Virus record (IMG/VR): IMGVR_UViG_3300049171_000092 | Location: 21,279-85,278 of that record | Length of the DNA stretch: 64,000 nucleotides | Source: a virus | Strand: one strand, 5' to 3' | Shown here: one piece after another, positions 1 through 64,000 of the stretch | Layout: each line of letters begins with the position of its first letter | How positions within the stretch are numbered: the first letter of the stretch is position 1 | Made by a program: the position numbers and the translations under genes | The notes under the pieces: generated by a model | Seen by the model: the letters and a program-made list of their open reading frames with translations, nothing else | Told to the model about the DNA's origin: nothing | The model's database searches: none

Positions 1-66
1 CAGATCGTGTGGAAGGTGCAGGGCCGCGGCACCTACGTGGGTCAGCCGCCAGCCGGCGACTCGTAG
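1..66 (+). CDS. 3' end of an ORF entering from upstream (..QIVWKVQGRGTYVGQPPAGDS*), unknown function
   Basis: Frame 1 is open from the window edge to TAG at 64-66; G/C-rich third codon positions. Confidence 0.3.
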   Translation, partial: QIVWKVQGRGTYVGQPPAGDS

Positions 67-99
67 CCGCTGTCAGACGGCGCGGCTACGCTGATCGCC

Positions 100-279
100 A
101 TGTCCTCTCCTCTCCCGCCTTCGGGCGTCGCGCGGCCTGCCGCGGTGGTGGATGCGGAGATCCGTGCGCTGCTGGTGGCGACGGGCGGCTGGCTGTGGGG
201 GCCGACCCGGGAGCGGTACGAGCGGCTGCGGGACGAGTGGGTGGAGGCCGTGCGCGGGGAGATGGCGACGGCGGCGTAG
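100..279 (+). CDS. hypothetical 59-aa protein (MSSPLPPSGV..GEMATAA)
   Basis: ATG-to-TAG ORF just below the 60-aa track cut-off; high GC3; followed by a strong hairpin. Confidence 0.4.
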   Translation: MSSPLPPSGVARPAAVVDAEIRALLVATGGWLWGPTRERYERLRDEWVEAVRGEMATAA

Positions 280-290
280 GCTGACGTGCG

Positions 291-325
291 AGCGCCCCCG
301 CCTGCTTACCTCAGGCGGGGGCGCT
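291..325. terminator. bidirectional hairpin between convergent genes
   Basis: AGCGCCCCCGCCTG / CAGGCGGGGGCGCT, a 14-bp stem with a 7-nt loop. Confidence 0.6.
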
Positions 326-347
326 TCTGCGTGCGGGGGTCAGGCCC

Positions 348-500
348 TCACTTCTCGCTGTCGCGGTCGGCGGCGGCCTCGTCGATGACCTGTTGCGCTT
401 CGCCCAGGGTCATGGCGTGCTGGTCGCCGGGCTGGGCGATGACGATCTGCGGGCTGGTCTCGTCGGTCCAGTCGACGTCGTAACGACGCTGCTCGGGCAT
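348..500 (-). CDS. hypothetical 50-aa protein ending ..DRDSEK
   Basis: C-terminal part of track ORF 348..800. The ATG at 500 directly follows the conserved junction cassette. High GC3. Confidence 0.5.
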   Translation of the reverse strand: MPEQRRYDVDWTDETSPQIVIAQPGDQHAMTLGEAQQVIDEAAADRDSEK

Positions 501-511
501 GGTTGGTGTCC

Positions 512-682
512 TCACTTCTCGGTGGTGCGGTCGGTGGCTTCGATCTGGTCGGCCTCGGCGCGGAGGGCAGCTGCCTTCTCCAGCCACATCCGCTCGTCGT
601 CGGTGCGCGGGCCGGCGGTGACCGGAGGCACGCGGCTTTCCAGCTCGGCGGCACGGGCGCGGAGATCGGTCGGATTGCTCAT
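512..682 (-). CDS. hypothetical 56-aa protein ending ..DRTTEK
   Basis: C-terminal part of track ORF 512..730; ATG at 682 preceded by the junction cassette. Confidence 0.5.
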   Translation of the reverse strand: MSNPTDLRARAAELESRVPPVTAGPRTDDERMWLEKAAALRAEADQIEATDRTTEK

Positions 683-693
683 GGTGGGTGCCC

Positions 694-873
694 TCACTTC
701 TCGGTGGCGGCCTGGTTGGGGGTGACCCATTCGAGCAGGCTGTGGAGCTTGTCGCTGGGCTGGCTGACCTTGCTGACCCAGATCTGCCCGAGGTCGTCAC
801 GGACGGCTGCCGCCTCCTGGGCAGACATCTTCACGGTCACGGTGCCGTCGCTCTCGATGCTCACGATCTCCAT
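694..873 (-). CDS. hypothetical 59-aa protein ending ..NQAATEK
   Basis: C-terminal part of track ORF 694..951; ATG at 873 preceded by a GAGGAGAG SD. Confidence 0.5.
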   Translation of the reverse strand: MEIVSIESDGTVTVKMSAQEAAAVRDDLGQIWVSKVSQPSDKLHSLLEWVTPNQAATEK

Positions 874-875
874 GC

Positions 876-1058
876 TTAGCTCTCCTCTTCCACGTTCCAC
901 CAGGCGTTGACGTTGTTGGAGACGTGGACGTCGAGCACCTCGTCCGCCCACTGCCTCTGCTCTTCGGGACTCATCCCGTCCCAGTCGTCGGGCAGCGCGA
1001 TGTCGGCCTCATCCTTGGAGCCGCCCATTTCGACGCCAACCTTCAGCACCTTCGCCAT
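876..1058 (-). CDS. hypothetical acidic 60-aa protein (MAKVLKVGVEMGG..)
   Basis: Internal ATG of track ORF 876..1103, preceded by GGGAGGAAAA. Confidence 0.5.
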   Translation of the reverse strand: MAKVLKVGVEMGGSKDEADIALPDDWDGMSPEEQRQWADEVLDVHVSNNVNAWWNVEEES

Positions 1059-1059
1059 T

Positions 1060-1143
1060 TTTCCTCCCTGATCAAAGGTGGTTAACCACCTACATGTTCG
1101 CACTCCGTAGACAGGTGGTCAACCACCCCGGCATGATTGCCCC
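1060..1143. promoter_or_regulatory. divergent promoter/operator region with two GGTGGT-N2-ACCACC palindromes
   Basis: AGGTGGTTAACCACCT (perfect 16-bp palindrome) and AGGTGGTCAACCACC about 35 bp apart, between divergent genes. Confidence 0.55.
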
Positions 1144-1347
1144 ATGGTGAATCAGCACCGGGAGAAGCTGCGCGGAGTACGCGGCGTCGACGACCAGCTC
1201 TGGGCCGACTTTGGAGACGCCTCTGCGCGCGCGGACAGCGACCGGTCAGCCGAGCTTCGTCGCTTCATGGAGTGGTACGTCCGCCGCCACGGAGCCGAAC
1301 ACCCACGTCGCCCAGCCCCGCCTGAGTCGACCGACAACCCGGCGTAG
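1144..1347 (+). CDS. putative ribbon-helix-helix (CopG/Arc-like) DNA-binding protein
   Basis: The N-terminal KLRGVRGVDDQLWADF..DRSAELRRFMEWY pattern is typical of RHH proteins. The gene is adjacent to the palindromic operators. Confidence 0.45.
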   Translation: MVNQHREKLRGVRGVDDQLWADFGDASARADSDRSAELRRFMEWYVRRHGAEHPRRPAPPESTDNPA

Positions 1348-1356
1348 GATCCGCCC

Positions 1357-1560
1357 GTGGCTGACTACGACTTCCCCGACGACCTGCTGGAGCTGGAACG
1401 ATCCGCCTGGGCTGCGATCCAGGATGGCACCCTCACCGTCGACCAAGCCGACGCCGTGCAGGCCGGGATCACCGCCTACGCCGAAGCCGCGCGCCTCGAC
1501 CGGTACAAGGTGGAGATGGCGTTGAAGCGGGCCGTTCGGCACGCGGAGGCGACGGGCTAG
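1357..1560 (+). CDS. hypothetical 67-aa protein
   Basis: Track ORF with high GC3, tightly following the previous gene. Confidence 0.5.
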   Translation: MADYDFPDDLLELERSAWAAIQDGTLTVDQADAVQAGITAYAEAARLDRYKVEMALKRAVRHAEATG

Positions 1561-1940
1561 AGGTCGCGCCAGCTCTCCGGATAGTGCGGGCGCTCACGTC
1601 GGATCTCCCGCCACGCCTCGTCCAGCTCGGCAGTCCGCCGCTCCTCGGCAGCCCGCACCTTCACCCGCTCGCGCGCCAGAACATCCCGCTCCTCGGCAGT
1701 CAGCGGCGCGGCACGATGCTTGTACAGGTAGGCGCCGTCGTCCGCGATCCGCGGTCGACCGTTCTCCCGCAACGGCTCGTACTCAGCTGCCCGCGTCGGC
1801 GTAGGCTCCAACGAGCTGGCGAACAGTTCACTGATTGGCGGCGCGAGCGGGATCAGGTAGAGCGGCGGGGGCACGGCATCGGGGATCGCGTAGGTGCGGC
1901 CATCGGCGGGACCGCCCAAGAACCTGATCTCAATACTCAC
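1557..1940 (-). CDS. hypothetical 127-aa protein
   Basis: Track ORF; 4-nt overlap with the upstream gene. Confidence 0.55.
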   Translation of the reverse strand: MSIEIRFLGGPADGRTYAIPDAVPPPLYLIPLAPPISELFASSLEPTPTRAAEYEPLRENGRPRIADDGAYLYKHRAAPLTAEERDVLARERVKVRAAEERRTAELDEAWREIRRERPHYPESWRDL

Positions 1941-2200
1941 GGCCGCCTCCCAAAGGCACGTTCGACCTCACCGCCGATGTCGATCAAGCCTCGACGCACC
2001 GCCTCCGCGACGGCGTCAGCATCCGTGCTGGCACCCAACGCCACACGCACATTGCCCATGATCTGCCCTACCCGACTACCGGTTACGCCAAGGACGGCGC
2101 CGATCTCGCGGTACGTCCAGCCGTAAGCGCGCCGCTGGAGGATCTCCTCCGATCGCAGCCCGAGACGCACCTCTGGCTCCTCTGCATGTGTCGCGTCCAT
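1937..2200 (-). CDS. LuxR / sigma-70 region-4-type HTH protein
   Basis: SEEILQRRAYGWTYREIGAVLGVTGSRVGQIMGNVRVAL helix-turn-helix. The ORF extends to 2251 but its first 17 codons look non-coding. Confidence 0.5.
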   Translation of the reverse strand: MDATHAEEPEVRLGLRSEEILQRRAYGWTYREIGAVLGVTGSRVGQIMGNVRVALGASTDADAVAEAVRRGLIDIGGEVERAFGRRP

Positions 2201-2398
2201 GAGCCTCCTCTCAGCGGCCCAAGACTGATGCGCGCTGGCCCGAGGGGGCAACCATCCCGCACTTCCGCGGCTCCCTTATAGCCCGACACCTGACAGCAGA
2301 GCGCCCCGCCTGCGTGACCAGACGGGGCGGCCTCAGCACTGCGCCAGCATGGGCTGATAGTGGAACCAGCCTACGACCCGCCGCCGACAACGCCGAGG

Positions 2399-2755
2399 TT
2401 AGACGTACCGGCCGGGACCCCACTCCTGCGACGACCCCGGGCACGGTCCGCCAGCCCACTGCGAGTGCGGATGACGGCAGCGGGTGCAGCGCTGCACTCC
2501 GTCGTCCCCGTACCGGAAGTCGTGCTCATCATCACGCGTCGACAGGCGGTACTCGCCGACGGGATACGGAGTGATCTCCCCGGTTACGCCGTCCATGTGA
2601 AAGTTCGGACGCCACCCCTTCGCGTTCTCCCGAAGCCTCGCGAACGCCTCGCCCATCGGGCGCAGGCACTCCAGCTCCACGACAGGCGGGTCCTGGTAGT
2701 GGCGGCCGGCTTGCCGCAGTGCGCGGTCGACATTCGGGTACGGGCGGTAGCTCAC
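2399..2755 (-). CDS. hypothetical 118-aa protein
   Basis: Track ORF; overlaps the upstream gene by 4 nt. Confidence 0.5.
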   Translation of the reverse strand: MSYRPYPNVDRALRQAGRHYQDPPVVELECLRPMGEAFARLRENAKGWRPNFHMDGVTGEITPYPVGEYRLSTRDDEHDFRYGDDGVQRCTRCRHPHSQWAGGPCPGSSQEWGPGRYV

Positions 2756-2943
2756 AACTGCCCCCCGTAGAGGATGTCCAGTTCGTCGTCGAGCGCCGTC
2801 AGCTCCGGATGGTCGCCGAACAGAATCACGTCCTGGATCTGGTGGACGGCTGCAACGAACTGCCCCTGGATCGCCTGGATACCCCTGAGTCGCTCCGTCA
2901 TCTCCGCCGCCAGCCTTCCCAGGTCCGACTGTTCAGCCGCCAT
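2752..2943 (-). CDS. hypothetical 63-aa protein
   Basis: Track ORF with a GGAGGAGG SD-like sequence upstream. Confidence 0.45.
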   Translation of the reverse strand: MAAEQSDLGRLAAEMTERLRGIQAIQGQFVAAVHQIQDVILFGDHPELTALDDELDILYGGQL

Positions 2944-2979
2944 ACCGCCTCCTCCGCTCCCCGCCAGGATGGCAGAGGC

Positions 2980-3174
2980 TCACGTCCGCTCGGGCCACTC
3001 CGTCAACGTCTCGCCCGTCTCCTCGTCGACGAGGGTGACCCGCGCGCCGGGCTTGCCCCACTCCCCCACCCAGGTCTTGAACTTCCCGCGGGCCACCGCT
3101 TCCGACGCCCACCAGCCTTGTGCGACCGGGCGGCCGGCGGAGGTGAGGGTGAGGTGGAAGCGGGCGGGGTGCAT
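2980..3174 (-). CDS. hypothetical 64-aa protein
   Basis: Track ORF with high GC3. Confidence 0.45.
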   Translation of the reverse strand: MHPARFHLTLTSAGRPVAQGWWASEAVARGKFKTWVGEWGKPGARVTLVDEETGETLTEWPERT

Positions 3175-3394
3175 ACGGTCACCCTACGGGCAGCCGCATG
3201 GCCTCCCGTGGGGAGGAGCCGGGAGGTGCGGCGGGCCCTGCCGCATCGGCGACGCACGGCAGGGCCCGAGAGGGGAGTCATCACCTGGGGGGAGGTGCGT
3301 GATCCCGTGCGCACCACCATGCACCATGATTCAGCCACGCAACAGGGGTCGGCTGGAAATCTTCGCTGTCAGTGCCACCAGGCATGATGCCCGC

Positions 3395-3568
3395 ATGCAG
3401 AACTTCGCCTTGCTCTGGACCGCCCCCGACGGCCGGCCGCGCGCATCCGCCGTCGCCTACGACAAACCCTCCGCTGACGAACGCCGCGCCGAGCTTGAGG
3501 ACGCCGGCTGTACCGACATAGAGGTCGTGCCCGTCAAGCCCGGCCAGCTCCCCGAACCGCGGGCCTGA
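3395..3568 (+). CDS. hypothetical 57-aa protein (MQNFALLWTAPDG..)
   Basis: Internal ATG of track ORF 2774..3568; followed by a hairpin. Confidence 0.4.
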   Translation: MQNFALLWTAPDGRPRASAVAYDKPSADERRAELEDAGCTDIEVVPVKPGQLPEPRA

Positions 3569-3576
3569 ACACGCGC

Positions 3577-3604
3577 GAGCGCCCGGCCGTCTGGCCGGGC
3601 GCTC
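3577..3604. terminator. hairpin terminator
   Basis: GAGCGCCCGGCC gtct GGCCGGGCGCTC, a 12-bp perfect stem. Confidence 0.55.
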
Positions 3605-3793
3605 GGGGTTCGGCGATCGCGTCCTCGAACCATCGCCACTGAGCACCGCGCACGGCGCATCAGGAGGGGCAGCGGCCGTCACCGCCAGGTGTCGCGACAG
3701 GATGCCGCGGAACATGCCGCCCACCCCAGAATGCCAGAGGCCCGCCTCGACGGGGGGCGAGACGGGCCGAAGCCAGTGTGGCACGGGGTACCG

Positions 3794-4123
3794 CTATCGG
3801 CGCCGCCATCCTGGCTTTCCACCCATAGGGATGCTGCCCGTCGTCCAGATGCGGGAGCCCTTGCTCAGCTCCCGCCGCTCGGCGAGGAACTCCTGGTACT
3901 CCTCTCGCGCGTACTCCTGCACCTCCTCCAGCGTGGCGGCGTAACCGGCCCACACCTTGCCGGTCCCCATCACGCTCCAGATGGTGAACTCCCAGGACGG
4001 CACCTCGCCGTCGGCAACCTCCCTTTCGCTGAGCTCTTCCGGATGGATCTCGCCGATCCGGTCGTCGCCGTCGAAGAGGTCGAAGCGCTCCGGATCGTCG
4101 GTGGAGCGGATCTCCAGGGTCAT
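3794..4123 (-). CDS. hypothetical acidic 109-aa protein
   Basis: Track ORF; ATGA overlap with the recombinase stop codon. Confidence 0.55.
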   Translation of the reverse strand: MTLEIRSTDDPERFDLFDGDDRIGEIHPEELSEREVADGEVPSWEFTIWSVMGTGKVWAGYAATLEEVQEYAREEYQEFLAERRELSKGSRIWTTGSIPMGGKPGWRRR

Positions 4124-4689
4124 GCACGCTCCAGGTACCGGTAGATGGTGGTGCGGGCGACGCCGAGCTCGTTGGCGATGTCCTGCACGGTGTGCTTGCG
4201 CTTGCCGTCCTCGCCGAGCTCGTCGTACATCTCCTGCGCGAGCTTCACCTGCCGCGGCTTGAGTGCCTGCTTCCTGCCGCCGACTCGGCCGCGCGCCCGG
4301 GCGGCGGCCAGGCCGTCGTGGGTACGTTCGACCATCATCGAGTGCTCAAACTCGGCGATGGCGCCGAGGATTGTGAAGAACATGACCCCGGCCGGCGTCG
4401 AGGTGTCGATGCCCTGATCCAGGACGACGAGCGTGATGCCGTTGCCGCGGAGGCGTTCGGACAGCTCGAGCAGGTTCTTCGTGGAGCGGCCGAGCCGGTC
4501 CAGCTTGGTGATGACGAACTCGTCGCCTTCGCGCGCGGCGATGAGCGCCTTGTCGAGTTCGGGCCGGGAGGCGAGCTTTCCGGATGCCTTGTCGACGTAG
4601 ATCTGGTCGCAGTTCGCCTTGCGGAGGGCATCCTCCTGGGCTTCGGGGTTCTGGTCTCGGGTCGAGACGCGTCCGTATCCAATCCTCAC
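4120..4689 (-). CDS. small serine recombinase (resolvase/invertase family) with C-terminal HTH
   Basis: (M)RIGYGRVSTRDQ catalytic-serine motif, ..ITKLDRLGRS.., and a C-terminal IANELGVARTTIYRYL HTH. The track ORF extends to a TTG at 4707; I preferred the GTG at 4689 because it gives the canonical N-terminus. Confidence 0.85.
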   Translation of the reverse strand: MRIGYGRVSTRDQNPEAQEDALRKANCDQIYVDKASGKLASRPELDKALIAAREGDEFVITKLDRLGRSTKNLLELSERLRGNGITLVVLDQGIDTSTPAGVMFFTILGAIAEFEHSMMVERTHDGLAAARARGRVGGRKQALKPRQVKLAQEMYDELGEDGKRKHTVQDIANELGVARTTIYRYLERA

Positions 4690-4698
4690 AGACGGAGC

Positions 4699-4774
4699 GT
4701 AGCGCAAACGGGGGTTAGCGCAACATAGTTAAGGACACGAGTTTGCGTCACTTCCGGCCTGCGGTAACGCAGTT
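4699..4774. repeat. four copies of T(A/G)(A/G)CGCA(A/G) at the recombinase 5' end; candidate res/crossover or operator site
   Basis: GTAGCGCAAAC, GTTAGCGCAAC, GTTTGCGTCAC (inverted) and GGTAACGCAGTT lie within 75 bp of locally low-GC DNA. Confidence 0.4.
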
Positions 4775-4838
4775 GAGGCGGAAGTGTCGCCATACGATCG
4801 TTTGTGGACACGACGCCAGCCCGTGCCACACTCCCGCC

Positions 4839-5012
4839 ATGAAGACATGCGCCACCTGCCGCCGGGCCTACGACGAGTCAGACAAGGACGCCGCCGAGGA
4901 GCACACCGAACCTCTCTACTGCTCACGGACGTCGAAACGCTGCAACCGCTGCGATGGCAAGCCGAGCTGCTACACCTGCGGCGACTCGTTCTGCCTTTGC
5001 CACGGCCACTGA
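4839..5012 (+). CDS. hypothetical Cys-rich 57-aa protein (MKTCATCRRAY.., 11 Cys)
   Basis: Internal ATG of track ORF 4743..5012; followed by a hairpin. Confidence 0.4.
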   Translation: MKTCATCRRAYDESDKDAAEEHTEPLYCSRTSKRCNRCDGKPSCYTCGDSFCLCHGH

Positions 5013-5027
5013 CTCCCAACATGGCAA

Positions 5028-5058
5028 GGGGCCCCACTCCTCGATGGGAGCGGGGCCC
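5028..5058. terminator. hairpin terminator
   Basis: GGGGCCCCACTCC tcgat GGGAGCGGGGCCC. Confidence 0.5.
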
Positions 5059-5117
5059 GCGATATGGCATGTTATCGAGAGGCAGACAGCCCAACTGGCC
5101 TATCTGCAAACGACGAA

Positions 5118-5155
5118 GCGCCCCACTCCCCTGCCGAAGCAGGAGAGCGGGGCGC
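5118..5155. terminator. hairpin ending the minus-strand late operon
   Basis: GCGCCCCACTCCCCTGC cgaa GCAGGAGAGCGGGGCGC, a 17-bp stem with 2 mismatches. On the minus strand it is followed by TTCGTCGTTTG. Confidence 0.6.
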
Positions 5156-5161
5156 TGTCGT

Positions 5162-5317
5162 TCACGCGGGTTCGTCGTCGGGCGGCCAGTCCGGCTCGAG
5201 GAACGGGTTCGTGGCCGGCGCGGGGACGGGCGGCGGTTCTTCCTGCCCGAGCTGCACCAGCGACCTGACGTCGGCGGCCGTGTCGTTCCTGCGTGGCCGG
5301 AGGGGGATCGGATCCAT
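5162..5317 (-). CDS. hypothetical 51-aa Pro-rich protein (MDPIPLRPRRND..), last gene of the late operon
   Basis: ATG-to-TGA ORF below the track cut-off, 3 nt after the upstream stop; high GC3. Confidence 0.4.
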   Translation of the reverse strand: MDPIPLRPRRNDTAADVRSLVQLGQEEPPPVPAPATNPFLEPDWPPDDEPA

Positions 5318-5320
5318 GGG

Positions 5321-5647
5321 TCACACTCCAGTTCGGTTGCGGCTTTCCCGCTGGGCCTGCAGCAGGATGCGGATGCGCTGCGCGATCAGCGCACTGATCA
5401 CCAGCGCCAGTGCCGTCCGAACCCCCCGCAGGATGAAGGCGATACAGCCGTCCGGCCACAGCGTGACGAGGACGGTGTACAGGAACAGCAGCCCGATCGC
5501 GGCCGGCAGCCCCATGAGGTTGCGGCCGGTCTGGGACCTCCACCACGTCGTCTTCACGTGGTAGATGACGACGAATGCGGCGCAGACCAGCGTGGCCAGT
5601 GCCGACGCGATCAGGTTGACCCACATGTCGACGCCCATCTCTTTCAC
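5321..5647 (-). CDS. membrane protein (3-4 TM), lysis-cassette associated
   Basis: Hydrophobic segments LIASALATLVCAAFVVIY, LMGLPAAIGLLFLYTVLVTLW and ALALVISALIA. Confidence 0.6.
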   Translation of the reverse strand: MKEMGVDMWVNLIASALATLVCAAFVVIYHVKTTWWRSQTGRNLMGLPAAIGLLFLYTVLVTLWPDGCIAFILRGVRTALALVISALIAQRIRILLQAQRESRNRTGV

Positions 5648-5856
5648 TACGGTGCTCCTCTGAACGCGGCCTCGATCCGCTCCCTGAAATGGTTCTCCTC
5701 GCGGGCGTGCCGGAGCTTCGCGGCCACAGCGGAGACCAAGGGCTGCCGAGCCTCGGCCTGCTGGCGTGCCTCCCGTGCCCGCTCCAGGGCGGCTTCGGCG
5801 TCGCTTGGCTCGGTGCGGTCACATCCGAGGACGAGGCGCCTGACCCATCCGATCAC
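5647..5856 (-). CDS. hypothetical 69-aa protein
   Basis: Track ORF; overlaps the upstream ORF by 38 nt, so the true start may be internal. Confidence 0.35.
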   Translation of the reverse strand: MIGWVRRLVLGCDRTEPSDAEAALERAREARQQAEARQPLVSAVAAKLRHAREENHFRERIEAAFRGAP

Positions 5857-6139
5857 CGGCGTTCACCTCCTCCTCGTCCGCGTGCCCCGGATGGGGCAGG
5901 GCGGTGAGGATGTGACCGCCGAGCTTGGCCATCTCCAGCAGCTCGCCGGTCTGTTCGTGCTCGACCTTGCGGGCCGCCTCGCTTTCGAGGAACGCCTGCC
6001 GCCAGTTGTCTCTGTCGGCGAGGGCGTCCTCGTGGGTCTTCCGGGGCACGAGGCGGCCGGTGAGGACCAGCAGGACGACGACTACGAGGAGCGTGACGGC
6101 TCCAGCGTCGCCTGGGTTGACGCCGAAGACCTCGCTCAC
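5819..6139 (-). CDS. 106-aa protein with one N-terminal TM helix, lysis-cassette associated
   Basis: AVTLLVVVVLLVLTG helix followed by a charged coiled region; located after the holin gene. Confidence 0.5.
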   Translation of the reverse strand: MSEVFGVNPGDAGAVTLLVVVVLLVLTGRLVPRKTHEDALADRDNWRQAFLESEAARKVEHEQTGELLEMAKLGGHILTALPHPGHADEEEVNAGDRMGQAPRPRM

Positions 6140-6181
6140 TGCGCCCTCCCCTTATGTAAGTGGTGCACCGTCGCGTGTCGC

Positions 6182-6553
6182 TCACGCCGCCTTGACAAGG
6201 CTGGACTGCTCGACGCGCAGGGCGGCGATGGGCGCAGTCACCTGTGGACGCACGATGAACAGAGCGACAAGGCTCTCGATGGCCAGCATCCAGTTGGCCT
6301 GCTGCTCGGCGCTCATGTTGAGGCCGAACGCCAGGTACAGGGCGATCGCGGCGTGCCCGAGGTTGACGAGGGCTGCGAACGCGGCACCGGTCTTCAGGAT
6401 GAACGCCTCGGCGACGGCGACGACGCAGGACAGGAACACCATGATGGCGGCCTGCAGTTCGGCGGACACGTCGAGCCCGTAGGCGGAGCTCAGCTTGAGG
6501 GCGACGGCGATGAACGCGAGGATCGTCACCGGCTCTCTGCCGAAGATCTTCAT
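6182..6553 (-). CDS. putative holin (multi-TM, 123 aa)
   Basis: Four hydrophobic helices; immediately downstream of the endolysin gene. Confidence 0.65.
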   Translation of the reverse strand: MKIFGREPVTILAFIAVALKLSSAYGLDVSAELQAAIMVFLSCVVAVAEAFILKTGAAFAALVNLGHAAIALYLAFGLNMSAEQQANWMLAIESLVALFIVRPQVTAPIAALRVEQSSLVKAA

Positions 6554-6556
6554 GGG

Positions 6557-7654
6557 TCAGGATTCCTTCCAGACGAGCGCCGACAGCACGGCGCTGTCGA
6601 CAGTGATCGGCGTCGCCGACTGGTTCAACAGCCGCACGCGCATCCCCCGGCCGGCGGCGAGCCGCTTCGTCAGGGGCACCACGGCGAAGGTGCCGCCCGC
6701 CGTGCCGACCACTTCGGCGATGGGGTGGTCGGCCTTGTGGTCGTCGCCCTGGTACTCCGACATGCGGACCTGGACGACGCCGCCGACGGGGAGGCCCTCG
6801 AGGCGCAGGCTGACGGTGCCGGTGAAGCGGGCCGGGCCACGGGCCCATACGCTGCCGCCGGTCGCGTGATCCCCCGCGGTGTCGTTCCACTCGGCCGTGA
6901 ACTCGACGCTGTCCCACGCGCCGGGCGCCAGGGTGTACGACTTCGCGATGCCCAGGTTCACGTAATCCGGCATGTCGCTGTCCTCCTGCTCGTCGTCGGT
7001 GGGGTTCCAGCTCGCCGGGTGGGCCAGGCGCTCGGCGACATCGGCGCGGAACTGGCGCATCGAGAACACGAACCGCCCGCGGCTGCCGTAGCGCTCGACC
7101 GGACCCTTCGGGTCGATCTTGCCCTCGACGCTCGTTTCGAGGTGACCGGCCACCGACCGCTGCGACCAGCCGTGGAAGCGGCAGATGGCGGCGTTGAACC
7201 GGACCCAGGTGTCGTACTGCTCGGCCGTGTACGGGTCGACGCCGTCGCCGCGGTTCTCCGTCTCGATGGCGTACAGGGCGTCGTTGCCGTCGACGGTGCC
7301 GGACGCCTTCGACGGCGCCGGAAGGTCCCGCTCGTCCACGAGCGCGTCATACACGTTCTTCGCGACCGGGCCCGCGTGGTTGGCGCGGCCGTCAGCAACG
7401 AGCGTCAGCACGCCCGACTTCGGCAGGTAGGCGTGCGCGAGCGGCGGCGGCAGGTTCGGAACGCCGTCGTAGGCGACCGCCCGCAGGGAGTCGACACCGG
7501 CCGTGTGGTGGTTGAGGACCGCGTTCACTGGCCCGAACGTCTTGCCCGTCGCCGCGTCCCGGCCGCGCGTCGTCCAGCCGGGCAGCTCGACGAACCGCAC
7601 TCCCTCGGCCCGGAGCGCCCCACGCCACTGGTCAGGCGTCATCGGTGCCGCCAT
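6557..7654 (-). CDS. endolysin: N-acetylmuramoyl-L-alanine amidase (amidase_2/PGRP type) with a C-terminal extra domain
   Basis: ..VLNHHTAG.., ..ADGRANHAGP.., ..YAIETENRGDG.. and ..GHLETS..KIDPKGP motifs typical of the zinc amidase_2 fold; position before the holin. Confidence 0.8.
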   Translation of the reverse strand: MAAPMTPDQWRGALRAEGVRFVELPGWTTRGRDAATGKTFGPVNAVLNHHTAGVDSLRAVAYDGVPNLPPPLAHAYLPKSGVLTLVADGRANHAGPVAKNVYDALVDERDLPAPSKASGTVDGNDALYAIETENRGDGVDPYTAEQYDTWVRFNAAICRFHGWSQRSVAGHLETSVEGKIDPKGPVERYGSRGRFVFSMRQFRADVAERLAHPASWNPTDDEQEDSDMPDYVNLGIAKSYTLAPGAWDSVEFTAEWNDTAGDHATGGSVWARGPARFTGTVSLRLEGLPVGGVVQVRMSEYQGDDHKADHPIAEVVGTAGGTFAVVPLTKRLAAGRGMRVRLLNQSATPITVDSAVLSALVWKES

Positions 7655-8022
7655 CAGCTGTCCCCTTCCGTGACCGGCGGCACGTCCGCCGGGAGTTCCT
7701 GCGCGGCGTCTGCCGCCGTGTCGGCGAGCACGCCGCCCGTGTAGCCGGACAGGCGCCGCGCGACCGCCTCCGGCAGCAGCACGGCGAGCGCGAGGTACGC
7801 GACCCGCGCTTCGGCGTCCTGCGCCGCCTGCCGCTCGGCCACGTCCTGGGCGTGCTGCTCCGTGATAGCGGCGAGTGCGGCTTCGTACTCCTCGGCGCTC
7901 ACGCCCACCGCGCCGTCCGGCACGGGCACGTCCACGCCCTCGGACACGGTGACTTCCCGCACGCCGCCGTCCGGGAGCTGGTAGTACGTCGTCGTCTGGT
8001 CCACAGCAACCGCCTTACGCAC
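7654..8022 (-). CDS. 122-aa protein, paralog of 20923..21222 (fibre-cassette partner)
   Basis: Shared pattern YY..G..V.V...VP.P.GAV...EY......SGY with the 99-aa protein. Confidence 0.55.
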   Translation of the reverse strand: MRKAVAVDQTTTYYQLPDGGVREVTVSEGVDVPVPDGAVGVSAEEYEAALAAITEQHAQDVAERQAAQDAEARVAYLALAVLLPEAVARRLSGYTGGVLADTAADAAQELPADVPPVTEGDS

Positions 8023-8857
8023 TAAGGGGGATCGAGAACAGCCAGGCCCGCAGCGCCGTCTGAATGCGGTTGTAGGTCGCGCCGCCCGCGCCGCGGCCGA
8101 CCGTCACATCGAGCGTGATCGTCAGCGAACCCCCGGCAGGGATCGTCGCGTTGTGCATGACGCTGTTCTGCGACTGCCACGACGTGATGTCGGAGCTACC
8201 GGTGTTCTTCATGTACGTGAGGTCGTCGCCGTTGATGCCCGCCGCCGCGGCACCGCCACCGGCCGGCAGGTCGAAACTGACGTCGGCCGCACGATGAATG
8301 ATCACGAACGCGGCGCGGCACGGATCCGGGTTCTGCATGGTGATGCTCGCCGTGCGGATGATCGTCTCCGTGGCCGGCACCGCCCGCGCCGTCACCGTGT
8401 CGTTCGCCGCCGCCTCGCGGAACCGGGCCCGGATCGGCGGGTCGGTCTTGAGCTGGCCCGTGGCCGGGTCGCAGTAGACGCCGCCGCCGTTCGCTCCGAT
8501 GGGGCAGGTGTACGGCCAGGCCGCCGTGTTCGCGCGTACCGGGCTCGCGCCCGAGCCGTCGCCGAGCAGACCACACCCCGCCGTCACCGTGGCCGCGCCA
8601 GTCGGCACGAACAGCCCGTTGGGCCGCATCACCGCGTTGTTGCCCGGGTCTTCGGACAGGTCGAGCGAGATCGCGCCCGTCGTCTGGTTGAAATTGATTC
8701 CGGCGCCGTTGGACAGGCAGCCGCGGACCTCCGCGCAGTTGGTGACCGCCGAGACGACGAACGGGTTCGGCGTGCTGCCCGCTCCGCTCACCTCGGCGTT
8801 CTCGCCGGCCACGATGACGCAGTTGCAGCCGGTCCCGCCGCATTGACACCTGGCCAA
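8015..8857 (-). CDS. fibre-like minor tail protein (280 aa), paralog of 21235..22092
   Basis: N-terminus MARCQCGGTGCNCVIVAG..GSTPNPFVVS and C-terminus ..GGATYNRIQTA.. align by eye with the 285-aa paralog. The G-x-G-S-x-x-NP-(Y/F)-V-(I/V)-S motif is common in actinophage tail fibres. TTG start. Confidence 0.65.
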   Translation of the reverse strand: MARCQCGGTGCNCVIVAGENAEVSGAGSTPNPFVVSAVTNCAEVRGCLSNGAGINFNQTTGAISLDLSEDPGNNAVMRPNGLFVPTGAATVTAGCGLLGDGSGASPVRANTAAWPYTCPIGANGGGVYCDPATGQLKTDPPIRARFREAAANDTVTARAVPATETIIRTASITMQNPDPCRAAFVIIHRAADVSFDLPAGGGAAAAGINGDDLTYMKNTGSSDITSWQSQNSVMHNATIPAGGSLTITLDVTVGRGAGGATYNRIQTALRAWLFSIPLSA

Positions 8858-8884
8858 GTCACACCGTCCCGAGGTGGATCCTTG

Positions 8885-8905
8885 GCCCGGCCCAGAACCA
8901 GCGGC
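8885..8905 (-). promoter_or_regulatory. late-gene box copy 1
   Basis: Coding strand GCCGCTGGTTCTGGGCCGGGC, ending 27 nt before the TTG at 8857. Confidence 0.6.
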
Positions 8906-8951
8906 TACCCGTCAGTCTAAGGCGCACAGGGGTACGCCACGTCGCCCCTGC

Positions 8952-9677
8952 TCAACCGTACAATTCGACGATTACTATGCCGTCCCCGCCTTCACCGCCG
9001 TCGACGTCGCCGCCGAAGGACAGGCCGCCGCCCGCGCCCGCGCCCCTGCCGCGCGGTCCGAGCCCGTTCCCCTCGGTGGTGCGGCCCAGTCCGCCCGTGC
9101 CCATGAACGAGTCGCCGCCGTGACCGGCCATGCCGTAATTGCCGTTGAGGCGGATCGCCGAGCCCGAAGCGCCGCCGCCCGCCCGGAAGTCGCCGCCCGT
9201 GCCCGCGTTGGGGCCGGCAATGCCCTGCGCCGTGCTCGGCGTGGCCCCGCTCGGCATGTTTGACGTGCCGCCCGCTCCGCCCGGCGCGAAGACGTGCCCG
9301 CCGAACTGGGACGAGCCGCCGTCGCCGCCGTCGGATCCGGCACCGCCGGCCGAGCCGCCTCGCCCGACGATGATCGTCTCGTTCGTGCCGAGCGCCGACA
9401 CCTGGATCAGGCCCTCGCCGTAGGCGCCGCCCGCTCCCCCAGGCCGCGCGATCGCCTCGTTCGTGTCGGCGTTCGCGCCCGCCGAACCGCCGCCCGCTCC
9501 CTGCACGCGGACCCTGACCCGCGCGAGCCACGGGTACGACGCCTTGCGGAACGTGAACGTGCCGGGGTCGGCGTACTCGAGGACCTGCCGCAGGCCCATC
9601 GTGCCCGGCTTCAGGCACAACTCCCCGTTGTCCGGGTCGACTACGAAAAAATCATCGCATACGCAAGCCCTTGCCAC
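8952..9677 (-). CDS. glycine-rich tail fibre-type protein (241 aa)
   Basis: Long GGxGG-type glycine-rich tracts; N-terminus MARACVCDD; GTG start. Confidence 0.6.
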   Translation of the reverse strand: MARACVCDDFFVVDPDNGELCLKPGTMGLRQVLEYADPGTFTFRKASYPWLARVRVRVQGAGGGSAGANADTNEAIARPGGAGGAYGEGLIQVSALGTNETIIVGRGGSAGGAGSDGGDGGSSQFGGHVFAPGGAGGTSNMPSGATPSTAQGIAGPNAGTGGDFRAGGGASGSAIRLNGNYGMAGHGGDSFMGTGGLGRTTEGNGLGPRGRGAGAGGGLSFGGDVDGGEGGDGIVIVELYG

Positions 9678-9703
9678 GGTTATCCCCAGATGTCCGAAAT
9701 GAC

Positions 9704-9724
9704 GCCCGGCCCAAAACCAGCGGC
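9704..9724 (-). promoter_or_regulatory. late-gene box copy 2
   Basis: GCCGCTGGTTTTGGGCCGGGC, ending 26 nt before the GTG at 9677. Confidence 0.6.
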
Positions 9725-9734
9725 TACGCAGAGG

Positions 9735-10259
9735 TTAGACCGCCGGGGCGCCGCTCGCCGTCATGTGCACCGGCACCCCGGCGCCGGACGGGACCAGCGG
9801 CAGCAGGCCCAGGCCGAGCAGCGCCTGAGTGCGCCACACCCGCACGACGGCCTGCGTCGTGGTGACCTGCTCCAGCGACACCGTCACCGTGCGGTCGTCG
9901 GCCGGCGTCGTGTCGACGGCGAGTGCTGTGATGACGGGCGGCGCGGTGAACGCCTTGGGGAACACCCACGTTGCGCGGCTGTCGGCGGCCGTAGTGACGA
10001 CCGCCGCGGCAGGCGGTGCGCCAGGCGGGCCGGGAGGGCCCGACTCGCCGGGCGCACCGGGCGCACCGGGCGCACCTGGCGATCCGGGCTCGCCGGGCGG
10101 CCCCGGGCGGCCGGGCTCGCCCTGCGGACCGCGCTCTCCTTGCTCGCCGCGCGGGCCGGGCCTGCGCGAGCCTGCACGCGCCGCCCGGCCGACCTCGCGC
10201 ATCACGCCACCCATCGGGTCACCCGGCAGCCGCCGGGCCGCTGATCCTCGTACCGCCAT
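9735..10259 (-). CDS. collagen-like repeat tail fibre protein (174 aa)
   Basis: About 16 uninterrupted G-X-Y triplets ([31 protein letters not shown]..) followed by a globular C-terminal domain. Confidence 0.75.
10014..10160 (-). repeat. G-X-Y collagen triplet repeat region within the CDS
   Basis: Residues about 34-82 of the 174-aa protein. Confidence 0.75.
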
Positions 10260-10263
10260 GCCG

Positions 10264-11289
10264 TCAGTCCTCCACGTCGCTCGTGACCGGCGCCAGTTGT
10301 ACCTTCACGCTCTCGCCGTCGCCGTCTTCTTCCACCTTCAGTCCCGCGATCTTGAGCCGCTGTGTCAGCGGCCGGCACGTCACTTGCGTGGCCACGTCGA
10401 CGCACCAGCCCGGCACGAGCGTCGCCACGTCGACCGCGGCTTCGGGCGACAAGGTCACCTCGTCCGACGACAGGAACACCGGCACCGGGTAGTTCGCCGC
10501 CCGGCGCGAGCGGGCCGCCGCCAGCGCCGACGCGTCCGTCTTGACCGACGTCTGCTCGACGCTGACCTCGAGCAGCCCGTAATAGCCATCAGCGCCGCCC
10601 GAGACGCCCTTCACGCCGCTGGCCTGGTCGCCGTGCACGATGACCCGCGTCGCGAGCTGCGAACCGTCCTCCGCCACGATTAGACCCTCAGGAAGATCCG
10701 CGTCGGTCAGCGTGCCCACCGACGCCGACCAGTCCTCGGGCATGAGCACGATCGTGTTGCCGACGGCCGTGTAGTCCAGCCCGGTGTCCGCGAGGTCGCG
10801 CAAGTGGTCGCCGGTCTGCCCGTCATCGCGCGTATAGGCGCGTCCGCCCTCGACGCCGGTCGGGCCGAGGATCCGCACCTCGTGCCCGGGGTCGTCGGGG
10901 GCGAAGCCGTCCTCGATGAGCCATGCCCCGATGTCCGCGAGGTCGGCGCCGGCGAACGTGACCGACTCGTGCGGCACGCGCCGGTCGAGCCAGACGAGAA
11001 TGTCGCTCGCCCACAGCTCGACCTTCCCCAAGGACCACTCGGCCTGGATGATGGGCCCCTCCCACACCGTCACCCCGTCGCGGGCAATGACGAGCTTGTG
11101 CCGCCAGGTGCGCACCCGGCCGAGCTGGGCGCAGCAGTCCCCGTCGGGGTTGATGATGACGTGAGCCGTCGACACGTCATCGAGGACGCGGGACCACTCC
11201 ACGGAAACGAGGACGTCGGCGTGGGAGACGACCGCGCCGTCCCGGTCGACGATCAGGGCCGAGTGAACCCCGCAGCCGGCTGACGACAT
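10264..11289 (-). CDS. minor tail protein (341 aa)
   Basis: Position after the tape measure gene and first minor tail gene. The ATG at 11289 ([10 protein letters not shown]..) lies 23 nt after a late-gene box. The track start at 11325 would translate the box. Confidence 0.6.
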
Positions 11290-11312
11290 GGGCACCCCTG
11301 TGTGAGGAGGTA

Positions 11313-11333
11313 GCCCGGCCCACAACCAGCGGC
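11313..11333 (-). promoter_or_regulatory. late-gene box copy 3
   Basis: GCCGCTGGTTGTGGGCCGGGC, preceded by CCTAACC. Confidence 0.6.
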
Positions 11334-11369
11334 ACCATCAGGTTAGGCGGGATGGATCCCCTGGGGTGG

Positions 11370-12713
11370 TCAGTAGCCGCGCCCGGACACGGCGACCGTC
11401 ACCGTGGCGTCCTCCGCAGGCGGCACCATCTCATCCGTCTCCAGGCACACGACGAGCGTGCCGCACTCGATCTCCGGCCAGGACGGTGGCGCCCCGTCGC
11501 GGCCCCACACATTCGTCGCCGTCTCGCAGGTGCCGCCGCACTCCACGGTCGCGCGCCCGATCTGCCCGTCGAGCGTCAGCGTGCCACTCGCGGGCACGAA
11601 CCCCACCTCGTACACGGCGAGCGGGTCGCAGCGTTTCTTGTCGGCCACCTGCGCCGCGGTCAGGCCCGCGTCGGCATCGCCCCGCTCGTAGAAGCTGATC
11701 GTGAGTCGGCGCAGGTCCTCGCTGCCCGCGTACACGGTGATGACCGGCACGTCCGACGACCAGGCGGGCCGCCCCGTCAGGTCGAGGTCGTAGCACTCCC
11801 GGTTGGTGGCGAGCGCTTGGCAGAAGCAGGAGGCGGGCGATGTCGGCTGCGGCGGCGACGGCGGAGCGCACGACGGGTCGGCGCACGCGGCGCCCGCGTC
11901 GGGGCAGCCGCGCAGCCGGCACCCGCCGGGCAGGCACTGCGGGAACCAGATCGGCCGGTCGTTGCGGTGCACACACCACTGGATGCAGTCGGTGTCGTCG
12001 TCGGTGGGGACGTTCACGCTCAGCACGGGCGTCTCGTCGGTCCATCCCCACGGCGTGGCGGCGATCAGCACGAACTCGACCGTGAGGATGTCCGCGCCGC
12101 GGCTGCACTGCCCTGCCGTACAGTTTCCGTCGCCGTTCCGCGCGGTCACGGTGGGCCCCTGCACGAGCGCCACACGCCGGTAGGTGCGCCGGTAGCGGGC
12201 GAGGAACTCGGCGGGCGTCTGCTCGTCGCCGGGGCAGCACTTGAGCATCTGCACGCAGTCACCGCCGCACGCGCTGCCCGTGCAGCCCTGCAACGCCTCG
12301 CCGAGCCAGTGAAGCCCGTACTCGACGGCGCAGCACGTCGCGCCGAGGAGAATGCCCGTCACGGTGATCGTGCGGGGCTGCACCCGAGCCGGGCCGAGCG
12401 CGCCGCCCCCGGCGACGGAGTTCGTCACCGTGCGGCGTACCGGGTAGTCGTCGATGCCGTCGAAGTCCAGCGGCAGGAACCCGACGAAGTCGGCGCTCTC
12501 GGGCACGTCGGGGTCGTACCAGGGCGCTGGGCTGTCGGGGTCGTCCGGGGTGGTGTAGGGGGCGTGGTCGAGCGTCTCGGCTGTGAGTGTCTCGCAGCCG
12601 CAGATGTCGTCGGCTCCCGACGTCAGCGGTGATCCGACCGTCGCCAGGTAGGCGCGCAGACGGGCCGTGTTGACCACTTCTATGCCGCCCACGGAAAGGA
12701 AGTCGGAGAGCAC
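11370..12713 (-). CDS. minor tail protein (about 447 aa, Cys-rich)
   Basis: First minus-strand gene after the tape measure gene. I preferred the GTG at 12713 (..LSDFLSVGGIEVVNTARLRAYL) with a GGGGG SD. The track start at 12776 would translate the box. Confidence 0.6.
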   Translation of the reverse strand: MLSDFLSVGGIEVVNTARLRAYLATVGSPLTSGADDICGCETLTAETLDHAPYTTPDDPDSPAPWYDPDVPESADFVGFLPLDFDGIDDYPVRRTVTNSVAGGGALGPARVQPRTITVTGILLGATCCAVEYGLHWLGEALQGCTGSACGGDCVQMLKCCPGDEQTPAEFLARYRRTYRRVALVQGPTVTARNGDGNCTAGQCSRGADILTVEFVLIAATPWGWTDETPVLSVNVPTDDDTDCIQWCVHRNDRPIWFPQCLPGGCRLRGCPDAGAACADPSCAPPSPPQPTSPASCFCQALATNRECYDLDLTGRPAWSSDVPVITVYAGSEDLRRLTISFYERGDADAGLTAAQVADKKRCDPLAVYEVGFVPASGTLTLDGQIGRATVECGGTCETATNVWGRDGAPPSWPEIECGTLVVCLETDEMVPPAEDATVTVAVSGRGY

Positions 12714-12737
12714 GAGCGAACCCCCAGAACGCAGAAC

Positions 12738-12758
12738 GCCCGGCCCACAACCAGCAGC
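12738..12758 (-). promoter_or_regulatory. late-gene box copy 4 (variant)
   Basis: GCTGCTGGTTGTGGGCCGGGC, ending 24 nt before the GTG at 12713. Confidence 0.5.
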
Positions 12759-12939
12759 GTGTGAAAAGTCTGTCACACCTCACGGAGCATGCTCTGAACT
12801 GGCACTTTGCCGGTAAGTACTGCAACTTTCAGGGTCGTTGGAACGTCGTTATACGTGAGCGGGCCGCCCCGGTGTTGCGACCACCGGAACGGCCCTGACC
12901 GACACCCCTTGTGGCTCTTGGACCTGAAGGAGTACGGCT

Positions 12940-14046
12940 GTGCCCGAAGATACGGCACCACGCGCGGGTAGACCCCGCTCGAAGCGTTCCATCCGCGCCG
13001 AGGCAGCGTTCCACGCCCGCCTCGACGATCTAGGCGCGACGCTCCTGGAACCCGTTTGGTTGGGGGCCCTCAAGCCGCACCGCGTGTTGTGTGCCGAGGG
13101 ACACGAGTGCGCCCCCTGGCCCTCTTCCGTCGTCCGTGGTCAAGGGATCTGCCCAACCTGCGCCCACACGAAGCGGAACGCGGACCGATCCCGCCGTGTT
13201 GAGGCCGCGTTCCGTGCTCGCCTTGAAGAGCTCGGCGCCACCCTGCTTGAGCCCTCTTGGCTCGGTACGGAGACGCCGCACCGCGTCCTGTGCGCCGCGG
13301 GCCATAAGTGTGCGCCCTGGCCACAGAGCGTGCTGAGAGGGCAGGGCATCTGCTTGACGTGCGTCGGCCACGACCCGAAGGCTGCCGAGGCCAAGTTTCG
13401 CGCCCGTCTCGCCGAGGTCGGCGCCGAACTGCTCGAAGTGGCGTGGCTCGGGGTCAACACGCCCCACCGCATCCGGTGCAACAGCGGACACGAGACGTCC
13501 CCGCGACCGGGTCACGTGGCGAAAGGGCGCGCGATCTGTTGGACGTGTTCCGGCCGGAATCCGGAAGTACCCGAGACAGCGTTCCGCGCTCGTCTCGCCG
13601 AAGTCGGCGCAGCTCTGCTAGAGGAGCGCTGGTTGGGCTCACTGAAACCGCATCGCATCCGATGCGTGGAAGGCCACGATGTCACGACGAGGCCCTCCCA
13701 CGTTCTCCAGGGACGCGGCGTGTGCCGCGTCTGCGCGGGCAAGACGTGGGATGCCCTGTACGTCGTCCATGACGCCCTCAACGGGATCGTGAAGCCGGGC
13801 ATTACGTCTGGCGACCCCCGCCCGCGTCTTGCCGACCACGAGCGCGACGGGTTCGACGAGGTGATTCGTGTTCACGCCAATCTGCCCGATGGCGTCGCGC
13901 TGGAGCTTGAGAGCACGGTCCTTGCCGCCCTTGAAGACGCAAAGATTCCGCCCATACGCGGGCGCGAGTACTTCCCAGAAGGAGCGCTTCCCGTGATCCT
14001 CGACCTCGTCGACAACCACCCGGCCATACGAGCCGCTGCCGACTGA
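12940..14046 (+). CDS. four zinc-ribbon-like repeats plus a C-terminal GIY-YIG-like (T5orf172-type) domain; candidate homing endonuclease or moron
   Basis: The only plus-strand gene inside the late operon, preceded by low-GC DNA. It has four 56-aa repeats with C-x2-GH..C-x2-C. The C-terminus reads ALYVVHDALNGIVKPGITSGDPRPRLADHE... Confidence 0.6.
   Translation: MPEDTAPRAGRPRSKRSIRAEAAFHARLDDLGATLLEPVWLGALKPHRVLCAEGHECAPWPSSVVRGQGICPTCAHTKRNADRSRRVEAAFRARLEELGATLLEPSWLGTETPHRVLCAAGHKCAPWPQSVLRGQGICLTCVGHDPKAAEAKFRARLAEVGAELLEVAWLGVNTPHRIRCNSGHETSPRPGHVAKGRAICWTCSGRNPEVPETAFRARLAEVGAALLEERWLGSLKPHRIRCVEGHDVTTRPSHVLQGRGVCRVCAGKTWDALYVVHDALNGIVKPGITSGDPRPRLADHERDGFDEVIRVHANLPDGVALELESTVLAALEDAKIPPIRGREYFPEGALPVILDLVDNHPAIRAAAD
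12997..13737 (+). repeat. four tandem intragenic repeats of about 56 aa (period 62-67 aa)
   Basis: AEAAFHARLDDLGATLLEPVWLGALKPHRVLCAEGHECAPWPSSVVRGQGICPTCA and three close variants. Confidence 0.8.
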
Positions 14047-14091
14047 CACGATGCGCAGGCCCTCGCTCCCCAGTGACAGGGGCCCGCGCGG

Positions 14092-17000
14092 TCACATGGT
14101 GTACGTCAACGCCATGCGGTGCATGACGCGCGCCGCGGTCGCCTCCCCGTCGCCCACCTCGGAGATGTTGAAGACGGGGGCGATGGTGACCGCGGAGTCG
14201 CTGCTGGAGGCGGCGCCGTCACCACCGAGCATCTCCGTCAGCCCGGACTGCGCGGCGAGCTGCTTCGCCCGCTTCGGCTTCGTCAGCGGGATGATGACCT
14301 CAGGACCAGCCTCGCCCACCAGGGCGTGCGTCGGCCCGAGGACTATGCCGCCTTCCGCAAAGGGCAAGTATTTCCGGACAGCACTAGGCAAACCGGATTT
14401 TATGGATGCCATTATTCGGCTTCCGATATTGCCGAGCGCGCCGACGATCCTGCCCGGCAGACCGGTGAACAGGGACACGATGCCGGAGATCAGCGACGAC
14501 ACCGCCGACCGGGCGCGGCCGGCGGCGCTGGAGAACACGCCCGCGATCCGGCCTCCCAGCCCGGACAGCGCGGAGGCGATCCGACCGGGCAGCGCCGAGA
14601 AGAACGACGCGACCGACGACCCGAACGACCGTGCCTGCGCCAGCGCGCTGGTGCCGGCCGACCGGAACATCGCCGACAGCCGGCCCGGCAGGGAGGCGAC
14701 CGCGGACGCCACCCGGCCGGGCAGCTGGGAGAAAAACGTTGCCGCAGACGACAGGAACGACGAGATCGCCGCGCGCGCCGAGTTGAACGCCGACGTGAAC
14801 ACCGCCAGCAGCCGTGACCCGAGCGAGGACAGGGCCGCGACGATCCGGCCGGGCAGTTCGGTGAAGACGAACACGATGCCGGCGATCGCCGTCAGGATGG
14901 CGATCGCGACACCCGAGACGGCCATGACGAACAAGTTGACGAGCAGGCCGGGCAGCGCGGCGAGCGCCGACATGATCATCCCTGGCAGGGAGACGAAGAA
15001 GTTCACGACGGCCTGGAAGCCCGTGGTGATCCAGATGACGAGGTTCGCTGCCAGAGTGGTGAAGAACCCGCCGATCGCCGAGCCGAGCGCGGACAACCCG
15101 GCAGTGATCATCGACGGCAGGTTCGTGATGAACGTGACGACCGACGTGATTCCCGTGATCAGGCCGGTCAGCGCGCCGACGACGCTCTGAATGATCGGGA
15201 CGACGAGGTTGATCGCCGCCCACGACGCGAACGCCGCGGCGACCTGGAGGACGGGCGCGAGCAGCTGGATCATCTGAACGACGAGCGGCGCGAGCGCGGC
15301 GACCAGACCGGCGATCGACGGCAGAAGCGGGATGAGCGCCTGCAAGATCGCGTTGATCGCCTGGACGACCGGCGGCAGCACTGGCAGGAGCGCGCTCGCG
15401 AAGGCCGTGTAGACGGGAACGAGCGCGGTCGCGACCTGGAGCAGGGCGCCCGCCAGGGTCGACAGGATCGGGGCGAGGCCGGCGAGGAGCTGCGCGACCG
15501 CCTGTCCGACGCCGGCTGCGAGCGGGGCCATCGCCCCGGCGAGTTGTGCGAACGCTTGCGCGATGGGCGGGAGGATCGGCAGCAGCGCCGCCGACAAGGC
15601 GGAGATGATCGGCGTGAACAGCGTTGCGAGGTTCTGCAGGACCGGCGCGAGCATCGTCGCCAAGGTCGCGACGAGTTGACCGGCGAGCGGCAGCAGTGGG
15701 GCCAGGGCGGAAACGATCTGCCCGACTGCGGCACCGACGGGGCCGAGACTGGGGCCGATGATCGCGAGCCCCTCGGCGAGGGCCGAGCCGATGGTCGCCA
15801 GGCTCGGGGCGATTGCGGCGAGCGCAGGCCCGAGCGAGCTGATCAGAGAGACGATCGCCGGGCCGAGTGCGGTGAACAGCGGCGCGAGGGCGGGGGCGAT
15901 CGCGCCGACCTGCTGCACCAGCGCGGCGAAGATCGGCCCCAACTGGGCGGCGATCGTGCCCAGGGTCGAGAAGATGTTCCCGAGCGCCTCCTGGCCGGCG
16001 ACGCTGTTGGCGAAGTCGGCGAGCGACTGGGTGATCCGCTGGATGTTCGCCAGGAATCCGGCCCCGGAGGCGTCGGCGGCGGCGAAAACGCCCGAAACGA
16101 TTTCGCCGAGGTTGCCGAGGATGTCTCCGAGTTGGGCGAAGACGTTCAGCGCGTTGTCGACCCAGGCGACGGCCTGTCCGCTGCTCGCCGCGCGCTGGAG
16201 GAACTCGCCGAGCCGCTGCCCCGCGTTCGATATGCCGCCGGCCAGCTCGGCGCCGAACGCGTCACTGATGGACGCCGCGAGCTGGAGGACGCCCGCGGTG
16301 AGCTTGTTCGTCGTCTGCGACAGGCCCTCGACCCCAAGGCCGGTCGCGTCAAGGATCGAGCGGACGTTCGCGACGCCCTCAGCGCCCTTGATGTACCCGA
16401 GCGCGCTGTTCAGGGCGTTACCCCACGCCGTGGAGATCCGGGTCAGCCCGGACATGAGGGGGCCGTCGAGCGCGTTCGCGACGGCGGTGATCTGCCCCTC
16501 GAATTGCGCGAAGAAGGCGTCCTGCACCGCTGTGCGCAGCTCGTCGAAAGCGGGCTTAAGGGCGCGAACTTCCTGAGCGGCGGCACGCGCGGCCGGCGAG
16601 AGGTTCTCGAGGCTCTCGGTAAACTCCTCCGAGGTGCCCGTCAGCGCGGCCGAGAAGGCGTCGCTGACGCCCATGAGGGCGAGCTTCAGTGTGCCGATCG
16701 CCGTCTGTACGCCGATCAGTAGCGCCGGATAGGCAGCCAGGATGCCGGCCGCTGGCGCGAGCGCTGCGACAAGCAGCCCGACCCCTTGCGCGGCGCCGGC
16801 CGCGGCGATTCCGATCGCGCCGAAGCGCAGCAGCGAGCCGAGCATGGAGCCGACGCGGCCCGCGATGCCGCCGAGACCAGCGAGTGCCTGCGACAGCCGA
16901 CCTGTGTCGGCGTCGGCGTTGACCGTGACGTCCGGCGGCGAATGGCCGCGGACCCGCGCGTCGAAGTCGTCGAAGTCCGGGACGACGCGGATGCTGACCT

Positions 17001-17334
17001 CTTCGCCGGCGAGCGCGGCGCGCAGCCGCGTCATGAACTCGTCGAGATCCGGCGCGACGGGGATGTTCAGCGAGCCGATCCCGCTCAGCCCGTCGAGGAG
17101 CTGCGCGTCGAAACGCGAAAGGTCCGGGTCGACACGAATACTCACCGACGCCGCAGTGAGTCCTCGCTGGATGTTGCGGCGGATCTGATTGCCGACGTCA
17201 CGGGTCGCGCGGACAAGCGCCCGCTGGATCCGAAGACCGAGATCGCGTGACTCCTGAACGACCCCGCTGTCATCGAGCGTGATCGTGATGCGGGCGGATC
17301 CGTAGTCCTCGCTGTCGCCGGCCGGAGTGGTCAC
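14092..17334 (-). CDS. tape measure protein (1080 aa)
   Basis: Size and position after the chaperones; long Ala/Leu-rich helical repeats. About five LPGRI(V/A)xAL repeats near the C-terminus, and the ..FAEGGIVLGPTHALVGEAGPEVIIPL.. motif common in actinophage tape measure proteins. Confidence 0.9.
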   Translation of the reverse strand: MTTPAGDSEDYGSARITITLDDSGVVQESRDLGLRIQRALVRATRDVGNQIRRNIQRGLTAASVSIRVDPDLSRFDAQLLDGLSGIGSLNIPVAPDLDEFMTRLRAALAGEEVSIRVVPDFDDFDARVRGHSPPDVTVNADADTGRLSQALAGLGGIAGRVGSMLGSLLRFGAIGIAAAGAAQGVGLLVAALAPAAGILAAYPALLIGVQTAIGTLKLALMGVSDAFSAALTGTSEEFTESLENLSPAARAAAQEVRALKPAFDELRTAVQDAFFAQFEGQITAVANALDGPLMSGLTRISTAWGNALNSALGYIKGAEGVANVRSILDATGLGVEGLSQTTNKLTAGVLQLAASISDAFGAELAGGISNAGQRLGEFLQRAASSGQAVAWVDNALNVFAQLGDILGNLGEIVSGVFAAADASGAGFLANIQRITQSLADFANSVAGQEALGNIFSTLGTIAAQLGPIFAALVQQVGAIAPALAPLFTALGPAIVSLISSLGPALAAIAPSLATIGSALAEGLAIIGPSLGPVGAAVGQIVSALAPLLPLAGQLVATLATMLAPVLQNLATLFTPIISALSAALLPILPPIAQAFAQLAGAMAPLAAGVGQAVAQLLAGLAPILSTLAGALLQVATALVPVYTAFASALLPVLPPVVQAINAILQALIPLLPSIAGLVAALAPLVVQMIQLLAPVLQVAAAFASWAAINLVVPIIQSVVGALTGLITGITSVVTFITNLPSMITAGLSALGSAIGGFFTTLAANLVIWITTGFQAVVNFFVSLPGMIMSALAALPGLLVNLFVMAVSGVAIAILTAIAGIVFVFTELPGRIVAALSSLGSRLLAVFTSAFNSARAAISSFLSSAATFFSQLPGRVASAVASLPGRLSAMFRSAGTSALAQARSFGSSVASFFSALPGRIASALSGLGGRIAGVFSSAAGRARSAVSSLISGIVSLFTGLPGRIVGALGNIGSRIMASIKSGLPSAVRKYLPFAEGGIVLGPTHALVGEAGPEVIIPLTKPKRAKQLAAQSGLTEMLGGDGAASSSDSAVTIAPVFNISEVGDGEATAARVMHRMALTYTM

Positions 17335-17362
17335 CGGGCACCCTCACGTGATCGTGAATGGT

Positions 17363-17384
17363 GCCCGGCCCAGAACCAGACGGC
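17363..17384 (-). promoter_or_regulatory. late-gene box copy 5 (1-nt insertion)
   Basis: GCCGTCTGGTTCTGGGCCGGGC, ending 28 nt before the GTG at 17334. Confidence 0.5.
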
Positions 17385-17420
17385 GTCGGCAGCACGCGCG
17401 GCGCTGCCTCGAATCTCAGG

Positions 17421-17783
17421 TTAGCCGCTGCGACGGCTTGCGAGCTGTGCGTCTTCCGCCGCGACCTGCGCCATCAGTGCCCGTGCCTGGCCCGCGTCGA
17501 CGCGTGCTGCGGCCGGCCGGCCGCGAGCTCCTCGAGCTCGTTCACCGCGAGGCGGCGCGTACAGCTTCGCCCGGATGCGCTGCCGCTCGGCGTCGTCTTC
17601 CGCCGCCATGTCCATCGCGGCCTCGGCAGCGGCGAGCATCGTTTTCAGCGGCCACGCGTGCGGGTCGGTCCCATTGAGGGCGAGTTGCCCGAGCCACGAG
17701 TCCCAGCTGGCTTCGATGCTTTCGCAGATCCGGAAGACGACATAGTAGGGCGCGAGCCGCCTCCGAAGAGCTCGACGACCCAC
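17421..17783 (-). CDS. tail assembly chaperone -1 frame extension (T part of the G-T fusion)
   Basis: The ORF is open in the -1 frame relative to the upstream chaperone, overlaps it by at least 139 nt, and has no SD of its own. The fusion product would span 17421..18184. Confidence 0.55.
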   Translation of the reverse strand: MGRRALRRRLAPYYVVFRICESIEASWDSWLGQLALNGTDPHAWPLKTMLAAAEAAMDMAAEDDAERQRIRAKLYAPPRGERARGARGRPAAARVDAGQARALMAQVAAEDAQLASRRSG

Positions 17784-18184
17784 TCGAGGAGCTCGACGAC
17801 GACGCGTGTCGGCAGCCGGAAGTGGTCGACGACGCGCGCTCCGTCGTACTGCTCGGCGTACTCCTCGGCCTCGTCGAAGTCGTGGAACGACTCGAGGACG
17901 TCGCCGGCACCGTTGACGACGTCGAGGCGGGTGAAGAGGGCGGCGCTCTCGGGGAGCATCTGCCGCGCGAGGAAGAGGCGCAGCGAGCGCATGGTGCGGC
18001 GGATGTCCTTCGGGTCTGCCTCGGCGAGGTTCTCGAGGTCGACGCCCTTCGCGTGCTGGGCTTCGCGGAGTTCGGCGTAGGCGTCCATGAACTCGTCGCC
18101 CATGACCTCGGGCTCGAACTTCAGCTCTGTGCCGCCGATGTCGGCGATGTGGGGTTCGGTGTTGAGGGCGAAGGATTTACGCAC
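17645..18184 (-). CDS. tail assembly chaperone (G-like)
   Basis: Position immediately before the tape measure gene. The ..IADIGGTELKFEPEVMGDEFMDAY.. pattern is typical of actinophage chaperones. The GTG at 18184 lies 26 nt after a box; the track start at 18223 would translate the box. Confidence 0.65.
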   Translation of the reverse strand: MRKSFALNTEPHIADIGGTELKFEPEVMGDEFMDAYAELREAQHAKGVDLENLAEADPKDIRRTMRSLRLFLARQMLPESAALFTRLDVVNGAGDVLESFHDFDEAEEYAEQYDGARVVDHFRLPTRVVVELLEWVVELFGGGSRPTMSSSGSAKASKPAGTRGSGNSPSMGPTRTRGR

Positions 18185-18210
18185 AGGTCTTTCCCTGTCT
18201 CCCGTTCCTC

Positions 18211-18232
18211 GCCCGGCCCACAACCAGTCGGC
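18211..18232 (-). promoter_or_regulatory. late-gene box copy 6 (1-nt insertion)
   Basis: GCCGACTGGTTGTGGGCCGGGC. Confidence 0.5.
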
Positions 18233-18259
18233 GCACTACGAAGGGTACTGGCCGTGCCG

Positions 18260-18637
18260 CTATCGCCCGAGTCGCAGCGCTCTCTGCAGCCACGGATTGG
18301 CACGGGTTCCCGGGTGCCTCACGAGCTTGGTGAACACCACGTCGCCACCTGCCTCGAACCGGAGTGCCTTCGCCCGGCGGGGGCGGATCAAGTGCGGCCT
18401 CGTACCGTCCAAGGAAAATCGAACAGCAGGGTGGTCGCAGGTGATGACGCCTTGCAGGCCGCGCGGTCCTTCAGTGATCTTCCAGTCGATGTACTGGCCC
18501 ATGCTGCCCGGCGCCTCAGCCTCCGCAATGCGAGCCACCCGCTCCGTGCGGGCACTCACCCGGCGGTGCGCAATGCTGCCGCGGGCGCGGATAAGACGCA
18601 GCAGCCGACCCGGCTCGATAGTCACTTCGACGCTCAC
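18260..18637 (-). CDS. head-tail joining protein (HK97 gp10-like, tentative)
   Basis: Last 125 codons of track ORF 18260..19441. GTG start with an AAGGAG SD and a GTGA overlap with the upstream stop. Confidence 0.5.
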   Translation of the reverse strand: MSVEVTIEPGRLLRLIRARGSIAHRRVSARTERVARIAEAEAPGSMGQYIDWKITEGPRGLQGVITCDHPAVRFSLDGTRPHLIRPRRAKALRFEAGGDVVFTKLVRHPGTRANPWLQRALRLGR

Positions 18638-19218
18638 GGCGTGACTCCTTCCGTGGGGCAGGCGCAACCGGGCAGCGCCACGATGACGCGCTGTTCGACG
18701 CCGACGCAGCCCCCTTCGGGGCCGAGGATGCGCGAGCCACCGAGGACGAACTTGCGGCCCCGCCGGCTGGTGCTCGTCGCCGGGAGGCAGCACAGAAGCG
18801 CGTTCGTGATGACCGCCGAGTCGATGTGGACGGTGCGGGCTACGGCGGCCTGCTCGTCGCACGACGGCGGGCAGCCACGATCGTTGGGCAGCGGCGCGCA
18901 CCGCAGCAGCGTCACCACGTACTCGACCGCGGTGATCGGCGGCGGGGTGCAGCCCCGCAGCCCTTGCACCTCCGCGTCCTGCGCCGGAAAGTTCGACGAG
19001 GGGTACATGCGGGCCACGGACACCGACAGCTGCCCGCCGGTCTCCCCCGTGCACGGGTCGGCGCACGAATCCCACGCCGGCTGGCCAGGCACGACACACG
19101 TTCGGCAAGGGCAGCCGGGGAAGTCGTCTACCTCGCTCGCGGTTTCGTCGAGGGCGGCGCACACGCAGCCGAGGATGGCCTGGGCAAGGTCGTGGACGGC
19201 GAGCGCCTGCAGCGCCAT
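18634..19218 (-). CDS. Cys-rich head-tail connector-type protein (194 aa, tentative)
   Basis: The ..GCPCRTCVVPGQPAWDSC..GQLSVSVARMYPSSNFP.. pattern recalls actinophage connector proteins; position. Confidence 0.5.
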   Translation of the reverse strand: MALQALAVHDLAQAILGCVCAALDETASEVDDFPGCPCRTCVVPGQPAWDSCADPCTGETGGQLSVSVARMYPSSNFPAQDAEVQGLRGCTPPPITAVEYVVTLLRCAPLPNDRGCPPSCDEQAAVARTVHIDSAVITNALLCCLPATSTSRRGRKFVLGGSRILGPEGGCVGVEQRVIVALPGCACPTEGVTP

Positions 19219-19227
19219 GAGGGCTCC

Positions 19228-20037
19228 TTACGGCCAGACCTGGGTGCGGGACCGCCGGTGGTCTGGGCTGTAGACGCGGCTGGGGGACGTGAGGCGGTGG
19301 GGGTTGACCGTGGTGAGCCAGAGGTCGACGAGGGGTAGACCGGTGCGCATCTCGGTGTAGAGCAGCGTCGGGTCGGCGAACTCCTGGTCGACGCCCTGCC
19401 GCGACAGACGGGTGACGTTCGCGGGCAGCTTGCAGCCGCACGCACCACCTCCGTTGCAGCCTTTGAGTAGGTGGCAGACGAGTTCGCTGTAGGCGGCGAT
19501 CGCGGCGTCGTCGAGAGGCAAGCCGATCCGGTAGTGCACAGCGAACGTGCCCGGTTCACCGGCGGGCGCGGCGAGGTCCTGGCAGTCGGGCCAGCAGCCG
19601 CCGTCGGTACGCACCAGCAGCCCGGGTGAGTCGACCCGGTACGCCGACGTCGGCAGCGTCACGCCGTCGACTTCAACGCCGAGGATGTCGTAGACGGGGC
19701 CTTCGAGGCGGACTTCGCACAGCTCGGTGCAGGAGCAATCCGTGGCGCAGCCGCACACGGAGGCGTTGCGCCACTGCCCGTCGCGGCCGATGTACGGGAT
19801 CCACGGGGAGCCGCCAGTCCAGGAAGAAGCGAGCGGCAGGGAGTCGAGGCAGCTGCGCCGGCAGGGCCGCACCGTGTACGGGCAGGACGGGCCCCAGCGT
19901 CGGCCGGACAGGTTGAACAGGATGGTGGTGGCGACCCGCTTCCAGCGTTCCAGGACCGCCTCGTCGGCGTCGTCGGCGGCGGGGCAGCACGACAAATCGA
20001 GTGGCCAGGGCTCACACAACGGCCGTTGCAGGGCCAC
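19228..20037 (-). CDS. head-to-tail adaptor-like protein (269 aa, Cys-rich)
   Basis: MALQRPLCEPWPLDLSCCP..ILFNLSGRRWGPSCPYTVRPC.. resembles N-termini of actinophage adaptor proteins; GAGGAG SD. Confidence 0.55.
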   Translation of the reverse strand: MALQRPLCEPWPLDLSCCPAADDADEAVLERWKRVATTILFNLSGRRWGPSCPYTVRPCRRSCLDSLPLASSWTGGSPWIPYIGRDGQWRNASVCGCATDCSCTELCEVRLEGPVYDILGVEVDGVTLPTSAYRVDSPGLLVRTDGGCWPDCQDLAAPAGEPGTFAVHYRIGLPLDDAAIAAYSELVCHLLKGCNGGGACGCKLPANVTRLSRQGVDQEFADPTLLYTEMRTGLPLVDLWLTTVNPHRLTSPSRVYSPDHRRSRTQVWP

Positions 20038-20064
20038 GACGTCTCCTCATGGGCAGATGGGGGT

Positions 20065-20108
20065 GTGCGGTGGCCGGACGGGGAACGGGGTCCGTGCGGC
20101 CACCGCAC
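20065..20108 (-). terminator. strong hairpin (attenuator/terminator) after the putative tail tube gene
   Basis: GTGCGGTGGCCG ... CGGCCACCGCAC, a 12-bp stem with an inner GGAC/GTCC pairing. Confidence 0.55.
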
Positions 20109-20135
20109 GATCAGGGGCGCCGACAGCCGGGGCTG

Positions 20136-20822
20136 TTACGGCACCGGGACGGGTACCGCCGCGTAGTCACACGACGGCACCGGAGGCGGCGTCGTCGTTA
20201 TGAACGTGCGGCGGTGGCAAGAGCTGTCGAGCGGGGTGAGCATCGGACCCGGCGTGCCCGCGGCGTCGATCGGCATGACGTCGTAGGGGCCGACGCCCCA
20301 CGAGCCGCCGGCCCGGGTAGAGCCGGTGATCTGGAGCGTGACGGCCTCCGAGCCGATCTCCAGGTCCCCGAGGAGCCCGTTCGTGACCCACGGCAGCAGG
20401 AAGTAAATCCACTGCCCCTCGGCGCCCTCAGCGCACTCCTCGCCCAAGACTTCGGCCCACAGTTCCAAGGCGAAGCCGGTGTCGCAGCGCACGCTGCAGG
20501 TGTCAAAGCCGATCGGGGCGCCGTCGTAGCCGAGGACGACCGGGTTGCCGGTGAGGATTTCGATCAGCTCCGGGCTGACGGAGAACACGTTCATCTCGAT
20601 GTCGAAACCGCGGAACGTGGGACAACCCCGTTTGAATCCGCAGATTCGGCCGTTCGATGCCTTGTATTCGATGTCTTCGCCGTCGTCGGAGTTGTTGTTC
20701 ATCGCCAGGCTGGCGAAGCAGTCGAAGACGAAGCCGTTGTCGGGGCCGGGGATCGGGTTCCCGCAGCGGTCCAACCTGGTGACGCGCATGACGTCAGCGT
20801 TTGCAATCAGAGGGCAGGACAA
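20136..20822 (-). CDS. putative major tail (tube) protein, 228 aa (tentative)
   Basis: It has its own box, an AGGAGG SD and a strong downstream hairpin, as expected for an abundant structural protein. ..VTNGLLGDLEIGSEAVTLQITGSTRAGGSWGVGPY.. is reminiscent of actinophage tail tube proteins. TTG start. Confidence 0.4.
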   Translation of the reverse strand: MSCPLIANADVMRVTRLDRCGNPIPGPDNGFVFDCFASLAMNNNSDDGEDIEYKASNGRICGFKRGCPTFRGFDIEMNVFSVSPELIEILTGNPVVLGYDGAPIGFDTCSVRCDTGFALELWAEVLGEECAEGAEGQWIYFLLPWVTNGLLGDLEIGSEAVTLQITGSTRAGGSWGVGPYDVMPIDAAGTPGPMLTPLDSSCHRRTFITTTPPPVPSCDYAAVPVPVP

Positions 20823-20846
20823 GCCGAAACCTCCTACTAGCAGGAG

Positions 20847-20867
20847 GCCCGGCCCAAAACCAGCGGC
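20847..20867 (-). promoter_or_regulatory. late-gene box copy 7, followed by an SD-sequestering hairpin
   Basis: GCCGCTGGTTTTGGGCCGGGC, then CCTCCT gctagt AGGAGG, then a TTG start 24 nt after the box. Confidence 0.6.
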
Positions 20868-20922
20868 TCAATATGCGAGTTTAGCTGCGGCGCTGTGCTG
20901 CACGGCTGCCGCTTTCGGCTGC

Positions 20923-21222
20923 TCAGGCGGCCGGTTCCTGGGGCGGCCGGTAGCCGGAGATCTGCTGCGCTGCGGCGTCGGGGATCCCTGCGGTGAGGAG
21001 CGCTTCGTAGGCGTCTTGTTTCGCTGCGGTCTCGGCGGCGCGCCGGTCGGTGACGAGCTGCGCGTTGTTCGCTTCGAGGGTGGCGCGCTCCTGCTGGTAC
21101 TCGGCTTCGGTGATCTCGACGGCGCCAGCCGGGGGCGGTACTTGCTCGTTCTCGTCGGTGACGGTCACTGTCACGGCGCGCAGGGCGCCGGTGTCGAACC
21201 GGTAGTACAGGGTTTTGTCCAC
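20923..21222 (-). CDS. 99-aa protein, paralog of 7654..8022
   Basis: Shared YY..G..V.V..VP.P.GAVE..EY....SGY pattern; follows the fibre-like paralog. Confidence 0.55.
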   Translation of the reverse strand: MDKTLYYRFDTGALRAVTVTVTDENEQVPPPAGAVEITEAEYQQERATLEANNAQLVTDRRAAETAAKQDAYEALLTAGIPDAAAQQISGYRPPQEPAA

Positions 21223-21234
21223 GATGGGCCCGCC

Positions 21235-22092
21235 TTACAGGACGAAGATGAAGCAGCGCTGGGCTGTCTGGATGCGGTCGAAGGTGGCGCCGCCGCTGCC
21301 GCGGCCCATGCGCACGGAGAACGGCAGAGAGAGGGTTCCGCCGGGCGGAATGGTGCGGTTGAAGACCTTGCAGCCCTGGGCGTGGACCTTGTTCATGGTC
21401 GTCGTGCCGGTGTTCTCGAAGTAGTACATGTCGTCGTCGCCGAGCGCGGCCATGGCGCCACCGCCCGGCGGGATGTCGAAGTCGACGTCGAGTTCCATCT
21501 CGTAGACCACGAAGGCGGGCCGGCAGGGGTCGGGGTTGGTGATGGTGAAGTCGCGGACTTCGATCTCTGCCTCGGCGGTGGTCGGTACGGGGGTCGCCGG
21601 GTAGGTGTCGTCGATGACTTGCTGCTGGAAGTCTGTTACCGGGCGGGGTTCGCTGCGGAGTTGTCCGGTGCTGTCGCAGTAGACGTTTCCGGCGTAGGTG
21701 TCGGGGGTGCAGCCGGTGTAGGGCCAGGTGCCGACGGCTGCGGCGAGGGGGGCGGTGGTGGTGCCGTCGCCGGTGAGGCCGCATGCGGTGTCGAGTTCGG
21801 CGTAGAGCCCTTCGGGTCCGGCTTGGATGAGGTTGGTGCCGCCGCCGGGCGGGGTGGCGTCGAGGCGGACGGTGGAGCTGACGACGACCGGATCGGCGGT
21901 CGTTCCGGTGCCGGTGATGGTGGTGTCGACGGTGGGGGTGTCGCCGGCCTGGATGACGGTCGGGGTACCGCTGCCGCCGCCGGGTGCGGAGATGACGTAG
22001 GGGTTGGTGGTCGAGCCGCCGCCGTCGATCTCGACGCCGGGGCCGGCGACGAGCGTGCAGGTGCAACGCTTCGCGCCGCAGCAGTCGGCCAT
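21235..22092 (-). CDS. fibre-like protein (285 aa), paralog of 8015..8857
   Basis: MADCCGAKRCTCTLVAGPGVEIDGGGSTTNPYVISA.. and ..GGATFDRIQTA... The ATG at 22092 lies 28 nt after a box; the track start at 22131 would translate the box. Confidence 0.65.
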   Translation of the reverse strand: MADCCGAKRCTCTLVAGPGVEIDGGGSTTNPYVISAPGGGSGTPTVIQAGDTPTVDTTITGTGTTADPVVVSSTVRLDATPPGGGTNLIQAGPEGLYAELDTACGLTGDGTTTAPLAAAVGTWPYTGCTPDTYAGNVYCDSTGQLRSEPRPVTDFQQQVIDDTYPATPVPTTAEAEIEVRDFTITNPDPCRPAFVVYEMELDVDFDIPPGGGAMAALGDDDMYYFENTGTTTMNKVHAQGCKVFNRTIPPGGTLSLPFSVRMGRGSGGATFDRIQTAQRCFIFVL

Positions 22093-22120
22093 GGGAGCAC
22101 TCCTCAGGAGGTGAGAGAGT

Positions 22121-22141
22121 GCCCGGCCCAAAACCAGCGGC
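22121..22141 (-). promoter_or_regulatory. late-gene box copy 8
   Basis: GCCGCTGGTTTTGGGCCGGGC; the spacer contains a CTCCTGAGGAG self-complementary SD region. Confidence 0.6.
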
Positions 22142-22224
22142 TCATTGGTGAGTTTATCGATCCGGGGTCGCCGTGAAGGTGGCCCCGGTGCCGCGCCCGG
22201 CGGACGACCGGGCGCGGCGTCGAG

Positions 22225-25200
22225 TCAGCCGTTCGCCGACGACGGCGGCAGGAAGCAGGGGGCGACGCGCCAGCCGTCCGGCGGGGCGTCCTGGCGCTGC
22301 CCGTCCTCGTCGAGGTAGTAGATCGAGTCGTCGCAGCACACCATCCGCGTCCACGACCGCGTCTCCGGGATCACCTGGTAGAAGACCTTCAGGTGCACCA
22401 TGAGGCCGGCGCCGCCGCCCACGGTCTCCTCGACGTCGAGGTAGAGCGCGTTACGGCCGGCCTTGGCGCCGGGGATGGCGTCCGGCCCGAAGGTGTAAGT
22501 CGTGCCGTTGTGCGTGGCCGACGCCGGGAGGGTTTGCCAGGCGCCGTCGTTGAGCCTGAAGGCCCTTCCGGCCTGGTCCGCGTTGAAAACCGTCGCCTGC
22601 ACCCGAATGCTGCTGGGATCAGCGTTGTCCGGCAGATCGAAGAACGCCCGCGGGTACCAGTGGACGTTGAGCAACGACGGGCCCTCGTTGGGCCGTGGCG
22701 GGCTCGACTGCGCCGACCGGCCATCCGGGTGCGGGCTCACCCACCACGCCGGCCGCGCCGTGTCGGAGTCCCGCACCGTCCAGTCAGCGGAGAACTGGAA
22801 CTGGTACATGTCGTACCAGACGGGGCTCGCGGCGTTGAGGTCCGTGGTCCACTTCCACACCGGGTCGACAGTGTTGTCGTTGCGATGCGCTTCGTTGGAG
22901 ATGAACTCGCGGGTCTGCGTCGGGATCTGCTGGATGCACACCTGCACGGGCTGGCAGCAGTTGTCGCCGCACGTGAGCGTCGCCCGAGCAGGGATCGCCG
23001 AGCCGGTGACCGCGTCGACGACCTTGATGCGGCCCTGGCAGTCGGCGAGCTTGACGGCCGGCCACGGCACGGTGTCGACGACGACGCCGCAGAACCGCTC
23101 GAAGTGCGGCGCGGGCGGGTCGCCGAAACCGGTGGTCGTCAGCGTCAGGCGCACCGGCTTGGAGAACTCGATCCGGTACCGGTCGCCGTTGTCGACGTTG
23201 AGCTTCGTCGGGTCGTCGTTGCGCGCGACGCCGTTACCGGCGAGCGCCCGCAGCGTCACCACCACGCCGTTGAACGTCGCCGTGCCGACGTAGCCGGCGG
23301 GCGACTGCGTCGGGTGGATCGGGATGGCCGGGTTGAACGCGGCCCAGTTGATGTCTCCGCCGAGGTCGCCGCTGGTGAACCCGAACGCCGAGATGGCGCC
23401 CGTGCTCGACTCGTAGGTGCCTTCCCAGGCGGTGACCCTGTCGCCGTAGCCGTAGCGGGGGTTCGTCGCCGTAGCGAGCATGCAGTCCGGGTAGGAGGCG
23501 CTGTTCAGGTCGAACCCGACCGCACCGTCTGGCATGGAGTAGGTGCACTCTTCCACTACCGACAGGTCGCACGGCGGCTCCTGCTGGCACTGGCCGACGT
23601 CGCCGACCGGCACGTATGGGGTGACGCCGTCCATCAGCGTGTCCGTGACGCTGGTGACCTGCCCGTCGCAGTCCCGGCAGATCCGGCGCAGGAACTGCCC
23701 GCCCGGAGCCACGCTGAAAGCGCCGACGTAGTACGTGAAGAACGTCGTGCACGCCGCGATCCTGCTGCCCTGGCCGGGCTGGGTCGTGAGGCTCGTGACC
23801 GGGCCCGGGGTGCGGAACCGGGCCATGTGCTCGGGCTGCGGGTCCGTCACGTAAGTGCAGCTGTCCGTGGTGCCGTCCCAGGTGCGGGTGAGCACACCCG
23901 TCGCCGGGTCGTAGGTGTAGTTCTCCGGCAGGCTCAGGACCTCCAGCCCGACGGGGAGCTGCGCCTGGTTGCTCGGCGGGTTCGTCGGGCTGCCGATCAG
24001 ATAGACGGAGAACTCCACGACGGACGGCAGCGAGAACGTCCACCGTGTCGGCGCATCAGCCAGGTTGGGGAACGAGTGCAGCCCCCAGAACGCGATGCCG
24101 TCGCTGTTGGCGATGCGCGCGGGCATCGCCGTTCCCGTGCTGAGCGGGCCGGGGTTGCGTGCAGTGTAGGCGACACCGTTCGCCAGGGTGCCTTGCGCGG
24201 CGGTGCCCGTGATGGTGGCAGGGCTGCCCGAGTCGCACAGGATCAGCGTCTCGCAGTCCGCGCAGGGCGAGGAGGTGGAGGGCGGCTCGGGGCAGGTGCC
24301 CGCCTCGCCCTGCACCTCGTACAGGGTGACGCCGTCGAGGGTGGTGTCCGCCGTCGTCACGCCGCCGGCGTCCCGGCACAGAGTGCGTAGGAACGGGACC
24401 GCGACGTCGGCCGCCACGGTGATCTGCCCGTACTGGCTGGTCTGCCCGGCCGTCTGCGCGCCGGTGAGAACGGGCGCGAACATGGTCTGCGCGGTCAGGG
24501 CGTCGGTCTTGAAGACGGACTCCCCGACCTGCGTGGCGGAAGCGGTCGGGGAGATCGTCCGCGTGGCCGCGTTCCAGGTGTGCTGCACGGTGTTGATGCT
24601 GTCGAGGTACCAGCCCGCGGGGATCCGCAGCGGCGTGGCGGTGGGCCCGGAGAACCTGACGGTGTAGCGGATGGACACCGGCCGGTCGAAGTCGAACCGC
24701 TCGGGCGCGTTGTCGGCGGCGAGGTACCAGCCGTCTCCGGAGGCCATGTCCAGGCCGCGCTTCATCCAGCGCACGCCGTTGGCGGCGAGGGTTTGCCACT
24801 GCTCGTCCGGTGTGCCGAACGACGGGAGGACGGCCGGCACCTGGTGCTGGACGTCGCAGAGCTGGACGATCTCGCAGTCCGTACCGGGCGGGGTTTCGCA
24901 GGCGCCCGTGGTGCCGAGCACCTGGTAGGCGGTGGTCCCGTCGAGGGTGGTGTCCGTGACGGTCGTCTCGCCGGTGGCACAGTCGCGGCACAGGGTCCGC
25001 AGGAACGGCACCGGGCCGGGGTTGAGGACGAACCCGCCGACACGGGTGGCACCGACCTGGCCGCAGATCGGCACTGCCTGCGGGGTGGTGATGACCATCG
25101 ACGAGACCGGTGCCGCGGTGAGGAACGTCGCGGACGTGGCGACCGCCGGCGTGCGCAGCGACGGGCAGTCGTCGCTGGTGCTGCTCAGGGTTCGGGTGGC

Positions 25201-25989
25201 CGCGTCGTAGCTGTACCCCTCCGGCAGGTGCAGCGGGATGACGTCGGTCGAGAACGTCACCGATCCGGGCCCGACCTGCACCACACTGAACTGGACGGTG
25301 GAGGGCTGCCCGAATTCCCACGTCTGCGGTCCGGCGCTGTCGCGCGGGTAGGTCTGGATGCCGTACCAGTAGCCGGTTCCGTCGGCCGAGGCGACGTTGG
25401 CCTCCAGCTCCATCGGGCCGTTGTTACCGTCCCCGGTCACGGACCAGGAGACCCCGCTGGATGCGGTCCCCGATCCCGCGTTCTCCGCCGGGGCGATGAC
25501 CCCCTGGGGGCCGGTAGTGGCGGACAGGACGTCGCAGAGTTGCAACGTCTCGCAGCCGGCGCACTGCGGCGGGGTGCAGACGCCGACGGTGCCCGTGACG
25601 GTGTACGGGGTGCCGTCGAGGGTGAGGTCGGTGTGCCCGTCCGGCTCGCCGGTCGCGCAGTCGTAGGAGTAGCGGCGCAGAAACCGGACGGGCTCGCCGC
25701 CACCGGCCGGGGCGTCGCACAGCAGCTCCGTGTGGCTGTCGCAGCCGCCCTCGGTGGGGCACTGCGTCAGCTCACCCTGCACCGTGTACGCCTCGCCCGT
25801 GACGGGGTCGACGGTGCGCGTCGCGACGCGCTGGCCCGTGGAGGCGTCGTAGACCGGCTCGACGGCCACCAGGGCGGCGACGGTGCCGTCTGGCAGCACG
25901 TCGCACATGACGAGCGTTTCGACGTCGAGCCGCTGCGAGGCGGCGGGGTTGTTGAAAACGACGGGCTGGCCGCAGCCGCATCCGCTCAC
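22225..25989 (-). CDS. giant Cys-rich modular repeat protein (1254 aa), unknown family
   Basis: GTG start with a GTGA overlap on the upstream stop. Five FLR..C.D..TG..TD.LDG.PY..G..G.C modules are separated by three paralogous domains of about 170 aa, plus a C-terminal domain of about 350 aa. The first 136 codons of the track ORF overlap the upstream gene and were rejected. Confidence 0.75.
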   Translation of the reverse strand: MSGCGCGQPVVFNNPAASQRLDVETLVMCDVLPDGTVAALVAVEPVYDASTGQRVATRTVDPVTGEAYTVQGELTQCPTEGGCDSHTELLCDAPAGGGEPVRFLRRYSYDCATGEPDGHTDLTLDGTPYTVTGTVGVCTPPQCAGCETLQLCDVLSATTGPQGVIAPAENAGSGTASSGVSWSVTGDGNNGPMELEANVASADGTGYWYGIQTYPRDSAGPQTWEFGQPSTVQFSVVQVGPGSVTFSTDVIPLHLPEGYSYDAATRTLSSTSDDCPSLRTPAVATSATFLTAAPVSSMVITTPQAVPICGQVGATRVGGFVLNPGPVPFLRTLCRDCATGETTVTDTTLDGTTAYQVLGTTGACETPPGTDCEIVQLCDVQHQVPAVLPSFGTPDEQWQTLAANGVRWMKRGLDMASGDGWYLAADNAPERFDFDRPVSIRYTVRFSGPTATPLRIPAGWYLDSINTVQHTWNAATRTISPTASATQVGESVFKTDALTAQTMFAPVLTGAQTAGQTSQYGQITVAADVAVPFLRTLCRDAGGVTTADTTLDGVTLYEVQGEAGTCPEPPSTSSPCADCETLILCDSGSPATITGTAAQGTLANGVAYTARNPGPLSTGTAMPARIANSDGIAFWGLHSFPNLADAPTRWTFSLPSVVEFSVYLIGSPTNPPSNQAQLPVGLEVLSLPENYTYDPATGVLTRTWDGTTDSCTYVTDPQPEHMARFRTPGPVTSLTTQPGQGSRIAACTTFFTYYVGAFSVAPGGQFLRRICRDCDGQVTSVTDTLMDGVTPYVPVGDVGQCQQEPPCDLSVVEECTYSMPDGAVGFDLNSASYPDCMLATATNPRYGYGDRVTAWEGTYESSTGAISAFGFTSGDLGGDINWAAFNPAIPIHPTQSPAGYVGTATFNGVVVTLRALAGNGVARNDDPTKLNVDNGDRYRIEFSKPVRLTLTTTGFGDPPAPHFERFCGVVVDTVPWPAVKLADCQGRIKVVDAVTGSAIPARATLTCGDNCCQPVQVCIQQIPTQTREFISNEAHRNDNTVDPVWKWTTDLNAASPVWYDMYQFQFSADWTVRDSDTARPAWWVSPHPDGRSAQSSPPRPNEGPSLLNVHWYPRAFFDLPDNADPSSIRVQATVFNADQAGRAFRLNDGAWQTLPASATHNGTTYTFGPDAIPGAKAGRNALYLDVEETVGGGAGLMVHLKVFYQVIPETRSWTRMVCCDDSIYYLDEDGQRQDAPPDGWRVAPCFLPPSSANG

Positions 25990-28535
25990 GTCGTGACTCC
26001 TGTCGTGAAGTTGATCGTTACCGTTCCGGTCTGGGCTGCGATCCGCAGCGGACCGACGAGCCTGGCGTCGATGTCTTTGCTGATCGCCCACCGGGCTGTC
26101 TCGCCGTCGTGCAGGGTCGAGGTGCCGTCGGCGGTGGTCACCTGGCCCGTGCCGGTGCGCGCGGTCGCCTCGACGGTGCGCAGCAGCGGCCAGGCGTCGG
26201 CGTCCCACGTCTCGCCGGGGTCGAGCTGCACGCGCCGCGCCTGCACCACGACGGCGGGTTCGGCGTCGCCGGTGTTCGTGTCGGCGTCGCACGGGATCGG
26301 TGCGATCGGCGTGTAGGGGGCGGAGAGGTCGGGCGTGTACGTGCCGAGCGGTGTGAGCGTGCCGGAGGTGTCGGCGAGGAGCAGCTCGGCGTAGCACGTA
26401 TCGGCGGTGCCGTCGCCGTCGGTGTCGTCGCAGCGTTCGGCGCGGATGATGCTCGAGCCGGCCGGCGTGCTGCTCGCCGGACAGAGGCCGACGGTGCCGG
26501 CGGGCGTGTACGGGGTGACGCCGTCGAGAGCGAGATCCGTGACGTCGAGGACGGCGCCGGTGCAGGTGAACGCGACGCGGCGTAGGAACGGCGTCACCGT
26601 GCCGTCTATGGCCGTGTCGCAGAGCGTCATGACGGCCGTGTCGCAGGGCTCGGCCGGTGGTGCGTCACCGTCGGCGTCGCAGTCGACGGGCGAGACTGGC
26701 GCGTAGGCCGCGGACAGGTCGGGCAGGTAGTCGCCGAGTGGGCTGATCAAGCCGTCGCAGTCGACGGCGAGGAGCGCGACGTAGTCCGTATCGGCGACGC
26801 CGTCGCCGTCGGTGTCGTCGCAGCGGCAGACGCGGAGCACGTTCGTCGTCGTGCACGGCTGGGGCGGGACGGGTGGGGATCCGGTGCCGCTGCCGGGTAC
26901 GCACTGCCGGACGTCGCCGCCGACGGTGTACGGGGCGCCGTCGAGCGTCGTGTCCGTGATCTCGGTGACCTGGCCGGTCTCGCAGTCGGTGACGATCGTC
27001 CGTAGGAACTGGACGGCGCAGCCGTCGAGGGTGGCGCCGATGTCGACTTGATCGACGGTCCATGCCTTCGGCCCGAGGTGGTGCGTCTCGAGGATGAGGA
27101 TGACGTACAGGTCGCCGGAGGTGAGATCGGCGGCCGTGATCGGGGCGATCGCGTTCAGTGTCTGCTGGTAGCCGACGGGCGGATTCGAGAGGACGCCTTC
27201 GCCGAGGAGTCCGGTCGTGCCCCGGTAGATGCCCATGCGGCCGACGTAGGCGATGCCGTCCGTCGGCCCGTTCAGGGTGACCCGCATGGAGACGGAGAGG
27301 CTGCCTTCGCCGCCCTCGCAGGGCTGGCCGGTGATCCGGCCGACAGCGACGCGGTAGACCTGCGAGCCGTCGCCGGCGGAGGCGTCGGCGTCTGCGGGGA
27401 ACGTGAACGGTCCGCCTGCCCACAGGTCGGCGAACGAGCCGGGCAGCGTCGCGAACGGGGTGGTGAGGCCGACGTCTTGGATCGTCGCGTCGCTGATCGT
27501 CAGCGGTATAGGAGTCGCCGTGAGCGTGGTGTCGCACAGGACAACGGCTGTCGTGTCGCGGCACGGCTGCGCGTCGCATGAGGTGATCGTGCCGGTCGGC
27601 ACGTAGGCGGCGCCGTCGAGCGTGTAGTCCGAGTGCCCGACGATCGCACCCGTTTCGTTGCGCCGGTAGTCGCGCAGGAACGGCGTCACGGTGCCGTCGG
27701 CGGCGACTTCACACAAGACCGCGAGGTCCTGCTCGGGCTGGTCTATGCCGGTGGGGCAGGTCGTGATCTCGCCCTGCGGCGTGTACGGCTGGCCGGTGGT
27801 GGCGTCGACGAGCTGAACGCCGCCGACGCTGCCGTCGGGGTTGTAGGTGTACTGCACGAGGACAAGGCCGAGGACGTCGCCGGTCGCCGGGTCCGTGTCG
27901 CAGAACGTGCCGGTGGTCGAGATGTTCCGCGGCGTACCGCAGGCGGTGACTCCGGTGGGGGGCTGCCCGGCGGAGTAGGCGCCCGTCGCAAGGTTGAGCC
28001 AGCCTTCCTGCCGGATCACGCCGTCGCAGTCGCGGGTGACGAGGACGGCGATGGGTGTGCCGTCGGCGAGGCACAGGCCGAGCGTCGCCAGGGGTGCGCG
28101 CTGCTCGAGGCAGTCGGAGCCGCCGTCGCAGGATCGTACTTGGCCGATGACGACGTGCGGGGTCTCGCCGTCGATCTCGACGTCGACGTAGGCGGCGGTG
28201 CCGTTGGAGAGGAAGGTGAACTTCCGCAGGAACGGGCGGCCGGAGTCGTCGCAGAGCATCTCGGTGTGGCACTGCATGGTGCCGTGCTCGCAGTCGACCG
28301 GCGAGATGGGCGTGTACGGCTCCGAGGGGTCGCCCTGGTAGGTGAGGACGAGCTGGCTGGTGCCGTCCTGCTCGATGCACCAGAGTTCGCTGTAGGTGGT
28401 GTCGGGCAGGCCGTCACCGGTCGTGTCGTCGCAGCGCAGGACGCAGGTGGTGGTGACGCACGTGGGGGGGCATTCGCATTCGCCTCCGCCGCCTCCCCCG
28501 GCGCCGCAGGTGCAGCCGCTGTAGGAGATGGCCAT
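25986..28535 (-). CDS. giant Cys-rich modular repeat protein (849 aa), unknown family
   Basis: N-terminus MAISYSGCTCGAGGGGGGECECPPTC. Four FLR..LDG.PY modules and three RCDDTDGDGxADTxY..PDLSxxYxP..CDAD modules. Coupled to both neighbouring genes. Confidence 0.75.
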   Translation of the reverse strand: MAISYSGCTCGAGGGGGGECECPPTCVTTTCVLRCDDTTGDGLPDTTYSELWCIEQDGTSQLVLTYQGDPSEPYTPISPVDCEHGTMQCHTEMLCDDSGRPFLRKFTFLSNGTAAYVDVEIDGETPHVVIGQVRSCDGGSDCLEQRAPLATLGLCLADGTPIAVLVTRDCDGVIRQEGWLNLATGAYSAGQPPTGVTACGTPRNISTTGTFCDTDPATGDVLGLVLVQYTYNPDGSVGGVQLVDATTGQPYTPQGEITTCPTGIDQPEQDLAVLCEVAADGTVTPFLRDYRRNETGAIVGHSDYTLDGAAYVPTGTITSCDAQPCRDTTAVVLCDTTLTATPIPLTISDATIQDVGLTTPFATLPGSFADLWAGGPFTFPADADASAGDGSQVYRVAVGRITGQPCEGGEGSLSVSMRVTLNGPTDGIAYVGRMGIYRGTTGLLGEGVLSNPPVGYQQTLNAIAPITAADLTSGDLYVILILETHHLGPKAWTVDQVDIGATLDGCAVQFLRTIVTDCETGQVTEITDTTLDGAPYTVGGDVRQCVPGSGTGSPPVPPQPCTTTNVLRVCRCDDTDGDGVADTDYVALLAVDCDGLISPLGDYLPDLSAAYAPVSPVDCDADGDAPPAEPCDTAVMTLCDTAIDGTVTPFLRRVAFTCTGAVLDVTDLALDGVTPYTPAGTVGLCPASSTPAGSSIIRAERCDDTDGDGTADTCYAELLLADTSGTLTPLGTYTPDLSAPYTPIAPIPCDADTNTGDAEPAVVVQARRVQLDPGETWDADAWPLLRTVEATARTGTGQVTTADGTSTLHDGETARWAISKDIDARLVGPLRIAAQTGTVTINFTTGVTT

Positions 28536-28939
28536 CAGCTATCCCCCTCGGGGTGGGCCTGGCGGCGGTGGGTGTTCCGGCCGCGTTCGGTCGCGAAGGT
28601 GCGCGGGCACCGATCGCAGGCGTAGGCGTCGTCGGCGTCGTCGCTGGGGGCGTCCTCCAGCGGCGCGAAGTCCGAACCCGGCCCGGTCTCGCTGAAGGCC
28701 TCGGGGGTGGCGACACCCAGGAGTTCCTGGTCAGCGTCCTCTTCGGGTGAGCGGTAGCGGTGGCCGTCGACGAGGGAGCCGATCAGCAGCTCTTCCGGCA
28801 TGTGCGTGAACAGGTCCGGGGGGACGGCGAACTCGCTGTGGGAGCAGGTTTCTACCTGCGGGGTCTGGGCGGTCGCCCACCGGGCGAACGCTGCACGCCG
28901 CTCGGGCGCGGGCCGCACTTTGATCATCGTCAGCAGCAC
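28535..28939 (-). CDS. 134-aa acidic protein with a C-terminal classical C2H2 zinc finger
   Basis: YACDRCPRTFATERGRNTHRRQAH fits C-x2-C-x12-H-x4-H; overlaps both neighbouring genes. Confidence 0.6.
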   Translation of the reverse strand: MLLTMIKVRPAPERRAAFARWATAQTPQVETCSHSEFAVPPDLFTHMPEELLIGSLVDGHRYRSPEEDADQELLGVATPEAFSETGPGSDFAPLEDAPSDDADDAYACDRCPRTFATERGRNTHRRQAHPEGDS

Positions 28940-29766
28940 GTCGAGATCCTCACTGCCGCCGCCTCACAGCACGCCACCTCGATCACGGAAGTGCGCTCGG
29001 CGAGGACGTACCGGTCATTCAGGCGGGTGTCGATGCTCCCGGCCTCGGTGGGCGGGATGATGTCGAGCGGTCCGCGCCGCACCCGCACGGGCCCGGTGAT
29101 GTAGAGCCACGCTTCGCCGTCGGGTGCCTGCGTGCAGGTCGGCCCGCCGACGTTCGTGGCGTAGCCGGCGCCCATCACCACGCCGTTACCCATGAGCGTT
29201 TCGGGGCATTGGGTGTCGCGGGTGCGGGTGACGACGTTGCAGCAGCCCAGCAGCGCTGCCGCGCCGGCAGGGATGTGCAGGATGCCTTCGCCGCCGTAGT
29301 GCTCGGCCAGCCAGCCCTCCAGCGCGGCGATGCCCTGCGCGGCCGGCAACGCCCCCGACGCGGGGGTGAGGTCGTTGTCGGCGGCCATCGTGCACAGGGC
29401 GTTCATCATGAACCAGGATTCGAGGGCGCGCTGCTCGCCCATGCGGAGAGTTTCCGCAGCGTGCTCGACGGCCTCGTCGTAGGTCATGCCGAACGTGCTG
29501 CACGTGGACCCTGCGTATGTAGTCACCGGGTCGAACTCGCACACCCCGGGCCGGTCGAAGATCTTCGATGCCGGGTTGGGCACGGTGGGGGGCGGGCAGT
29601 CCCGCTCCCACGTGTGGGTCTCCGCGCACGACAGCGGCACGAACTGGGTGCCGTTCATCTCGTGCAGATCGGTGACGTCTACGACCTCTACGCACCCGCC
29701 GAGGAGGCCGTAGGGGCTCGGGTTGCCGCGGATGGGGGCTACGGTCTTGCGCATCCCTCCCGCCAT
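28930..29766 (-). CDS. Cys-rich 278-aa structural protein; possible second HK97-fold (capsid-like) protein
   Basis: I preferred the ATG at 29766 (MAGGMRKTVAPIRGN..). The patterns ..EAVEHAAETLRMGEQRALESWFMMNAL.. and ..LNDRYVLAERTSVIEV recall the spine helix and C-terminus of HK97-like capsid proteins. This is only a weak visual argument. Confidence 0.5.
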   Translation of the reverse strand: MAGGMRKTVAPIRGNPSPYGLLGGCVEVVDVTDLHEMNGTQFVPLSCAETHTWERDCPPPTVPNPASKIFDRPGVCEFDPVTTYAGSTCSTFGMTYDEAVEHAAETLRMGEQRALESWFMMNALCTMAADNDLTPASGALPAAQGIAALEGWLAEHYGGEGILHIPAGAAALLGCCNVVTRTRDTQCPETLMGNGVVMGAGYATNVGGPTCTQAPDGEAWLYITGPVRVRRGPLDIIPPTEAGSIDTRLNDRYVLAERTSVIEVACCEAAAVRISTCC

Positions 29767-29842
29767 CTGCCTCACGCCCTCTCGTGGTTCGGGCGCAGCC
29801 CCGGCCGGGCAGATGGCCGAGGCTGCGCGCAAAGGGGGTGGG

Positions 29843-31489
29843 TTAGGCGGTCGGGCAGGCGACGGCGGCGCGCGGGCCGACGGAGCCGTCGGCGCAGACC
29901 GGGATGGTGATGGCGCGGGCCTGCGGGCCGCGGTAGATGAGGGCGTTGCAGGACTCGAAGAACAGGGCGGTCATGTCGTTGGTGCGCAGCAGGGTGCTGT
30001 CGTGGACGACGCCGAGGTTGATCTCGGGGCCGCGGCCCATCTGGAAGGCGCCGGCCGGGTAGAGCAGGGCCTGCACGGTGGCGGGCCAGGCGGTGGCGGG
30101 GGTGGTGTTGCCGATCTGGGTGGGGACGGCCGGGGGCAGGCCCTTGACCCACTGGACGCGGACGCCGAGGTCGGCGAAGGCCTGCTCGACGCAGTTCTGG
30201 TTGAGGTCGCAGACGTTGACGCCGTCACGGCGGGCGATGTCGGCGAGGAACATGTTGCGCGCCCAGTACGGCAGGACCAGCTCGAGGCCGATCCGCTCGC
30301 AGAGGTTGAACCGTTCGGTCATGTCGGCGATCTGCAGGGCGAGCGCCCCGTACACCGCCGAGAAGGACGCGAAGCTGGTGGCGGTGGTGACGGGCGTGGC
30401 CCGGGTGAGGGCCTGCTGGTACATGGCGGCCTTGAGACGCATCTCGTAGGCAACCATGGCGCGGCGGATGTAGAAGGTGGTCAGTTCCGGGAAGAACCGC
30501 TGGGAGAGGATGCCGGCCTGGATGCAGGCGCCGTAGGCGGTGCAGCGGACCTCGACCGGGTCCACACAGGGGATCTTGAAGCAGGGCTTGGTGGGGTCGC
30601 CGTCGACCGCGCTGATGTCGTCGGCTTCGGTCCAGACCCACGACATGGCGGTGACGTCCAGCTCGGGTGTCATGTAGTAGCGCAGCCCGCCCCGGGACAG
30701 GTTGAGCTCGGGCAGGTCCCACAGGTTGTCCGGGCAGGAGATCTCGGTGAAGTCGTACACCGTCTCTGAGGGGGCGCACCAGCCGCCCGAGGCGACGAGG
30801 TCACCGCCCTTCAGGCGCCGCTGGTCGGCGGCCTTCAGGACCTTGGTGGTGCCCTCCTCTGGGGAGCCGGCGTCGTTGATGACGAGGTCCTGCGGGAAGG
30901 GCAGCTGGTACGAGGCGGCGATGGCCTTGCCGCCGTTGGTGACGAGCTGCGCGACCTTGGTGACGGACTCGGTCAGCCCGTCCATGTCCAGCGGTGCGCC
31001 GAGGCTGGCGCCGGGGACCTCGGCGGAGGCGACGATCGTGACGGCCGGGGTGCCGGACTGCGGCATCGGCTGCCGCGGCTGCCGCTCCCGCACGGTGGCG
31101 AGGCTGATGATCGGGCGCCGCACGACGGCGGACGACGCGGCGACCTCCTCGACGACCGGCTCCTCCTCGGCGGCGGGCTCGGCCGGCTCGTCCGTCTCGG
31201 CGGCCGGGTGGTCGTCGGTGTCGGTGGCGGCTTCCTCGCCGAGGACCTGGGCGGCGAGTTCGTCGAGTTCAGCGACGGCAGCCTGCGCGGCTTCGACGCG
31301 CTGGGTCTGCTCGGCGCGCAGCGCCTCGATTCCGGTGGCCAGCTCCCGCAGGACGGGCAGGTCTTCGGTGGTGAGGTTGGGGTCCTGACGCCGGGCGTTG
31401 AACGCCTCGACGGCGGCGGCGAGGGTGGCGTCGAGGTCCTCGCTGCTGAGGCTGGTGACGTCGTCGGGAAGCTGGAAGGGCTCGGACAT
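29843..31489 (-). CDS. major capsid protein with an N-terminal acidic/coiled scaffold-like region (548 aa)
   Basis: Position after the MuF/protease gene. The first 150 or so residues are acidic coiled coil. ..LVASGGWCAPSETVYD.. is a motif seen in actinophage capsid proteins. The gene has its own box. Confidence 0.75.
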   Translation of the reverse strand: MSEPFQLPDDVTSLSSEDLDATLAAAVEAFNARRQDPNLTTEDLPVLRELATGIEALRAEQTQRVEAAQAAVAELDELAAQVLGEEAATDTDDHPAAETDEPAEPAAEEEPVVEEVAASSAVVRRPIISLATVRERQPRQPMPQSGTPAVTIVASAEVPGASLGAPLDMDGLTESVTKVAQLVTNGGKAIAASYQLPFPQDLVINDAGSPEEGTTKVLKAADQRRLKGGDLVASGGWCAPSETVYDFTEISCPDNLWDLPELNLSRGGLRYYMTPELDVTAMSWVWTEADDISAVDGDPTKPCFKIPCVDPVEVRCTAYGACIQAGILSQRFFPELTTFYIRRAMVAYEMRLKAAMYQQALTRATPVTTATSFASFSAVYGALALQIADMTERFNLCERIGLELVLPYWARNMFLADIARRDGVNVCDLNQNCVEQAFADLGVRVQWVKGLPPAVPTQIGNTTPATAWPATVQALLYPAGAFQMGRGPEINLGVVHDSTLLRTNDMTALFFESCNALIYRGPQARAITIPVCADGSVGPRAAVACPTA

Positions 31490-31518
31490 TGCCGTTGACT
31501 CCTGGTGTGATCACAGGA

Positions 31519-31539
31519 GCCCGGCCCAAAACCAGCGGC
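31519..31539 (-). promoter_or_regulatory. late-gene box copy 9, followed by an SD-sequestering hairpin
   Basis: GCCGCTGGTTTTGGGCCGGGC, then CTCCTGTGATCACACCAGGAG, then an ATG 29 nt after the box. Confidence 0.6.
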
Positions 31540-31617
31540 GTATTCGATTGTGATGAAAGGAATCTTAGCTGCATGGGCGGGCGGTGAGCTGTGTCAAGCC
31601 GCCCGCCCTTGCAGCGG

Positions 31618-31881
31618 TTAGGACGTGGTGGTCGGTTCGGTGTCGGTGGTATCGGCTTGCTCGACGGTGGTGGGGTCCGGCGTTGCGGCCGGCTTTGTTG
31701 AGGCGTCGGGATCAGGGTCGATGCGGCTGCCGGAGTAGTTACGGGCGACGGTCTTCGCCAGGGCGGGGTCGTGGGTCTGGAAGGCGACCCGTTCCGGGTT
31801 GCTGTTGACCATGACCTTGTACAGGGTCTGCTGTGTGCCGCTGCGTGCCCGGACGCGGCTGGAGCAGGCGCCGCACGCCAT
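31618..31881 (-). CDS. 87-aa protein (MACGACSS..), paralog of the upstream 50-aa protein
   Basis: Track ORF; TGATG overlap with the upstream gene; Thr/Pro/Asp-rich tail. Confidence 0.55.
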   Translation of the reverse strand: MACGACSSRVRARSGTQQTLYKVMVNSNPERVAFQTHDPALAKTVARNYSGSRIDPDPDASTKPAATPDPTTVEQADTTDTEPTTTS

Positions 31882-32033
31882 CAGGCGCCGTCCTTCGGGA
31901 CTTCGCGGACCTCGCCCTGGTGCCGAGTGGCCATGGCGTCAGCGGTCGTCTTGTAGGGGGTGGGCCCGAACACGCGGGTGCCGTCCTTGACGACCTCGTA
32001 CTGCGTCCGGTTTTTCCCGCAGTTGCATCCCAT
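31881..32033 (-). CDS. 50-aa protein (MGCNCGKNRTQYEVVKDGTRVF..)
   Basis: ATG-to-TGA ORF below the track cut-off; GGAAGGAG SD inside the end of the upstream gene; high GC3. Confidence 0.5.
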   Translation of the reverse strand: MGCNCGKNRTQYEVVKDGTRVFGPTPYKTTADAMATRHQGEVREVPKDGA

Positions 32034-32036
32034 GGT

Positions 32037-35000
32037 TCAGGCTCCTTCCTGCTGCGGTGCAGCACTGGCGGTCAGGGCGAGGTCGGTCGGTTCGACCAGC
32101 GCGGAGAGGGCTTCGAGTTCGGCGCGCATTCGGGCGCGTTCGGTCTGCCGCTGCTCGAACGCGTCGACGAACCGGTCGAGGAAGGCGGGGCTGGTCAACA
32201 GGTCGGCCGCGGCCTGCACAACGTCGGTGGCGGGAGCGGTGTCGGCTGCCCGCCTATGCGACGGCTCGGGCTCGACCTCCGGCTCGGCGGTGGTCTCGTG
32301 CTCGGCGTCCAGGGTCGCTGCGGCAGCCGTGAGCGCGAGGTTCGCCCGCTCGACCACGGCGGTCGCGGCCAAGTGCGCGGCAGCGGCCAGCCGGTATCCC
32401 GGCTTGAGCGGCGATGAATGCCCCGGCACTGGGACAGTGAGGACCGCGCGTAGTTCATACTGGCCGCTGCTGCTCTGCGTGAGGTGGTAGCTGGGTTGGC
32501 AGCTTCTGAATACCCGAAGATCCCACTCGCTGATCCAAGGGGCCGCCGCCCCTGAAAACCACAGGCCGCCCTTGTTCTGTCCGACCGTGACGATGGCCGC
32601 CACGGTGCCAGAATCGTCGAATTGGCAAGCTGCGGTCTCGCACTGCCACCCGTCGCGATGGTGGCCAACGTTCATCGTGAACGCGCCGACCGCGATCATC
32701 GTGCCGTCGTCGAGCTCGAACTCCGCGCGCAGGAAGTGCGAGAAGTCCAGCGGCCCTAGTTTGTCGATCATCACCTTGCGGCCGTAGACAGCGTGCGGCA
32801 CGCCCGCCTGTGCAACCCAGCCGTATACGCGGCCGTCCTTGTAGTGGACACCCCCGCTACCGGGCGGCAGTTCCTCCTCGGTCGGCTCACGGAACCACTC
32901 GGCAGGCATCGGCGGCTGCTCTTGCATCACCCGCCAGGCGGAGGCTTCCAGCTCGCTCATGTCGCCGTCGTCGTCGCTGGTGTCGTCGTCCCACGGTGGC
33001 CGGATGCTCGGGTCGTCGAATGCGGTGGCCAGGCTTTCGTACAGGTCGTCGACGTGTTCGCGGATCTGTTCCTGTTCGTTCTCGGGGATGTCGACGCCGC
33101 CGCGCGCACCGGACAGGGCACCGGCGACGGCGTACACGCCGCTCGCGACGATCTCCAGCCGCGGGCCGTCACCGGTGTCGAAGACGTCGGCGAAGCCCAG
33201 CTTGTAGGCGGTGAGGGTCGCCGGGTCGGCGTCCGGATCGCGGTAGAGGAAGGCCCGGCCGAGGGCGTCGGCGTCGACGGTGCCGTCGTCGCCGGTGGCC
33301 CAGTCGAGGACGCGGGAGGCTGCGGCGTCGCCGTCCCACTCGGCGTCACGCTTCGCGTGTACGGGCAGGCCGAGGTCGCCGGAGGCCGCCGCGATCATCT
33401 CCCCTTCAGGGATCGACGAGGGGGCGGTGTACAGGCCGCGGCCGATCCGCAGAACCCGGCCGTCGCGGACGGCAGTGCGCAGGTGCCGCTTGGTCGTCGA
33501 CACGGTCAGGCCGAGCGCGTCGGCGACCTCACGGGCGCCGACCGGTACCGGTGACGTGCAGACGTGCCCGATGACCCGCTCGAGGTCGTCGCCCGCCGCC
33601 GCGGCCACTTCCGTGACCGGCTCTTCCTCGTCGACCGGCTGCTCGGCAGTGGGGTCGAGGACGATGCGGGCCTTGTCGTAGGCCGGCATGGCGACCAGGG
33701 TGGCGCCCCTGACCCGGGCGCGGGTGATCCGCACGAGAAGGTCGCCCGAGTTCTCAGTGTGGACGACGGTCCCGGACTGAGGGTTGTCGGGGTCACCGGC
33801 TGCTGCGGTGAGCGCGCCGGGGAACAGGGCGCGGGCGGCGTCGGCGGGGATGCGTCCGCCGGGCCCGGAGATGACCGACGCTGTCCGGGTGCTGCTCTGC
33901 ATCGCGGCGCCGGACGCGGTCCACTCGGGGGTGCTGCTCGCGGTGATCATCCATCCGCCGTCGTGCAGGGGCAGGACGGATGCGCGGGCGTAGGAGGCGG
34001 CGGCGAGGACAAGGTCGTTGTCCTCGCCCTCGTTCTCTCCGCTGCTCGTGTTGTCGACCAGTTCGATGTCGACGTCGTCGAGGTCGACGGACACGCCGAG
34101 CGGGGCGCCCTGCCGCAGCAGCATCGCGGCCTCGGCGCCTGCGCGCTGCATCAGGTACAGGACGCCCGTGCCGGTGAGGCGCGGGCCGTCGATGTCCATC
34201 TCCTGGATGGCGCCGGCGAGTTCCGCGCCGTCGTGGCCGGCTCCCATCTCGTCGGCGTACTGCAGGGGCCACGGCCCGCCCTCCCAGTAGAGGGAGCCCT
34301 CGGCGAAGACTCGGCCGTCGCCGGTCTGCTGGCCGATGAACGCGAGGGCGGCGTCCCCGGGGGTGGACCAGGTGAGGATCGGTGGCGGGTCGTCCGCCGC
34401 GGCGGCTGTGGTGTGGGATTCACGCACGAGGTTTCCCTCTCCTGCTGGGCTGGTGGCGGCGCTCTGCTCGGTGTCGGCCCGCGCGAGGGCGAGGACGCAG
34501 CGGCAGTTGACGGTTAGGGCTGCTGAGGCGGTGGGGTCGCCGGGGTAGGCCATGTCGACGCCGCCCACTCGGAAGGGCTCGTCGAGGAGTTGCAGTTGGG
34601 CGTCGGCGTCGGCGTGGGTTTCGCGGACGCGCTGGTCGTGGCGGGTGATCCACTGTTTGACGAGGGGCCGGTCCGGGCCGGTGAGCGCCTGCGCGGCTGC
34701 CAGGGTCGCGGCGTTCCAGACGCGCGTGGACTCGGTGCGGGCGATGCGTTCCTCGCGGGTCTCCCCCAGCTGGGCGCCGTCGGCGGAGAACAGGGCACGC
34801 AGCCGGGTGCGCAGGGCCTCGGTGTCTTCGCCGGCGTCGAGGCCTTCGGCGAGCGCGGTGATGGCGGCTTCGGTGAGCCGGTCGCCGACGGCGCGCAGCA
34901 GGTGCTCGGTGGCCTCGGCGTAGTCGCCGAGAGACGGGGGGAGGGTGTCGTCGTCGTACCGGCCGGGCAGGTCGGTCCAGTCGTCGGGCAGTTCACCGTC

Positions 35001-35243
35001 TACATCGGCCGCGGCCTGCTGGCCTGCGGTTTGGGCGACGCGGAAGAGGCGCCGCATGATGCGCGGCACTCGCTGCGCCCACATGCTGGTGATGCGGCTG
35101 AGGGAGAACCGGGCGGCGACGATCTCCGTCGCGTCCTCCAGTTCCGCGGCGATCTCGTCGGCGAGTTCGTCGAGGACGACCCGGACTTCGTCGGTTACCT
35201 GCTGCTCGGCGGTCTGGAGGAGCTGCTCCAGGTCGTCATCCAC
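32037..35243 (-). CDS. MuF-like head morphogenesis / capsid maturation protease fusion polyprotein with an embedded wHTH and a scaffold-like C-terminus (1068 aa)
   Basis: MuF motif ..RTESTRVWNAA..WITRHDQRVRETHADADAQ..TVNCRC... Protease-like segments ..GATLVAMPAYDKARI.. and ..GAFTMNVGHHRDGW... wHTH REVADALGLTVSTTKRHLRTAVRDGRVLRIGRGLYT. GTG at 35243 with a GGAGG SD. Confidence 0.75.
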   Translation of the reverse strand: MDDDLEQLLQTAEQQVTDEVRVVLDELADEIAAELEDATEIVAARFSLSRITSMWAQRVPRIMRRLFRVAQTAGQQAAADVDGELPDDWTDLPGRYDDDTLPPSLGDYAEATEHLLRAVGDRLTEAAITALAEGLDAGEDTEALRTRLRALFSADGAQLGETREERIARTESTRVWNAATLAAAQALTGPDRPLVKQWITRHDQRVRETHADADAQLQLLDEPFRVGGVDMAYPGDPTASAALTVNCRCVLALARADTEQSAATSPAGEGNLVRESHTTAAAADDPPPILTWSTPGDAALAFIGQQTGDGRVFAEGSLYWEGGPWPLQYADEMGAGHDGAELAGAIQEMDIDGPRLTGTGVLYLMQRAGAEAAMLLRQGAPLGVSVDLDDVDIELVDNTSSGENEGEDNDLVLAAASYARASVLPLHDGGWMITASSTPEWTASGAAMQSSTRTASVISGPGGRIPADAARALFPGALTAAAGDPDNPQSGTVVHTENSGDLLVRITRARVRGATLVAMPAYDKARIVLDPTAEQPVDEEEPVTEVAAAAGDDLERVIGHVCTSPVPVGAREVADALGLTVSTTKRHLRTAVRDGRVLRIGRGLYTAPSSIPEGEMIAAASGDLGLPVHAKRDAEWDGDAAASRVLDWATGDDGTVDADALGRAFLYRDPDADPATLTAYKLGFADVFDTGDGPRLEIVASGVYAVAGALSGARGGVDIPENEQEQIREHVDDLYESLATAFDDPSIRPPWDDDTSDDDGDMSELEASAWRVMQEQPPMPAEWFREPTEEELPPGSGGVHYKDGRVYGWVAQAGVPHAVYGRKVMIDKLGPLDFSHFLRAEFELDDGTMIAVGAFTMNVGHHRDGWQCETAACQFDDSGTVAAIVTVGQNKGGLWFSGAAAPWISEWDLRVFRSCQPSYHLTQSSSGQYELRAVLTVPVPGHSSPLKPGYRLAAAAHLAATAVVERANLALTAAAATLDAEHETTAEPEVEPEPSHRRAADTAPATDVVQAAADLLTSPAFLDRFVDAFEQRQTERARMRAELEALSALVEPTDLALTASAAPQQEGA

Positions 35244-35436
35244 GGCGGGCCTCCGGGTCGTCGGGGTCGTCGCAGATGATGCAGCCGGTGACGGTGCCGA
35301 CGACCGTGACACCGTCCGTCCCGATGGTCACCAGGTCGGCGGTGAAGGCGGTGTACGCCTTGCAGACGGCGCACCACAGGTCGCCGTGGACGTTGGCTAC
35401 GTCCAGGCGGAGTGTCGCGGTCTGTCGCCTGTTCAT
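35236..35436 (-). CDS. 66-aa Cys-containing protein (MNRRQTATLRLDV..)
   Basis: ATGA overlap with the portal stop codon; overlaps the MuF gene start. Confidence 0.5.
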   Translation of the reverse strand: MNRRQTATLRLDVANVHGDLWCAVCKAYTAFTADLVTIGTDGVTVVGTVTGCIICDDPDDPEARRG

Positions 35437-37145
35437 GCCGCGTTCGCCTGGCAGGGGTGTCGCATGATGCGGGCGGTGTCCTCGAAGCTGTGGGGCATGC
35501 GGGCGGCGATCAGGGCGCGGGCGTAGTCGTCGAGCTGCCGTGTCAGACAGTCCGGGTCGAGCCCATAGCGCTTCGCAATCTCCGGGACCCGCGTCCACGC
35601 CCCGTCGAACAGACGCCACTCGTCGACAAGCTCGGGGTCGACGGGGTAGGCGGTGTGGAGTTCGGCGGGCGCGATCTCGCGGGCGCGGGCACGCTCCGGG
35701 CGCGGGCACACCGGCCGGTTCCGCAGGCGCGTGCCGGCGGCGTAGAGGGCGTTGTAGATGATGCCGTCGACGGCGGCGAGAACCTCGGCCGGAAGGTTCA
35801 GCGAGGTGGGGGCCGCGGCGGCGGGCAGGGTGTCGGGCAGGTCCTGGGTTTCGCTCACGGGCAGAGTGGTCACGGTGTTGTCGCCTTCGTTGTCGGTCGC
35901 CTCGTCGTCGGCGTCGCTGGCTGGTGCGGTGGGGGCGTCGGACTCGTCGAAACCGGTCTCGCGGCGGGCCGCGGCAGCCGAGATCAGACCGGCCTGGAAC
36001 GCCTCAAGGGCGGTGGCGGCGCGGTTGGCCTGGACACGGAGCTGACTGGTGTCGTGCCAGACGAGCCACTCGGCGGCGTCGGTGGCGCCTTGGGCCTCAA
36101 GGAGGGGGCGCAGCCACTGAGTGGTGAGCGCATTCGAGACGAGGGTGAGGCGCGGCTCGACGCCGAGACGGACGCCCTCGGCGGACGCGAGCCAGGCGCC
36201 CCAATGGTTGAGGCCGCCCATACCAAGAAGCACTTCGGGCGGGGTCTCCAGGCCCGTGGCGAAGCGGCGGATGCACTCGTCCCGCAGCTTGATGGCGATC
36301 TCGTCGAAGTCGCTCTCGAACTTCAGGTGCTGGATCTGCCCGATCATCTCCCCGGGGACTTGCAGGATGATCGGCACCGTGCCCGCTGCGGACTCGGGTT
36401 CGCGGTAGGCCGTGGAGGCGACTTCCATGAACACGTCGACGAGGTCGTCTTGCGCTTCTTGGCCGGGCGCGGTGGGGAAGGTGACGCCGGTCGGGAAGAG
36501 GAGGACGCCGCGGCCGACGAGCCGGGAGCGGGCAGCGGCAGCTACGGCGGCGTTGAGGAGGCGGAGTTCCTCGAGGACGACCAGCGACGATCGCACGGGG
36601 CTGTCGGCTTCGATGTGCCGGCGGGGGTGGGGGTCCCATACGCGGATCGCGACTGGAGTGTCGGGGTCGGCTGTCGCGTCGGGGTCGTAGGGCGGGATCT
36701 CGACTTCGTCTCCGTCGATCTCCGCGGTCATGGTGCCCTGCTGCTGCTTGACCTCGGCGACGGACAGCACCCGCCAGTCCGCGTCGCCGGTCTCGGTCGG
36801 GCGGATGATGATCCATGCTTCGCCCGCGACGACGAGGTGCGGGCCGAACTCGGCGAGGAACTGGGACTGCCCTCCGGGGCCGCCCGCGATCTGGGAGACG
36901 ATCTCTGCGGCCGGGTGCCCGTCGGGGGCTTTCTCGATGGTGCCGTCTTCGAGGCGCCGGCCGGCGTAGAGGCGGGCGCCTCCCATGGCGTTGCCGATCC
37001 AGGTGGCGGCGAATCGGACTTCGGGGATGACGCTGAAGAGGTCCCAGGCTTCGTCCTGCCAGCCGCCGCCGTTGTTGGTCGTCTTCTGTCTGCCGAGTTT
37101 GCGGGTGGTGAACCGTGAGGCGGCGGCGGTGAGTTGGCGGATCAC
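35433..37145 (-). CDS. portal protein (570 aa)
   Basis: Size and position after the large terminase gene. GTG at 37145 abuts the upstream stop. The track ORF extends to 37253 but overlaps the membrane-protein gene. Confidence 0.8.
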   Translation of the reverse strand: MIRQLTAAASRFTTRKLGRQKTTNNGGGWQDEAWDLFSVIPEVRFAATWIGNAMGGARLYAGRRLEDGTIEKAPDGHPAAEIVSQIAGGPGGQSQFLAEFGPHLVVAGEAWIIIRPTETGDADWRVLSVAEVKQQQGTMTAEIDGDEVEIPPYDPDATADPDTPVAIRVWDPHPRRHIEADSPVRSSLVVLEELRLLNAAVAAAARSRLVGRGVLLFPTGVTFPTAPGQEAQDDLVDVFMEVASTAYREPESAAGTVPIILQVPGEMIGQIQHLKFESDFDEIAIKLRDECIRRFATGLETPPEVLLGMGGLNHWGAWLASAEGVRLGVEPRLTLVSNALTTQWLRPLLEAQGATDAAEWLVWHDTSQLRVQANRAATALEAFQAGLISAAAARRETGFDESDAPTAPASDADDEATDNEGDNTVTTLPVSETQDLPDTLPAAAAPTSLNLPAEVLAAVDGIIYNALYAAGTRLRNRPVCPRPERARAREIAPAELHTAYPVDPELVDEWRLFDGAWTRVPEIAKRYGLDPDCLTRQLDDYARALIAARMPHSFEDTARIMRHPCQANAA

Positions 37146-37465
37146 TACGCGGTCCAGGTGTCGTCGCGTCGGTTGAGTAGCGCCTGGATGCCGGAGATCG
37201 CGAACCAGAGGAGACCGAACTGGACGAGCAGGTTGTCGCGCCAGAACCACCACGCGGTGAGGACGGCGCCGGACAGCCAGAAGCCGAGGCAGTAGATGCA
37301 GGAGATCAGCTGCATGAGGAACTTACGGGGTCGGCTGTCGAGTTTGTTGGCGTGCCAGGTGGCGAGGCGTTCGCGTGCGGGGTCGAGGATCGTGTCGTGG
37401 ACGCCGAGTTGGGTGGCGCGGTAGGCCGCGGCGCCGAGGAGCGCGAGTTCCGGGAGTGATATCAA
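37145..37465 (-). CDS. small membrane protein resembling the DUF1360 family
   Basis: ..LISCIYCLGFWLSGAVL.. (the C-x2-C-x-x-F-W signature of that family) plus 3 hydrophobic helices. Confidence 0.55.
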   Translation of the reverse strand: MISLPELALLGAAAYRATQLGVHDTILDPARERLATWHANKLDSRPRKFLMQLISCIYCLGFWLSGAVLTAWWFWRDNLLVQFGLLWFAISGIQALLNRRDDTWTA

Positions 37466-37583
37466 GGCCGCCCCCTGCTGAAGATCCTGCGGTATCGGCG
37501 ACCACTATAAGCCTATGGCCGGAAAATCTTCCGTTGGAGACTCTTCGGGCCGGAGTATCTACAGATCGAGGGTGGAGGGACGG

Positions 37584-38960
37584 TTACTTCCCGAAGATGG
37601 GCCGCGCGTACCGGGACCCGCCCGCCGTCTGCCGGGACGGGCCTCGCCGCGTAGGCGACTGCACCTGGGCCGCCCCCACCAGATCCACCGCGGCGACCAT
37701 GTACCGCATCGCGTCCATGCCGTGGTCGTCCTGCTTCAGCGGCTGCTCCTTCAGCCCTCCAGCCGCGCCCGGCTTGACCGCCCACACATAGCTGTTGATC
37801 TCCTCGGCGGTGGACGTCGGCTTGCCCGCGTCGGCGAGGTCCTGGTCCCGGTCGACCACGGAGTCCCGCAGGATGAACAGGCGCGGCTTGCCGTCGCCGG
37901 CCGGGCGGATCCGGGTCTGCACGGCTTGAATGCCTGGGGAGACCGTCTTCTTTGCGGCAGTCGTAACGAGGCCGGAGTGCCTTTCGAAGGTGGCCCGGTC
38001 TTCGGCGTCGTGGTCGCAGACCACCGCGGCTGGGTGCGGTTCGCCGGTCTCGCCGATGATCCGCTTTGCCTGCTTGGCGTGATCCTCGGCGAGCACCCGT
38101 GTCCTGTAGATCTCCCGGTACAGGTACAGGCGCCCGTCCCCGTCCTGTGCCCACCACTGGATCACCATGGGGTTCGTGAAGCCGAAGTCGATCGACATGT
38201 ACCGCTGCCAGGCATCTGGGACGTCGAACCGGTCGACCACGTGGACGGCGTCCTGCCACTCGTCGTAGATGATCCCCTCGGCGCTGACCCACTTGCCCCA
38301 CCGCAGACGCTGGTAGCGCGGCCCGGTGAGGCTGTCCAGGCGCGCCAGGTAGGCCTTGCCGTAGTCGGTCCATTCGCCGTTTTGGTAGAGGCGGGGGTTG
38401 TCTTCGTGGCGGCTGTAGAGGATGCGGCACCGGCCGGCGTCCGCCCGCAGTTTCAGGTGGTGGGAGGGTGGGCCGGGGTTGGTGCACATGATCAGCCGCT
38501 GGAGTGGGAGCACTCCGTTGCGGAGGCGGGACACGATCGTGTCGAGGTCTTCGGCTGTCACTTCGATCGCTTCGTCGACCAGGACGAGGTCGAATTCGGT
38601 GGACAGCAGCTTGGTGGGTCGGTCGAGGCCGCCGACGACGATGACGCTGCCGTTGGCGTACCGGTAGCTGGCGGGCTCCTGCGCCGACCCACCGAAGAAG
38701 TGCAGCAGGCCCGCAGCGATGGCTTCCTTCGCGACTTTCTCCCGGAAGCTGACCAGGGTCGACGACGTGAGTGAAGCATGGGTTTTACGGACGATCAGCG
38801 CGCGGGTGTGCGGGTTGTCGAGGCACTGGAGGTGCACGTACATGAGCGCGCCCACGCTCTTGCCCGTGCCTGCCGCACCGGAGAGGAGGATTTCGGTGTC
38901 CGTGGACCGGAAGAGTTCGCGGACGGCGCCGCGGGCTTCGAACGTGACGGTGTCAGGCAT
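37584..38960 (-). CDS. terminase large subunit
   Basis: Walker A GAAGTGKS, Walker B LVLVDEA, nuclease motifs ..SIDFGFTNP.. and ..DHGMDAMRY.. Confidence 0.92.
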   Translation of the reverse strand: MPDTVTFEARGAVRELFRSTDTEILLSGAAGTGKSVGALMYVHLQCLDNPHTRALIVRKTHASLTSSTLVSFREKVAKEAIAAGLLHFFGGSAQEPASYRYANGSVIVVGGLDRPTKLLSTEFDLVLVDEAIEVTAEDLDTIVSRLRNGVLPLQRLIMCTNPGPPSHHLKLRADAGRCRILYSRHEDNPRLYQNGEWTDYGKAYLARLDSLTGPRYQRLRWGKWVSAEGIIYDEWQDAVHVVDRFDVPDAWQRYMSIDFGFTNPMVIQWWAQDGDGRLYLYREIYRTRVLAEDHAKQAKRIIGETGEPHPAAVVCDHDAEDRATFERHSGLVTTAAKKTVSPGIQAVQTRIRPAGDGKPRLFILRDSVVDRDQDLADAGKPTSTAEEINSYVWAVKPGAAGGLKEQPLKQDDHGMDAMRYMVAAVDLVGAAQVQSPTRRGPSRQTAGGSRYARPIFGK

Positions 38961-39447
38961 CGGGTGCGTCGTTTGCGAGGCCGATGATTTCGTATCGGAC
39001 GCCGCCGGCTACGTCGATTTTCTGGCGTGCGTCGAGGCCGAAGAGGCGCCGGTAGCTTTCGCGGACCTTGACGAGCCGGTCGATCGCGGCGAGCTTCGGC
39101 CCGTCGTCCGGGAGCGGGTTGCCGTCGTCGTCTGTGACGATCCGGCCGTGGGACACCATGACGTGGTCGCGGTGGAGGACGTCCAGGGCTTCCTCGTAGA
39201 GGCTGTCGAGGCGTGCGGCTTCCTGCCGGATCAGGGCTTCGGCGGGGCCTTGGACGATTTCGCGGAGGGCGCGTTGGATGGCTTGGCGGGCGTTGGATTT
39301 GTCGGTGTAGCCGAGTTCGTCGGCGATCTGCTGGAGTGTCCAGCCTTCGGCGCGGAGTTGGGCGGCGCGGGCGTCACGTTCCGCGGTTTCGGGGGTGCGT
39401 ATGTAGCGACCTTTGCCGTCTCGGGCGTTGTCGGGCGGTGAACTCAC
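38953..39447 (-). CDS. terminase small subunit
   Basis: HTH ..GWTLQQIADELGYTDKSNARQAIQRAL.. followed by an oligomerisation-type helical region; overlaps the large terminase start. Confidence 0.8.
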   Translation of the reverse strand: MSSPPDNARDGKGRYIRTPETAERDARAAQLRAEGWTLQQIADELGYTDKSNARQAIQRALREIVQGPAEALIRQEAARLDSLYEEALDVLHRDHVMVSHGRIVTDDDGNPLPDDGPKLAAIDRLVKVRESYRRLFGLDARQKIDVAGGVRYEIIGLANDAPDA

Positions 39448-39530
39448 GGGTGCCGCCTCCGCTCACGGGGTTACTGACTGATCACATCAGATGGTAACGA
39501 TCCGCGGCGTGGCTGGTGGGCGGGCATGTG
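39448..39530. other. candidate packaging (cos/pac) or late-promoter region upstream of the small terminase gene
   Basis: Locally low GC. Imperfect palindrome GTTACTGACTGAT C ATCAGATGGTAAC. Lies between a hairpin and the small terminase gene. Confidence 0.3.
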
Positions 39531-39562
39531 TGTGGGCCCGCACCAGACGGCGCGGGCCCACA
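39531..39562 (-). terminator. hairpin separating the early genes from the late operon
   Basis: GTGGGCCCGC ... GCGGGCCCAC, a 10-11 bp perfect stem; no clear U-tract. Confidence 0.5.
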
Positions 39563-39582
39563 GGGGGTGGTCAGGCTGCTTC

Positions 39583-39732
39583 TCATTTCTCAGTAGCGCA
39601 GTCGGGGGTCTGCGGCGGCTTGATGCAGGGGTGGGGTTCGGTGGCCTCGTACACGCCGGGCCGAACCTGGACGGCGGGGGCAAGGTGGCAGTGGCAGGGG
39701 ATCACGGTGCGGCAGTCTCGGCAGAGGGCCAT
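39583..39732 (-). CDS. 49-aa Cys-rich protein (MALCRDCRTVIPCHCH..CATEK)
   Basis: ORF below the track cut-off; the ATG follows a junction cassette copy; high GC3. Confidence 0.45.
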   Translation of the reverse strand: MALCRDCRTVIPCHCHLAPAVQVRPGVYEATEPHPCIKPPQTPDCATEK

Positions 39733-39739
39733 GACGTGC

Positions 39740-40012
39740 TCACTTCTCGGTGGCGCGGCCGGCGTCGATGTCCCGCTCGGTCTCGTACAGTTCGACGGCT
39801 TCCCGTGTCGCGGTCAGGCGCACTGCGCTGTCGGCGATCTGCCGGACTTGCTCGACGATCTGGCGCAGGCCGGGCGCGTCGACGCGCCCAGCTGATACGT
39901 CCTGTGCGAAGCGGGTGAGGGCGTCGCCGGTGTCCTGTGCTTGGAGGGCGAGGCGGGCCTGCTCGTCGCTCATCCTCTTGGTGAGCATGCGGTACGCCAT
40001 GGACTCGGTCAT
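39740..40012 (-). CDS. hypothetical 90-aa protein ending ..GRATEK
   Basis: Internal ATG of track ORF 39740..40135; ATGA overlap with the upstream stop. Confidence 0.55.
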   Translation of the reverse strand: MTESMAYRMLTKRMSDEQARLALQAQDTGDALTRFAQDVSAGRVDAPGLRQIVEQVRQIADSAVRLTATREAVELYETERDIDAGRATEK

Positions 40013-40311
40013 CGGTTCTCCTTCGCAGTGGCCCATCGTTGCCATGCGGCAAGTCCGCGGGCGGCGGCCTGCTCGATGGTGGTCTCGCGCCGGCTGCTGC
40101 CGGATGGGCCGAGAGCGGCGAGCCACCACGTCCACCCGTTGCGGCCCGTGCGGGAGGTGCCGCTGTAGGACGGGGCGATCACGACGAGCACCTCCCCGTC
40201 GCCGGTGACGACGTGCCAGTGCCGGGTGTCCCGCCAGTCCGGAGCCTTCACCAGGTCGGCGGCTTCGATCACCTCGCGGGCCCGGCGGGCAGACATCGGG
40301 CGGCGGGTCAC
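40009..40311 (-). CDS. hypothetical 100-aa protein
   Basis: Track ORF; 4-nt overlaps on both sides. Confidence 0.55.
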   Translation of the reverse strand: MTRRPMSARRAREVIEAADLVKAPDWRDTRHWHVVTGDGEVLVVIAPSYSGTSRTGRNGWTWWLAALGPSGSSRRETTIEQAAARGLAAWQRWATAKENR

Positions 40312-40577
40312 GGCGCGGGGAACTCGTCGTTGGCCTTGGCGTTGGCGAGGGCCATGATCCCGGTGAGGATGTGGCCGACCATGGGTGGCGTGTCGTCTCG
40401 GTTGATGTAGTCGACGAGGCTGGTCTCCAGCAGTTGCAGGCGGCGCAGTTCCCGCTGCTGGTCGATGCTCCCGGCGGCCCGGGCTTCGTTCTCGACGCGG
40501 TCGAGGAGTCCGTCGAGGTAGTCGCCTCCGAGGTGGGCGTCGTCGGCGTAGTTGTACAGCTCGTCGCGGGCGTTCAT
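40308..40577 (-). CDS. hypothetical 89-aa protein
   Basis: Internal ATG (MNARDELYNY..) of track ORF 40308..40643. Confidence 0.5.
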   Translation of the reverse strand: MNARDELYNYADDAHLGGDYLDGLLDRVENEARAAGSIDQQRELRRLQLLETSLVDYINRDDTPPMVGHILTGIMALANAKANDEFPAP

Positions 40578-40714
40578 GAGTCCTCGTCTCTCGTCCAGTA
40601 GAGGCGGTCGTAGCGGGCGGCTTCGGCGGGAGTTTCCTCCCACCAGCCGGGTGCGGGGCCGGGCTCGATGAGCGGCGCTTCGTCCGTGGCCGGGGCCGGG
40701 ATCGGGGTTACCAC
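40574..40714 (-). CDS. 46-aa protein (..GWWEETPAEAARYDRLYWTRDEDS)
   Basis: GTG start overlapping the upstream stop; intact paralog of the disrupted ORF at 41352..41468. Confidence 0.4.
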   Translation of the reverse strand: MVTPIPAPATDEAPLIEPGPAPGWWEETPAEAARYDRLYWTRDEDS

Positions 40715-41112
40715 GGCTCGTCTCCTCCCCACCCGCCGGCCGTCGGGCGTGGGTTGCGGGGGATGCCCCACCGCTGCTCGTCGAGCCGGGCCTGGATCCG
40801 CATCCATGGGCGGCATGCGTCGGTTTTGCAGTCGGCGCAGTACGGTTCGCCGCTCTCGCCGGTGTGGTCGGCCGCCCATCCGGTGACGGCGTGGTACTTG
40901 GCCGGCTCGGCGGTCAGTCGGGCGGCCCGACGGCGTCGCATCCGTTCCAGAATTATCGCCTGGCTGGGCTTCACCCACTGGTGCAGGCCGATGATCGGTG
41001 TCCACTGGGTGCCGTGGTGGTGCTGTTCGTCGCCGCACCAGCGGCATCCGAACGGCGGCTCGGAGGCGATGCCCCGAGCGGCCATCTGGGCGCGGATCGT
41101 AGCGGTGCTCAT
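40708..41112 (-). CDS. 134-aa Cys/His-rich protein (..FGCRWCGDEQHHHG..YCADCKTDAC..)
   Basis: Internal ATG of track ORF 40708..41190; ATGA overlap with the upstream stop. Confidence 0.55.
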   Translation of the reverse strand: MSTATIRAQMAARGIASEPPFGCRWCGDEQHHHGTQWTPIIGLHQWVKPSQAIILERMRRRRAARLTAEPAKYHAVTGWAADHTGESGEPYCADCKTDACRPWMRIQARLDEQRWGIPRNPRPTAGGWGGDEPW

Positions 41113-41348
41113 GCGGTCTCCTTGGTGATGTCGGTCCAGGCGCCACCGCTCCAGTCGTCGAGCGTTCGACTGTTCTGCACCCACGTCCACTCGTCCGCGC
41201 GTCGCCTGCCGTGCCAGCCTTTCGCTCGGGGCGTTCCCGTCTCCGAATCGGCGGTGACGGACTCGCAGTAGAAGCGGAAGCGCTCACGGCCGCCGGGCCA
41301 ACCGGCACGGGCCGCGTAGGTGTGTCCGGGCTGGAAGAAGGTGCTCAT
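41109..41348 (-). CDS. hypothetical 79-aa protein
   Basis: Track ORF. Confidence 0.5.
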   Translation of the reverse strand: MSTFFQPGHTYAARAGWPGGRERFRFYCESVTADSETGTPRAKGWHGRRRADEWTWVQNSRTLDDWSGGAWTDITKETA

Positions 41349-41351
41349 GCG

Positions 41352-41468
41352 TTAGTCCTCGTCTCGGTCGTTGTCGTAGTCGCGGTCGCCCCACCAGCGG
41401 TCCCAGGTGGCGACTTCGGCGGGAGTTTCCTCTCACCACGGGGCCGGCGGCAGGGGCGGGGCGGTCAC
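41352..41468 (-). pseudogene. paralog of 40574..40714 interrupted by an in-frame TGA (TGG to TGA)
   Basis: VTAPPLPPAPW*EETPAEVATWDRWWGDRDYDNDRDED. The DNA GAGGAAACTCCCGCCGAAG is shared with the intact copy. Confidence 0.4.
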
Positions 41469-41668
41469 CGGGAGTCGTCCGGCGCAGGCTCCCCGATGGG
41501 GGCGAGTTCGTCTCCGCCGTAGGTGCCCTTCGCTCCTTCCGGGGTGTCCATGAGGACGTGGTAGTCGTCGTATGCCGGGTCGTATCCGATGACGGTTCCG
41601 GTCGTGCCAGCCGGGATGCCAGCCCGGACGACGGTGGCACGGACGGGCTGTTCGACATGGAATTTCAT
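41465..41668 (-). CDS. hypothetical 67-aa protein (MKFHVEQPVRATVV..)
   Basis: C-terminal part of the spurious 487-aa track ORF; clear ATG. Confidence 0.5.
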   Translation of the reverse strand: MKFHVEQPVRATVVRAGIPAGTTGTVIGYDPAYDDYHVLMDTPEGAKGTYGGDELAPIGEPAPDDSR

Positions 41669-41721
41669 GAAGGTTCCTATCGGTTCAAGCCGGGCAGGAC
41701 AGCCCGGCAGACGGGGCGGGT

Positions 41722-42126
41722 TCAGGCGAGTTCGCGAGGTACGACGAGGAGGAGGCTGTCGGGCCGGTAGGTGGTACAGCCGTCGACGGTCCAGTGCCCG
41801 GGACCGGCGACACGGATTTCCGCGTTGTGGGCGCACAGCCAGCAGTGCGCGGGGTTGAACGGGCGAGCGTCCGCCAGCTGCGGCTGGCTGGCGTGGGAGA
41901 AGTACGACACCCACTGCGCCTGGTCGAGCGGTTCGAGGAGGGCCCCGTAGTGGGGCTGGATGGTGCCGATGATCGTGTCGCCGGCCCGTACCTCGGCGAC
42001 GGGGGCGACGCGGACCGCGGCCGGGTCGAAGGCGTCGTCGGGCGGGGTGACCATGCGGGCGCCCGACGCGGTACGGGAAGACGGGGCGCGGACGATCACG
42101 CGGTGGAAGGCGACGGGGACGGGCAC
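41722..42126 (-). CDS. hypothetical 134-aa protein
   Basis: Track ORF. Confidence 0.5.
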   Translation of the reverse strand: MPVPVAFHRVIVRAPSSRTASGARMVTPPDDAFDPAAVRVAPVAEVRAGDTIIGTIQPHYGALLEPLDQAQWVSYFSHASQPQLADARPFNPAHCWLCAHNAEIRVAGPGHWTVDGCTTYRPDSLLLVVPRELA

Positions 42127-42177
42127 AGCGGGCTCCTTGCAGGCGGTCTGGGTCGTCTGCTGCGTCGTGGAGTTGGT

Positions 42178-42600
42178 CTAGGCGACCTCCGTGAAGTCGG
42201 CCTGGGCGAGGTGGCGGGTGGCCTTGTACGTGGTGAGCGCGACGTAGAGGGCGGGGTCGGTGGGCTTGTAGACGTGGACGTGGATCCACTTGCCGGTCGT
42301 GCGGTGCTGCGCCCAGACCTTGATGGCGTCGGTGCCGAGGTTCATGGCGCGGTAGGCCTTGGCGGTGTGCCGGCCGTACCAGGAGCGCTGTCCGTCCTTC
42401 AGTTCGTCGGCGCCGAGGCGGTCGAGGAGGTCGCCGGTGCGGATGAGCCGGCCCTGGTCGACGGCGACGGCGATGTCGCCGGACAGGCAGCGGTAGTAGA
42501 GGGCCTTCGGCATGGTCATCGCGGTGTGGTGGGTGCGGCGGATGACGGTGAGGGCGCGGGCCTTCAGGTTGCTGCGACGGGTGCGGCTGGTGCGGATCAT
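42178..42600 (-). CDS. hypothetical 140-aa basic protein, first gene of the leftward early operon
   Basis: Internal ATG (MIRTSRTRRS..) of track ORF 42178..42783, next to the operator region. Confidence 0.5.
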   Translation of the reverse strand: MIRTSRTRRSNLKARALTVIRRTHHTAMTMPKALYYRCLSGDIAVAVDQGRLIRTGDLLDRLGADELKDGQRSWYGRHTAKAYRAMNLGTDAIKVWAQHRTTGKWIHVHVYKPTDPALYVALTTYKATRHLAQADFTEVA

Positions 42601-42627
42601 GTGCGGGTCCCCCTCGATGCAACTTAC

Positions 42628-42749
42628 TGCCAACTTTCTTGGCACTTCGATAGTGACATGACCACCCGCCAGAGTGCAACATAGTTGGCATGACAAATCC
42701 GCGAACCGATGCCCATTCAGTTGGCAGCGAGGTGCATACCGACTTGGCA
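42628..42749. promoter_or_regulatory. divergent switch region with four TGCCAA-N5-TTGGCA-type operators
   Basis: O1 42628-42644 is perfect (TGCCAACTTTCTTGGCA). O2 42674-42690, O3 42710-42726 and O4 42733-42749 keep the TTGGCA half-site. Locally low GC. Confidence 0.6.
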
Positions 42750-42773
42750 CCCGCCCGTGAGACCATCTGGGAC

Positions 42774-43022
42774 ATGACGCCACGCCCCGACCCGCAGACC
42801 GAAGCCGCTTGGCTGCGCAAGCTCGACCGAGCCACCACCGCCCACGAGAAGGCCAGGACCACCCTCGACGAGCTGATCGCCGACGCTCGCGCCGCTGGCG
42901 TCCCCCTCATGACCATCGCCAAGCACACGCCCTACAGCCGCGAGTGGGCACGGAAGATCGCCGACCGCATCGACAAGGAACGCACCACAGAAGCAGCAGC
43001 CAAGGAGGCGCAGGATGGATGA
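42774..43022 (+). CDS. putative HTH regulator (82 aa)
   Basis: ..AGVPLMTIAKHTPYSREWARKIADRI.. helix-turn-helix. I preferred the ATG at 42774 because codons 1-28 of the track ORF have low GC3 and contain operators O3 and O4. Confidence 0.5.
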   Translation: MTPRPDPQTEAAWLRKLDRATTAHEKARTTLDELIADARAAGVPLMTIAKHTPYSREWARKIADRIDKERTTEAAAKEAQDG

Positions 43023-43434
43023 GCTGGTGCGGTGGCTGGAGGTGCAGCTCAACTGGGATGCGGCTGTGGCGCGCTGCGCCTGCCACCTGGACGAGGGCCA
43101 GTGGCGGCAGGACGATCCACAGCGTTACCAGGGCCGGATCGTGGATGATCGCGGCGAGATGGTGGTGAAGGACGAGGGGATGTTGTCGGAGCAGCGTGCC
43201 CGCCACATCGCCGAGCATGATCCGGCGCGGGTGCTGCGCGAGATCGACGCCAAGCGGCAGCTGGTGGAGCTGCACCACCCCGAGCTGATCGAAGTTACCA
43301 ACGCGGACCGCGATGAGCGGTCCGGGTACTGGTGCTTTGAGTGCGACAGCGAGCCGTTCCCCTGCCGCACGCTGCGCCTGCTCGCCCTGCCCTACGCGGG
43401 CCGGCCCGGCTACCGCGAGGCGTGGCGGCCGTAG
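43015..43434 (+). CDS. 139-aa conserved actinobacterial protein of unknown function
   Basis: Track ORF; ..ARHIAEHDPARVLREIDAKRQLVELH.. pattern. Confidence 0.55.
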   Translation: MDELVRWLEVQLNWDAAVARCACHLDEGQWRQDDPQRYQGRIVDDRGEMVVKDEGMLSEQRARHIAEHDPARVLREIDAKRQLVELHHPELIEVTNADRDERSGYWCFECDSEPFPCRTLRLLALPYAGRPGYREAWRP

Positions 43435-43527
43435 CCCGCCCCCTCGAAGCGTCCTGCTGGATGGCTCCGGTGGGGCGCTTCGTCGATTCCGCCCCTTCTC
43501 CCCCGCGGCCGGCGTCAGACTGCTGTC

Positions 43528-43728
43528 ATGGCGATTCGGGCGAGCATTCAGGCGGACACCGAAGACGAGTGCGTCGAGGGCTTGGCGAAGCTGGTGGATG
43601 CCGGCTTCCGGCCGACTCTGCCGCCGCGGTACATGACGGATGGCCGGTGGCTGGCCCGCGCCGTACCCGCACCCAACGCGAAGGCCCCGACCGCGGGTGA
43701 CGGCCGGGGCCCTGTCGTAGCTGGCTGA
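43528..43728 (+). CDS. hypothetical 66-aa protein
   Basis: Track ORF. Confidence 0.45.
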   Translation: MAIRASIQADTEDECVEGLAKLVDAGFRPTLPPRYMTDGRWLARAVPAPNAKAPTAGDGRGPVVAG

Positions 43729-44124
43729 TCAGGCCGCGGCCATTCCGAGGGCTGCTACGGCCAGGACGATGACGTGTGCTGTCTGGTCGACGTGGGCCGC
43801 TCCCCCGTGCTGGGCGAATCCGGCCTGCCGGGTGTGTTCCATCCACCAGCGGACCGGCCACCTGCGGTCGATGACGGCATGGGTGCCACCGATCCAGACC
43901 AGGGCCGCCACGCTCGCCCAGATGCCGGCGCTCTGGTCAAGGACGACGGACGCGACCGTGAGCGCGACCGCGCAGGTAGCGACGTGGATTCCGGCGTGGA
44001 CCAAGTTGGCCCGCCATCCCTTCGCGGAGCAATCCGCCTTGTGTGCGGCCTGGTGGTCGGTCTGCAGCGGGTAGTCCGCGGCGAGGTGCGCGACGTACAG
44101 CAGGGCGAACAACTCTGCGAACAT
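43729..44124 (-). CDS. membrane protein resembling the DUF3307 family
   Basis: ..YVAHLAADYPLQTDHQA.. (H-x3-D-x-x-x-Q signature) plus 4 hydrophobic helices. Confidence 0.6.
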   Translation of the reverse strand: MFAELFALLYVAHLAADYPLQTDHQAAHKADCSAKGWRANLVHAGIHVATCAVALTVASVVLDQSAGIWASVAALVWIGGTHAVIDRRWPVRWWMEHTRQAGFAQHGGAAHVDQTAHVIVLAVAALGMAAA

Positions 44125-44159
44125 GATGGGTCTCCGGGTCTCGTGACGGGGTTCGGGGT

Positions 44160-44195
44160 GGGGCGGCCGTGCGCCTGGTAGTGGACGGCCGCCCC
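44160..44195 (-). terminator. hairpin terminator
   Basis: GGGGCGGCCGT ... ACGGCCGCCCC, an 11-bp stem. Confidence 0.5.
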
Positions 44196-44202
44196 GGCAG
44201 GG

Positions 44203-44415
44203 TTAGCGGCTGCTCTGGTCGCCGTAGACGTCGCCGTTGATGACGCGTCCGGCGACGTAGTCCCCGGCGTGAGACTCTCCGCGAACGGTGATGTTCGTGG
44301 TGGTCTGGCTGCCGTAGTGGGTGCCGGTGTTGACGTTCTGCCTGGTGGCGGCGAGTGCGTCGTTGACGACCTCGTTGGCGACCTGCTGCGCGAGTTCCTT
44401 GGGGCTGCGTGCCAT
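44203..44415 (-). CDS. hypothetical 70-aa protein (MARSPKELAQQ..)
   Basis: C-terminal part of track ORF 44203..44682; AGGAGGACACC SD region. Confidence 0.5.
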   Translation of the reverse strand: MARSPKELAQQVANEVVNDALAATRQNVNTGTHYGSQTTTNITVRGESHAGDYVAGRVINGDVYGDQSSR

Positions 44416-44509
44416 GGTGTCCTCCTGGTGGGTTCGGGTTAGTGGTTCTACTGTCTCGGTGCTGCGGTTGGCTGTCGGCACTGAGAGTGCAGACGGGGCG
44501 TGACGGGCG

Positions 44510-44941
44510 TCACTTCCGGTTGATGGTCTTGGCCCACACGCCGCGGGTCTCGGTGTTGCGCTGGTCCTGGTAGACGTTGCCGTGGAAGTGCTGGTGTACC
44601 TCCGGCTCGGGCCGGGCCCGCTTGACGAGCCGGCCGAGGGCGAGGACGAGGGCGGTCGGCGCACCGAACACGCAGGCGACAACCGCCGGGTTGGCGTATC
44701 CGGACGCCCACAGGACCGCGGTGGTCGCTCCGCCGGAGGTGGCGATGAGGACGCTGGCGCCGAGCATGCGCGCGGTGTCGTCGACGGCCTTGGGGCTCAT
44801 CGGCGGCCGGCCGGGCTGCGGTACGGGCGGGGTCGGCCCGACGGCGGGCACGGGGGTGTGGTCGCGGAAGGCGGTGGCGATGATGCGGTCGGCTTCCTCC
44901 TTGGCGGCCTCCTCGCTCATCGGGGTGATCTGCTCGGTCAT
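44510..44941 (-). CDS. membrane protein (143 aa, 2 TM)
   Basis: Track ORF; hydrophobic segments GASVLIATSGGATTAVLWA and AVVACVFGAPTALVLAL. Confidence 0.55.
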   Translation of the reverse strand: MTEQITPMSEEAAKEEADRIIATAFRDHTPVPAVGPTPPVPQPGRPPMSPKAVDDTARMLGASVLIATSGGATTAVLWASGYANPAVVACVFGAPTALVLALGRLVKRARPEPEVHQHFHGNVYQDQRNTETRGVWAKTINRK

Positions 44942-44950
44942 GTGGGTCTC

Positions 44951-45133
44951 CTAGCTGAGGGTGATGTGGGTGGCGGTCCAGGTGCGGTTCTTGCGGGCGC
45001 TGTTCTCGCGGATCCAGTCGGCGACGAGTCGGCGGGCTTCGGTTTCGCTGGCGGCTTGGACGGTTCCGTCGGCGCGGCCGTCGTGGTGCTTGCCGTCGCT
45101 CACCTGGGCGGTCCAGCGGTAGGTGCGGGTCAT
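44951..45133 (-). CDS. hypothetical 60-aa protein
   Basis: Internal ATG; ATGA-type overlap with the upstream gene. Confidence 0.45.
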   Translation of the reverse strand: MTRTYRWTAQVSDGKHHDGRADGTVQAASETEARRLVADWIRENSARKNRTWTATHITLS

Positions 45134-45318
45134 TCGGCGTCCTCCACGCAGTGGCCGAGGATCCGCATGGCGGTCTCCTGGCGGTGGTCGCCGGAGTGGG
45201 CGGTGAGGTCGTAGGCGGCGTGGTGGCTGCCAGCGTTGAGCTGGGCGGCGGCCTCCTGCACTTCGGTCTCGGTGGGCCGGTAGCCCTTGGGTTCGTGGGT
45301 GCGTCGGATGCGGGGCAT
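45130..45318 (-). CDS. hypothetical 62-aa protein
   Basis: Track ORF. Confidence 0.45.
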   Translation of the reverse strand: MPRIRRTHEPKGYRPTETEVQEAAAQLNAGSHHAAYDLTAHSGDHRQETAMRILGHCVEDAE

Positions 45319-45327
45319 GTGGGTCTC

Positions 45328-45945
45328 CTAGTCGATGTCGCCGGTGCCGTGGCACACGGAGCAGCGGATGCTGGTGGTGTCGTGCAGGCGGGTTTCGATG
45401 GCGTGGCGGCCTTTGCCGCGGCAGGCGGGGCACGGGTTGATCGGCTGGGGCTGGTGGTCGGGGTCGGGCTGGTAGCCGCCGGCCTGGACGGTCCAGGCGG
45501 CCTCGAGCGCCCCGGCTTTCGCGGCGGCGACGCCGTTGCGGGCGGCCTGCTTGATCGGGCGGGTGACGGCGCGGACCGCCTTCCGCTTCTGCTTCCGTAG
45601 GGCGGGTTTGATGAGGCGCCGCCAGTAGATGCGGACCGCGGCCTTCACGTCCTCCGGCGTCACCTCCGGGTACAGCACCCCGGCCAGGACGGCACCGCCA
45701 ATGGTGACCTCAAACGTGTCCTCATCCTCCGGGCGCTGCCGGCCGGTGGACGCGGCCTTGATCTGCTTCAGACCGCCGACGGTGATGAGCGGGTCTTCCC
45801 AGCTGTGGGACTGCCAGCAGTTGCCGTGGACCGGCATCGCGTCGATGAAGCTGCCGCCGTCGAGGGTGAATGCCTCGCTGAGGCATTCAGGGCACGTGTA
45901 GGGGGCGCCGTCGATCGTCATCTGCTGGATCTTCAGGGTGAGCAT
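45328..45945 (-). CDS. 205-aa protein with a C-terminal DnaJ-type zinc finger (CPACRGKGRH..CSVCHGTGD)
   Basis: ATG at 45945 with a GGAGGAG SD; two CxxCxGxG motifs. Confidence 0.55.
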   Translation of the reverse strand: MLTLKIQQMTIDGAPYTCPECLSEAFTLDGGSFIDAMPVHGNCWQSHSWEDPLITVGGLKQIKAASTGRQRPEDEDTFEVTIGGAVLAGVLYPEVTPEDVKAAVRIYWRRLIKPALRKQKRKAVRAVTRPIKQAARNGVAAAKAGALEAAWTVQAGGYQPDPDHQPQPINPCPACRGKGRHAIETRLHDTTSIRCSVCHGTGDID

Positions 45946-45985
45946 GGACTCCTCCGGGGGTGGCGTTTTGTGGTGGTATGCCACC

Positions 45986-46130
45986 CGTGATGAGCGGCAT
46001 CGGTGCAGGTCAGGAGGCGTGATGGGGGCGTGATGCGGCGACCTGCCCCCGCGATGGGTTGCGGGGGTATCACGCCCCCATCACGGGAGGCGTCACGGGC
46101 CTGACCTGCGACGTCATGGGCGCGTCACGG
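45986..46130. repeat. array of nine CGTGAYG-type 8-bp repeats (4 direct, 5 inverted) including a 17-bp perfect inverted repeat; clt-, ori- or operator-like
   Basis: Direct copies: CGTGATGA 45986, CGTGATGG 46018, CGTGATGC 46029, CGCGATGG 46050. Inverted copies at 46068, 46078, 46091, 46112 and 46123. CGTGATGGGGGCGTGAT (46018-46034) is inverted against ATCACGCCCCCATCACG (46069-46085). Confidence 0.6.
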
Positions 46131-48266
46131 GCGCTCCCCTGTCAGAGACAAGATCGTTGCCAGGTAGTAGCCTCGGCCTCCCGACCACTGTTTGACGCGC
46201 ATGTCCACGCCCGGCGCAACCTCATTGGCTACCTCCCGGAGAGCCTTCAGGAACCGGTCGCGTGCCTGGTCGAAGTCCCCGTCCTCCTCGGGGGCCCAGT
46301 CGCTGGACGCTGCAGCGACGAGCTTGTACAACTCGGTGCTGGTCATCCGGTCCGGGTCACCGACGGAAGCGAACGCGGCACGGGCGAGGGCGATCGGCTC
46401 GGGGACCTTCGGCGCCGGGGCGCCAATGCGCCCCTTGCCGCCCTCACCGCCGGCCGCCGACGACACACCGGTCTCGGCGACGAGCTGCTCCTCGATCAGG
46501 TCCCGCCACTGTCCCGGCAAGCGCCCGGCGGCCTTGCGGATCTCGTAGGCCTCGGCGGCGACCCGCTTCTTGTCCTCGGGCTTCACCAGGTAGGAGCGGA
46601 CCTCGATCACGCCGGTCTCCGGGGTCGACAGCCAGGCGCGACCCGGCTGGTCGATCGGGATCTTCGACGCGTCGTAGCCCTGCCCGGTCATGCCGTCGCC
46701 GAGGATCGTGTTCGACGCGGTGCCGGACTCGGTCTTCATCGCCGCCCGGGCGACGTGGTTCTGCCGGAGCCGGCCGCGGATGACGTCGACCTCGGGCACC
46801 TGGGTGAGGCTGATGAGGGTGACACCGAGCGCGGCACCGACGGCGGCAATCTGTGACAGGTTCTCGGTGATCTCGTCCGCGTGGGGGCTGGTTCCCTTCG
46901 GGGTGTAGGTGGCGAGTTCGTCGACGATGAAGACCTCACGGCCGCCGAGGAGGCGCATGCACTCCTCGTAGTTGTCGTCGTCAATCTTTTCGTAGCCGTA
47001 CTCGTCGAGGAGGTCGGAGCGCCGGTCGATCTCCTCCTTGATCAGGCGGGTGATGACGGCGAGACGCTCCGGGCTGCGCTTCACGAACGTGGCCATGATC
47101 GGCGCGTAGGGGTTGTGCTCGGCGGTGCCCTTGCCGTCGAAGACGCGGACGTTCACCCACGGGTCCTTGGCAATGCCGAGCAGGATGTTCGCCAGCAGCA
47201 TGCCTTTACCGCGGCGGGTGGCGCCGCCGACGATGATGCTGCTGTCGCGGATCCACAGAGTGATCGGCTCACCGTGCTTACCGAACGCGACAGTGACGCC
47301 GTCGCGGAAGGTGTTCACGGGCCCGTCGTGGTCGATCAGCGGGGACCGGCGGACGATAGCGAACGGGTCGCTGCTGGACACCCACACCTTCAGCCGGGAT
47401 TCGCTGCTGCCGGGGCTGCGGTCGACGTCGAGGTCGATCCAGTCGCGGTGCACGGCGAGCGCGGACGCGATCTTCTGCTGCTGTTCCTTGCCGAGGGCGG
47501 CGGAGGCGGGGATGCCGGAGGGCAGGTCGACGGCGTAGGCGATGCCGGGGCCGTCGCTGTGGGGGATGCCGACGCCGCGGATCTCGGCCGCCCGCCGCTC
47601 GGGGACGACGCCGGCTTCGACGAGGACGCGCCGCATGGTGTCCTCGCCCAGGTGGCTGGTCCGGGTTGGCGCCTGCGCCGGGGCGGCGACGGGCTCTTCG
47701 GGCCGGCCGAACCAGGCGCCGGTGAGGATGACGGCGATGGCCATGAGGATCTGCACCCACAGCCCGCCAGCCACGGCGGCGATCGTGCCGCCGCCGACGA
47801 GGACCAGGCCGCTGATGCCGGTGCGAATCCAGTGCCGCGTCTTGTGGGCCTTGAACTCGGCGCGGCGCACGTTCAGCACGGCGCGGGCGCTCGACTCGGC
47901 GGCGGCCCGGTCCTTGCCCCGCGGCAGGTCCTTCGCTTCGCGGATCATCTGCTTGGCGGTGGCGATCTGCTGCCGGTAGTCGTCGTGCCGTGCCTCCCAC
48001 CACCTAAGGCACAGGCGCCGGTAGCCGCGCACCGACCAACCCAGGTAGTACGGCGAGTGGGTGGCGTGGAAGCGGACCGCATCGATCGCGTTGTCCCGGG
48101 CGTACACGGCCCACTGGCGGAGCTGCTCGCCGGACATCATCCATGCCGGGCGGGGGCGCTTCTCGAACTCGTAGACGGGGGCCGGCTCGGGGTCCTTGGT
48201 GAGCGTGGCGGTGATCTGCTCCCACTCCGGATCCGGGGTGCTGCTGGGGGTCGTCTCGATGCTCAC
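46125..48266 (-). CDS. FtsK/SpoIIIE-family DNA translocase (TraB-like), 713 aa
   Basis: Two N-terminal TM helices, Walker A GGATRRGKG, Walker B VFIVDE, ..LISLTQ.., and a C-terminal HTH-like ..RMTSTELYKLVAA.. Confidence 0.85.
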   Translation of the reverse strand: MSIETTPSSTPDPEWEQITATLTKDPEPAPVYEFEKRPRPAWMMSGEQLRQWAVYARDNAIDAVRFHATHSPYYLGWSVRGYRRLCLRWWEARHDDYRQQIATAKQMIREAKDLPRGKDRAAAESSARAVLNVRRAEFKAHKTRHWIRTGISGLVLVGGGTIAAVAGGLWVQILMAIAVILTGAWFGRPEEPVAAPAQAPTRTSHLGEDTMRRVLVEAGVVPERRAAEIRGVGIPHSDGPGIAYAVDLPSGIPASAALGKEQQQKIASALAVHRDWIDLDVDRSPGSSESRLKVWVSSSDPFAIVRRSPLIDHDGPVNTFRDGVTVAFGKHGEPITLWIRDSSIIVGGATRRGKGMLLANILLGIAKDPWVNVRVFDGKGTAEHNPYAPIMATFVKRSPERLAVITRLIKEEIDRRSDLLDEYGYEKIDDDNYEECMRLLGGREVFIVDELATYTPKGTSPHADEITENLSQIAAVGAALGVTLISLTQVPEVDVIRGRLRQNHVARAAMKTESGTASNTILGDGMTGQGYDASKIPIDQPGRAWLSTPETGVIEVRSYLVKPEDKKRVAAEAYEIRKAAGRLPGQWRDLIEEQLVAETGVSSAAGGEGGKGRIGAPAPKVPEPIALARAAFASVGDPDRMTSTELYKLVAAASSDWAPEEDGDFDQARDRFLKALREVANEVAPGVDMRVKQWSGGRGYYLATILSLTGERP

Positions 48267-48733
48267 TTCGCGTCCTTTTCAACGGTGCGCTCGAGGCGCG
48301 CTTGGGTGCGGGCGATGGGGTGATAGGGCGCGGTCTGGCCCGGACGGCGGATGGGTGGGGTGCCGCCATTGCGGCGCCGCCGGTCGGCGACTCGGCCGAT
48401 CGTTGGGCTCAGGACGAGGGCGGCAGCCTGTTCGCAGACCACGTCCCAAACCTCACGGGCAGTAATCAGGCCCAGGCTTGAGGTCTCGCTCCAGCCGCTG
48501 TACCGCATCTCGGTTCCGGTGAGGTAGTGCGGCACGTAGAGGTGGAACCTGATCTCGAAGAGAGTTGCCTGTTCGATCTGCCGGGCGAGGCTCCGGGTGG
48601 CAACGGTGAGGCTTCGATAGGGCTCCCACCCGCGCCGGCCGAAGTACTCCAGCCGGCGCGAGTTGGAGGTGGTGCAACCGACCTTTACCGCCCGGAATTC
48701 AGGGTGCGTCAGCACGTAGGCGAGGCCCGTCAT
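48263..48733 (-). CDS. GIY-YIG-like (T5orf172-type) domain protein with an Arg-rich C-terminal tail
   Basis: ..AYVLTHPEFRAVKVGCTTSNSRRLEYF..; tail RRRRNGGTPPIRRPGQTAPY shared with the upstream protein; 4-nt overlaps. Confidence 0.55.
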   Translation of the reverse strand: MTGLAYVLTHPEFRAVKVGCTTSNSRRLEYFGRRGWEPYRSLTVATRSLARQIEQATLFEIRFHLYVPHYLTGTEMRYSGWSETSSLGLITAREVWDVVCEQAAALVLSPTIGRVADRRRRNGGTPPIRRPGQTAPYHPIARTQARLERTVEKDAK

Positions 48734-50034
48734 TCGGGCTTCTCCCCTACCTTCCGAGCGGCCGTCTCGCGGCCGATCTGACGCCTAGCCCCTTCGCTAT
48801 ACGGCCGGGTGTCTCCTGCGCGACGGACGGGAGGCGTGCCGCCGTTGTTGCGGCGCCCGTCGGGCGCTTCGGGATCCCTCTTCTGGCGACGCTTGATTTG
48901 GGATTCGATCAGCGACAACGGTCCCTCTATGGGCAGCTCGGTGACCGTCTGCATGCGGGCCTGCGCGGCACGCGACTTGGCCTCGATTTCGGGGGTGATG
49001 CCGACCGTCTTGCAGCCCGTCACCCGGTACCAGGCTTCGGCCCAAATCTGCTCGGTCACGTACTGCGAGCCGCGCGCCGCGCGCATCGCGTCGGCGACCT
49101 CCCACACCTCGAAGTGGCTCGCCTTGCGGTCCTCGTCGCGGCGCCGCTGCTCCTCCTCCGCCCGGGCCTGCGCAGCGGCCTTCTCTCGGGCGGCCTTTTC
49201 CTCGGCAGCCTTCCGCTCCTCGCGTGCCTTGCGCTTCGCCGCCTCCTCCTCGCGGCGCTCCCGCTCGGCGGCGCGCCGCTCCCGGAAGGAGGGGATGCCG
49301 TCGGCTTTCTGAGCGATGCCGTGCTCGTAGGCCATGAGGACGATCGGCCCGCCGAGGGAGGCGATGGCGCCGATGAGGCCGGCGTTCAAGCCGATGGCGG
49401 GATCGGTGAGTCCGTGCCACAGGTTGATCCCGGCGGCGATAAGCGCGCCGGCCATGATGCCGATCCGGTACGGGAGAACGTCCCGCCGGTGGGCGACCGC
49501 CCAGGCGGCACCGCAGGCGAGGACCAGGGCGAGGCCTTCGAGGAGCGCCGGGGCGGCGATCATGAACGGGCGCTTCTCGTCCCAGAACGCGAGGAACTGC
49601 ACCGGCGCGGCGATGATCAGACCGACGAGGTAGATGCCGCGGGCGCCCCACTTCCACAGGTTCTCGCTGCGCTTCTGCTCGGCGGCCCGCTCGTCTTCGG
49701 CGGCCTTCTCCTCTGCGGCGGCCTGCTGAGCCTTCTCTTCCTCGGCCTTCGCCTTGGCGGTCTCCGCGCGCTTCTTCGCGAGGTGCGCCTGGTGATCGGC
49801 GCGCTCCTTCTCCAGCCGCATCGCCGCACGCTCGTTGGCGATGCGCAGCTTCTCAGCCTCCTCGGCGGCCTTGAGCTTCTCGGCTTCGGCCTCGGTCTCG
49901 GCCTTGATGCGGGCGGCGTCGGCCTTGGCGGCGGCTTCGGTCCGGATCGCCTCCGCCTTGGCCAGCGCGACAGCGTCGAAGCCGGGCTCGGCCATGGCGC
50001 GGCCGTTGACCTTCTCAATCGACGTGGCGGTCAC
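48730..50034 (-). CDS. coiled-coil plus multi-TM membrane protein (434 aa), DUF2637-like / Spd-like
   Basis: Ala/Glu/Lys-rich coiled regions flank 4-5 TM helices; tail GRRNNGGTPPVRRAGDTRPY. Confidence 0.6.
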   Translation of the reverse strand: MTATSIEKVNGRAMAEPGFDAVALAKAEAIRTEAAAKADAARIKAETEAEAEKLKAAEEAEKLRIANERAAMRLEKERADHQAHLAKKRAETAKAKAEEEKAQQAAAEEKAAEDERAAEQKRSENLWKWGARGIYLVGLIIAAPVQFLAFWDEKRPFMIAAPALLEGLALVLACGAAWAVAHRRDVLPYRIGIMAGALIAAGINLWHGLTDPAIGLNAGLIGAIASLGGPIVLMAYEHGIAQKADGIPSFRERRAAERERREEEAAKRKAREERKAAEEKAAREKAAAQARAEEEQRRRDEDRKASHFEVWEVADAMRAARGSQYVTEQIWAEAWYRVTGCKTVGITPEIEAKSRAAQARMQTVTELPIEGPLSLIESQIKRRQKRDPEAPDGRRNNGGTPPVRRAGDTRPYSEGARRQIGRETAARKVGEKPE

Positions 50035-50056
50035 GGTGGATCAGTCCCTTCGGTCT

Positions 50057-50245
50057 CTAGCTGGCGGTGACGCGGGCGCGTCGGTACAGGCGGGTGGATT
50101 CGCCCTGGCGGGCGGACGGTTGGGGGGTGAGGCCGTTGAAGTGGTTCTCGCCGGGGCTGGTCGGCTGCCAGGCGCGGGCGGGCTTGGGTCCGCGGCTGTC
50201 GTCGGTGCGGGCGGCCCCGCCTTCGGTCTCGTTGCGCCAGGCCAT
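50057..50245 (-). CDS. hypothetical 62-aa protein
   Basis: Internal ATG; TGATG overlap with the upstream stop. Confidence 0.4.
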   Translation of the reverse strand: MAWRNETEGGAARTDDSRGPKPARAWQPTSPGENHFNGLTPQPSARQGESTRLYRRARVTAS

Positions 50246-50445
50246 CAGGCGACCGCCTTCGCGGGTGCGGGCTTGTGCTTCAGCCAGCCGACGGCGGCGG
50301 CCAGCAGCAGGACGGGGCCGGGGATCGCGGCGAGGATCACGGCGGCGCCGGTCGCGGCGAGGGTGATCGGGGCGGCGGCGGCCGGCCACAGGCCGACGAG
50401 GACGAGGAACAGGGCCAGCAGCAGCCAGCGGACGGAACGGAGCAT
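50245..50445 (-). CDS. small membrane protein (66 aa, 2 TM)
   Basis: MLRSVRWLLLALFLVLVGLWPAAAAP.. hydrophobic. Confidence 0.5.
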   Translation of the reverse strand: MLRSVRWLLLALFLVLVGLWPAAAAPITLAATGAAVILAAIPGPVLLLAAAVGWLKHKPAPAKAVA

Positions 50446-50545
50446 GGCGACCTCTTCGGGGATCGGGACGGATGGGGGTGGTCTGGTTGGCGCCCCGGGC
50501 CGGATCCGATCCGGCAGCGTCACGCCGGGTCCGGGGCTGGGTGGG

Positions 50546-50719
50546 TCAGCTGAGGCGCTCGACCTTGACGTCGAGGTCCCGCGGGTCGTTCTTCGCTGCC
50601 TCCAGCCGCCGGTCGAGGTCGGCCTGGCTGTAGACGTTCACGCTGTCGGTCGAGGCGCCGGTGACCGTGTTGACCTTCTGGCCGGTGCGGCTGGTGGCAG
50701 TGAGGGCCCACTTCGGCAT
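50546..50719 (-). CDS. hypothetical 57-aa protein
   Basis: Internal ATG (MPKWALTATS..) of track ORF 50546..50884. Confidence 0.45.
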   Translation of the reverse strand: MPKWALTATSRTGQKVNTVTGASTDSVNVYSQADLDRRLEAAKNDPRDLDVKVERLS

Positions 50720-50802
50720 TGCGTTGTTCCTCTCGGTTGGGTTGGAAGCGCTGGCGCGGTTCCCCTCACCGCCGGTACTGGACCGGCGGATCGGGGAGCC
50801 GG

Positions 50803-50976
50803 TCAGCGGGCTTCGCGGACCTCGACCTGGTCGACGTCGTAGCCGTCCCTGCTGAGCGTTTCCTTCGTGCCGAGGCGCGCCCACGCCTCCGAGTCGGCGC
50901 TGATGGTGCCCTCGACCTGCTGCTTCTCGAAGGTCCAGCGGTTGGTGGCCTCGGCCTTGATGTGGAACTTCTTCAT
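50803..50976 (-). CDS. hypothetical 57-aa protein
   Basis: Internal ATG (MKKFHIKAEA..) with an AAGAAAGG SD region. Confidence 0.45.
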   Translation of the reverse strand: MKKFHIKAEATNRWTFEKQQVEGTISADSEAWARLGTKETLSRDGYDVDQVEVREAR

Positions 50977-51113
50977 GGGACTGCCTTTCTTCTGGGTGGT
51001 CGGTTGGTGGTGGTGCGTGCCCCGGGCCCGAGTCGATCCGGCGCCCTCACGGCTGGATGCCGGGGCTGGTGCCGGGCGGCGGCGGGGGTGTCCGCCGCCC
51101 GGCGGTCGGTGGG

Positions 51114-51338
51114 TTAGGCGGCGGCCGGGTAGTGGAGGTGCAGCTCGGTGCAGCTGGTCACCCAGTCCAGGTGGATCGGGCACGTGGTCCGCTGGTCGAG
51201 CGGCACCGCGTACACGGCCTCCCGGTGCAGCGCCCGGTCGAGGGCGTCACCGAACAGGTCGGCGATCGTCGTCGTGGAGCGGACGCGCTGGCCCCGGTCG
51301 GTGCGGGCGAGGTCGGCGTTGGAGATGTACGGAGACAT
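51114..51338 (-). CDS. hypothetical 74-aa protein
   Basis: Track ORF. Confidence 0.45.
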   Translation of the reverse strand: MSPYISNADLARTDRGQRVRSTTTIADLFGDALDRALHREAVYAVPLDQRTTCPIHLDWVTSCTELHLHYPAAA

Positions 51339-51385
51339 GGGTGGTCAGCCCTTTCAGGTCAGTGGGATGGGGCGGGGTGGGGTGG

Positions 51386-51691
51386 TCAGGCGGTGGGGCG
51401 GAGCAAGGCGCGGCACTTCTCCGCGTGGGACTGGGCCCAGTAGCGGGCGTCGTCGCAGAGGCTGCTGGTGAAGAAGTCGTCGCCGAGCGTGTTGGCGTCC
51501 ATCCCGAGGTGCGTGTAGACGTCCTTCTGCCTGCATCCCTGGCAGTAGGCGGTGATCGTGATGTCGGTGATCGTGCCGACGCTGGTCTGGCGGTCGATGC
51601 CGATGGCCTTGATGTCGGCGGTGGCGCCCACGATGGTCAGGTAGCGGGCGATGACACCCTCGGGCCAGACGGCCTGGGTGGAAGAAGGCAT
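51386..51691 (-). CDS. hypothetical 101-aa protein
   Basis: Internal ATG (MPSSTQAVWPEG..) of track ORF 51386..51739. Confidence 0.5.
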   Translation of the reverse strand: MPSSTQAVWPEGVIARYLTIVGATADIKAIGIDRQTSVGTITDITITAYCQGCRQKDVYTHLGMDANTLGDDFFTSSLCDDARYWAQSHAEKCRALLRPTA

Positions 51692-51800
51692 GGCTGATCT
51701 CCTCGGTTGGTCATGCCGGGATGGGATGGGGTGGCGCAATGGTGGGAAGCCGCGGGTGGCGGGACGGGGGCGGACACGCCACCCGCGGCGGTCAGGTGGT

Positions 51801-51941
51801 TTAGCGGGACTGCTGGGCGGCGGCCAGTCGGGCGGCCTCGGCAGCGGCAGCGGCTTCGGCGGCCTGCTTCGCCGCCTCCATGTGCTGGCGGGCCTGCTCG
51901 GCGAGCGCCTTCGCGGCGGCGCCCTGCTCGGCGGGACTCAT
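51801..51941 (-). CDS. 46-aa Ala-rich helical protein
   Basis: ATGA overlap with the upstream stop. Confidence 0.35.
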   Translation of the reverse strand: MSPAEQGAAAKALAEQARQHMEAAKQAAEAAAAAEAARLAAAQQSR

Positions 51942-52150
51942 GACGCCTCCCCGACGAGGTGCAGGTGCGGGGTGGCCGGCTCGGGTCGGCCGGTGGTGAC
52001 GGGCACGAACCGGTGTCCGAGCCGGGTGCGGGTGACGGGGTCGATCGCCACCAGCTCCACGTAGGGCGACTCGCCATCCCAGCCGGGCCACCCGGCGAGA
52101 ACCTCGTCGGCCAGCGTCTGCAGCGGCTCCAGCCGCTCCCGCTCGGTCAC
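51938..52150 (-). CDS. hypothetical 70-aa protein
   Basis: Track ORF; GTGA overlap upstream. Confidence 0.45.
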   Translation of the reverse strand: MTERERLEPLQTLADEVLAGWPGWDGESPYVELVAIDPVTRTRLGHRFVPVTTGRPEPATPHLHLVGEAS

Positions 52151-52323
52151 GACTCACGCTCCGGCAGGTAGGCGCCGTTGTCACGGTGGGCGTAGGCAGC
52201 GATGGCGCCCGGTTCGTAGGGCTGGCGGACGATGGCCATCAGGTCGTCCGGCCACCAGCCGAGGAAAACCTCGTCGACCGCGGCTTCCAGTTCCGGGCTG
52301 GGCTCGGGAACCTGCACGGTCAC
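52147..52323 (-). CDS. hypothetical 58-aa protein, weak paralog of 51938..52150
   Basis: GTGA overlaps at both ends; ..AVDEVFLGWWPDD.. compares with ..LADEVLAGWPGWDG.. Confidence 0.35.
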   Translation of the reverse strand: MTVQVPEPSPELEAAVDEVFLGWWPDDLMAIVRQPYEPGAIAAYAHRDNGAYLPERES

Positions 52324-52442
52324 CACCCCCGGACCTTCAGCGCGCGGCGGCGGGCGGTGGTCTCGCGGGGCAGCGGCGGCAGGTCCGGCGTCGGCTCCGG
52401 CCGGCGAACGTCCCGCGTCGGCATCTCGTCGGCGGCGCTCAC
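52320..52442 (-). CDS. hypothetical 40-aa protein
   Basis: GTGA overlaps at both ends. Confidence 0.3.
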   Translation of the reverse strand: MSAADEMPTRDVRRPEPTPDLPPLPRETTARRRALKVRGW

Positions 52443-52678
52443 CAGTCCTCCCCCGGGATGCGGCCCTCGCGGAACGCCTGGGCTTCCTCGCGGTACTCCG
52501 CCGCGTGGCGCAGAGCGATCGGCACGGTGGCCGCGGCCTGCTTGCGGGTGGTGTCGGAGAGGGTGGGGTCGTTGGCGGCAGCCTTGGCGGATTCGGCGTT
52601 CCGCTCGGAGCGGGCGGCGCACTTCTCGCGGTCGACGGCGAGCTCGTTCATCTCGCGGCGTGACATGCGGGCCATCAC
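52439..52678 (-). CDS. hypothetical 79-aa protein
   Basis: Track ORF; 4-nt overlap upstream. Confidence 0.45.
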   Translation of the reverse strand: MMARMSRREMNELAVDREKCAARSERNAESAKAAANDPTLSDTTRKQAAATVPIALRHAAEYREEAQAFREGRIPGEDW

Positions 52679-52947
52679 GCACCGCCGATCAGGTCGAGGC
52701 GGCCGGCGTCGGCGAGCTGGGCGCGGGCGGCGTCCTTCATGGCCTCGGCGGCGGCCAGGCTGTCGGCGTCGAGGTCCGTGAGCCGGCCAGCCTCGGCGAG
52801 CGCCGCCAGCTGCACCGCGTGCTCGGCCGCCGTCTCGTACTGGGCGACCGCACGAATCAGCGGGAACTCGGACTGCAGACGAGCCAGCATCTCGGCCGCG
52901 GCCGGCGGCAGCGGGGCGGTCAGGACGGGGGTGGGGGTGGACATCAC
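52675..52947 (-). CDS. hypothetical 90-aa protein
   Basis: Track ORF; 4-nt overlaps. Confidence 0.45.
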   Translation of the reverse strand: MMSTPTPVLTAPLPPAAAEMLARLQSEFPLIRAVAQYETAAEHAVQLAALAEAGRLTDLDADSLAAAEAMKDAARAQLADAGRLDLIGGA

Positions 52948-53195
52948 GCGGCCTCCTCGGCAGCGGTGGGGGTAATCAGCGAACCGTTCAGGTAGGCCTC
53001 GACGGCCGACTCCGGGATACGGACACCGCGCGGACGGACCTTGCCGCCTCCGTTGCGGTGGGCGGTGAGTCGGCCAGAGGAGATGAGGTTGTAGACGGTG
53101 GAACGGGAGACGCGGAGGCGGCGGGCGACCTCCATTGCGTTCAGGAACTTCGGGACGTCGGCCACGTTGTCCGCGGCCGGGGCTTCGTGGCTCAA
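52944..53195 (-). CDS. excisionase-type (MerR-like HTH_17) DNA-binding protein, first gene of the leftward operon
   Basis: ..MEVARRLRVSRSTVYNLISSGRLTAHR..VRIPESAVEAYL... I preferred the TTG at 53195 with a GGGAG SD. The track ORF extends to 53240 and would overlap the operator. ATG 53135 is also possible. Confidence 0.6.
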   Translation of the reverse strand: MSHEAPAADNVADVPKFLNAMEVARRLRVSRSTVYNLISSGRLTAHRNGGGKVRPRGVRIPESAVEAYLNGSLITPTAAEEAA

Positions 53196-53237
53196 GGCTG
53201 CTCCCGGGTCGTTTGGGCAGGTGTGGGAAACCACCTC

Positions 53238-53292
53238 CACTTAGACGTGTAGGTGGCGTGTTCCAAGAGTGCTCCCACTTAGACGTCTAAGT
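53238..53292. promoter_or_regulatory. operators: half-palindromic CACTTAGACGTGTAGG and a perfect 16-bp palindrome ACTTAGACGTCTAAGT
   Basis: Same core as the 18-bp palindrome at 54172-54189; located just upstream of the Xis-type gene. Confidence 0.65.
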
Positions 53293-53321
53293 CAAGCGCT
53301 GCGAGTTACACACTGCCCAGG

Positions 53322-53356
53322 GACACAAAAAGGCCCCCACCGAAGGGCGGGGGCCT
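53322..53356 (-). terminator. rho-independent terminator of the GntR gene
   Basis: AGGCCCCCACC gaag GGCGGGGGCCT hairpin, followed on the minus strand by TTTTTGTGT. Confidence 0.7.
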
Positions 53357-53372
53357 AAGAGGAGCGTTGCCG

Positions 53373-54119
53373 TTATGCGTCGATCACGTAGTCCAGGATG
53401 TAGCTGCCGCCGTCCAAGCTCATCTCATTGACCTCCACGGCACGCCCGCTCTCTTCGAAAGCCGTGCGAACCACGCAGGCGACGGGCGTACCAGGACCCA
53501 GCTTCATGACGGCCAGCTCTCTCGAGTTGGGCATGCGCACGCGGACCTCCTCCTTGAAGCGAACCGGCCCATGCCCGGCCTCTTCCAAGCGCCTGTAGAT
53601 GCCCCCCTCGCCCGTGTCCTGCTCCATGATCTGCGTACCCTCGGCCAGGTCGAGAGGGATGTACGAGTCCGACATCAGCACCGGTCGACCATCCAGCACG
53701 TAGTGCCGACGGCGGCGAAGCACGGCCTGACCTCGCGGAATACCCAGCGCTTCCGCTACCCGTGCAGACGCCTCGAAGGTGTCGATCTCAAGCCCCTCCA
53801 CCTTCGGCTTAGCGTTGCGCACATCGATCGACCACATCGAAGTGCCAGCCCCCCAGACCTCACGCGACAGTCGATCATTGGCCAAACGCCGAATGGGCTT
53901 GAAGTCGCGGACTATGGCCTGCTTGCCCTGCCCTCCAACTGTGAGCCCTTGGTCTCGGAGGAGGCGCAGCGCCTTCGTGACAGTCTCACGGCCGGCCTTG
54001 AACTCCGCCATCACCTCGGACTCGCTGGGGATCGGGTCACCCGGTCGGTACTGGCCTCGCTCGATGCGAGCACGTAGCTCCTCAGCGATCTCCTTGTAGC
54101 CCATCTTGATCCCAGCCAA
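53373..54119 (-). CDS. GntR-family (HutC/UTRA-type) transcriptional repressor, Kor-like
   Basis: N-terminal wHTH ..YKEIAEELRARIERGQYRPGDPIPSESEVMAEFKAGRETVTKALRLLRDQGL.. and a C-terminal UTRA-like domain of about 160 aa; TTG start. Confidence 0.8.
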   Translation of the reverse strand: MAGIKMGYKEIAEELRARIERGQYRPGDPIPSESEVMAEFKAGRETVTKALRLLRDQGLTVGGQGKQAIVRDFKPIRRLANDRLSREVWGAGTSMWSIDVRNAKPKVEGLEIDTFEASARVAEALGIPRGQAVLRRRRHYVLDGRPVLMSDSYIPLDLAEGTQIMEQDTGEGGIYRRLEEAGHGPVRFKEEVRVRMPNSRELAVMKLGPGTPVACVVRTAFEESGRAVEVNEMSLDGGSYILDYVIDA

Positions 54120-54171
54120 GTCCGTCCCTCCACGAGTTCGGCTCCGGCGAACGACTTCTGTCGACCCGCTT

Positions 54172-54189
54172 GACTTAGACGTCTAAGTC
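54172..54189. promoter_or_regulatory. perfect 18-bp palindromic operator GACTTAGACGTCTAAGTC
   Basis: Lies 53 nt upstream of the GntR start, in the divergent intergenic region. Confidence 0.7.
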
Positions 54190-54304
54190 GCCGAATGTTG
54201 TCCAGTAGTTCCACGAGTACGCAACGCCACGGCCTGCGGCTACACAAGCCTCTCCTTGCCGCCAGGCCATGCCAACGTGCCCACGCGTCAACTGTACGCA
54301 TCGC

Positions 54305-54316
54305 TTCCACGTGGAA
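54305..54316. promoter_or_regulatory. perfect 12-bp palindrome TTCCACGTGGAA upstream of the GIY-YIG-GntR gene
   Basis: Lies 24 nt before the ATG at 54340; a GTTCCACG half-site is also at about 54209. Confidence 0.4.
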
Positions 54317-54339
54317 CGCCAGCAAGGCGAAGGGACATC

Positions 54340-54933
54340 ATGCCTGACCTCATCCAGCGAACAGCTCTATACCGCTTCTTCGACGCGAAGGGGAACTTGC
54401 TCTACGTCGGGATCGCCAAGGACCCGAAGCGGCGCTGGCGCCAGCACGCCATAGACAGCTCTGACACCTGGTGGCCGGACGTCCACCGGAAGGAAGTCGA
54501 GTGGCACGAGAATCGCGCGGAGGCCGAGGAGGCGGAAAAGCGGGCGATTCGCACTGAAGGACCCTCGTACAACACCGCGCACACGGCGACCGGCATCGAG
54601 AGACGGCCGGGATGGGTGAAGCCAGCACCAGCGCCTTCAGCTCGGGCTGAAGCCGCGCGCCACTCTCAGCAACAGCGCGGAATTTCGTTCAGCATGCAGA
54701 GTCGGAGCGCCAAGATGTCGATGCCTGATCTGGTGGCGCAGACGCTCCGCGACGAGATCAGTGCGGGCCAGTACACGCCCGACGTCCGTCTCCCTAGGGT
54801 CGCCGATCTCGCCAAAAGGTTCGGGATCAGTCGACCGACTGCGTCACTCGGCCTCCAGATCCTCAAGGATGAAGGAATCCTCGAGAGCCGCCCCGGTGTC
54901 GGGACCTTCGTCATCCGCGCTCCAGCTCGGTGA
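54340..54933 (+). CDS. GIY-YIG nuclease-like domain fused to a GntR-type winged HTH (197 aa)
   Basis: N-terminus ..LYRFFDAKGNLLYVGIAKDPKRRWRQH..EAEKRAIRTEGPSYN. C-terminus ..LRDEISAGQYTPDVRLPRVADLAKRFGISRPTASLGLQILKDEGILESRPGVGTFV. Confidence 0.7.
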   Translation: MPDLIQRTALYRFFDAKGNLLYVGIAKDPKRRWRQHAIDSSDTWWPDVHRKEVEWHENRAEAEEAEKRAIRTEGPSYNTAHTATGIERRPGWVKPAPAPSARAEAARHSQQQRGISFSMQSRSAKMSMPDLVAQTLRDEISAGQYTPDVRLPRVADLAKRFGISRPTASLGLQILKDEGILESRPGVGTFVIRAPAR

Positions 54934-55251
54934 CGCGGCCGGCGCATGCCGGTTGGCCTGTCTGTTTCGTGTTTGATTTGCGGCCTATTGTTCGCTTGCA
55001 TGGGTGATCGACCGAGCGAGCGGGGGGGCGCGGTCAACGCTCGGCCAGTGGGTCGGCGTGTTCCGGCCATTCCAAAATCGTCGTTCTCGGTTTCGTTGAA
55101 TCGGGGTGAAGTGCGCATTGTTGAAAATCCGCGCAGGTCGCCTCGGCTGGCATGCTCACGAAAGTGAGAATATGTCACTCCGCCGCAGGTCAGGGGCCTA
55201 CTGGATCCGTCCGGGCCCCGCGTGAGTGGCAGTAGGTTCGTCACGTCGCGC

Positions 55252-55341
55252 CCAGGACGGTCATCACCCGTCCTGGAACGCGAACGGCCGGGCGGTCATC
55301 ACCCGCCCGGCCAGCGCGACCAGCGAGTCATCACCTCGCTG
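55252..55341. other. three tandem stem-loops with an identical 7-nt loop TCATCAC and unrelated stems
   Basis: H1 55252-55276 (9-bp stem), H2 55286-55312 (10-bp stem), H3 55321-55341 (7-bp stem). They lie at the end of a 450-bp low-GC non-coding region. Confidence 0.7.
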
Positions 55342-55380
55342 ATCAGTCAACCCATCACTCGCTAGAGAGAAGGTCTCGCC

Positions 55381-55845
55381 GTGAGCGTAACGCACTCCGC
55401 CGTTGCAACGTCAGGTTGCTATGGCAGTGGGTCGTCGCCCGCTATTCCGTTGGGGCATCGTCTGGTGCCGGCGTCGATCGGTCGTCCGGGTCGTGTGCAG
55501 ACGGTCTACGTGCCGTGCCCCAGCTGGTGCCACGTCGACCATGTCGAGAACCGTGAGGTCGCCGTGGAAGACATCACGCACTACGGGCCGGGCGGTGGTG
55601 TGCAGGTGCCGGACATGAGTGATGACTCGACGGCTGTCCTGGAGTGGTACGTGAACATCATTGCGGATCCGGCGGCGTCGGACCCGCGGTTGCGGGTCGC
55701 TCATCTGGTCGTCGCGGACGGTGCCGGCGCGAATGACGCGCACCTATCGGAGGTGCAGGCGGAGGAGTTGGCGGGCGACCTGGAGCGTCTGGCGTCGGAC
55801 ATCCGGCGGGCGCTGGTGGTCTGCCGGGCAACCAACGCCGCGTAG
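55381..55845 (+). CDS. 154-aa protein with a CPSWC..H motif, of a type common on actinobacterial mobile elements
   Basis: Track ORF; GTG start. Confidence 0.55.
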   Translation: MSVTHSAVATSGCYGSGSSPAIPLGHRLVPASIGRPGRVQTVYVPCPSWCHVDHVENREVAVEDITHYGPGGGVQVPDMSDDSTAVLEWYVNIIADPAASDPRLRVAHLVVADGAGANDAHLSEVQAEELAGDLERLASDIRRALVVCRATNAA

Positions 55846-55931
55846 TCCCGCCGGTGTCGACGCGCTTGAGGTGGCGCGGGCCCGAGTGCGCCTGAAGGCC
55901 CCGCCCGGAAACCGGGCGGGGCCTTCACTGT

Positions 55932-56186
55932 TCAGCCGAGGTAGTCGATGTGTCTGATGTAGACCCGGCGGACGGGTGGCCCCTCGATGATCAGTAAGGC
56001 TGTGGAGGTGAGCCGCAGGAGCAGGAGCCGGCGGACGTCTCGGGGGTCGTCTTCGTCGCGGGGCTTGGTTCGCGCCCAGGGGTCTTCACAGACGGCAACG
56101 AGGGCACGCTCGAATTCGTCGCGTGCCTGTTCCGGGAGGGAGTCCCAGACAGCTTCGGCTGCCTCTGTGTAGCGCAGTTTGTACAC
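55932..56186 (-). CDS. RelE/ParE-like type II toxin (tentative)
   Basis: 84 aa. The pattern MYKLRYTEAAEAVWDSLPEQARDEF..RRVYIRHIDYLG and the small upstream partner gene fit a toxin-antitoxin pair. Confidence 0.5.
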   Translation of the reverse strand: MYKLRYTEAAEAVWDSLPEQARDEFERALVAVCEDPWARTKPRDEDDPRDVRRLLLLRLTSTALLIIEGPPVRRVYIRHIDYLG

Positions 56187-56204
56187 AGGGTAGAGACTGC
56201 CAGG

Positions 56205-56483
56205 TCAGGCTGCTCCGTGTGAGTGGAATCGTTCAGTTGCTCGCTGTAGTCGTTCGCTGCCGTCGATCCACTGGCCGGGGGGTTCCTCGCCGCGCCGCAC
56301 TGCCGCGACCGTGTCGTCGTCGAACGCCGTGTCCAGGTTGCTGGCGATGCGCTGCCATCGTGCGAAGACCGCGAGTAGCTGGTGGGCGGGTGCTCGATTG
56401 ATTTCGGCAAGGAAGCGCTGGGCGAGGTCAGGGCTCCCTAGGGCGTCGCGGATGGACTCGATCGTCCAGGGCTGCTCGCTCAT
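56205..56483 (-). CDS. putative antitoxin (92 aa)
   Basis: Internal ATG (MSEQPWTIES..); lies 18 nt upstream of the toxin gene; palindromic operators upstream. Confidence 0.45.
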   Translation of the reverse strand: MSEQPWTIESIRDALGSPDLAQRFLAEINRAPAHQLLAVFARWQRIASNLDTAFDDDTVAAVRRGEEPPGQWIDGSERLQRATERFHSHGAA

Positions 56484-56552
56484 GGTCGCCTCCGGCCGCG
56501 CCACTTTCACATCTCTCCCGCGCCCACGGTAGCGCACGGCCTAGGCCGCAGT

Positions 56553-56602
56553 GGTGGTACCACCTAGGAACGCTCCTAGGTGGCATCACCTGGCATATGC
56601 CA
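56553..56602. promoter_or_regulatory. operator cluster upstream of the toxin-antitoxin pair
   Basis: GGTGGTACCACC (12-bp palindrome), CCACCTAGG-N6-CCTAGGTGG inverted repeat, and TGGCATATGCCA (12-bp palindrome). Confidence 0.5.
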
Positions 56603-56674
56603 GAGGTCCGCTATCGGTCGAGGGCCCGACGACGATACCCCCGGCCCTCAAATGAGGGGCGGGGCATCGCGTTG

Positions 56675-57463
56675 TCAGCTGTCGCCGTCTGCTTCGACTG
56701 CAGCTCGGTCGTCGATGACGATGCGGACGGGTGTTCCGTCGCCGTGGCCGCGGTGAGGCCGGTCGATGATCTCTTGTACGGCGGTGGTGATCTTCTGGTG
56801 GATGTGGTCGGCGATGGCGCGGGTGACGGGGCTGTCGGCGTTGTGGGCGACGTGGTCGAGGCTGGTGATGGCGGCGACGAGGCTGGGCCCGGAGAAGCGG
56901 ACCTGGACGAACCCGTCGTCGTCGTGGACTTTGCCGGGGATGTGGAAGTGTTGTTCTCGTCCGGCGGTTTGGATGAGGAAGGCCCAGGTGTCGCGGTGGG
57001 CTTCGACGGTGGCGTGGGCGATGCCGGCGGCGGCGCGGAGGATGTCCGGATCGGGTCCGGATGCGGGTTCGGGCGTGGGTTCGGGTGTCGGCTGCTTGAC
57101 GGGCTGCGGCTCGGGTTCGGCGGGCTCCTCTCTGGCGGCCTGCACTTCCGGTGTCGGGGCCGGCGTCTCGCGTAGCCGGGTGTCCAGCTGGCCGAGGGCG
57201 CCGCGGATGGCGAGGAGTTCGCTGCCGATGTTGGCGAGGTGCCCGGTGGCGACGTCGCTGGTGCGATCCAGTGCCCTGCGGGCGACCTCCCGGACCTCGG
57301 CGAGGCCGCTGCTGATGGCCCTCGTGGCGTCCTGGCAGGCCTGGTCGATCATGTGTTGCTGGTCGTTGACCTGCTGCTTTAGAGCGGCGAGGTCTTTACT
57401 GATCTCGCCCAGCTGCTCCGCGATCCGCCCGAGCGTTTCCCGGTCTCCACTACCAAAAGGCAC
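56675..57463 (-). CDS. hypothetical 262-aa protein (N-terminal coiled coil, Pro/Glu-rich linker, C-terminal globular domain)
   Basis: Track ORF. Confidence 0.55.
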   Translation of the reverse strand: MPFGSGDRETLGRIAEQLGEISKDLAALKQQVNDQQHMIDQACQDATRAISSGLAEVREVARRALDRTSDVATGHLANIGSELLAIRGALGQLDTRLRETPAPTPEVQAAREEPAEPEPQPVKQPTPEPTPEPASGPDPDILRAAAGIAHATVEAHRDTWAFLIQTAGREQHFHIPGKVHDDDGFVQVRFSGPSLVAAITSLDHVAHNADSPVTRAIADHIHQKITTAVQEIIDRPHRGHGDGTPVRIVIDDRAAVEADGDS

Positions 57464-57753
57464 GCTTTCCCCCTCATGGTCACGAGTGACCTGGACAGGG
57501 TGATGCGGGGGGAATCCGTCGACAAGAACGCGATCCGGTCAGCGGGTGTGTCGGCCTCCTGGGTTGCCCGCTGATGGTGTCAGGGCTTGGGGTCGGCATG
57601 CTGTCTCCGGTCCGGCCGAGGGGCCGGTGTTGGGGTATTGCGCCCGTATCACGGTGGTGACGGTTCGTGTCGTGCTGGTGACGTGTGCGTGATAGTTGTA
57701 CTCGTGCGGGTGATCACCGCTTCTTTCCATCTGTGGTCCTTACGGGGGTTCTT

Positions 57754-58347
57754 ATGCGTAGGTTCGTTGTGTCTGCTGTCGTTGTCGCTGCGGTCGGTCT
57801 GCTCGCCGGGTGCGGTGGTGAGGAAAGTTCCGACGCGAAGGGTGGCGGCTCGGCCGGGAAGTCGGACATCGATGCCTGCGAGAAGGCGGTGGTCGAGCAG
57901 GTGAAGAAGTCGATGGGCGGGGACAAGGCGGCAAGGGACGCGGAGGAGTTGCCGGCGTCGTGTGCGGGGTTGGATGAGGCGACGAAGGAGAAGATCGCGG
58001 AGAGGGCTGCGAGTGCGGCCATCGCGGACGCCCTGGGCGGGGATGAGAAGGAGTCGTCTCAGGAGCCGGACGCGAAAGCCGACGTGAAGATCACCGGCTG
58101 CAGCAAGGACGAGTTCGGCTATCCGGTGGCGAAGCTCGAGGTCGTCAACTCCACCGATAAGAAGCAGGACATGAACGTGCAGGTGTCCTTCAACGGTGCG
58201 GACGGTACGCGTCTCGCGGAGGGCGGCACGGTCGTGTCCGCGCTGGAGCCGGGGCAGAAGGCGAAGGAGGACGCGATGGGGTTGAAGGAGATCTCGGGCA
58301 AGTTCACGTGCAAGGTCAGCAACGTGGACCGCTGGGAATCCCGGTAA
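57754..58347 (+). CDS. lipoprotein (197 aa)
   Basis: MRRFVVSAVVVAAVGLLAGC signal peptide with an LAGC lipobox; internal ATG of track ORF 57685..58347. Confidence 0.7.
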   Translation: MRRFVVSAVVVAAVGLLAGCGGEESSDAKGGGSAGKSDIDACEKAVVEQVKKSMGGDKAARDAEELPASCAGLDEATKEKIAERAASAAIADALGGDEKESSQEPDAKADVKITGCSKDEFGYPVAKLEVVNSTDKKQDMNVQVSFNGADGTRLAEGGTVVSALEPGQKAKEDAMGLKEISGKFTCKVSNVDRWESR

Positions 58348-58521
58348 CCGGACTGCGGTCCGCATGACTGCTTCGGTGCCGGCGCGCTCGAGGCCGCGTC
58401 ACCCCGCCTCTCGCCCCCGCGCCTGCCGTTCGGCGCGGGGGTTTCGCGTGCGCCTGGTTCGCGCCCTTGTAGCACTGTCGCCCGCCGTCGACCGTGATTG
58501 CGCCGGACGGAGCTGCACTGA

Positions 58522-58779
58522 TTGGGGGCGTGGGTGCGACGCAGGTTGGACGACATGGCGGGGCGATTGCTGCTGCAGCTGGCGGTGGTAGTGCACCGCG
58601 GTATCGCGAATAGGACCGCGGTGAGGGCGTGGAAGCTCCGCCGGAATGAGGTGTTGCGGGCAGCGCACCGGCGGGGCGTGCCGGTCGATGTCCTCGCGGC
58701 CCGGGTGGGGTCGAAGCAGTCGTGGGTGCGGTACGTGATCAAGAATCCGCGGAGGGCTGCGGTTGAGGAGGCCGCGTAG
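58522..58779 (+). CDS. hypothetical basic 85-aa protein (possible HTH)
   Basis: Track ORF. Confidence 0.4.
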   Translation: MGAWVRRRLDDMAGRLLLQLAVVVHRGIANRTAVRAWKLRRNEVLRAAHRRGVPVDVLAARVGSKQSWVRYVIKNPRRAAVEEAA

Positions 58780-58841
58780 ATAGGTGAGCTGGAAGCGTGG
58801 TGCCCCGGCCGTGGGAGTCGGCCGGGGCACTGTGCGTTGTG

Positions 58842-59075
58842 TTATCGGCGGATATTGATGGCGATGCGGATGCCGATGCCGCTGAGGCCTGCGCCGGCGA
58901 GGGTGCTTCCTAGTTCGGTGGAGTGGGTGAGGCCGATGATGGTGCCTGCGATGACGCTTGTGGTGCAGACGGCGAGTTGGGTCCAGGTGAGGGCTTGGGA
59001 TGGTTGGGGCGGGGGTGCGGGCTGTGGTGTTGGTGGGGTGGGTAATTGTGGTGGGGTAGTTTCGGAGGTGGTCAT
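58842..59075 (-). CDS. small Pro-rich membrane protein (77 aa)
   Basis: Internal ATG (MTTSETTPPQL..) with AGAAGGA upstream; C-terminal TM segment. Confidence 0.4.
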   Translation of the reverse strand: MTTSETTPPQLPTPPTPQPAPPPQPSQALTWTQLAVCTTSVIAGTIIGLTHSTELGSTLAGAGLSGIGIRIAINIRR

Positions 59076-59270
59076 GGGTTTCGCTGTCCTTCTGGTTGTT
59101 GTAATTGGTTGGGCGCGTGGCCGTGGCACGGCAGGGGAGTTCTCGACATATGGCTCGTGAGGGTGCCGTCGAGAGCTTCCCTTTGTCGTGTCCGCATTGG
59201 TGGTCACGTTTCGAGACTAGGCCAGTTTTGGGAGCTCTTGGGGAGGGCTGGGCGCTGCATTGATGCTGGT

Positions 59271-59400
59271 CGTGATGGGGTCGCGGGTATCGGTGACGGC
59301 GTCGCGGGGATCTGCGATTTAATCGCAGGGTATTTTTCGTTTCTACAGGTCAGGGCTTTTCGATTTTTCTGATAACGGATTGGTAAAGCTTTTACGTTCT
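59271..59400. other. iteron-like repeats plus an AT-rich tract (ori-like, or a junction of acquired DNA)
   Basis: CGTGATGG; GTCGCGGGTATC and GTCGCGGGGATC 21 bp apart; palindrome CTGCGATTTAATCGCAG; then about 80 bp of unusually AT-rich DNA. Confidence 0.35.
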
Positions 59401-59545
59401 TGCTCGGCGTAGCGGCTGGGCGACAGGGATCGGTGCAGTCGGGGGGCTTCTGCGCGTCCGGGTGGTCTTGGTGTCTTCCGGTTCGGGTGGGGCTGCAGGG
59501 TCAGTAGGGTGCGGTCGTTGTGTCGTCAACCCTGGGGGATCGTTG

Positions 59546-60508
59546 ATGTCTTGGGCTACGCCTGTTACGCCGAGACCTGTACGCCGTTGGTGGCAGCATC
59601 CGGCTCTGGTGATCACGTTGCTGGTGGTGTTACCGCCGGCGGGAATCTTGCTGGTGTGGTTCACGAAGTGGTCGGCGCGGGCGAAGGTGATCGCGTCGGT
59701 GCTGTCGTTGCTGTGGTTCATTCTGATCTTGACGGCGGATCCGGAGGAGCAGGAGCCGGCCGGGGATGCGCGGCCCGCCGCGTCGGCGCCGGTGAGCGCG
59801 TCACCTTCGGCGCCGTCGCCGAGCGGGGCGGGTGTGCCGGATTACACGGGCCGGACGCTGAGGGTGGCGAAGTCCGCGGCCTACGAGGACGGTTACAACG
59901 CGGTGTCGCACGACGCGTCCGATGGGGACGCCGGGCAGTGGGACGACGACAACTGGACCGTGTGTTTCCAGGCGGTGACCGGCGCGTCGAAGACGATCGA
60001 CTTCGGTGTGGTGCGCACGGGCCAGCCGTGCCCGAAGCGGGACGGAGATCCGATCCCGTGGCCAGAGATGCCGGACGTGGTCGGCCTGACGTTCGACAAG
60101 GCGTCGGCGAAGGTCGAGGAACTCGACGTGAAGGAGATCACCGCTGAGGGCGCGTACACGGACGTGACGCCGCCGACCGACCCCGGCTCGTGGAAGGTGT
60201 GCTTCCAGGACCCGGAGGCGGGTGAGCGGGTGGAGTACCCGAAGAACGCGACCGTGACGTTGAAGGTGACGGAGCCGGGGACGGCGTGCCCGAGCGAGGA
60301 GTTCACCGAGTTGCACCCGGACCCGGTAGTGACGGAGGACAGCGATCCGGACTCGGACGGATCGGGTTCTGTCTCGGGTGGCGGGTCGGCGTTCTACCCG
60401 AACTGTGCTGCGGCCAAGGCTGCGAATGCTGCTCCGCTGTATCGGGGGCAGCCGGGTTACCGGTCGGCGCTGGACCGGGATGGTGACGGGATCGCCTGCG
60501 ACCGCTAA
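59546..60508 (+). CDS. membrane-anchored secreted protein with a C-terminal Excalibur Ca-binding domain (320 aa)
   Basis: Two N-terminal TM helices and two repeated ..W.VCFQ.. domains. C-terminus ..NCAAAKAANAAPLYRGQPGYRSALDRDGDGIACDR. Confidence 0.7.
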   Translation: MSWATPVTPRPVRRWWQHPALVITLLVVLPPAGILLVWFTKWSARAKVIASVLSLLWFILILTADPEEQEPAGDARPAASAPVSASPSAPSPSGAGVPDYTGRTLRVAKSAAYEDGYNAVSHDASDGDAGQWDDDNWTVCFQAVTGASKTIDFGVVRTGQPCPKRDGDPIPWPEMPDVVGLTFDKASAKVEELDVKEITAEGAYTDVTPPTDPGSWKVCFQDPEAGERVEYPKNATVTLKVTEPGTACPSEEFTELHPDPVVTEDSDPDSDGSGSVSGGGSAFYPNCAAAKAANAAPLYRGQPGYRSALDRDGDGIACDR

Positions 60509-60530
60509 CCGGACCAAGGTCCGCATAGTC

Positions 60531-60565
60531 GCGCCCCCGCACCTCAATCCGAGGTGCGGGGGCGC
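60531..60565 (+). terminator. strong hairpin terminator
   Basis: GCGCCCCCGCACCTC aatcc GAGGTGCGGGGGCGC, a 15-bp perfect stem. Confidence 0.7.
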
Positions 60566-60695
60566 TGTCGTGTCGGTGGCGTCCGGGTTGTTGAGCCGCT
60601 ATGTTGGCTTCGCCGCCCGCGCCGCAGCGCCGGGCAGGCGCTTCTACGCCGCTGGTCATGGGCCGGGCGAGAGACAACTTCCCTTTGGAGCTGTC

Positions 60696-61154
60696 ATGCC
60701 CGTTGAGACGACCCTGCAGGAATCCCACCGCGCCTACATTCGCGCCGTTGCCGCCGCGCTCACGCAGGCCGGTATCACCGTCACAGACGTCGACTTCTTT
60801 GACGACCTGTGGAACGACACCGATCCTCACCGACGCTGCGGCGTTCACATCGACGTCGTCTCCACGGCCGCCGCATACTCGGGCCGCGAGCTGTGGGTGG
60901 CCTGGAGCGATGAATGCGGCTGGACCCTCTACGTCTTCGCCCCGGCCGCAGACCGTATCGAGTCCGCGCACCCGCTGTGCGCTGAGGTTCTGCCGGCTCC
61001 TGCTGACCTGGTGGCCGCTGTCGTGCCCGCGCTTAGCCAGCGCCCTGCCCCGGTTGGACGCCAGCACCCTGTCCGTCGCTCTAGCGCCGGATTCGACGAG
61101 GCCCTTGAGGATGGGCTCGACACCTACACTCGCAAGTCGGGGCCCACGACTTGA
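60696..61154 (+). CDS. hypothetical 152-aa protein
   Basis: Internal ATG (MPVETTLQES..) of track ORF 60378..61154. Confidence 0.5.
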   Translation: MPVETTLQESHRAYIRAVAAALTQAGITVTDVDFFDDLWNDTDPHRRCGVHIDVVSTAAAYSGRELWVAWSDECGWTLYVFAPAADRIESAHPLCAEVLPAPADLVAAVVPALSQRPAPVGRQHPVRRSSAGFDEALEDGLDTYTRKSGPTT

Positions 61155-61298
61155 CGGCGTGCCTGCAGTAGACGGCGAGCCCCCACCTGCCGGGGCGGCT
61201 CGCCACCCTGGCCGCCGAGAACTGCACCCCGGACGCCTGGGGTGCCTGATGCCCGCCGTCTGGACTGGTCCAGGCGGCGGGCGCTTTGTCGTGCGCGG

Positions 61299-61646
61299 TT
61301 ACAGGTAGGCGCGGCCGGGAAGCGCCGCAGCTTCCTTGCCGGGCCGCATCTCAATCCAGGTGAGGATCGCGGCGACGACGGCGAGGACGGTGATGTACAC
61401 GCCGCCGAAAAAGTCGGGGATGCCTTCGATGGTGTCGTTGCCGACGAGGGCCAGCATCACGACTTCGACGACGACGGCGGCGATGCTGCCGGCGAGGAGA
61501 CCGGTGTCTTTGCGGGTACGGCGGGTGAGCCTCAGGTAGAGGAAGGGGGCGAAGGCGAGGAGGCCGGCGCTGGCGAGGGGGACGAGGGTCCAGGCGATGC
61601 GTTTGATCACGACGTGTTTCCTGTTGATCGGTGGCTGTGAGGGCAT
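61299..61646 (-). CDS. membrane protein (115 aa, 3 TM)
   Basis: Track ORF; hydrophobic helices. Confidence 0.55.
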   Translation of the reverse strand: MPSQPPINRKHVVIKRIAWTLVPLASAGLLAFAPFLYLRLTRRTRKDTGLLAGSIAAVVVEVVMLALVGNDTIEGIPDFFGGVYITVLAVVAAILTWIEMRPGKEAAALPGRAYL

Positions 61647-61718
61647 CTTGTCGTGTGGGCCGCCACCGCGAACGCACGGTGATCATTCTGTTACAGGGGT
61701 GGGCAACTCCCCCACTCG

Positions 61719-61880
61719 TCAGGGCTGTCGGCCTGACCGTCGGCGGTGGCCGGCGCGTGCGGCGGTGAGGTACCGGTACATCTCAGTCTGCCGCTGCATC
61801 CTGCGGGTCACGTGCCCGCTCCACAGGACGTAGATCAGGGCAATGACGCTGACGGCGAGGGCGATGAAGGACAGGATCAC
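61719..61880 (-). CDS. 53-aa single-TM protein
   Basis: GTG with an AAGGAG SD; GTGA overlap with the upstream stop. Confidence 0.45.
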   Translation of the reverse strand: MILSFIALAVSVIALIYVLWSGHVTRRMQRQTEMYRYLTAARAGHRRRSGRQP

Positions 61881-62071
61881 GACGGCTTCTCCTTGGTGCG
61901 GGGCAGGTGGTCGGTGAGGTGCTGGCTGTAGGCGGCGAGGCCGCGGGCGAAGAGGACGCCCCAGCCGTCGGGGTCGGCGGCGTCCCATTCCTCGCCGAGG
62001 TCTTGCAGGACTGACCAGTAGGCACGGCAGGAGTCGCACCGGCTGGTGGACTCCTTCCGCTGCCATGTCAC
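61877..62071 (-). CDS. hypothetical 64-aa protein
   Basis: GTGA overlaps at both ends. Confidence 0.45.
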   Translation of the reverse strand: MTWQRKESTSRCDSCRAYWSVLQDLGEEWDAADPDGWGVLFARGLAAYSQHLTDHLPRTKEKPS

Positions 62072-62349
62072 GGCTGCTCCTTGCTGCGGGGCTTCTTGGT
62101 GCGGAGGAGCCGGACGGGCCGCACGTCCCGGCTGCCGTCCGCCCTCTCGACGAGGACGTTCCGCGGCGCGTCCCGGCCGAGGGTGAGATGCGGGAAGGGA
62201 ACGTCCGGCGGCGGGCCGGGGACCGCGTACCGGGTGCGGACGACGACCGGCTCCCAGATGCCAGGGCCGCGGTTCTCCCAGTAGGTGCGCGGCTCCGGTT
62301 CCGGTTCGGCGGCGGGAATGTCGAGGAGGGCGAGCTGCTCGGCGGTCAT
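62068..62349 (-). CDS. hypothetical 93-aa protein
   Basis: ATGA overlap with the upstream stop. Confidence 0.5.
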   Translation of the reverse strand: MTAEQLALLDIPAAEPEPEPRTYWENRGPGIWEPVVVRTRYAVPGPPPDVPFPHLTLGRDAPRNVLVERADGSRDVRPVRLLRTKKPRSKEQP

Positions 62350-62771
62350 GCGGTCCACCTCCGGACCGGGATGCCGGCCTGCTCGGCGAGGTGGGCGCAG
62401 TGGCTTGCCCCGTGGCTGGGGTGCGGGTCGGGGCGGTGGCAACGCGGCCTGGTGCAGGAGCCGATGAAGGCGAAGCACGCGTCCGCCCCGAGGCTGACCA
62501 TGTGTTTGTTCCGGAACGGCCCGCAGGCTGGCCAGGGTCCGAAGTCCCGTGCTGGATGACGTTCGATGGTGACGCCGGTGGTGAACTGTCCGGTGATCGC
62601 GGCCCAGTCGGCTGCCTGAGCGTCGGCCCCGGTCGGGCAGGCACCATGCACGACGACCAGCGGCCGACCGGAGGGGAGGAGCTCGGCGCGGACGTCGTTG
62701 AGCGCCGCCCACACCACGCCCGAGGTCGGCCAATCCCGGCTGCCGGTGACGAGAACCCGGTAGGGCGTCAC
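62346..62771 (-). CDS. SLOG-fold (DUF2493/YspA-like) protein
   Basis: MTPYRVLVTGSRDW..VVVHGACPTGADAQAADWA.. signature. Confidence 0.6.
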   Translation of the reverse strand: MTPYRVLVTGSRDWPTSGVVWAALNDVRAELLPSGRPLVVVHGACPTGADAQAADWAAITGQFTTGVTIERHPARDFGPWPACGPFRNKHMVSLGADACFAFIGSCTRPRCHRPDPHPSHGASHCAHLAEQAGIPVRRWTA

Positions 62772-63361
62772 GCTGCCTCCTCAAGGTGGATGGCGAGCTT
62801 CTGCCCAACAAGGGCGAGGAGTTGTTCGGCTCGCTGCAGGCTGAGGGTGGATCCGCCGGACAGCATCATGTGCAGGTGTTTGGTGCTGAGACCGAGGCGT
62901 CGGGCGGCTTCGGCTTGGGTGAGGCCGGCGGTGGTGAGGGCGTGGCGGGTGAGGTGGCGTAGCTGGTCCTCGAGACCACTCGCTGGTTCCGGCAGAGGGC
63001 TGCCGTGCGGGGTCGCGGGCTGGTGGCGTCCGCGTTCGGTGAGCTGGTAGAAGCGGCGTGGCGGCCGGCCGGGGTGGGGGCTGTCCTCGAGCCAGGCTTC
63101 GACCCAGCCGTGCCCGTGGAGCCGGTTCAGGATCGGGTAGATCGTGCCGGACTTCAGGCCGGTAATGCGGCAAATCTCGAACCCCCAGACAGGCTGGCCT
63201 GCGTCGCGGAGAGCGGCGAGGACCAGCCGGGTCGGAGTCGTGAGACGGAACGGGGCGGGCTCGGTCGCTTCGGGCGCTGCCGGGGTCGCCGTCTGCCGGG
63301 CCTCCCGCTCGGTCTGCTGCCGGCGGGCCCAGTCGATGGGCCCGCGGGGCTGGTCGTTCAT
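62768..63361 (-). CDS. PadR-type wHTH fused to an XRE-type HTH regulator (197 aa)
   Basis: ..GFEICRITGLKSGTIYPILNRLHGHGWVEAW..RRFYQLTERG.. then ..LTQAEAARRLGLSTKHLHMMLSG... ATGA overlap upstream. Confidence 0.65.
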   Translation of the reverse strand: MNDQPRGPIDWARRQQTEREARQTATPAAPEATEPAPFRLTTPTRLVLAALRDAGQPVWGFEICRITGLKSGTIYPILNRLHGHGWVEAWLEDSPHPGRPPRRFYQLTERGRHQPATPHGSPLPEPASGLEDQLRHLTRHALTTAGLTQAEAARRLGLSTKHLHMMLSGGSTLSLQRAEQLLALVGQKLAIHLEEAA

Positions 63362-63684
63362 GCGGCTTCCTTCCGGGAGTTGCGGCGTTCGTTGCGGTAG
63401 GCGCGCTCCCCCGCCTTGCACAGGTCGCAGGGGCCCTCGCCGCGGTACAGGTGGGCGGCGTAGCCGGCGTGATCGCCGTGGCGTTCCCGGCGGAGGATCC
63501 CGGCCTGCCAGGCGAGGTGCACGGCGTTGGTGATGTTGACGGCGTCTAGGCGGTGGCAAATGACCCGCTCGTGGTAGTCGACGGTGCTGACCGCGATGTT
63601 CAGCTTCGCGGCGATCTGTGGGCCGCTGTGGCCGTCGGCGCGCAGACGCAGAATCGCGAGCTGCCGGTCAGAAAACGTGGTCAC
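63358..63684 (-). CDS. LuxR/GerE-type HTH protein (108 aa)
   Basis: ..LSDRQLAILRLRADGHSGPQIAAKLNIAVSTVDYHERVICHRL.. Confidence 0.65.
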   Translation of the reverse strand: MTTFSDRQLAILRLRADGHSGPQIAAKLNIAVSTVDYHERVICHRLDAVNITNAVHLAWQAGILRRERHGDHAGYAAHLYRGEGPCDLCKAGERAYRNERRNSRKEAA

Positions 63685-63881
63685 AACGTCCTCCCGGGCT
63701 GCTTGCGGGGGGCGGCGAGTCGCCCTTCACGGATGGCTTTCTGCCTCAGGGCTTCCTCGATGACCCGGGCAGGGACCAGGCCGGGGAAGCAGTCACGCAG
63801 GAGGCGTTCGGTGGTCGGGCTCAGGTAGCGGCGGCGGCCCGGCTTCTTCGGCAGATTCGCGGCCGGCTTCGCAGGGTTCAC
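63681..63881 (-). CDS. hypothetical basic 66-aa protein
   Basis: Track ORF; 4-nt overlap with the downstream gene. Confidence 0.4.
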   Translation of the reverse strand: MNPAKPAANLPKKPGRRRYLSPTTERLLRDCFPGLVPARVIEEALRQKAIREGRLAAPRKQPGRTL

Positions 63882-64000
63882 GGCTGGTGCCTTTCGGGTG
63901 GGCCGCCGCCCCGACAGCAGGGCGGCGGCGAGCGGTTCAGGGGCGGGTAATGCCGGGAGAGAAGCGCTGTACGCCCCTGTGAGGCTTCAAAGCGGGCCCA

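Follow-up and report, generated by a model that had tools for sequence, protein, structure and literature searches.

A strongly conserved 21-base box before late genes of actinobacterial phages and prophages, probably encoding a small RNA hairpin

Introduction

Described phage systems that bear on the one considered here include the RNase III sites of T7, which cut a long transcript into stable units, the stoperators bound in L5 by the repressor gp71, and antitermination elements of the nut/boxB and put kinds, in which a nascent hairpin, alone or with a factor, makes RNA polymerase resistant to Rho or terminators. Here we describe a 21-base box repeated in a window of 64,000 nucleotides (positions 21,279 to 85,278 of the IMG/VR virus record IMGVR_UViG_3300049171_000092), which an earlier note had read either as a late promoter or activator site in DNA, or as an RNA-level, start-associated element. 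The box is real, and there is good support for reading it as the DNA form of a small RNA hairpin under very strong conservation, one of a family in late-gene leaders that appears to be previously undescribed. Its carriers are a large set of phages and prophages whose hosts are Streptomyces and related bacteria.

Results

All nine minus-strand copies listed in the earlier note were found where it had placed them (Table 1), six as the exact 21-mer, one (at 12738) with a single mismatch to the box, and two (at 17363 and 18211) as forms lengthened to 22 nt by an additional base (GCCG(T/A)CTGG...). A tenth copy, which had been missed, lies on the plus strand. Shuffles gave a chance expectation of 0.05 copies, and no shuffle reached the ten observed. 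Scored with a covariance model, the ten copies reached 29.6–37 bits, against 20.4 bits for the next best match, which lies within coding sequence. The distance from box end to start codon was 23–29 nt in all ten, the same range as the fixed spacing first reported, and the four over-extended open reading frames said to translate the box do so.

Table 1. Box copies, -10-like hexamers and predicted leader structures in the window
Feature	Position	Strand	Remarks
Hairpin copy 1 (GCCGCTGGTTTTGGGCCGGGC)	31519..31539	-	36.7 bits; 29 nt before capsid start at 31489
Hairpin copy 2	22121..22141	-	28 nt before 285-aa Cys-rich fibre-like gene, start 22092
Hairpin copy 3	20847..20867	-	24 nt before major tail gene, TTG at 20822
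Hairpin copy 4, 22-nt form, 3-nt bulge (GCCGACTGG...)	18211..18232	-	34.5 bits; 26 nt before tail assembly chaperone gene, GTG at 18184
Hairpin copy 5, 22-nt form (GCCGTCTGG...)	17363..17384	-	33.8 bits; 28 nt before tape measure gene, GTG at 17334
Hairpin copy 6, U3·G19 variant (GCTGCTGG...)	12738..12758	-	24 nt before 447-aa minor tail gene, GTG at 12713
Hairpin copy 7	11313..11333	-	37 bits; 23 nt before 341-aa minor tail gene, ATG at 11289
Hairpin copy 8	9704..9724	-	26 nt before Gly-rich fibre gene, GTG at 9677
Hairpin copy 9	8885..8905	-	27 nt before 280-aa fibre-like gene, TTG at 8857
Hairpin copy 10, loop variant GGTCATGGG	60648..60668	+	29.6 bits; 27 nt before DUF6292 gene, ATG at 60696
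Weaker -10 candidates, copy 1	31547..31567	-	CACAAT 31547-31552 (7 nt upstream); TAAGAT 31562-31567 (22 nt upstream)
TAAACT, -10-like	22151..22156	-	9 nt upstream of copy 2
TAAACT, -10-like	20878..20883	-	10 nt upstream of copy 3
TACCCT, -10-like	18242..18247	-	9 nt upstream of copy 4
TAACCT	17418..17423	-	33 nt upstream of copy 5, inserted hairpin between
CAGACT, near -10 hexamer	12767..12772	-	8 nt upstream of copy 6
TAACCT, -10-like	11340..11345	-	6 nt upstream of copy 7
TAACCT, -10-like	9732..9737	-	7 nt upstream of copy 8; TAA (9735-9737) doubles as stop codon of upstream 174-aa gene
TAGACT, -10-like	8914..8919	-	8 nt upstream of copy 9
Strong terminator-like hairpin	31568..31615	-	-37 kcal/mol
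Capsid leader stem, CUCCUG...CAGGAG, pairing Shine-Dalgarno	31490..31518	-	stem begins at last base of box
285-aa gene leader stem, CUCUCUCA...UGAGGAG, over Shine-Dalgarno	22093..22120	-	z = -1.9
Major tail leader stem, CCUCCU-GCUAGU-AGGAGG, over Shine-Dalgarno	20823..20846	-	
Tape measure leader helix	17332..17369	-	-33.8 kcal/mol, z = -4.4

The identities first given to the downstream genes were upheld by PHROGs and Pfam assignments in the window (capsid, phrog_777; major tail, phrog_792; tape measure, minor tails and Gly-rich fibre) and, for the chaperone gene, by homology to TP1604 gp04/05. The claim that no copy precedes lysis or accessory genes was correct for the lysis genes of this window but not for accessory genes, one of which follows the tenth copy. 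Likewise, virion genes carry the box family-wide, but the proposed restriction to structural genes was too narrow, as eight endolysin genes in relatives also carry it. In the survey of the box family the downstream gene families were only capsid, tail, fibre and lysin, and terminase, portal and MuF genes never had the box before them. The start codon lay 24–29 nt past the box in 72% of 324 leaders, with looser spacing (22–62 nt) in cluster BG phages and Gordonia phages. Some compensated variants of the outer stem recurred by gene family in several elements, for example ACC/GGU before capsid genes and GUC/GAC before Gly-rich fibre genes. These variants suit purifying selection better than the homogenisation expected of a selfish or recombinational repeat, such as a miniature mobile element or "boundary sequence" that gene conversion keeps identical and that promotes module shuffling without a role in expression. 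Identical 21-mers at gene boundaries of mosaic tail-fibre regions, and the tandem copies that occur, would fit such a repeat, but it leaves the fixed relation to the -10-like hexamer and start codon and the late-gene restriction unexplained, the box has no target-site duplications or terminal repeats, and we give the idea almost no credence.

The earlier note had treated the box as specific to this phage, while naming conservation in related phages as a check; the box is instead spread over several actinobacterial orders and present in many actinobacterial phages and prophages. The exact 21-mer occurs in at least 118 viral stretches of IMG/VR and at least 120 actinomycete genome stretches, the host genera among the matches listed including Streptomyces, Kitasatospora, Embleya, Nonomuraea, Planotetraspora, Micromonospora and others, and the isolated Streptomyces phage TurkishDelight has an exact box. 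Boxes with different apical loops were found in cluster BG Streptomyces phages, Gordonia phages and Microbacterium phages. The stem-and-bulge core is nearly invariant, although this invariance is inflated by the collection of loci through exact box matches, and neighbouring proteins have only 45–73% median identity; the same box occurs in elements with capsids only about 50% identical and hosts from several orders. The window and TP1604 have no regulator in common, their only common non-structural proteins being a lysin and a DUF3307 membrane protein. Many box carriers are integrated prophages, which would be consistent with stoperator-like sites, at which a prophage repressor on many oriented copies would block late-gene initiation or elongation during lysogeny, as would asymmetric, intergenic, transcription-oriented copies overlapping about +1 to +21 of putative promoters. 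We nevertheless consider this role highly improbable. Immunity specificities normally outpace structural genes in divergence, whereas here one box serves diverged capsids across host orders; the copies are confined to late genes and not genome-wide, and the covariation described below favours RNA. The motif also occurs in phages without integrase or repressor, namely TP1604, with neither annotated, Phlop, with neither in the 27 kb fetched, and Hendrix, which is reported to be lytic (PMC7302621).

The predicted hairpin consists of a 3-bp outer stem (1-21, 2-20, 3-19), a 5' bulge G4C5 (GNC in two window copies), a 4-bp inner stem (U6·G18, G7-C17, G8-C16, U/C9-G15) and a free apical loop, which is freely variable across IMG/VR. 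The bulge tolerates one additional base, and Microbacterium phage Hendrix has a 22-nt, partly self-complementary loop insertion. In loci collected with the outer bases left free, pair 1-21 was G-C in 433 cases, A-U in 5 and G·U in 5; pair 2-20 was C-G in 440, U-A in 13 and U·G in 8; and pair 3-19 was C-G in 378, U·G in 50 and U-A in 16, with A19 occurring exclusively with U3. The formal covariation count found 99.7% of cells paired and double changes at all three outer pairs, a level of covariation reached by none of 500 shuffles, and slid controls collapsed. Gordonia and Microbacterium phages have the alternative outer stems AUC/GAU and CUC/GAG. Half-changed states compatible with G·U on the sense strand numbered 63, against 1, an excess to which a C-to-T mutation bias of the non-template strand could contribute.

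The joint changes at the three outer pairs, together with the tolerance of bulge and loop, argue for a sense-strand RNA hairpin and against a duplex-DNA site. They back the second reading of the earlier note, since pairs compensate, half-changed states pass through G·U, the bulge varies and the loop can expand, and they count against its first, in which the box would be a late promoter or activator site bound as duplex DNA by a phage RNA polymerase, a phage sigma factor or an activator of late genes. The asymmetry and high conservation of the box, and its fixed distance from late genes and no others, would suit such a site, and the window encodes small HTH/GerE/sigma-region-4-like proteins. 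However, the compensatory changes with sense-strand G·U intermediates, the invariant U·G positions, the 2-/3-nt insertion in one "half-site" only and the loops of 5 to 27 nt would disrupt duplex DNA but leave a hairpin intact, and the TAnnCT hexamer is a separate upstream signal whose distance of 5–14 nt varies too much for a single composite promoter. The lack of a common regulator in the window and TP1604 also speaks against it, and we regard a duplex-DNA site as very unlikely.

Folded alone, the box was no more stable than its shuffles (z = +0.8). Its hairpin was in the minimum-energy fold of only 1% of 399 leaders, and enforcing it cost about 9 kcal/mol; GC-rich shuffled leaders out-compete it as well. 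The three CTCCT...AGGAG leader hairpins noticed earlier are present and fold as described. Pairing of the Shine-Dalgarno sequence in such hairpins is real, but family-wide the excess stability of leaders is small (about 1.3–1.9 kcal/mol), except in tape-measure leaders. In that of the window, the box's 3' strand, GCCGGGC, together with ACC forms a helix with GGUGCCCGGU that spans the Shine-Dalgarno sequence and reaches into the opening bases of the start codon; this helix and the box hairpin are mutually exclusive. In 34 of 41 tape-measure leaders, 9–11 of 11 nt (box 15-21 plus 4 nt) were paired with the Shine-Dalgarno-to-start segment, and this fold has its own compensations, from AACC/GGUU to CACC/GGUG and ACC/GGU, and box A19 with downstream GCUCG. 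An alternative fold of the box 3' strand with the Shine-Dalgarno/start region is well supported in tape-measure leaders.

The upstream sequence first described as CTAA(A/C)C is indeed present, although TAnnnT, a hexamer whose end lies 6–10 nt before the box, describes it better. Across 336 distinct contexts, a -10-like hexamer of this form (mostly TAnnCT) ended 5–14 nt upstream in 289 (86%), an enrichment of about 55-fold over flanking positions; T-12, A-11 and T-7 were invariant, C stood at -8 in 92% and G at -14, and no -35 consensus was found upstream of the box. G is almost absent from position -1, as would suit transcription starting at G1 with a pyrimidine at -1 and a purine at +1. Six of the ten window copies have the hexamer and three more a near-match or distant one, leaving four without a canonical hexamer at 5–14 nt. 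Copy 10 has none within 30 nt upstream (TATGTT lies at 38 nt), and the TAACCT that lies 33 nt from copy 5 stands about 6 nt from the box in relatives. We infer from these patterns a promoter role for TAnnCT and a 5'-terminal position of the hairpin. The terminator-like hairpin in Table 1 sits between the upstream gene stop (TAA 31618-31620) and the putative capsid promoter/hairpin unit, and such hairpins occur upstream of two units, suggesting separate transcription units. This bears on intercistronic processing or 3'-protection, in which there would be one long late transcript, the hairpins would mark where RNase E, RNase III or exonucleases cut or halt, and TAnnCT would be part of a single-stranded recognition site and no promoter. 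The copies, about ten per genome, do lie in short intercistronic gaps and are all sense-oriented, and the hexamer exceeds its surroundings in AU content and keeps a short but varying distance to the stem, as RNase E sites often do. We consider processing quite unlikely, since the hexamer has the exact actinobacterial -10 form, its 6–10 nt distance distribution matches -10-to-start distances, it misfits the mycobacterial RNase E preference (RN↓CNU), and a 7-bp stem is too short for RNase III.

Discussion

We postulate, with about even confidence, that the box is a 5'-leader RNA operator of late genes, governing translation and/or mRNA stability; the following mechanism and partner are inferred. 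A putative -10-only, housekeeping-type promoter hexamer (gc-TAnnCT) lies 5–14 bp upstream of the hairpin, with the start codon about 27 nt downstream. Transcription would begin at or just before G1, placing the hairpin at the 5' terminus or no more than a few bases from it, where it would act in cis to set the protein yield per late message. It would do so in two ways, by opposing an alternative fold in which GCCGGGC and the adjacent spacer pair with the Shine-Dalgarno/start region, and by keeping RNases E and J, both 5'-end-dependent, away from the terminus. A conserved trans-acting partner, likelier a host than a phage factor, probably binds and stabilises the hairpin, because the core is near-invariant amid diverged proteins and the hairpin is practically absent from equilibrium folds under the nearest-neighbour model. 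Binding of this partner would switch or boost late-gene translation coordinately. Counting against this picture, an invariant sequence would not be required of a plain 5' stabiliser or kinetic trap.

It is also conceivable, if unlikely, that the box is a nut/boxB-like or put-like antitermination element of the late operon. The hairpin would be the first RNA to emerge from the polymerase, right after each promoter, and its predicted displacement once downstream RNA exists would fit a co-transcriptional role; terminator-like hairpins lie within the operon, and a core kept across host orders suits a partner whose conservation matches that of RNA polymerase or the Nus factors. On the other hand, antitermination would be largely unneeded in type-2 elements, which have a hairpin per one to three genes, each with a promoter-like hexamer, and the tight start-codon spacing and Shine-Dalgarno/start pairing indicate translation. 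Base counts taken position by position around the box show no conspicuous boxA-like companion, and a scan of window ORFs brought up no NusG-like, N-like or Q-like protein. In favour of antitermination, the arrangement of the box family, with a conserved core and a lineage-specific loop, recalls the division between boxA and boxB.

Box copies in the window and their downstream genes

Searching the window with GCCGCTGGTTNTGGGCCGGGC at up to three mismatches recovered, at identical positions, all nine minus-strand copies of the 21-nt box that an earlier note had described ahead of late genes, including the 22-nt forms at 17363 and 18211, which carry one inserted base (GCCG[T/A]CTGG). The search also found a tenth copy on the plus strand (Table); the chance expectation in the shuffled window was 0.05 matches. 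All ten copies are oriented with the downstream gene, each is followed by a start codon 23–29 nt past its end (10/10), and they scored 29.6–37 bits with a covariance model. The next-best covariance-model match (20.4 bits) was rejected as an eleventh copy, being antisense and within coding sequence. The gene assignments made earlier were borne out by PHROGs, Pfam and homology, the boxes preceding genes for the capsid (phrog_777), major tail, chaperone, tape measure, two minor tail proteins, a Gly-rich fibre and two fibre-like proteins. The tenth copy, which is remote from the late operon and lies on the other strand, precedes a DUF6292 gene, and no -10-like hexamer stands in the 30 nt ahead of this copy; in relatives, boxes were not again followed by DUF6292 genes. 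As had been suspected, four ORFs of the mechanical ORF list translate the box (…WAG…), these being longest-ORF calls that start within or upstream of it. Several box-following fibre-like genes encode Cys-rich N-termini (LARCQCGGTGCNC, VARACVCDD, MSSAGCG and MADCCGAKRCTC), and fibre-like proteins of relatives have a matching pattern (MARCGCGGG...) with a conserved CxC signature.

The window has a G+C content of 69.5%, and its minus strand encodes terminase, portal, a MuF/protease fusion, capsid, tail and lysis genes. No near-identical DNA was found among GenBank phages, and a tRNA/tmRNA search of the window found none. The capsid shares 46–54% identity with its counterparts in Streptomyces cluster BG/Woodruffvirus phages and in TurkishDelight; capsids of Gordonia phages, Microbacterium phages and cluster B mycobacteriophages are more distant relatives. 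The set of FtsK/TraB-like, GntR+UTRA, HTH_17, resolvase and GerE-like genes recalls actinomycete integrative conjugative elements, and an FtsK-like protein is also encoded by the cluster BG phage TP1604. Two very large ORFs, both phrog_18824 and without a Pfam domain, separate the head genes from the 285-aa gene, and neither has its own box.

Table. Coordinates of features in the window and in three comparison phages
Feature	Sequence	Position	Strand	Remark
Small serine resolvase	Window	4120-4707	-	
Fibre-like gene	Window	8015-8857	-	Cys-rich N-terminus
Fibre-like gene	Window	8952-9677	-	Cys-rich N-terminus
Over-extended ORF	Window	10264-11325	-	Corrected start 11289; fibre-like gene 10264-11289, Cys-rich N-terminus
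Over-extended ORF	Window	11370-12776	-	Corrected start 12713
Over-extended ORF	Window	17645-18223	-	Corrected start 18184
Over-extended ORF	Window	21235-22131	-	Corrected start 22092; fibre-like gene 21235-22092, Cys-rich N-terminus
Terminator-like hairpin	Window	22160-22215	-	Ahead of 285-aa gene unit
phrog_18824 ORF	Window	22225-25989	-	1254 aa
phrog_18824 ORF	Window	25986-28535	-	849 aa
Terminator-like hairpin	Window	31568-31615	-	Ahead of capsid unit
FtsK/TraB-like ATPase	Window	46125-48266	-	
Rejected eleventh copy	Window	51461-51488		Antisense, within coding sequence
HTH_17 excisionase-like protein	Window	52944-53240	-	
GntR+UTRA regulator	Window	53373-54119	-	
Tenth box copy	Window	60648-60668	+	
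DUF6292 gene	Window	60696-61154	+	After tenth copy
GerE/sigma-region-4-like protein	Window	63358-63684	-	
Tandem hairpins	TurkishDelight (L244)	18517-18577; 22908-22955		
Repeat of ~350 nt	TP1604 (L001)	7322-7700; 19625-19975; 41964-42300		Upstream of gp09, gp20, gp50
Annotated 33-bp repeats	Merry (L246)	1758-1790; 2308-2340; 4004-4036; 5628-5660; 10343-10375		GCTAGACTATAGGTGTAAGCC

Covariation and structure of the box

The sense strand of the box can be drawn as a hairpin in which, numbering its bases 1–21, the outer pairs are 1-21, 2-20 and 3-19. To let these positions vary, 463 distinct sites were gathered by a central-core anchor that left three outer bases per side free. Pair 2-20 was C-G in 440 sites, U-A in 13 and U·G in 8, and A20 never occurred with C2; pair 3-19 was C-G in 378, U·G in 50 and U-A in 16, with A19 confined to sites with U3; and pair 1-21 was G-C in 433, A-U in 5 and G·U in 5. 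Shifted pairings of the outer bases gave mismatches. A formal covariation count over 47 distinct variants found 99.7% of cells paired, with double changes at each of the three outer pairs; the observed score was reached by none of 500 shuffles, and the signal collapsed with slid partners. Half-changed states were compatible with G·U pairing on the sense strand by 63 to 1, an asymmetry to which a C-to-T bias of the non-template strand could contribute, although the perfectly matched double changes are beyond what such a bias can produce.

Two inner positions are conserved U·G pairs, the bulge G4C5 places 2 nt (3 nt in some copies) on one arm, and the distance between the arms varies from 5 to 27 nt. 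Together with the G·U bias, these features argue that the box is not a palindromic duplex-DNA site. The resulting model has a 3-bp outer stem, the GC bulge, a 4-bp inner stem (U·G, G-C, G-C, U/C-G) and a free loop; in its invariant core C3[G4C5]U6G7G8 pairs with C16C17G18G19, while the apical loops vary freely (UUnUG, CGUUA, CCGAG, CUGUG and others). Because of the covariation we consider the box very probably to be an RNA hairpin in late-gene leaders; thermodynamic folding alone fails to single it out. Between the two readings offered by the earlier note, the covariation thus favours an RNA-level element, and the other, that the box itself is a DNA promoter or activator site, now seems very unlikely.

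Rfam 15 gave zero gathering-score matches across the whole window and, at E-values up to 10 in window positions 8000–32000, none overlapping any box. A kink-turn was rejected, tandem G·A pairs being absent, as was mimicry by the loop of a tRNA T-arm, anticodon arm or 3'-CCA pairing, the loop being unconserved across lineages. Papers searched for the sequence itself, for Streptomyces phage motifs, for related phages and for Gordonia phages gave no description of the motif. It seems to be a cis-regulatory RNA of actinophage late genes that is widely distributed and has so far gone undescribed.

Distribution and conservation

The exact 21-mer is present in at least 118 stretches of IMG/VR contigs and at least 120 stretches of actinomycete genomes or plasmids, the genera among the matches listed including Streptomyces, Kitasatospora, Embleya, Actinacidiphila, Nonomuraea, Planotetraspora, Planomonospora, Sphaerisporangium and Micromonospora. 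The isolated phage TurkishDelight carries it before its capsid, major tail (in tandem), chaperone, tape measure (in tandem), minor tail and tailspike genes. Cluster BG phages TP1604, Xkcd426, phiSAJS1 and Mischief19 have the variant GCYGCTGGCG(T/G)TAGGCCGGGYC before capsid, major tail and one other gene, and the Gordonia phages Phlop and TillyBobJoe have GCCGCTGGCCGAGGGCCGGGC before capsid, major tail and tape measure. Further variants are ATCGCTGGCTAGGGGCCGGAT and GCTGCTGGCTAGGGGCCGGGC in the Gordonia phages Twonlo and JKSyngboy, and CTCGCTGGCCTTGGGCCGGAG in the Microbacterium phage Hendrix, which also has a copy containing a 22-nt, partly self-complementary loop insertion. A second IMG/VR scan added many apical loops, including CUGUG, CUGCG, CCUCG, CUACG and CCAGG. 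The motif is absent from cluster B mycobacteriophages, whose capsids belong to the same family.

Tandem hairpins, with start-to-start distances of 24–44 nt, occur in TurkishDelight and in three other retrieved loci (L002, L006 and L039). In the major-tail tandems inspected (TurkishDelight, L002 and L039), the first copy preserves the spacing to the upstream hexamer described below, and in that of TurkishDelight the second preserves the 27-nt spacing to the start codon. TP1604 also contains three copies of a ~350-nt intergenic repeat, with blocks 73–93% identical, which is a distinct, larger repeated regulatory region of cluster BG phages.

Among 428 distinct box contexts, the downstream gene encoded the chaperone in 59, the Gly-rich fibre in 55, the major tail and tape measure in 51 each, the 280-aa fibre-like protein in 43, the 285-aa fibre-like protein in 42, the 341-aa minor tail protein in 30, the capsid in 22, the 447-aa minor tail protein in 17, endolysin in 8 and the 849-aa protein (phrog_18824) in 2; the other 48 were unmatched to window proteins (other fibre-like proteins, lysins and small ORFs). 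Terminase, portal and MuF genes followed the box in none of the 428. The box lies upstream of the Shine-Dalgarno sequence, and in 72% of 324 leaders (the segments from box to start codon) a start codon with a Shine-Dalgarno sequence is found 24–29 nt past it, with a mode of 27; the distance is looser, 22–62 nt, in the cluster BG and Gordonia phages.

The downstream proteins have median identities of 45–73% to their window orthologues, and the box is mostly unchanged, in loci that were retrieved by exact match. Even allowing for that retrieval bias, the comparison points to strong purifying selection on the box. Since the stem and bulge are near-invariant while the adjacent proteins have diverged, sequence-specific recognition of the hairpin is implied. 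Compensated box variants have arisen repeatedly and independently before different gene families. That the box is a recombinational or selfish repeat is the least credible of the explanations we considered. Repressor sites of the stoperator type are also highly improbable: the motif is restricted to late genes, shows covariation of the RNA type, and is common to heterologous phages, including ones reported to be lytic or lacking an annotated integrase.

Upstream hexamer and putative promoter

A TAnnnT hexamer ends 5–14 nt (mostly 6–10 nt) upstream of the box in 289 of 336 (86%) distinct exact-box contexts, such hexamers being ~55-fold rarer at flanking positions, and six of the ten window copies have one. 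It corresponds to the CTAA(A/C)C-like sequence that had been noticed ahead of the boxes, and at times overlaps a TAA stop codon (e.g. 9735-9737). Contexts aligned on the hexamer show T-12, A-11 and T-7, with C at -8 (92%) and G at -14, and no -35 signal. This form is that of the actinobacterial housekeeping (HrdB/SigA-type) -10 element, a TAnnnT hexamer that stands ~7 nt before the transcription start and often lacks a -35. Its distance to the box fits -10-to-start distances and is too variable for a single protein site spanning both. Partly on account of this variability, and also of misfits in bases or spacing, sigma-54 (-24/-12), WhiG/sigma-28 (TAAA-N15-GCCGATAA) and ECF-type promoters, an AdpA box and Chi-like readings were rejected on inspection.

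The base preceding the box is almost never G, but a pyrimidine at spacing 6 and often A at spacing 7–8, giving the box edge a pyrimidine(-1)/purine(+1) composition. From the hexamer spacing and this composition we infer a transcription start at G1 or 1–4 nt upstream, which would make the hairpin 5'-terminal; the 6–10 nt spacings predict an overhang of 0–4 nt in ~76% of contexts. An intercistronic processing site is an alternative reading of such a segment between late genes, and we consider it quite unlikely. Two units, those of the capsid and of the 285-aa gene, are preceded by strong terminator-like hairpins, GC-rich and lacking U-tracts, in the gap from the previous stop codon to the hexamer. 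Scans of the GC-rich window for sigma-70 consensus promoters (0 found) and for U-tailed terminators (a chance-level count) were uninformative.

An alternative fold over the ribosome-binding site

The three leader hairpins over the Shine-Dalgarno sequence that had been proposed earlier were present on folding. Family-wide, leaders exceed shuffled controls in stability by just 1.3–1.9 kcal/mol. Tape-measure leaders stand apart: in 34 of the 41 distinct ones, box positions 15–21 and the next four bases pair, at 9–11 of 11 positions, with a downstream stretch extending from the Shine-Dalgarno sequence to within the start codon. Compensations are seen in this helix (AACC/GGUU to CACC/GGUG or ACC/GGU), and in leaders with A19 box variants GCUCG replaces GCCCG downstream; the window tape-measure leader folds with -33.8 kcal/mol (z = -4.4). 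This helix and the box hairpin are mutually exclusive. Across 399 leaders, forcing the box hairpin costs a mean of ~9 kcal/mol, and the hairpin is still present in 1% of the minimum-energy folds; it is out-competed in shuffled GC-rich leaders too. As evolution has maintained the hairpin although it is out-competed, it must matter co-transcriptionally, before the competitor is made, or when bound.

In four IMG/VR loci of one sublineage (L255, L268, L305 and L335), the box 3' end CGGGCAC pairs with GUGCCCG 3 nt downstream, forming a second hairpin that excludes the box hairpin and leaves the Shine-Dalgarno sequence uncovered. The competing fold is thus not always a sequestor of the ribosome-binding site.

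Proposed mechanism and significance

As the best-supported reading, we propose that the box is a late-gene leader operator. A -10-only promoter would fire and the first 21 nt of the transcript would fold into the hairpin. While the hairpin is present, especially if bound by a factor, its 3' strand would be unable to sequester the ribosome-binding site and the 5' end would be base-paired, a state that may favour translation and protect the message from the 5'-end-dependent RNases E and J. Both enzymes are present in Actinobacteria. Taken as a whole, this scheme seems to us evenly balanced between right and wrong, and we are much less certain of any single downstream step than of the RNA hairpin.

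The proteins shared by the window and TP1604 are structural ones, a lysin and a DUF3307 membrane protein, and nothing else; looked for through this shared gene content, a phage-encoded partner did not emerge. Pfam scans of ~40 non-structural window ORFs found no RNA-binding, NusG-like or N-like candidate. With so little shared gene content and no Pfam candidate, the partner of the hairpin is more probably a host factor that is conserved, or else a small protein that evolves fast. It is conceivable, though we hold it with considerable doubt, that a conserved part of the host machinery docks on the hairpin (RNA polymerase, a Nus protein, a ribosomal protein or an RNase, for example), the hairpin marking the late transcripts of a whole actinophage lineage. 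An antitermination signal of the nut or put kind would also be a small RNA hairpin near a phage promoter; the ORF scans turned up neither an N-like nor a NusG-like protein and position-by-position base counts show no conserved flanking (boxA-like) motif, so that this reading is improbable.

To our knowledge, late-gene control in actinobacteriophages is essentially unexplained. Start-associated repeats without explanation have been described in several actinobacteriophage clusters (PMC3203893, PMC7302621). The box would be the first repeat of this type with comparative data showing RNA structure, and it has a defined conserved core and a plausible alternative fold over the ribosome-binding site. 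It is spread through hundreds of prophages in antibiotic-producing actinomycetes and offers a testable handle: a 21-nt element with naturally made compensatory mutants and the carriers TurkishDelight, TP1604, Phlop and Hendrix, all of which could help in tracing the partner and working out the mechanism. For annotation, the box corrects gene starts, as in the four over-extended window ORFs, and marks late transcription units in prophages; it is also a possible expression part for Streptomyces. If the hairpin were indeed a host docking site, it would be a phylum-wide, phage-borne RNA operator through which every virion and lysis gene is turned on together at the level of translation or elongation. 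Such a post-transcriptional control of late genes would be the first to be defined in actinobacteriophages, and the 21-nt element would double as a portable expression tag for Streptomyces.

Comparison with known systems

The ompA leader and the 21-nt 5' hairpin of T7 gene 10 mRNA are stabiliser stem-loops located 0–4 nt from the 5' end of abundant (late) messages, where they protect against 5'-end-dependent decay, and T7 class III transcripts have a common conserved promoter-proximal hairpin. These stabilisers are largely sequence-independent, whereas the bulge and stems of the box, at a predicted 5' end, are near-invariant across very divergent phages, and its 3' strand can pair instead with the translation initiation region. 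In Mu Com-mom activation and the MS2 maturation-gene kinetic trap, a hairpin lying upstream is in competition with a second fold, which hides the Shine-Dalgarno sequence or start codon, and a bound protein or co-transcriptional folding sets ribosome access. These are single-gene devices; the box is one common hairpin on up to ten leaders, conserved across a phage lineage. In its proposed working, the box most resembles the ompA/T7 gene 10 stabilisers and the Com-mom/MS2 alternative-fold switches.

The lambda nut boxB/N and HK022 put systems likewise involve small conserved RNA hairpins just after phage promoters that affect downstream operons, and the division of the box into a conserved and a lineage-specific part is like the boxA/boxB split. 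However, nut and put sites number one or two per genome and are unrelated to start codons, and lambda boxB has a GNRA-like pentaloop, bound by the arginine-rich N protein, and is accompanied by a boxA motif; the box has ten copies, and no GNRA-like pentaloop, boxA or N-like protein was found. Stoperators of cluster A mycobacteriophages (mentioned in PMC3203893) are also numerous and asymmetric, placed in short gaps between genes and aligned with transcription, and are 13-bp duplex-DNA repressor sites, genome-wide and immunity-group-specific. The box differs in its RNA behaviour, its confinement to late genes and its occurrence in heterologous phages, including those reported as lytic or without an annotated integrase.

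Start-associated sequences (SAS) and their extended form (ESAS) are found in cluster K mycobacteriophages and cluster EF Microbacterium phages, the SAS being a 13-bp motif, GGGATAGGAGCCC, at the ribosome-binding-site position genome-wide, and the ESAS paired imperfect 17-bp inverted repeats with a variable spacer, for which the authors found little support as mRNA hairpins (PMC3203893, PMC7302621). Like the box, SAS are short, asymmetric, highly conserved intergenic repeats that point in the direction of the gene they precede, keep a fixed short distance to its start codon and are conserved across subclusters. They number 10–19 per genome, compared with ten boxes, which stand at the same gene families in relatives, and for both a role in translation initiation is suspected, the function of SAS being unexplained. 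SAS reportedly lie a few bp from the start codon; the box lies ~27 nt away, upstream of the Shine-Dalgarno sequence and before late genes only, is unrelated in sequence to GGGATAGGAGCCC or GGGAAAGGACCCC, shows strong hairpin covariation, and occurs in phages of several host orders. Unlike the ESAS repeats, its arms are 3 and 4 bp, with a bulge, and covary strongly.

Cluster EC Microbacterium phages carry an 18-bp asymmetric motif, TAGaCTATaGGTgTaAgC, at ~12 copies per genome in one orientation (PMC7302621). Its architecture is like that inferred for the box, a -10-like TAGACT with a conserved transcribed segment directly after it, 21–30 bp upstream of start codons, and its function is likewise unexplained. 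It differs in sequence, has no evident hairpin, is confined to one or two clusters, and precedes non-structural genes and genes between terminase and portal rather than virion genes. The annotated 33-bp repeats of the Microbacterium phage Merry are this published motif, and have the layout of box units (TAGACT fused to the transcribed segment, ~20 nt before the start) on non-structural genes. The closest described counterparts of the box are the start-associated sequences of clusters K and EF and the cluster EC 18-bp motif.

Follow-up and report, generated by a model that had tools for sequence, protein, structure and literature searches.

Two very large, cysteine-rich modular proteins of 849 and 1254 residues (the giants; genes g849 and g1254) are encoded in an optional accessory cassette of a phage structural operon, and the cassette is missing from sister phages such as TP1604. 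Their family has never been characterised. The preferred reading, held with about even confidence, is that they are accessory, disulfide-stabilised, carbohydrate-binding virion adhesins, located at the tail tip more probably than on the head.

Gene order and the accessory cassette

The structural operon in the window (the whole 64,000-nucleotide stretch that was analysed) is that of a siphophage or prophage of Streptomyces type within the Rosebush/Jabs structural lineage, in which hexon and penton capsid proteins are separate and virion proteins are cysteine-rich. Along it, terminase, portal, MuF fusion, MCPh and g278 are followed by major tail protein, adaptor, TMP, Dit-like and Tal-like genes, an order that matches Rosebush and Jabs. 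Four overlapping ORFs on the minus strand, which an earlier note had described as translationally coupled, were confirmed in coordinates and overlaps: g278 (28930-29766), g134 (28535-28939), g849 (25986-28535) and g1254 (22225-25989), with products of 278, 134, 849 and 1254 aa. The overlaps amount to 10 nt (g278/g134), 1 nt (g134/g849, TGATG) and 4 nt (g849/g1254, GTGA), and a Shine-Dalgarno-like purine-rich stretch lies upstream of each of the four starts.

The earlier note placed this block between the major capsid gene and head-tail joining genes. The neighbour on its 5' side is the 548-aa hexon-type major capsid protein MCPh (29843-31489, minus strand; phrog_777, E 7e-150), which is 46-54% identical to the 'major capsid hexamer protein' of Streptomyces BG/Woodruffvirus and matches 877 actinophage records. 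The first gene of the block, g278, is itself a capsid gene, and the block is followed not directly by head-tail joining genes but by the major tail protein gene (20136-20822, minus strand; phrog_792, E 2e-91; 10 Cys, 4.4%) and then the adaptor. Nor is the block a unit: it is a composite of the core genes g278 and g134 and of the giants, which together with two genes downstream form an accessory insertion.

The g278 product (minus strand, 14 Cys; phrog_779, E 3e-72) is the penton-specific major capsid protein (MCPp) of a Rosebush/Jabs-type phage. Its family profile aligned with Rosebush gp16, 'major capsid pentamer protein' (hhalign 97.5%, E 8e-12, 233 columns), and two Gordonia phage proteins matching g278 carry the same label; the NCBI name for its homologues is 'cupin'. 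Position and size match those of Jabs MCPp ORF73, which forms pentons by cryo-EM (Cambillau et al., bioRxiv 2026, doi 10.64898/2026.07.24.740622). g278 is a core gene outside the cassette; relatives without giants keep g278 and g134 (e.g. TP1604 and phiSAJS1; Gordonia Togo for g278). The small conserved protein encoded after it by g134 (minus strand; phrog_30321 and phrog_17728) has an N-terminal part of ~70 aa that is conserved in TP1604, Xkcd426, Mischief19 and phiSAJS1. Its C-terminal tail (residues 106-129) is lineage-specific and C2H2 zinc-finger-like, with a weak match to Pfam zf-C2H2 that stayed under the cut-off (E 0.014). The finger was found only here and in L006, and the remaining homologues have basic tails.

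The cassette consists of g849, g1254, g286 and g99; it is flanked on one side by the capsid module (MCPh, MCPp/g278, g134) and on the other by the gene for the major tail protein. In TP1604, the g278-like, g134-like and major tail protein genes are contiguous and the cassette is absent; for Xkcd426, an orphan-gene insertion of >6 kb at exactly this site has been described in the literature. The statement that the giants fall outside any characterised family held: for g849 (38 Cys) and g1254 (40 Cys), both on the minus strand, sequence and profile searches of Pfam, NCBIfam and PDB gave no match, and the sole match was PHROG 18824, of unknown function (E 2e-215 and 3e-54, respectively). Homologues of g849 form 293 clusters at 90% identity, every one 'hypothetical', and those of g1254 form 252 clusters; one JGI metagenome protein, P0121, matches g1254 at 100% identity. 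Named members of PHROG 18824 are PIS_002 of Saccharomonospora phage PIS 136, and gp18 of Mischief19 and gp17/gp18 of Xkcd426, both Streptomyces phages. They share the units of the giants' N-terminal array at 41-46% identity and vary in unit number and in the choice of inserted domains.

Repeat units and inserted domains

Both the modules A and B reported earlier and the paralogous domains go far beyond chance. Modules A, B and a third variant, C, appear to derive from a single Cys-framed beta unit of ~55 aa; the relation of A to C is firm (hhalign 96%, E 1e-9), and that of A to B, which align in register (P 1.3e-4), is weaker. Module B copies scored 25-77 bits with leave-one-out HMMs versus a shuffle maximum of 9-16 bits (1000 shuffles per copy; 0/1000 reached the real score). 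The three B copies of g849 were recovered at residues 35-82, 572-620 and 702-750, and its four A copies at residues 102, 286, 510 and 650. In g1254, four canonical FLR copies (starting at residues 103, 329, 533 and 766) were found instead of five; the fifth is presumably a divergent variant at residues 22-77. The invariant C-D-D-x-x-G-D-G core of module B fits the DxDxDG motif, as in thrombospondin type-3 loops, but neither Pfam TSP_3 nor EF-hand matched, and unlike those loops module B is a variant of the beta unit that can be aligned in register with module A. Any calcium link would be one of motif resemblance.

AF2 models were calculated as monomers. The g849 model is all-beta, with units at 85-90 pLDDT; behind an N-terminal Cys motif it has nine ~55-aa units, one of them holding a beta-sandwich insert, and it ends in a further beta domain. 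Units U1-U5 (types B, A, C, C, A; residues 26-320; 27576-28460, minus strand) were delimited by HMM and AF2 strand boundaries; this N-terminal array is 62-85% identical in homologues that diverge further downstream. Units U7-U9 (types B, A, B; residues 565-750; 26286-26843, minus strand), with RCDDTDGDG motifs, were assigned by HMM, and type B HMM matches in g849 reached E 1e-31 to 2e-32. In g1254, an N-terminal SGCGCG is followed by five units, three of them with paralogous inserts, then by another beta domain and, at the C-terminus, by a conserved domain (mean pLDDT 76.7; 85-95 from residue ~325 on).

The domains of 150-200 aa had been placed between modules. They in fact lie inside a unit, between its LCD and FLR strands, and this holds across the family: among 270 proteins the LCD-to-FLR gap is bimodal, with 724 units below 20 aa and about 450 at 100-220 aa. 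At least four insert types are exchanged among unit slots. Paralogy of the large domains stood for the three type I inserts of g1254, whereas the g849 domain is of another type (type II). The g1254 inserts, all on the minus strand, are insert 1 in U3 (residues 158-326; 25012-25518), assigned by paralogy to the other two, and inserts 2 in U4 (residues 380-530; 24400-24852) and 3 in U5 (residues 585-764; 23698-24237), assigned by AF2 and paralogy. Inserts 1 and 3 are 32% identical over 171 aa (E 7e-23), and inserts 1 and 2 matched at E 1.6e-7. The g849 insert (residues 337-507; 27015-27527, minus strand), a beta-sandwich by AF2 secondary structure, is flanked within U6 by an LCD strand (326-336) and an FLR strand (508-546), and its group has 182 members. 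Foldseek matched it to HpiC1-like Stig cyclases of CBM-like fold with probability 1.0, at a TM of only 0.31-0.37.

Structural matches of the giants' domains had low TM-scores in general; Foldseek linked the g1254 model weakly with a distal tail protein and with viral proteins of the galactose-binding and F5/8-type-C kinds. In homologues such as P0145, the insert-1 slot is occupied by one of the exchanged insert types, Pfam CBM_4_9 (29.8 bits versus a 25.9-bit cut-off). The window's own inserted and C-terminal domains gave no sequence match to any carbohydrate-binding family in Pfam and PDB profile searches, which, like the low TM-scores, speaks against the carbohydrate binding proposed for them.

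After U5 of g1254, an all-beta domain (residues 806-1000; 22990-23574, minus strand; AF2 pLDDT about 90), which gave no match in Pfam, precedes a Trp-rich C-terminal beta-sandwich domain (residues 1007-1245; 22255-22971, minus strand) defined by conservation and AF2. The latter is 72-86% identical in many homologues that are otherwise diverged and has eight invariant Trp as well as invariant D, E, H and N. PDB and Pfam searches for it gave no match even by profile, and only 58 representative clusters were found in 1.84 billion proteins, ~55 of them large proteins of the giant family or fragments and the last few weak and partial. The C-terminal ~87-aa beta domain of g849 (residues 763-849; 25989-26249, minus strand; AF2 pLDDT 81-96) is kept in many homologues and also ends longer g1254-type proteins. 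Across the family the ends are conserved and the middles mosaic and swapped, a pattern typical of host-range proteins.

Cysteine content and proposed attachment

The giants had been singled out as very Cys-rich. Their content is high (g849 4.5%, g1254 3.2%; g278 5.0%, g134 2.2%), but most virion proteins here are also rich in Cys, a trait of the whole lineage: Cys makes up 2.2-8.3% of MCP, g278, MTP, adaptor, phrog_810, Dit-like protein and giants, versus 0.1-0.8% of TMP, MuF, terminase and FtsK-like protein. Because their Cys content is like that of the former and unlike that of the latter, the giants carry the virion signature. In a 30-sequence alignment of giants, Cys was second in conservation (mean column identity 0.87; Trp 0.88). 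Conserved Cys motifs also recur at N-termini across the family (among 268 proteins, MPVEPxPC in 91, MSGCCG in 55, NFTxCxCG in 14, MAISYxGCxC in 9, RSxCxxCG in 9). The corresponding Cys/Gly-rich segment of g849, MAISYSGCTCGAGGGGGGECECPPTC (28461-28535, minus strand), is proposed as a covalent anchor by analogy with the Jabs disulfides to Dit described below. No signal peptide or transmembrane segment was evident in the giants' N-termini.

The mycobacteriophage Jabs, which resembles the window in gene order, in having distinct MCPs for hexons and pentons and in the Cys-richness of its virion proteins, has about 1,700 disulfides in its virion. Its adhesion device bears the receptor-binding proteins ORF56/57, ORF60-62 and ORF65, two of which are tied to Dit by disulfides (ORF61 via Cys6, ORF62 via Cys12) (Cambillau et al., bioRxiv 2026, doi 10.64898/2026.07.24.740622). 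By their described features, these multidomain proteins, which are beta-sandwich or CBM-bearing, resemble the giants, with their CBM-like beta-sandwich domains and N-terminal Cys motifs. Unlike them, the giants are 4-6 times larger, have a repeat not described in Jabs, have their genes between those for the head and those for the tail, and are missing in Jabs, Rosebush and most relatives. That the solved relative Jabs does without such proteins speaks against the adhesin reading. The window's Dit-like protein (11370-12779, minus strand; phrog_838; 27 Cys) has 469 aa versus 478 aa for Jabs Dit, both encoded after the tape measure gene, and is a candidate docking hub.

We infer that the giants are virion-associated, form disulfides and attach to the particle as follows. 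They would be synthesised under the reducing conditions of the cytoplasm and become oxidised when the cell lyses or later, and their conserved N-terminal Cys motifs may link them covalently to the particle. Attachment would be likelier at the Dit/Tal hub of the tail tip, as for the Jabs receptor-binding proteins, than on the capsid. The string of ~55-residue Cys-framed beta units may act as a semi-rigid spacer whose loop slots display swappable beta-sandwich domains of carbohydrate-binding type, with g1254 contributing the additional conserved Trp-rich terminal domain. The displayed domains would bind host cell-wall glycopolymers and thereby raise or retarget adsorption. Similarly, CBM beta-sandwiches in scaffold loops of evolved Dit/Tal and receptor-binding proteins of lactococcal and streptococcal siphophages are swapped between relatives, altering glycan specificity. 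The scaffold of the giants, in contrast, is a novel tandem array of Cys-framed mini-domains instead of a Dit galectin or Tal extension, and it has no recognisable trimerisation element.

Alternative locations and functions

The earlier proposal of an undescribed virion appendage fits the modular, all-beta giants, which are plausible disulfide-stabilised adhesins of the virion; the placement as a head fibre was taken from gene position. Capsid-attached fibres are judged unlikely; in this reading the giants would sit on g278 pentons or hexon turrets, as adhesins of the Hoc or adenovirus-fibre kind, and their coupling to the penton gene would be a sign of co-assembly. Hoc-type decoration is a chain of small beta domains. 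The giants' beads-on-a-string build resembles it, and the Ig-like adhesins that decorate capsids, T4 Hoc among them, are likewise dispensable, encoded in or near the head module and weakly adherent to glycans, comparable to the role proposed for the giants; the giants differ by the lack of Ig-like Pfam domains, much larger size, Cys-richness and some genes in tail-tip positions. Translational coupling runs from g278 through g134 and g849 to g1254, and the g278-g134-giant adjacency is kept in about 50 of 53 loci, including L056, where the set has moved together away from MCPh to a site after a tail-fibre gene; in about 95% of loci it is the penton gene, not the tail-tip genes, that precedes the giants. 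Most loci are close relatives, so these counts are not independent, and since many phages have g278 and g134 but no giants, the adjacency may just mark an insertion hot spot. In PIS 136 (PIS_002) and L046, unlike in the window, the gene of the family member comes after those for TMP, Dit-like and Tal-like proteins, and g278 is not nearby. Gene order in the lineage being demonstrably fluid, position is weak evidence for either site. Rosebush gp17, encoded after the pentamer gene, has been assigned a role in capsid decoration on the basis of MS and 6-A cryo-EM (literature), but g134 is unrelated to it, and the Jabs capsid bears no decoration or accessory proteins (doi 10.64898/2026.07.24.740622).

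Distinctly improbable is a role as non-virion morons, set free when the cell lyses or produced by the prophage, to bind the host wall or neighbours in superinfection exclusion, mycelial adhesion or dispersal, or as decoys. The cassette is dispensable and lies between operon modules, a typical moron site at which other accessory genes occur (e.g. a GT4 glycosyltransferase in L006), and by far the most family members come from bacterial genomes, as prophages. Against this, the genes are co-oriented and translationally coupled with late structural genes, the products combine the virion-type Cys signature with N-terminal motifs resembling the anchors of Jabs receptor-binding proteins and show no evident signal peptide, and some isolated, lytically propagated phages also carry the family. 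Slightly less probable still are virion-associated enzymes, with the g1254 Trp-rich or another domain as glycan depolymerase or wall hydrolase instead of lectin and the array as spacer: that domain is the most conserved part of g1254, including its invariant D, E, H, N and W, and Foldseek returned glycosidases with beta-sandwich modules (EndoMA1 arabinanase, sialidases, rhamnosidases), but every match had a very low TM-score and probably concerns accessory beta-sandwich modules, Pfam, NCBIfam and PDB profiles detected no catalytic family, and the ~240-aa beta-sandwich has no recognisable catalytic fold.

Two further genes complete the cassette. The small g99 (20923-21222, minus strand), an ORF that precedes the major tail protein gene and has a Shine-Dalgarno-like site of its own, gave no match in family searches and accompanies g286 in five related loci. 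The third cassette gene, g286 (21235-22095, minus strand), encodes a product with 10 Cys and the N-terminus MADCCGAKRCTC; Mischief19 (gp34) and phiSAJS1 encode homologues of it among their tail-tip genes, and in L056 it adjoins the fibre gene.

Gene order, penton gene and accessory cassette

The two giant proteins of 849 and 1254 residues (g849 and g1254; genes and proteins are named by product length) are best explained as accessory virion adhesins of a new family, which would bind carbohydrates and be stabilised by disulfides. Their scaffold is a novel repeat array with a slot for insertions. By its predicted features, the host phage is best assigned to a recently described type with two major capsid proteins (MCPs) and a disulfide-cross-linked virion. 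The observations of the earlier note were borne out with corrections, and its interpretation of the giants as a virion appendage was supported only in part.

The window has a G+C content of 70%, with genes on the minus strand. Gene order around the giants was taken from profile matches. On one side these placed terminase (37584-39008), portal (35433-37253), a MuF/protease fusion (32037-35312) and the major capsid protein (29843-31489; phrog_777, E 7e-150). On the other side they placed the major tail protein (20136-20822), head-tail adaptor (19228-20037), a phrog_810 protein (18634-19218), tape measure (14092-17343), a Dit-like phrog_838 protein (11370-12779), a Tal-like phrog_837 minor tail protein (10264-11337) and a fibre-like protein (8952-9734), all on the minus strand. 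The four overlapping genes g278 (28930-29766), g134 (28535-28939), g849 (25986-28535) and g1254 (22225-25989), together spanning 22225-29766, lie between the two sets on the same strand. They are followed by minus-strand ORFs of 286 aa (g286; 21235-22095) and 99 aa (g99; 20923-21222), neither of which gave a family match. The coordinates of the four ORFs agreed exactly with their first description, with overlaps of 10, 1 and 4 nt in order. A purine-rich ribosome-binding stretch is located 5' of each of the four starts, and the GTG start of g1254 is backed by homologues beginning with MSGCCGQ or MSGGCGCGQ. Long plus-strand ORFs antisense to the giants (22393-24390, 24580-26316, 27633-28625 and others; up to 665 aa, very high GC3) were rejected as genes, being the usual shadow ORFs of DNA of such composition.

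Within the 1091-aa MuF/protease fusion, weak mid-protein helix-turn-helix matches (AbiEi_4, HTH_24, IclR-type; residues 587-629) all remained below the Pfam cut-off. An FtsK/SpoIIIE-like protein is encoded at 46125-48278 in the non-structural part (phrog_1358, E 2e-39). A serine recombinase/DNA invertase was located at 4120-4728 (phrog_125, E 5e-66), a few kb past the tail-fibre-like genes; a search near it for inverted repeats bounding an invertible segment returned none that were convincing. No tRNA genes were found across the whole window.

The four genes had been described as one coupled block. They do overlap, but the block is composite, since g278 and g134 also occur in relatives without giants: TP1604 has the order hexon MCP, g278-like, g134-like, major tail protein; phiSAJS1 carries g278 and g134, and Gordonia phage Togo carries g278. 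We read g278 as the penton capsid protein because of an alignment with a protein of phage Rosebush, the cryo-EM penton of mycobacteriophage Jabs and the shared gene order. The g278 family profile was aligned to Rosebush gp16 ('major capsid pentamer protein') over 233 of 272 residues (hhalign 97.5%, E 8e-12), and g278 homologues in two Gordonia phages bear the same label. In the M. abscessus phage Jabs, a 257-residue protein encoded beside the hexon MCP was seen by cryo-EM to form the pentons of the T=9 capsid (2026 preprint, doi 10.64898/2026.07.24.740622). Rosebush, Jabs and the window are alike in the order portal, MuF, hexon MCP, penton MCP, ..., major tail protein, adaptor, ..., tape measure, Dit, Tal. 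The hexon MCP of the window shares 46-54% identity with proteins labelled 'major capsid hexamer protein' and matched 496 Mycobacterium phage records. Similarity of g278 to the hexon protein was not detected by BLAST or hhalign, nor was a PDB match for g278; an HK97 fold is predicted for it through the link to Rosebush and Jabs. The name 'cupin', given by NCBI to many g278 homologues, was set aside and is probably a misnomer: no Pfam cupin match was obtained, and the protein aligns with the Rosebush pentamer protein.

The giants, g286 and g99 form a cassette that is carried by phages Xkcd426 and Mischief19 and is lacking in their close relatives TP1604, BabyGotBac, Maih and YDN12. Xkcd426 was reported to be 7 kb larger than its sisters owing to an orphan-gene insertion of more than 6 kb at 17.8-24 kb (cluster BG genome announcement), and this insertion is the giants' cassette. 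From the relatives without giants and the size difference of Xkcd426, the giants with g286 and g99 are therefore a dispensable insertion.

In g134, a textbook C2H2 pattern (YACDRCPRTFATERGRNTHRRQAH, residues 106-129) forms the end of the protein. Among the homologues, this finger is shared only by the closest prophage. Homologues in TP1604, Xkcd426, Mischief19 and phiSAJS1 keep the N-terminal 70 residues and have basic, Lys/Arg-rich tails.

Repeat units and inserted domains

Two repeated modules, A and B, had been aligned by eye in the giants. Both are real: individual copies scored 25-77 bits with leave-one-out HMMs, far over the maximum of 9-16 bits in 1000 shuffles per copy. FLR-type A copies number four in g849, as described, and four in g1254, and B copies number three in g849. 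The fifth A copy claimed for g1254 is best taken as a divergent variant at residues 22-77, here called type C, which also occurs twice in g849. Profile-profile comparison shows homology between types A and C (96%, E 1e-9). By the same approach, A was aligned in register with B (LCD/RCDD, DG/DG, PY/PY) at P 1.3e-4. All three types thus probably descend from one unit of about 55 residues with (L/R)CD at its start and PYxPxGxxxxC at its end, the A-B link being weaker than the A-C link. By AlphaFold2 the unit is predicted to be a three- or four-stranded beta meander (pLDDT 85-90). For whole chains, modelled as monomers, the mean pLDDT was 69 in g849 and, over residues 55-1254, 77 in g1254. Module B had been compared with thrombospondin type-3 and EF-hand-like Ca-binding repeats; its DxDxDG string is present and invariant, without a TSP_3 or EF-hand match in Pfam at E <= 0.1.

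The beta-sandwich domains of 150-200 residues that had been placed between modules are located elsewhere. In both AlphaFold2 models they sit inside a unit, between its first strand (LCD) and its second (PFLR). This arrangement holds across the family: among 270 proteins the distance from LCD to FLR is sharply bimodal, with 724 units below 20 residues, about 450 at 100-220 and almost none in between. The paralogy proposed for the large domains was confirmed for the three inserts of g1254 (E 7e-23, 1.6e-7); that of g849 represents a second type. At least four insert types are swapped among the slots of the family. A scaffold of tandem Cys-framed mini-domains with a fixed loop slot for exchangeable beta-sandwich binding domains is a simple design and apparently a new one.

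The insert of one homologue was matched by the carbohydrate-binding family CBM_4_9 (29.8 bits; Pfam cut-off 25.9) and occupies the same LCD-FLR slot as insert 1 of g1254; about 20 further inserts resemble it. Neither g849, g1254 nor their isolated domains gave any Pfam match, CBM_4_9 included. Other insert types scanned with Pfam gave only sub-threshold Cadherin-like matches. The CBM_4_9 inserts at first seemed linked in sequence to those of g1254 type, but this was discarded as a single-linkage artefact from a double insert.

With Foldseek, the g849 model was matched at probability 1.0 to cyclases of the HpiC1 type, whose fold is CBM-like. The TM was only 0.31-0.37, a low value explained by the alignment of the entire multidomain chain. 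For the g1254 model, lectin- and adhesin-like beta-sandwich proteins were matched only weakly. Among viral models it was matched to PIS_002 of Saccharomonospora phage PIS 136 and to gp18/gp19 of Xkcd426, then with low probability to a distal tail protein and to galactose-binding or F5/8-type-C proteins. Whole-chain matches of both models to glycosidase accessory modules, Cry toxins, antigen I/II and cohesins were rejected as signs of homology, being generic beta-sandwiches at low TM.

Family, distribution and conservation

The giants, which could not be placed in a known family at first reading, had no match in Pfam, NCBIfam or PDB, even with profiles. The one match was PHROG 18824, a function-unknown family of actinophage giant proteins, to which g849 (E 2.1e-215) and g1254 (E 2.8e-54) were each matched across multiple stretches. 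Sequence searches of PDB, Pfam and NCBIfam with all four proteins returned nothing informative, and with one profile for the g278 family and one for the C-terminal domain of g1254, PDB and Pfam gave only chance-level matches. Six long homologues scanned with Pfam had no known domains alongside, and no phage genome was matched when the region was searched with megablast.

At 90% identity, 293 homologue clusters were obtained for g849 and 252 for g1254, all called hypothetical, from Streptomyces, Nonomuraea, Streptosporangium, Microbispora and related genera. The pair is conserved, as judged by adjacent locus tags, and g1254 is 100% identical to a JGI metagenome protein. By tblastn, the only isolated phages with a member are Mischief19 (gp18), Xkcd426 (gp17/18) and PIS 136 (PIS_002). 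A family of at least 290 such clusters, in prophages of Streptomyces, Nonomuraea, Streptosporangium and related genera and in three isolated phages, has never been studied; nothing on these proteins was found in the literature except the mention of the orphan-gene insertion in Xkcd426.

Conservation is uneven along both chains. Residues 1-321 of g849 are 62-85% identical in homologues that have otherwise diverged, a conserved end combined with swapped inserts, as in tail fibres and receptor-binding proteins with their conserved anchoring end and variable host-binding part. Residues 1007-1245 of g1254, a Trp-rich beta-sandwich domain, are 72-86% identical where the remainder has diverged. Among 1.84 billion proteins this domain was found in only 58 representative clusters, nearly all of them large proteins of the family or their fragments, in which its position varies; the last few matches were weak and partial.

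Cysteine content and placement on the virion

Cysteine is the best-conserved residue of the giants' family after Trp. The giants are indeed Cys-rich, as claimed, but this is not special to them, as nearly all exposed virion proteins are enriched. Virion proteins encoded at 8015-31489 have 2.2-8.3% Cys (phrog_810 protein 8.3%, adaptor 6.3%, Dit-like protein 5.8%, g278 5.0%, major tail protein 4.4%, major capsid protein 2.2%), against 0.1-0.8% in terminase (0.84%), MuF fusion (0.55%), FtsK-like protein (0.28%) and tape measure (0.09%). As far as composition goes, the enrichment is consistent with a disulfide-cross-linked virion as in Jabs. The Jabs virion is held together, all the way from the capsid to its adhesion device, by about 1,700 disulfides, which the authors of that study suggest are formed at or after lysis. 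Two of the receptor-binding subunits have their N-termini inserted into Dit and are bonded via Cys6 and Cys12 (2026 preprint, doi 10.64898/2026.07.24.740622). Conserved N-terminal Cys motifs are present in g849 (MAISYSGCTCG), g1254 (VSGCGCGQ) and g286 (MADCCGAKRCTC), and five such motifs account for 178 of 268 family members. In the giants and g286 they may act as covalent anchors.

In 47-48 of 50 IMG/VR loci (about 95%) and in Xkcd426 and Mischief19, the giants are encoded between g278-g134 and the major tail protein gene. Gene position is weak evidence here because gene order is fluid in this lineage. A place in the tail-tip module downstream of Dit/Tal, as for tail fibres and receptor-binding proteins, is absent in the window and present in PIS 136 and two other loci. 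In PIS 136 and L046 the giant follows the tape measure, Dit-like and Tal-like genes. The other locus (IMGVR_UViG_3300003316_000274) is rearranged: the hexon MCP is directly followed by major tail protein and adaptor, the tape measure gene ends upstream of MuF, and fibre, g286-like, g278-like, g134-like and giant (1661 aa) genes are set after the Dit-like and Tal-like genes. Homologues of g286 are found in tail-tip gene regions of Mischief19 (gp34) and phiSAJS1. These three arrangements point to the tail tip. The precedent of Jabs, the gene positions in the minority of loci and the link through g286 are the reasons for favouring a location on the tail-tip adhesion device. Since isolated phages both carrying and lacking the cassette exist, this can be tested directly. 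If the giants are virion adhesins, they would be prime determinants of host range in phages that infect antibiotic-producing actinomycetes, a new optional component of the just-described Jabs virion architecture, and a natural display scaffold for engineering.

Alternatively, the giants could be covalently tethered head fibres, with g278, g134 as a small coupling protein and one or two giant Cys-framed lectin strings forming a mobile 'penton-fibre' cassette. We consider this reading unlikely. If true, it would describe a siphophage with an adenovirus-like, disulfide-anchored vertex appendage made of a previously undescribed mini-domain of about 55 residues, whose loop slot takes interchangeable binding domains. 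Hoc-like capsid decoration proteins are Ig-like; Foldseek gave no confident Ig-like decoration match to the giants' models, and no Ig-like, Big or FN3 domains were found in the giants with Pfam. Rosebush gp17, encoded next to the pentamer gene, has been assigned as a decoration protein; g134 was compared with it and rejected as a relative, the two being unrelated. Toxin, pilin and internal-virion-protein readings were dismissed, as the giants are all-beta, lack helical content and show no sign of a toxin or sortase.

A GT4-family glycosyltransferase (Pfam Glycos_transf_1/Glyco_trans_1_4) is encoded at 18164-19528 of the closest prophage (L006, Streptomyces, Logan ERR13655803), in the slot that the cassette occupies in the window and immediately before the gene for the major tail protein. 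It may be a sign of virion or receptor glycosylation.
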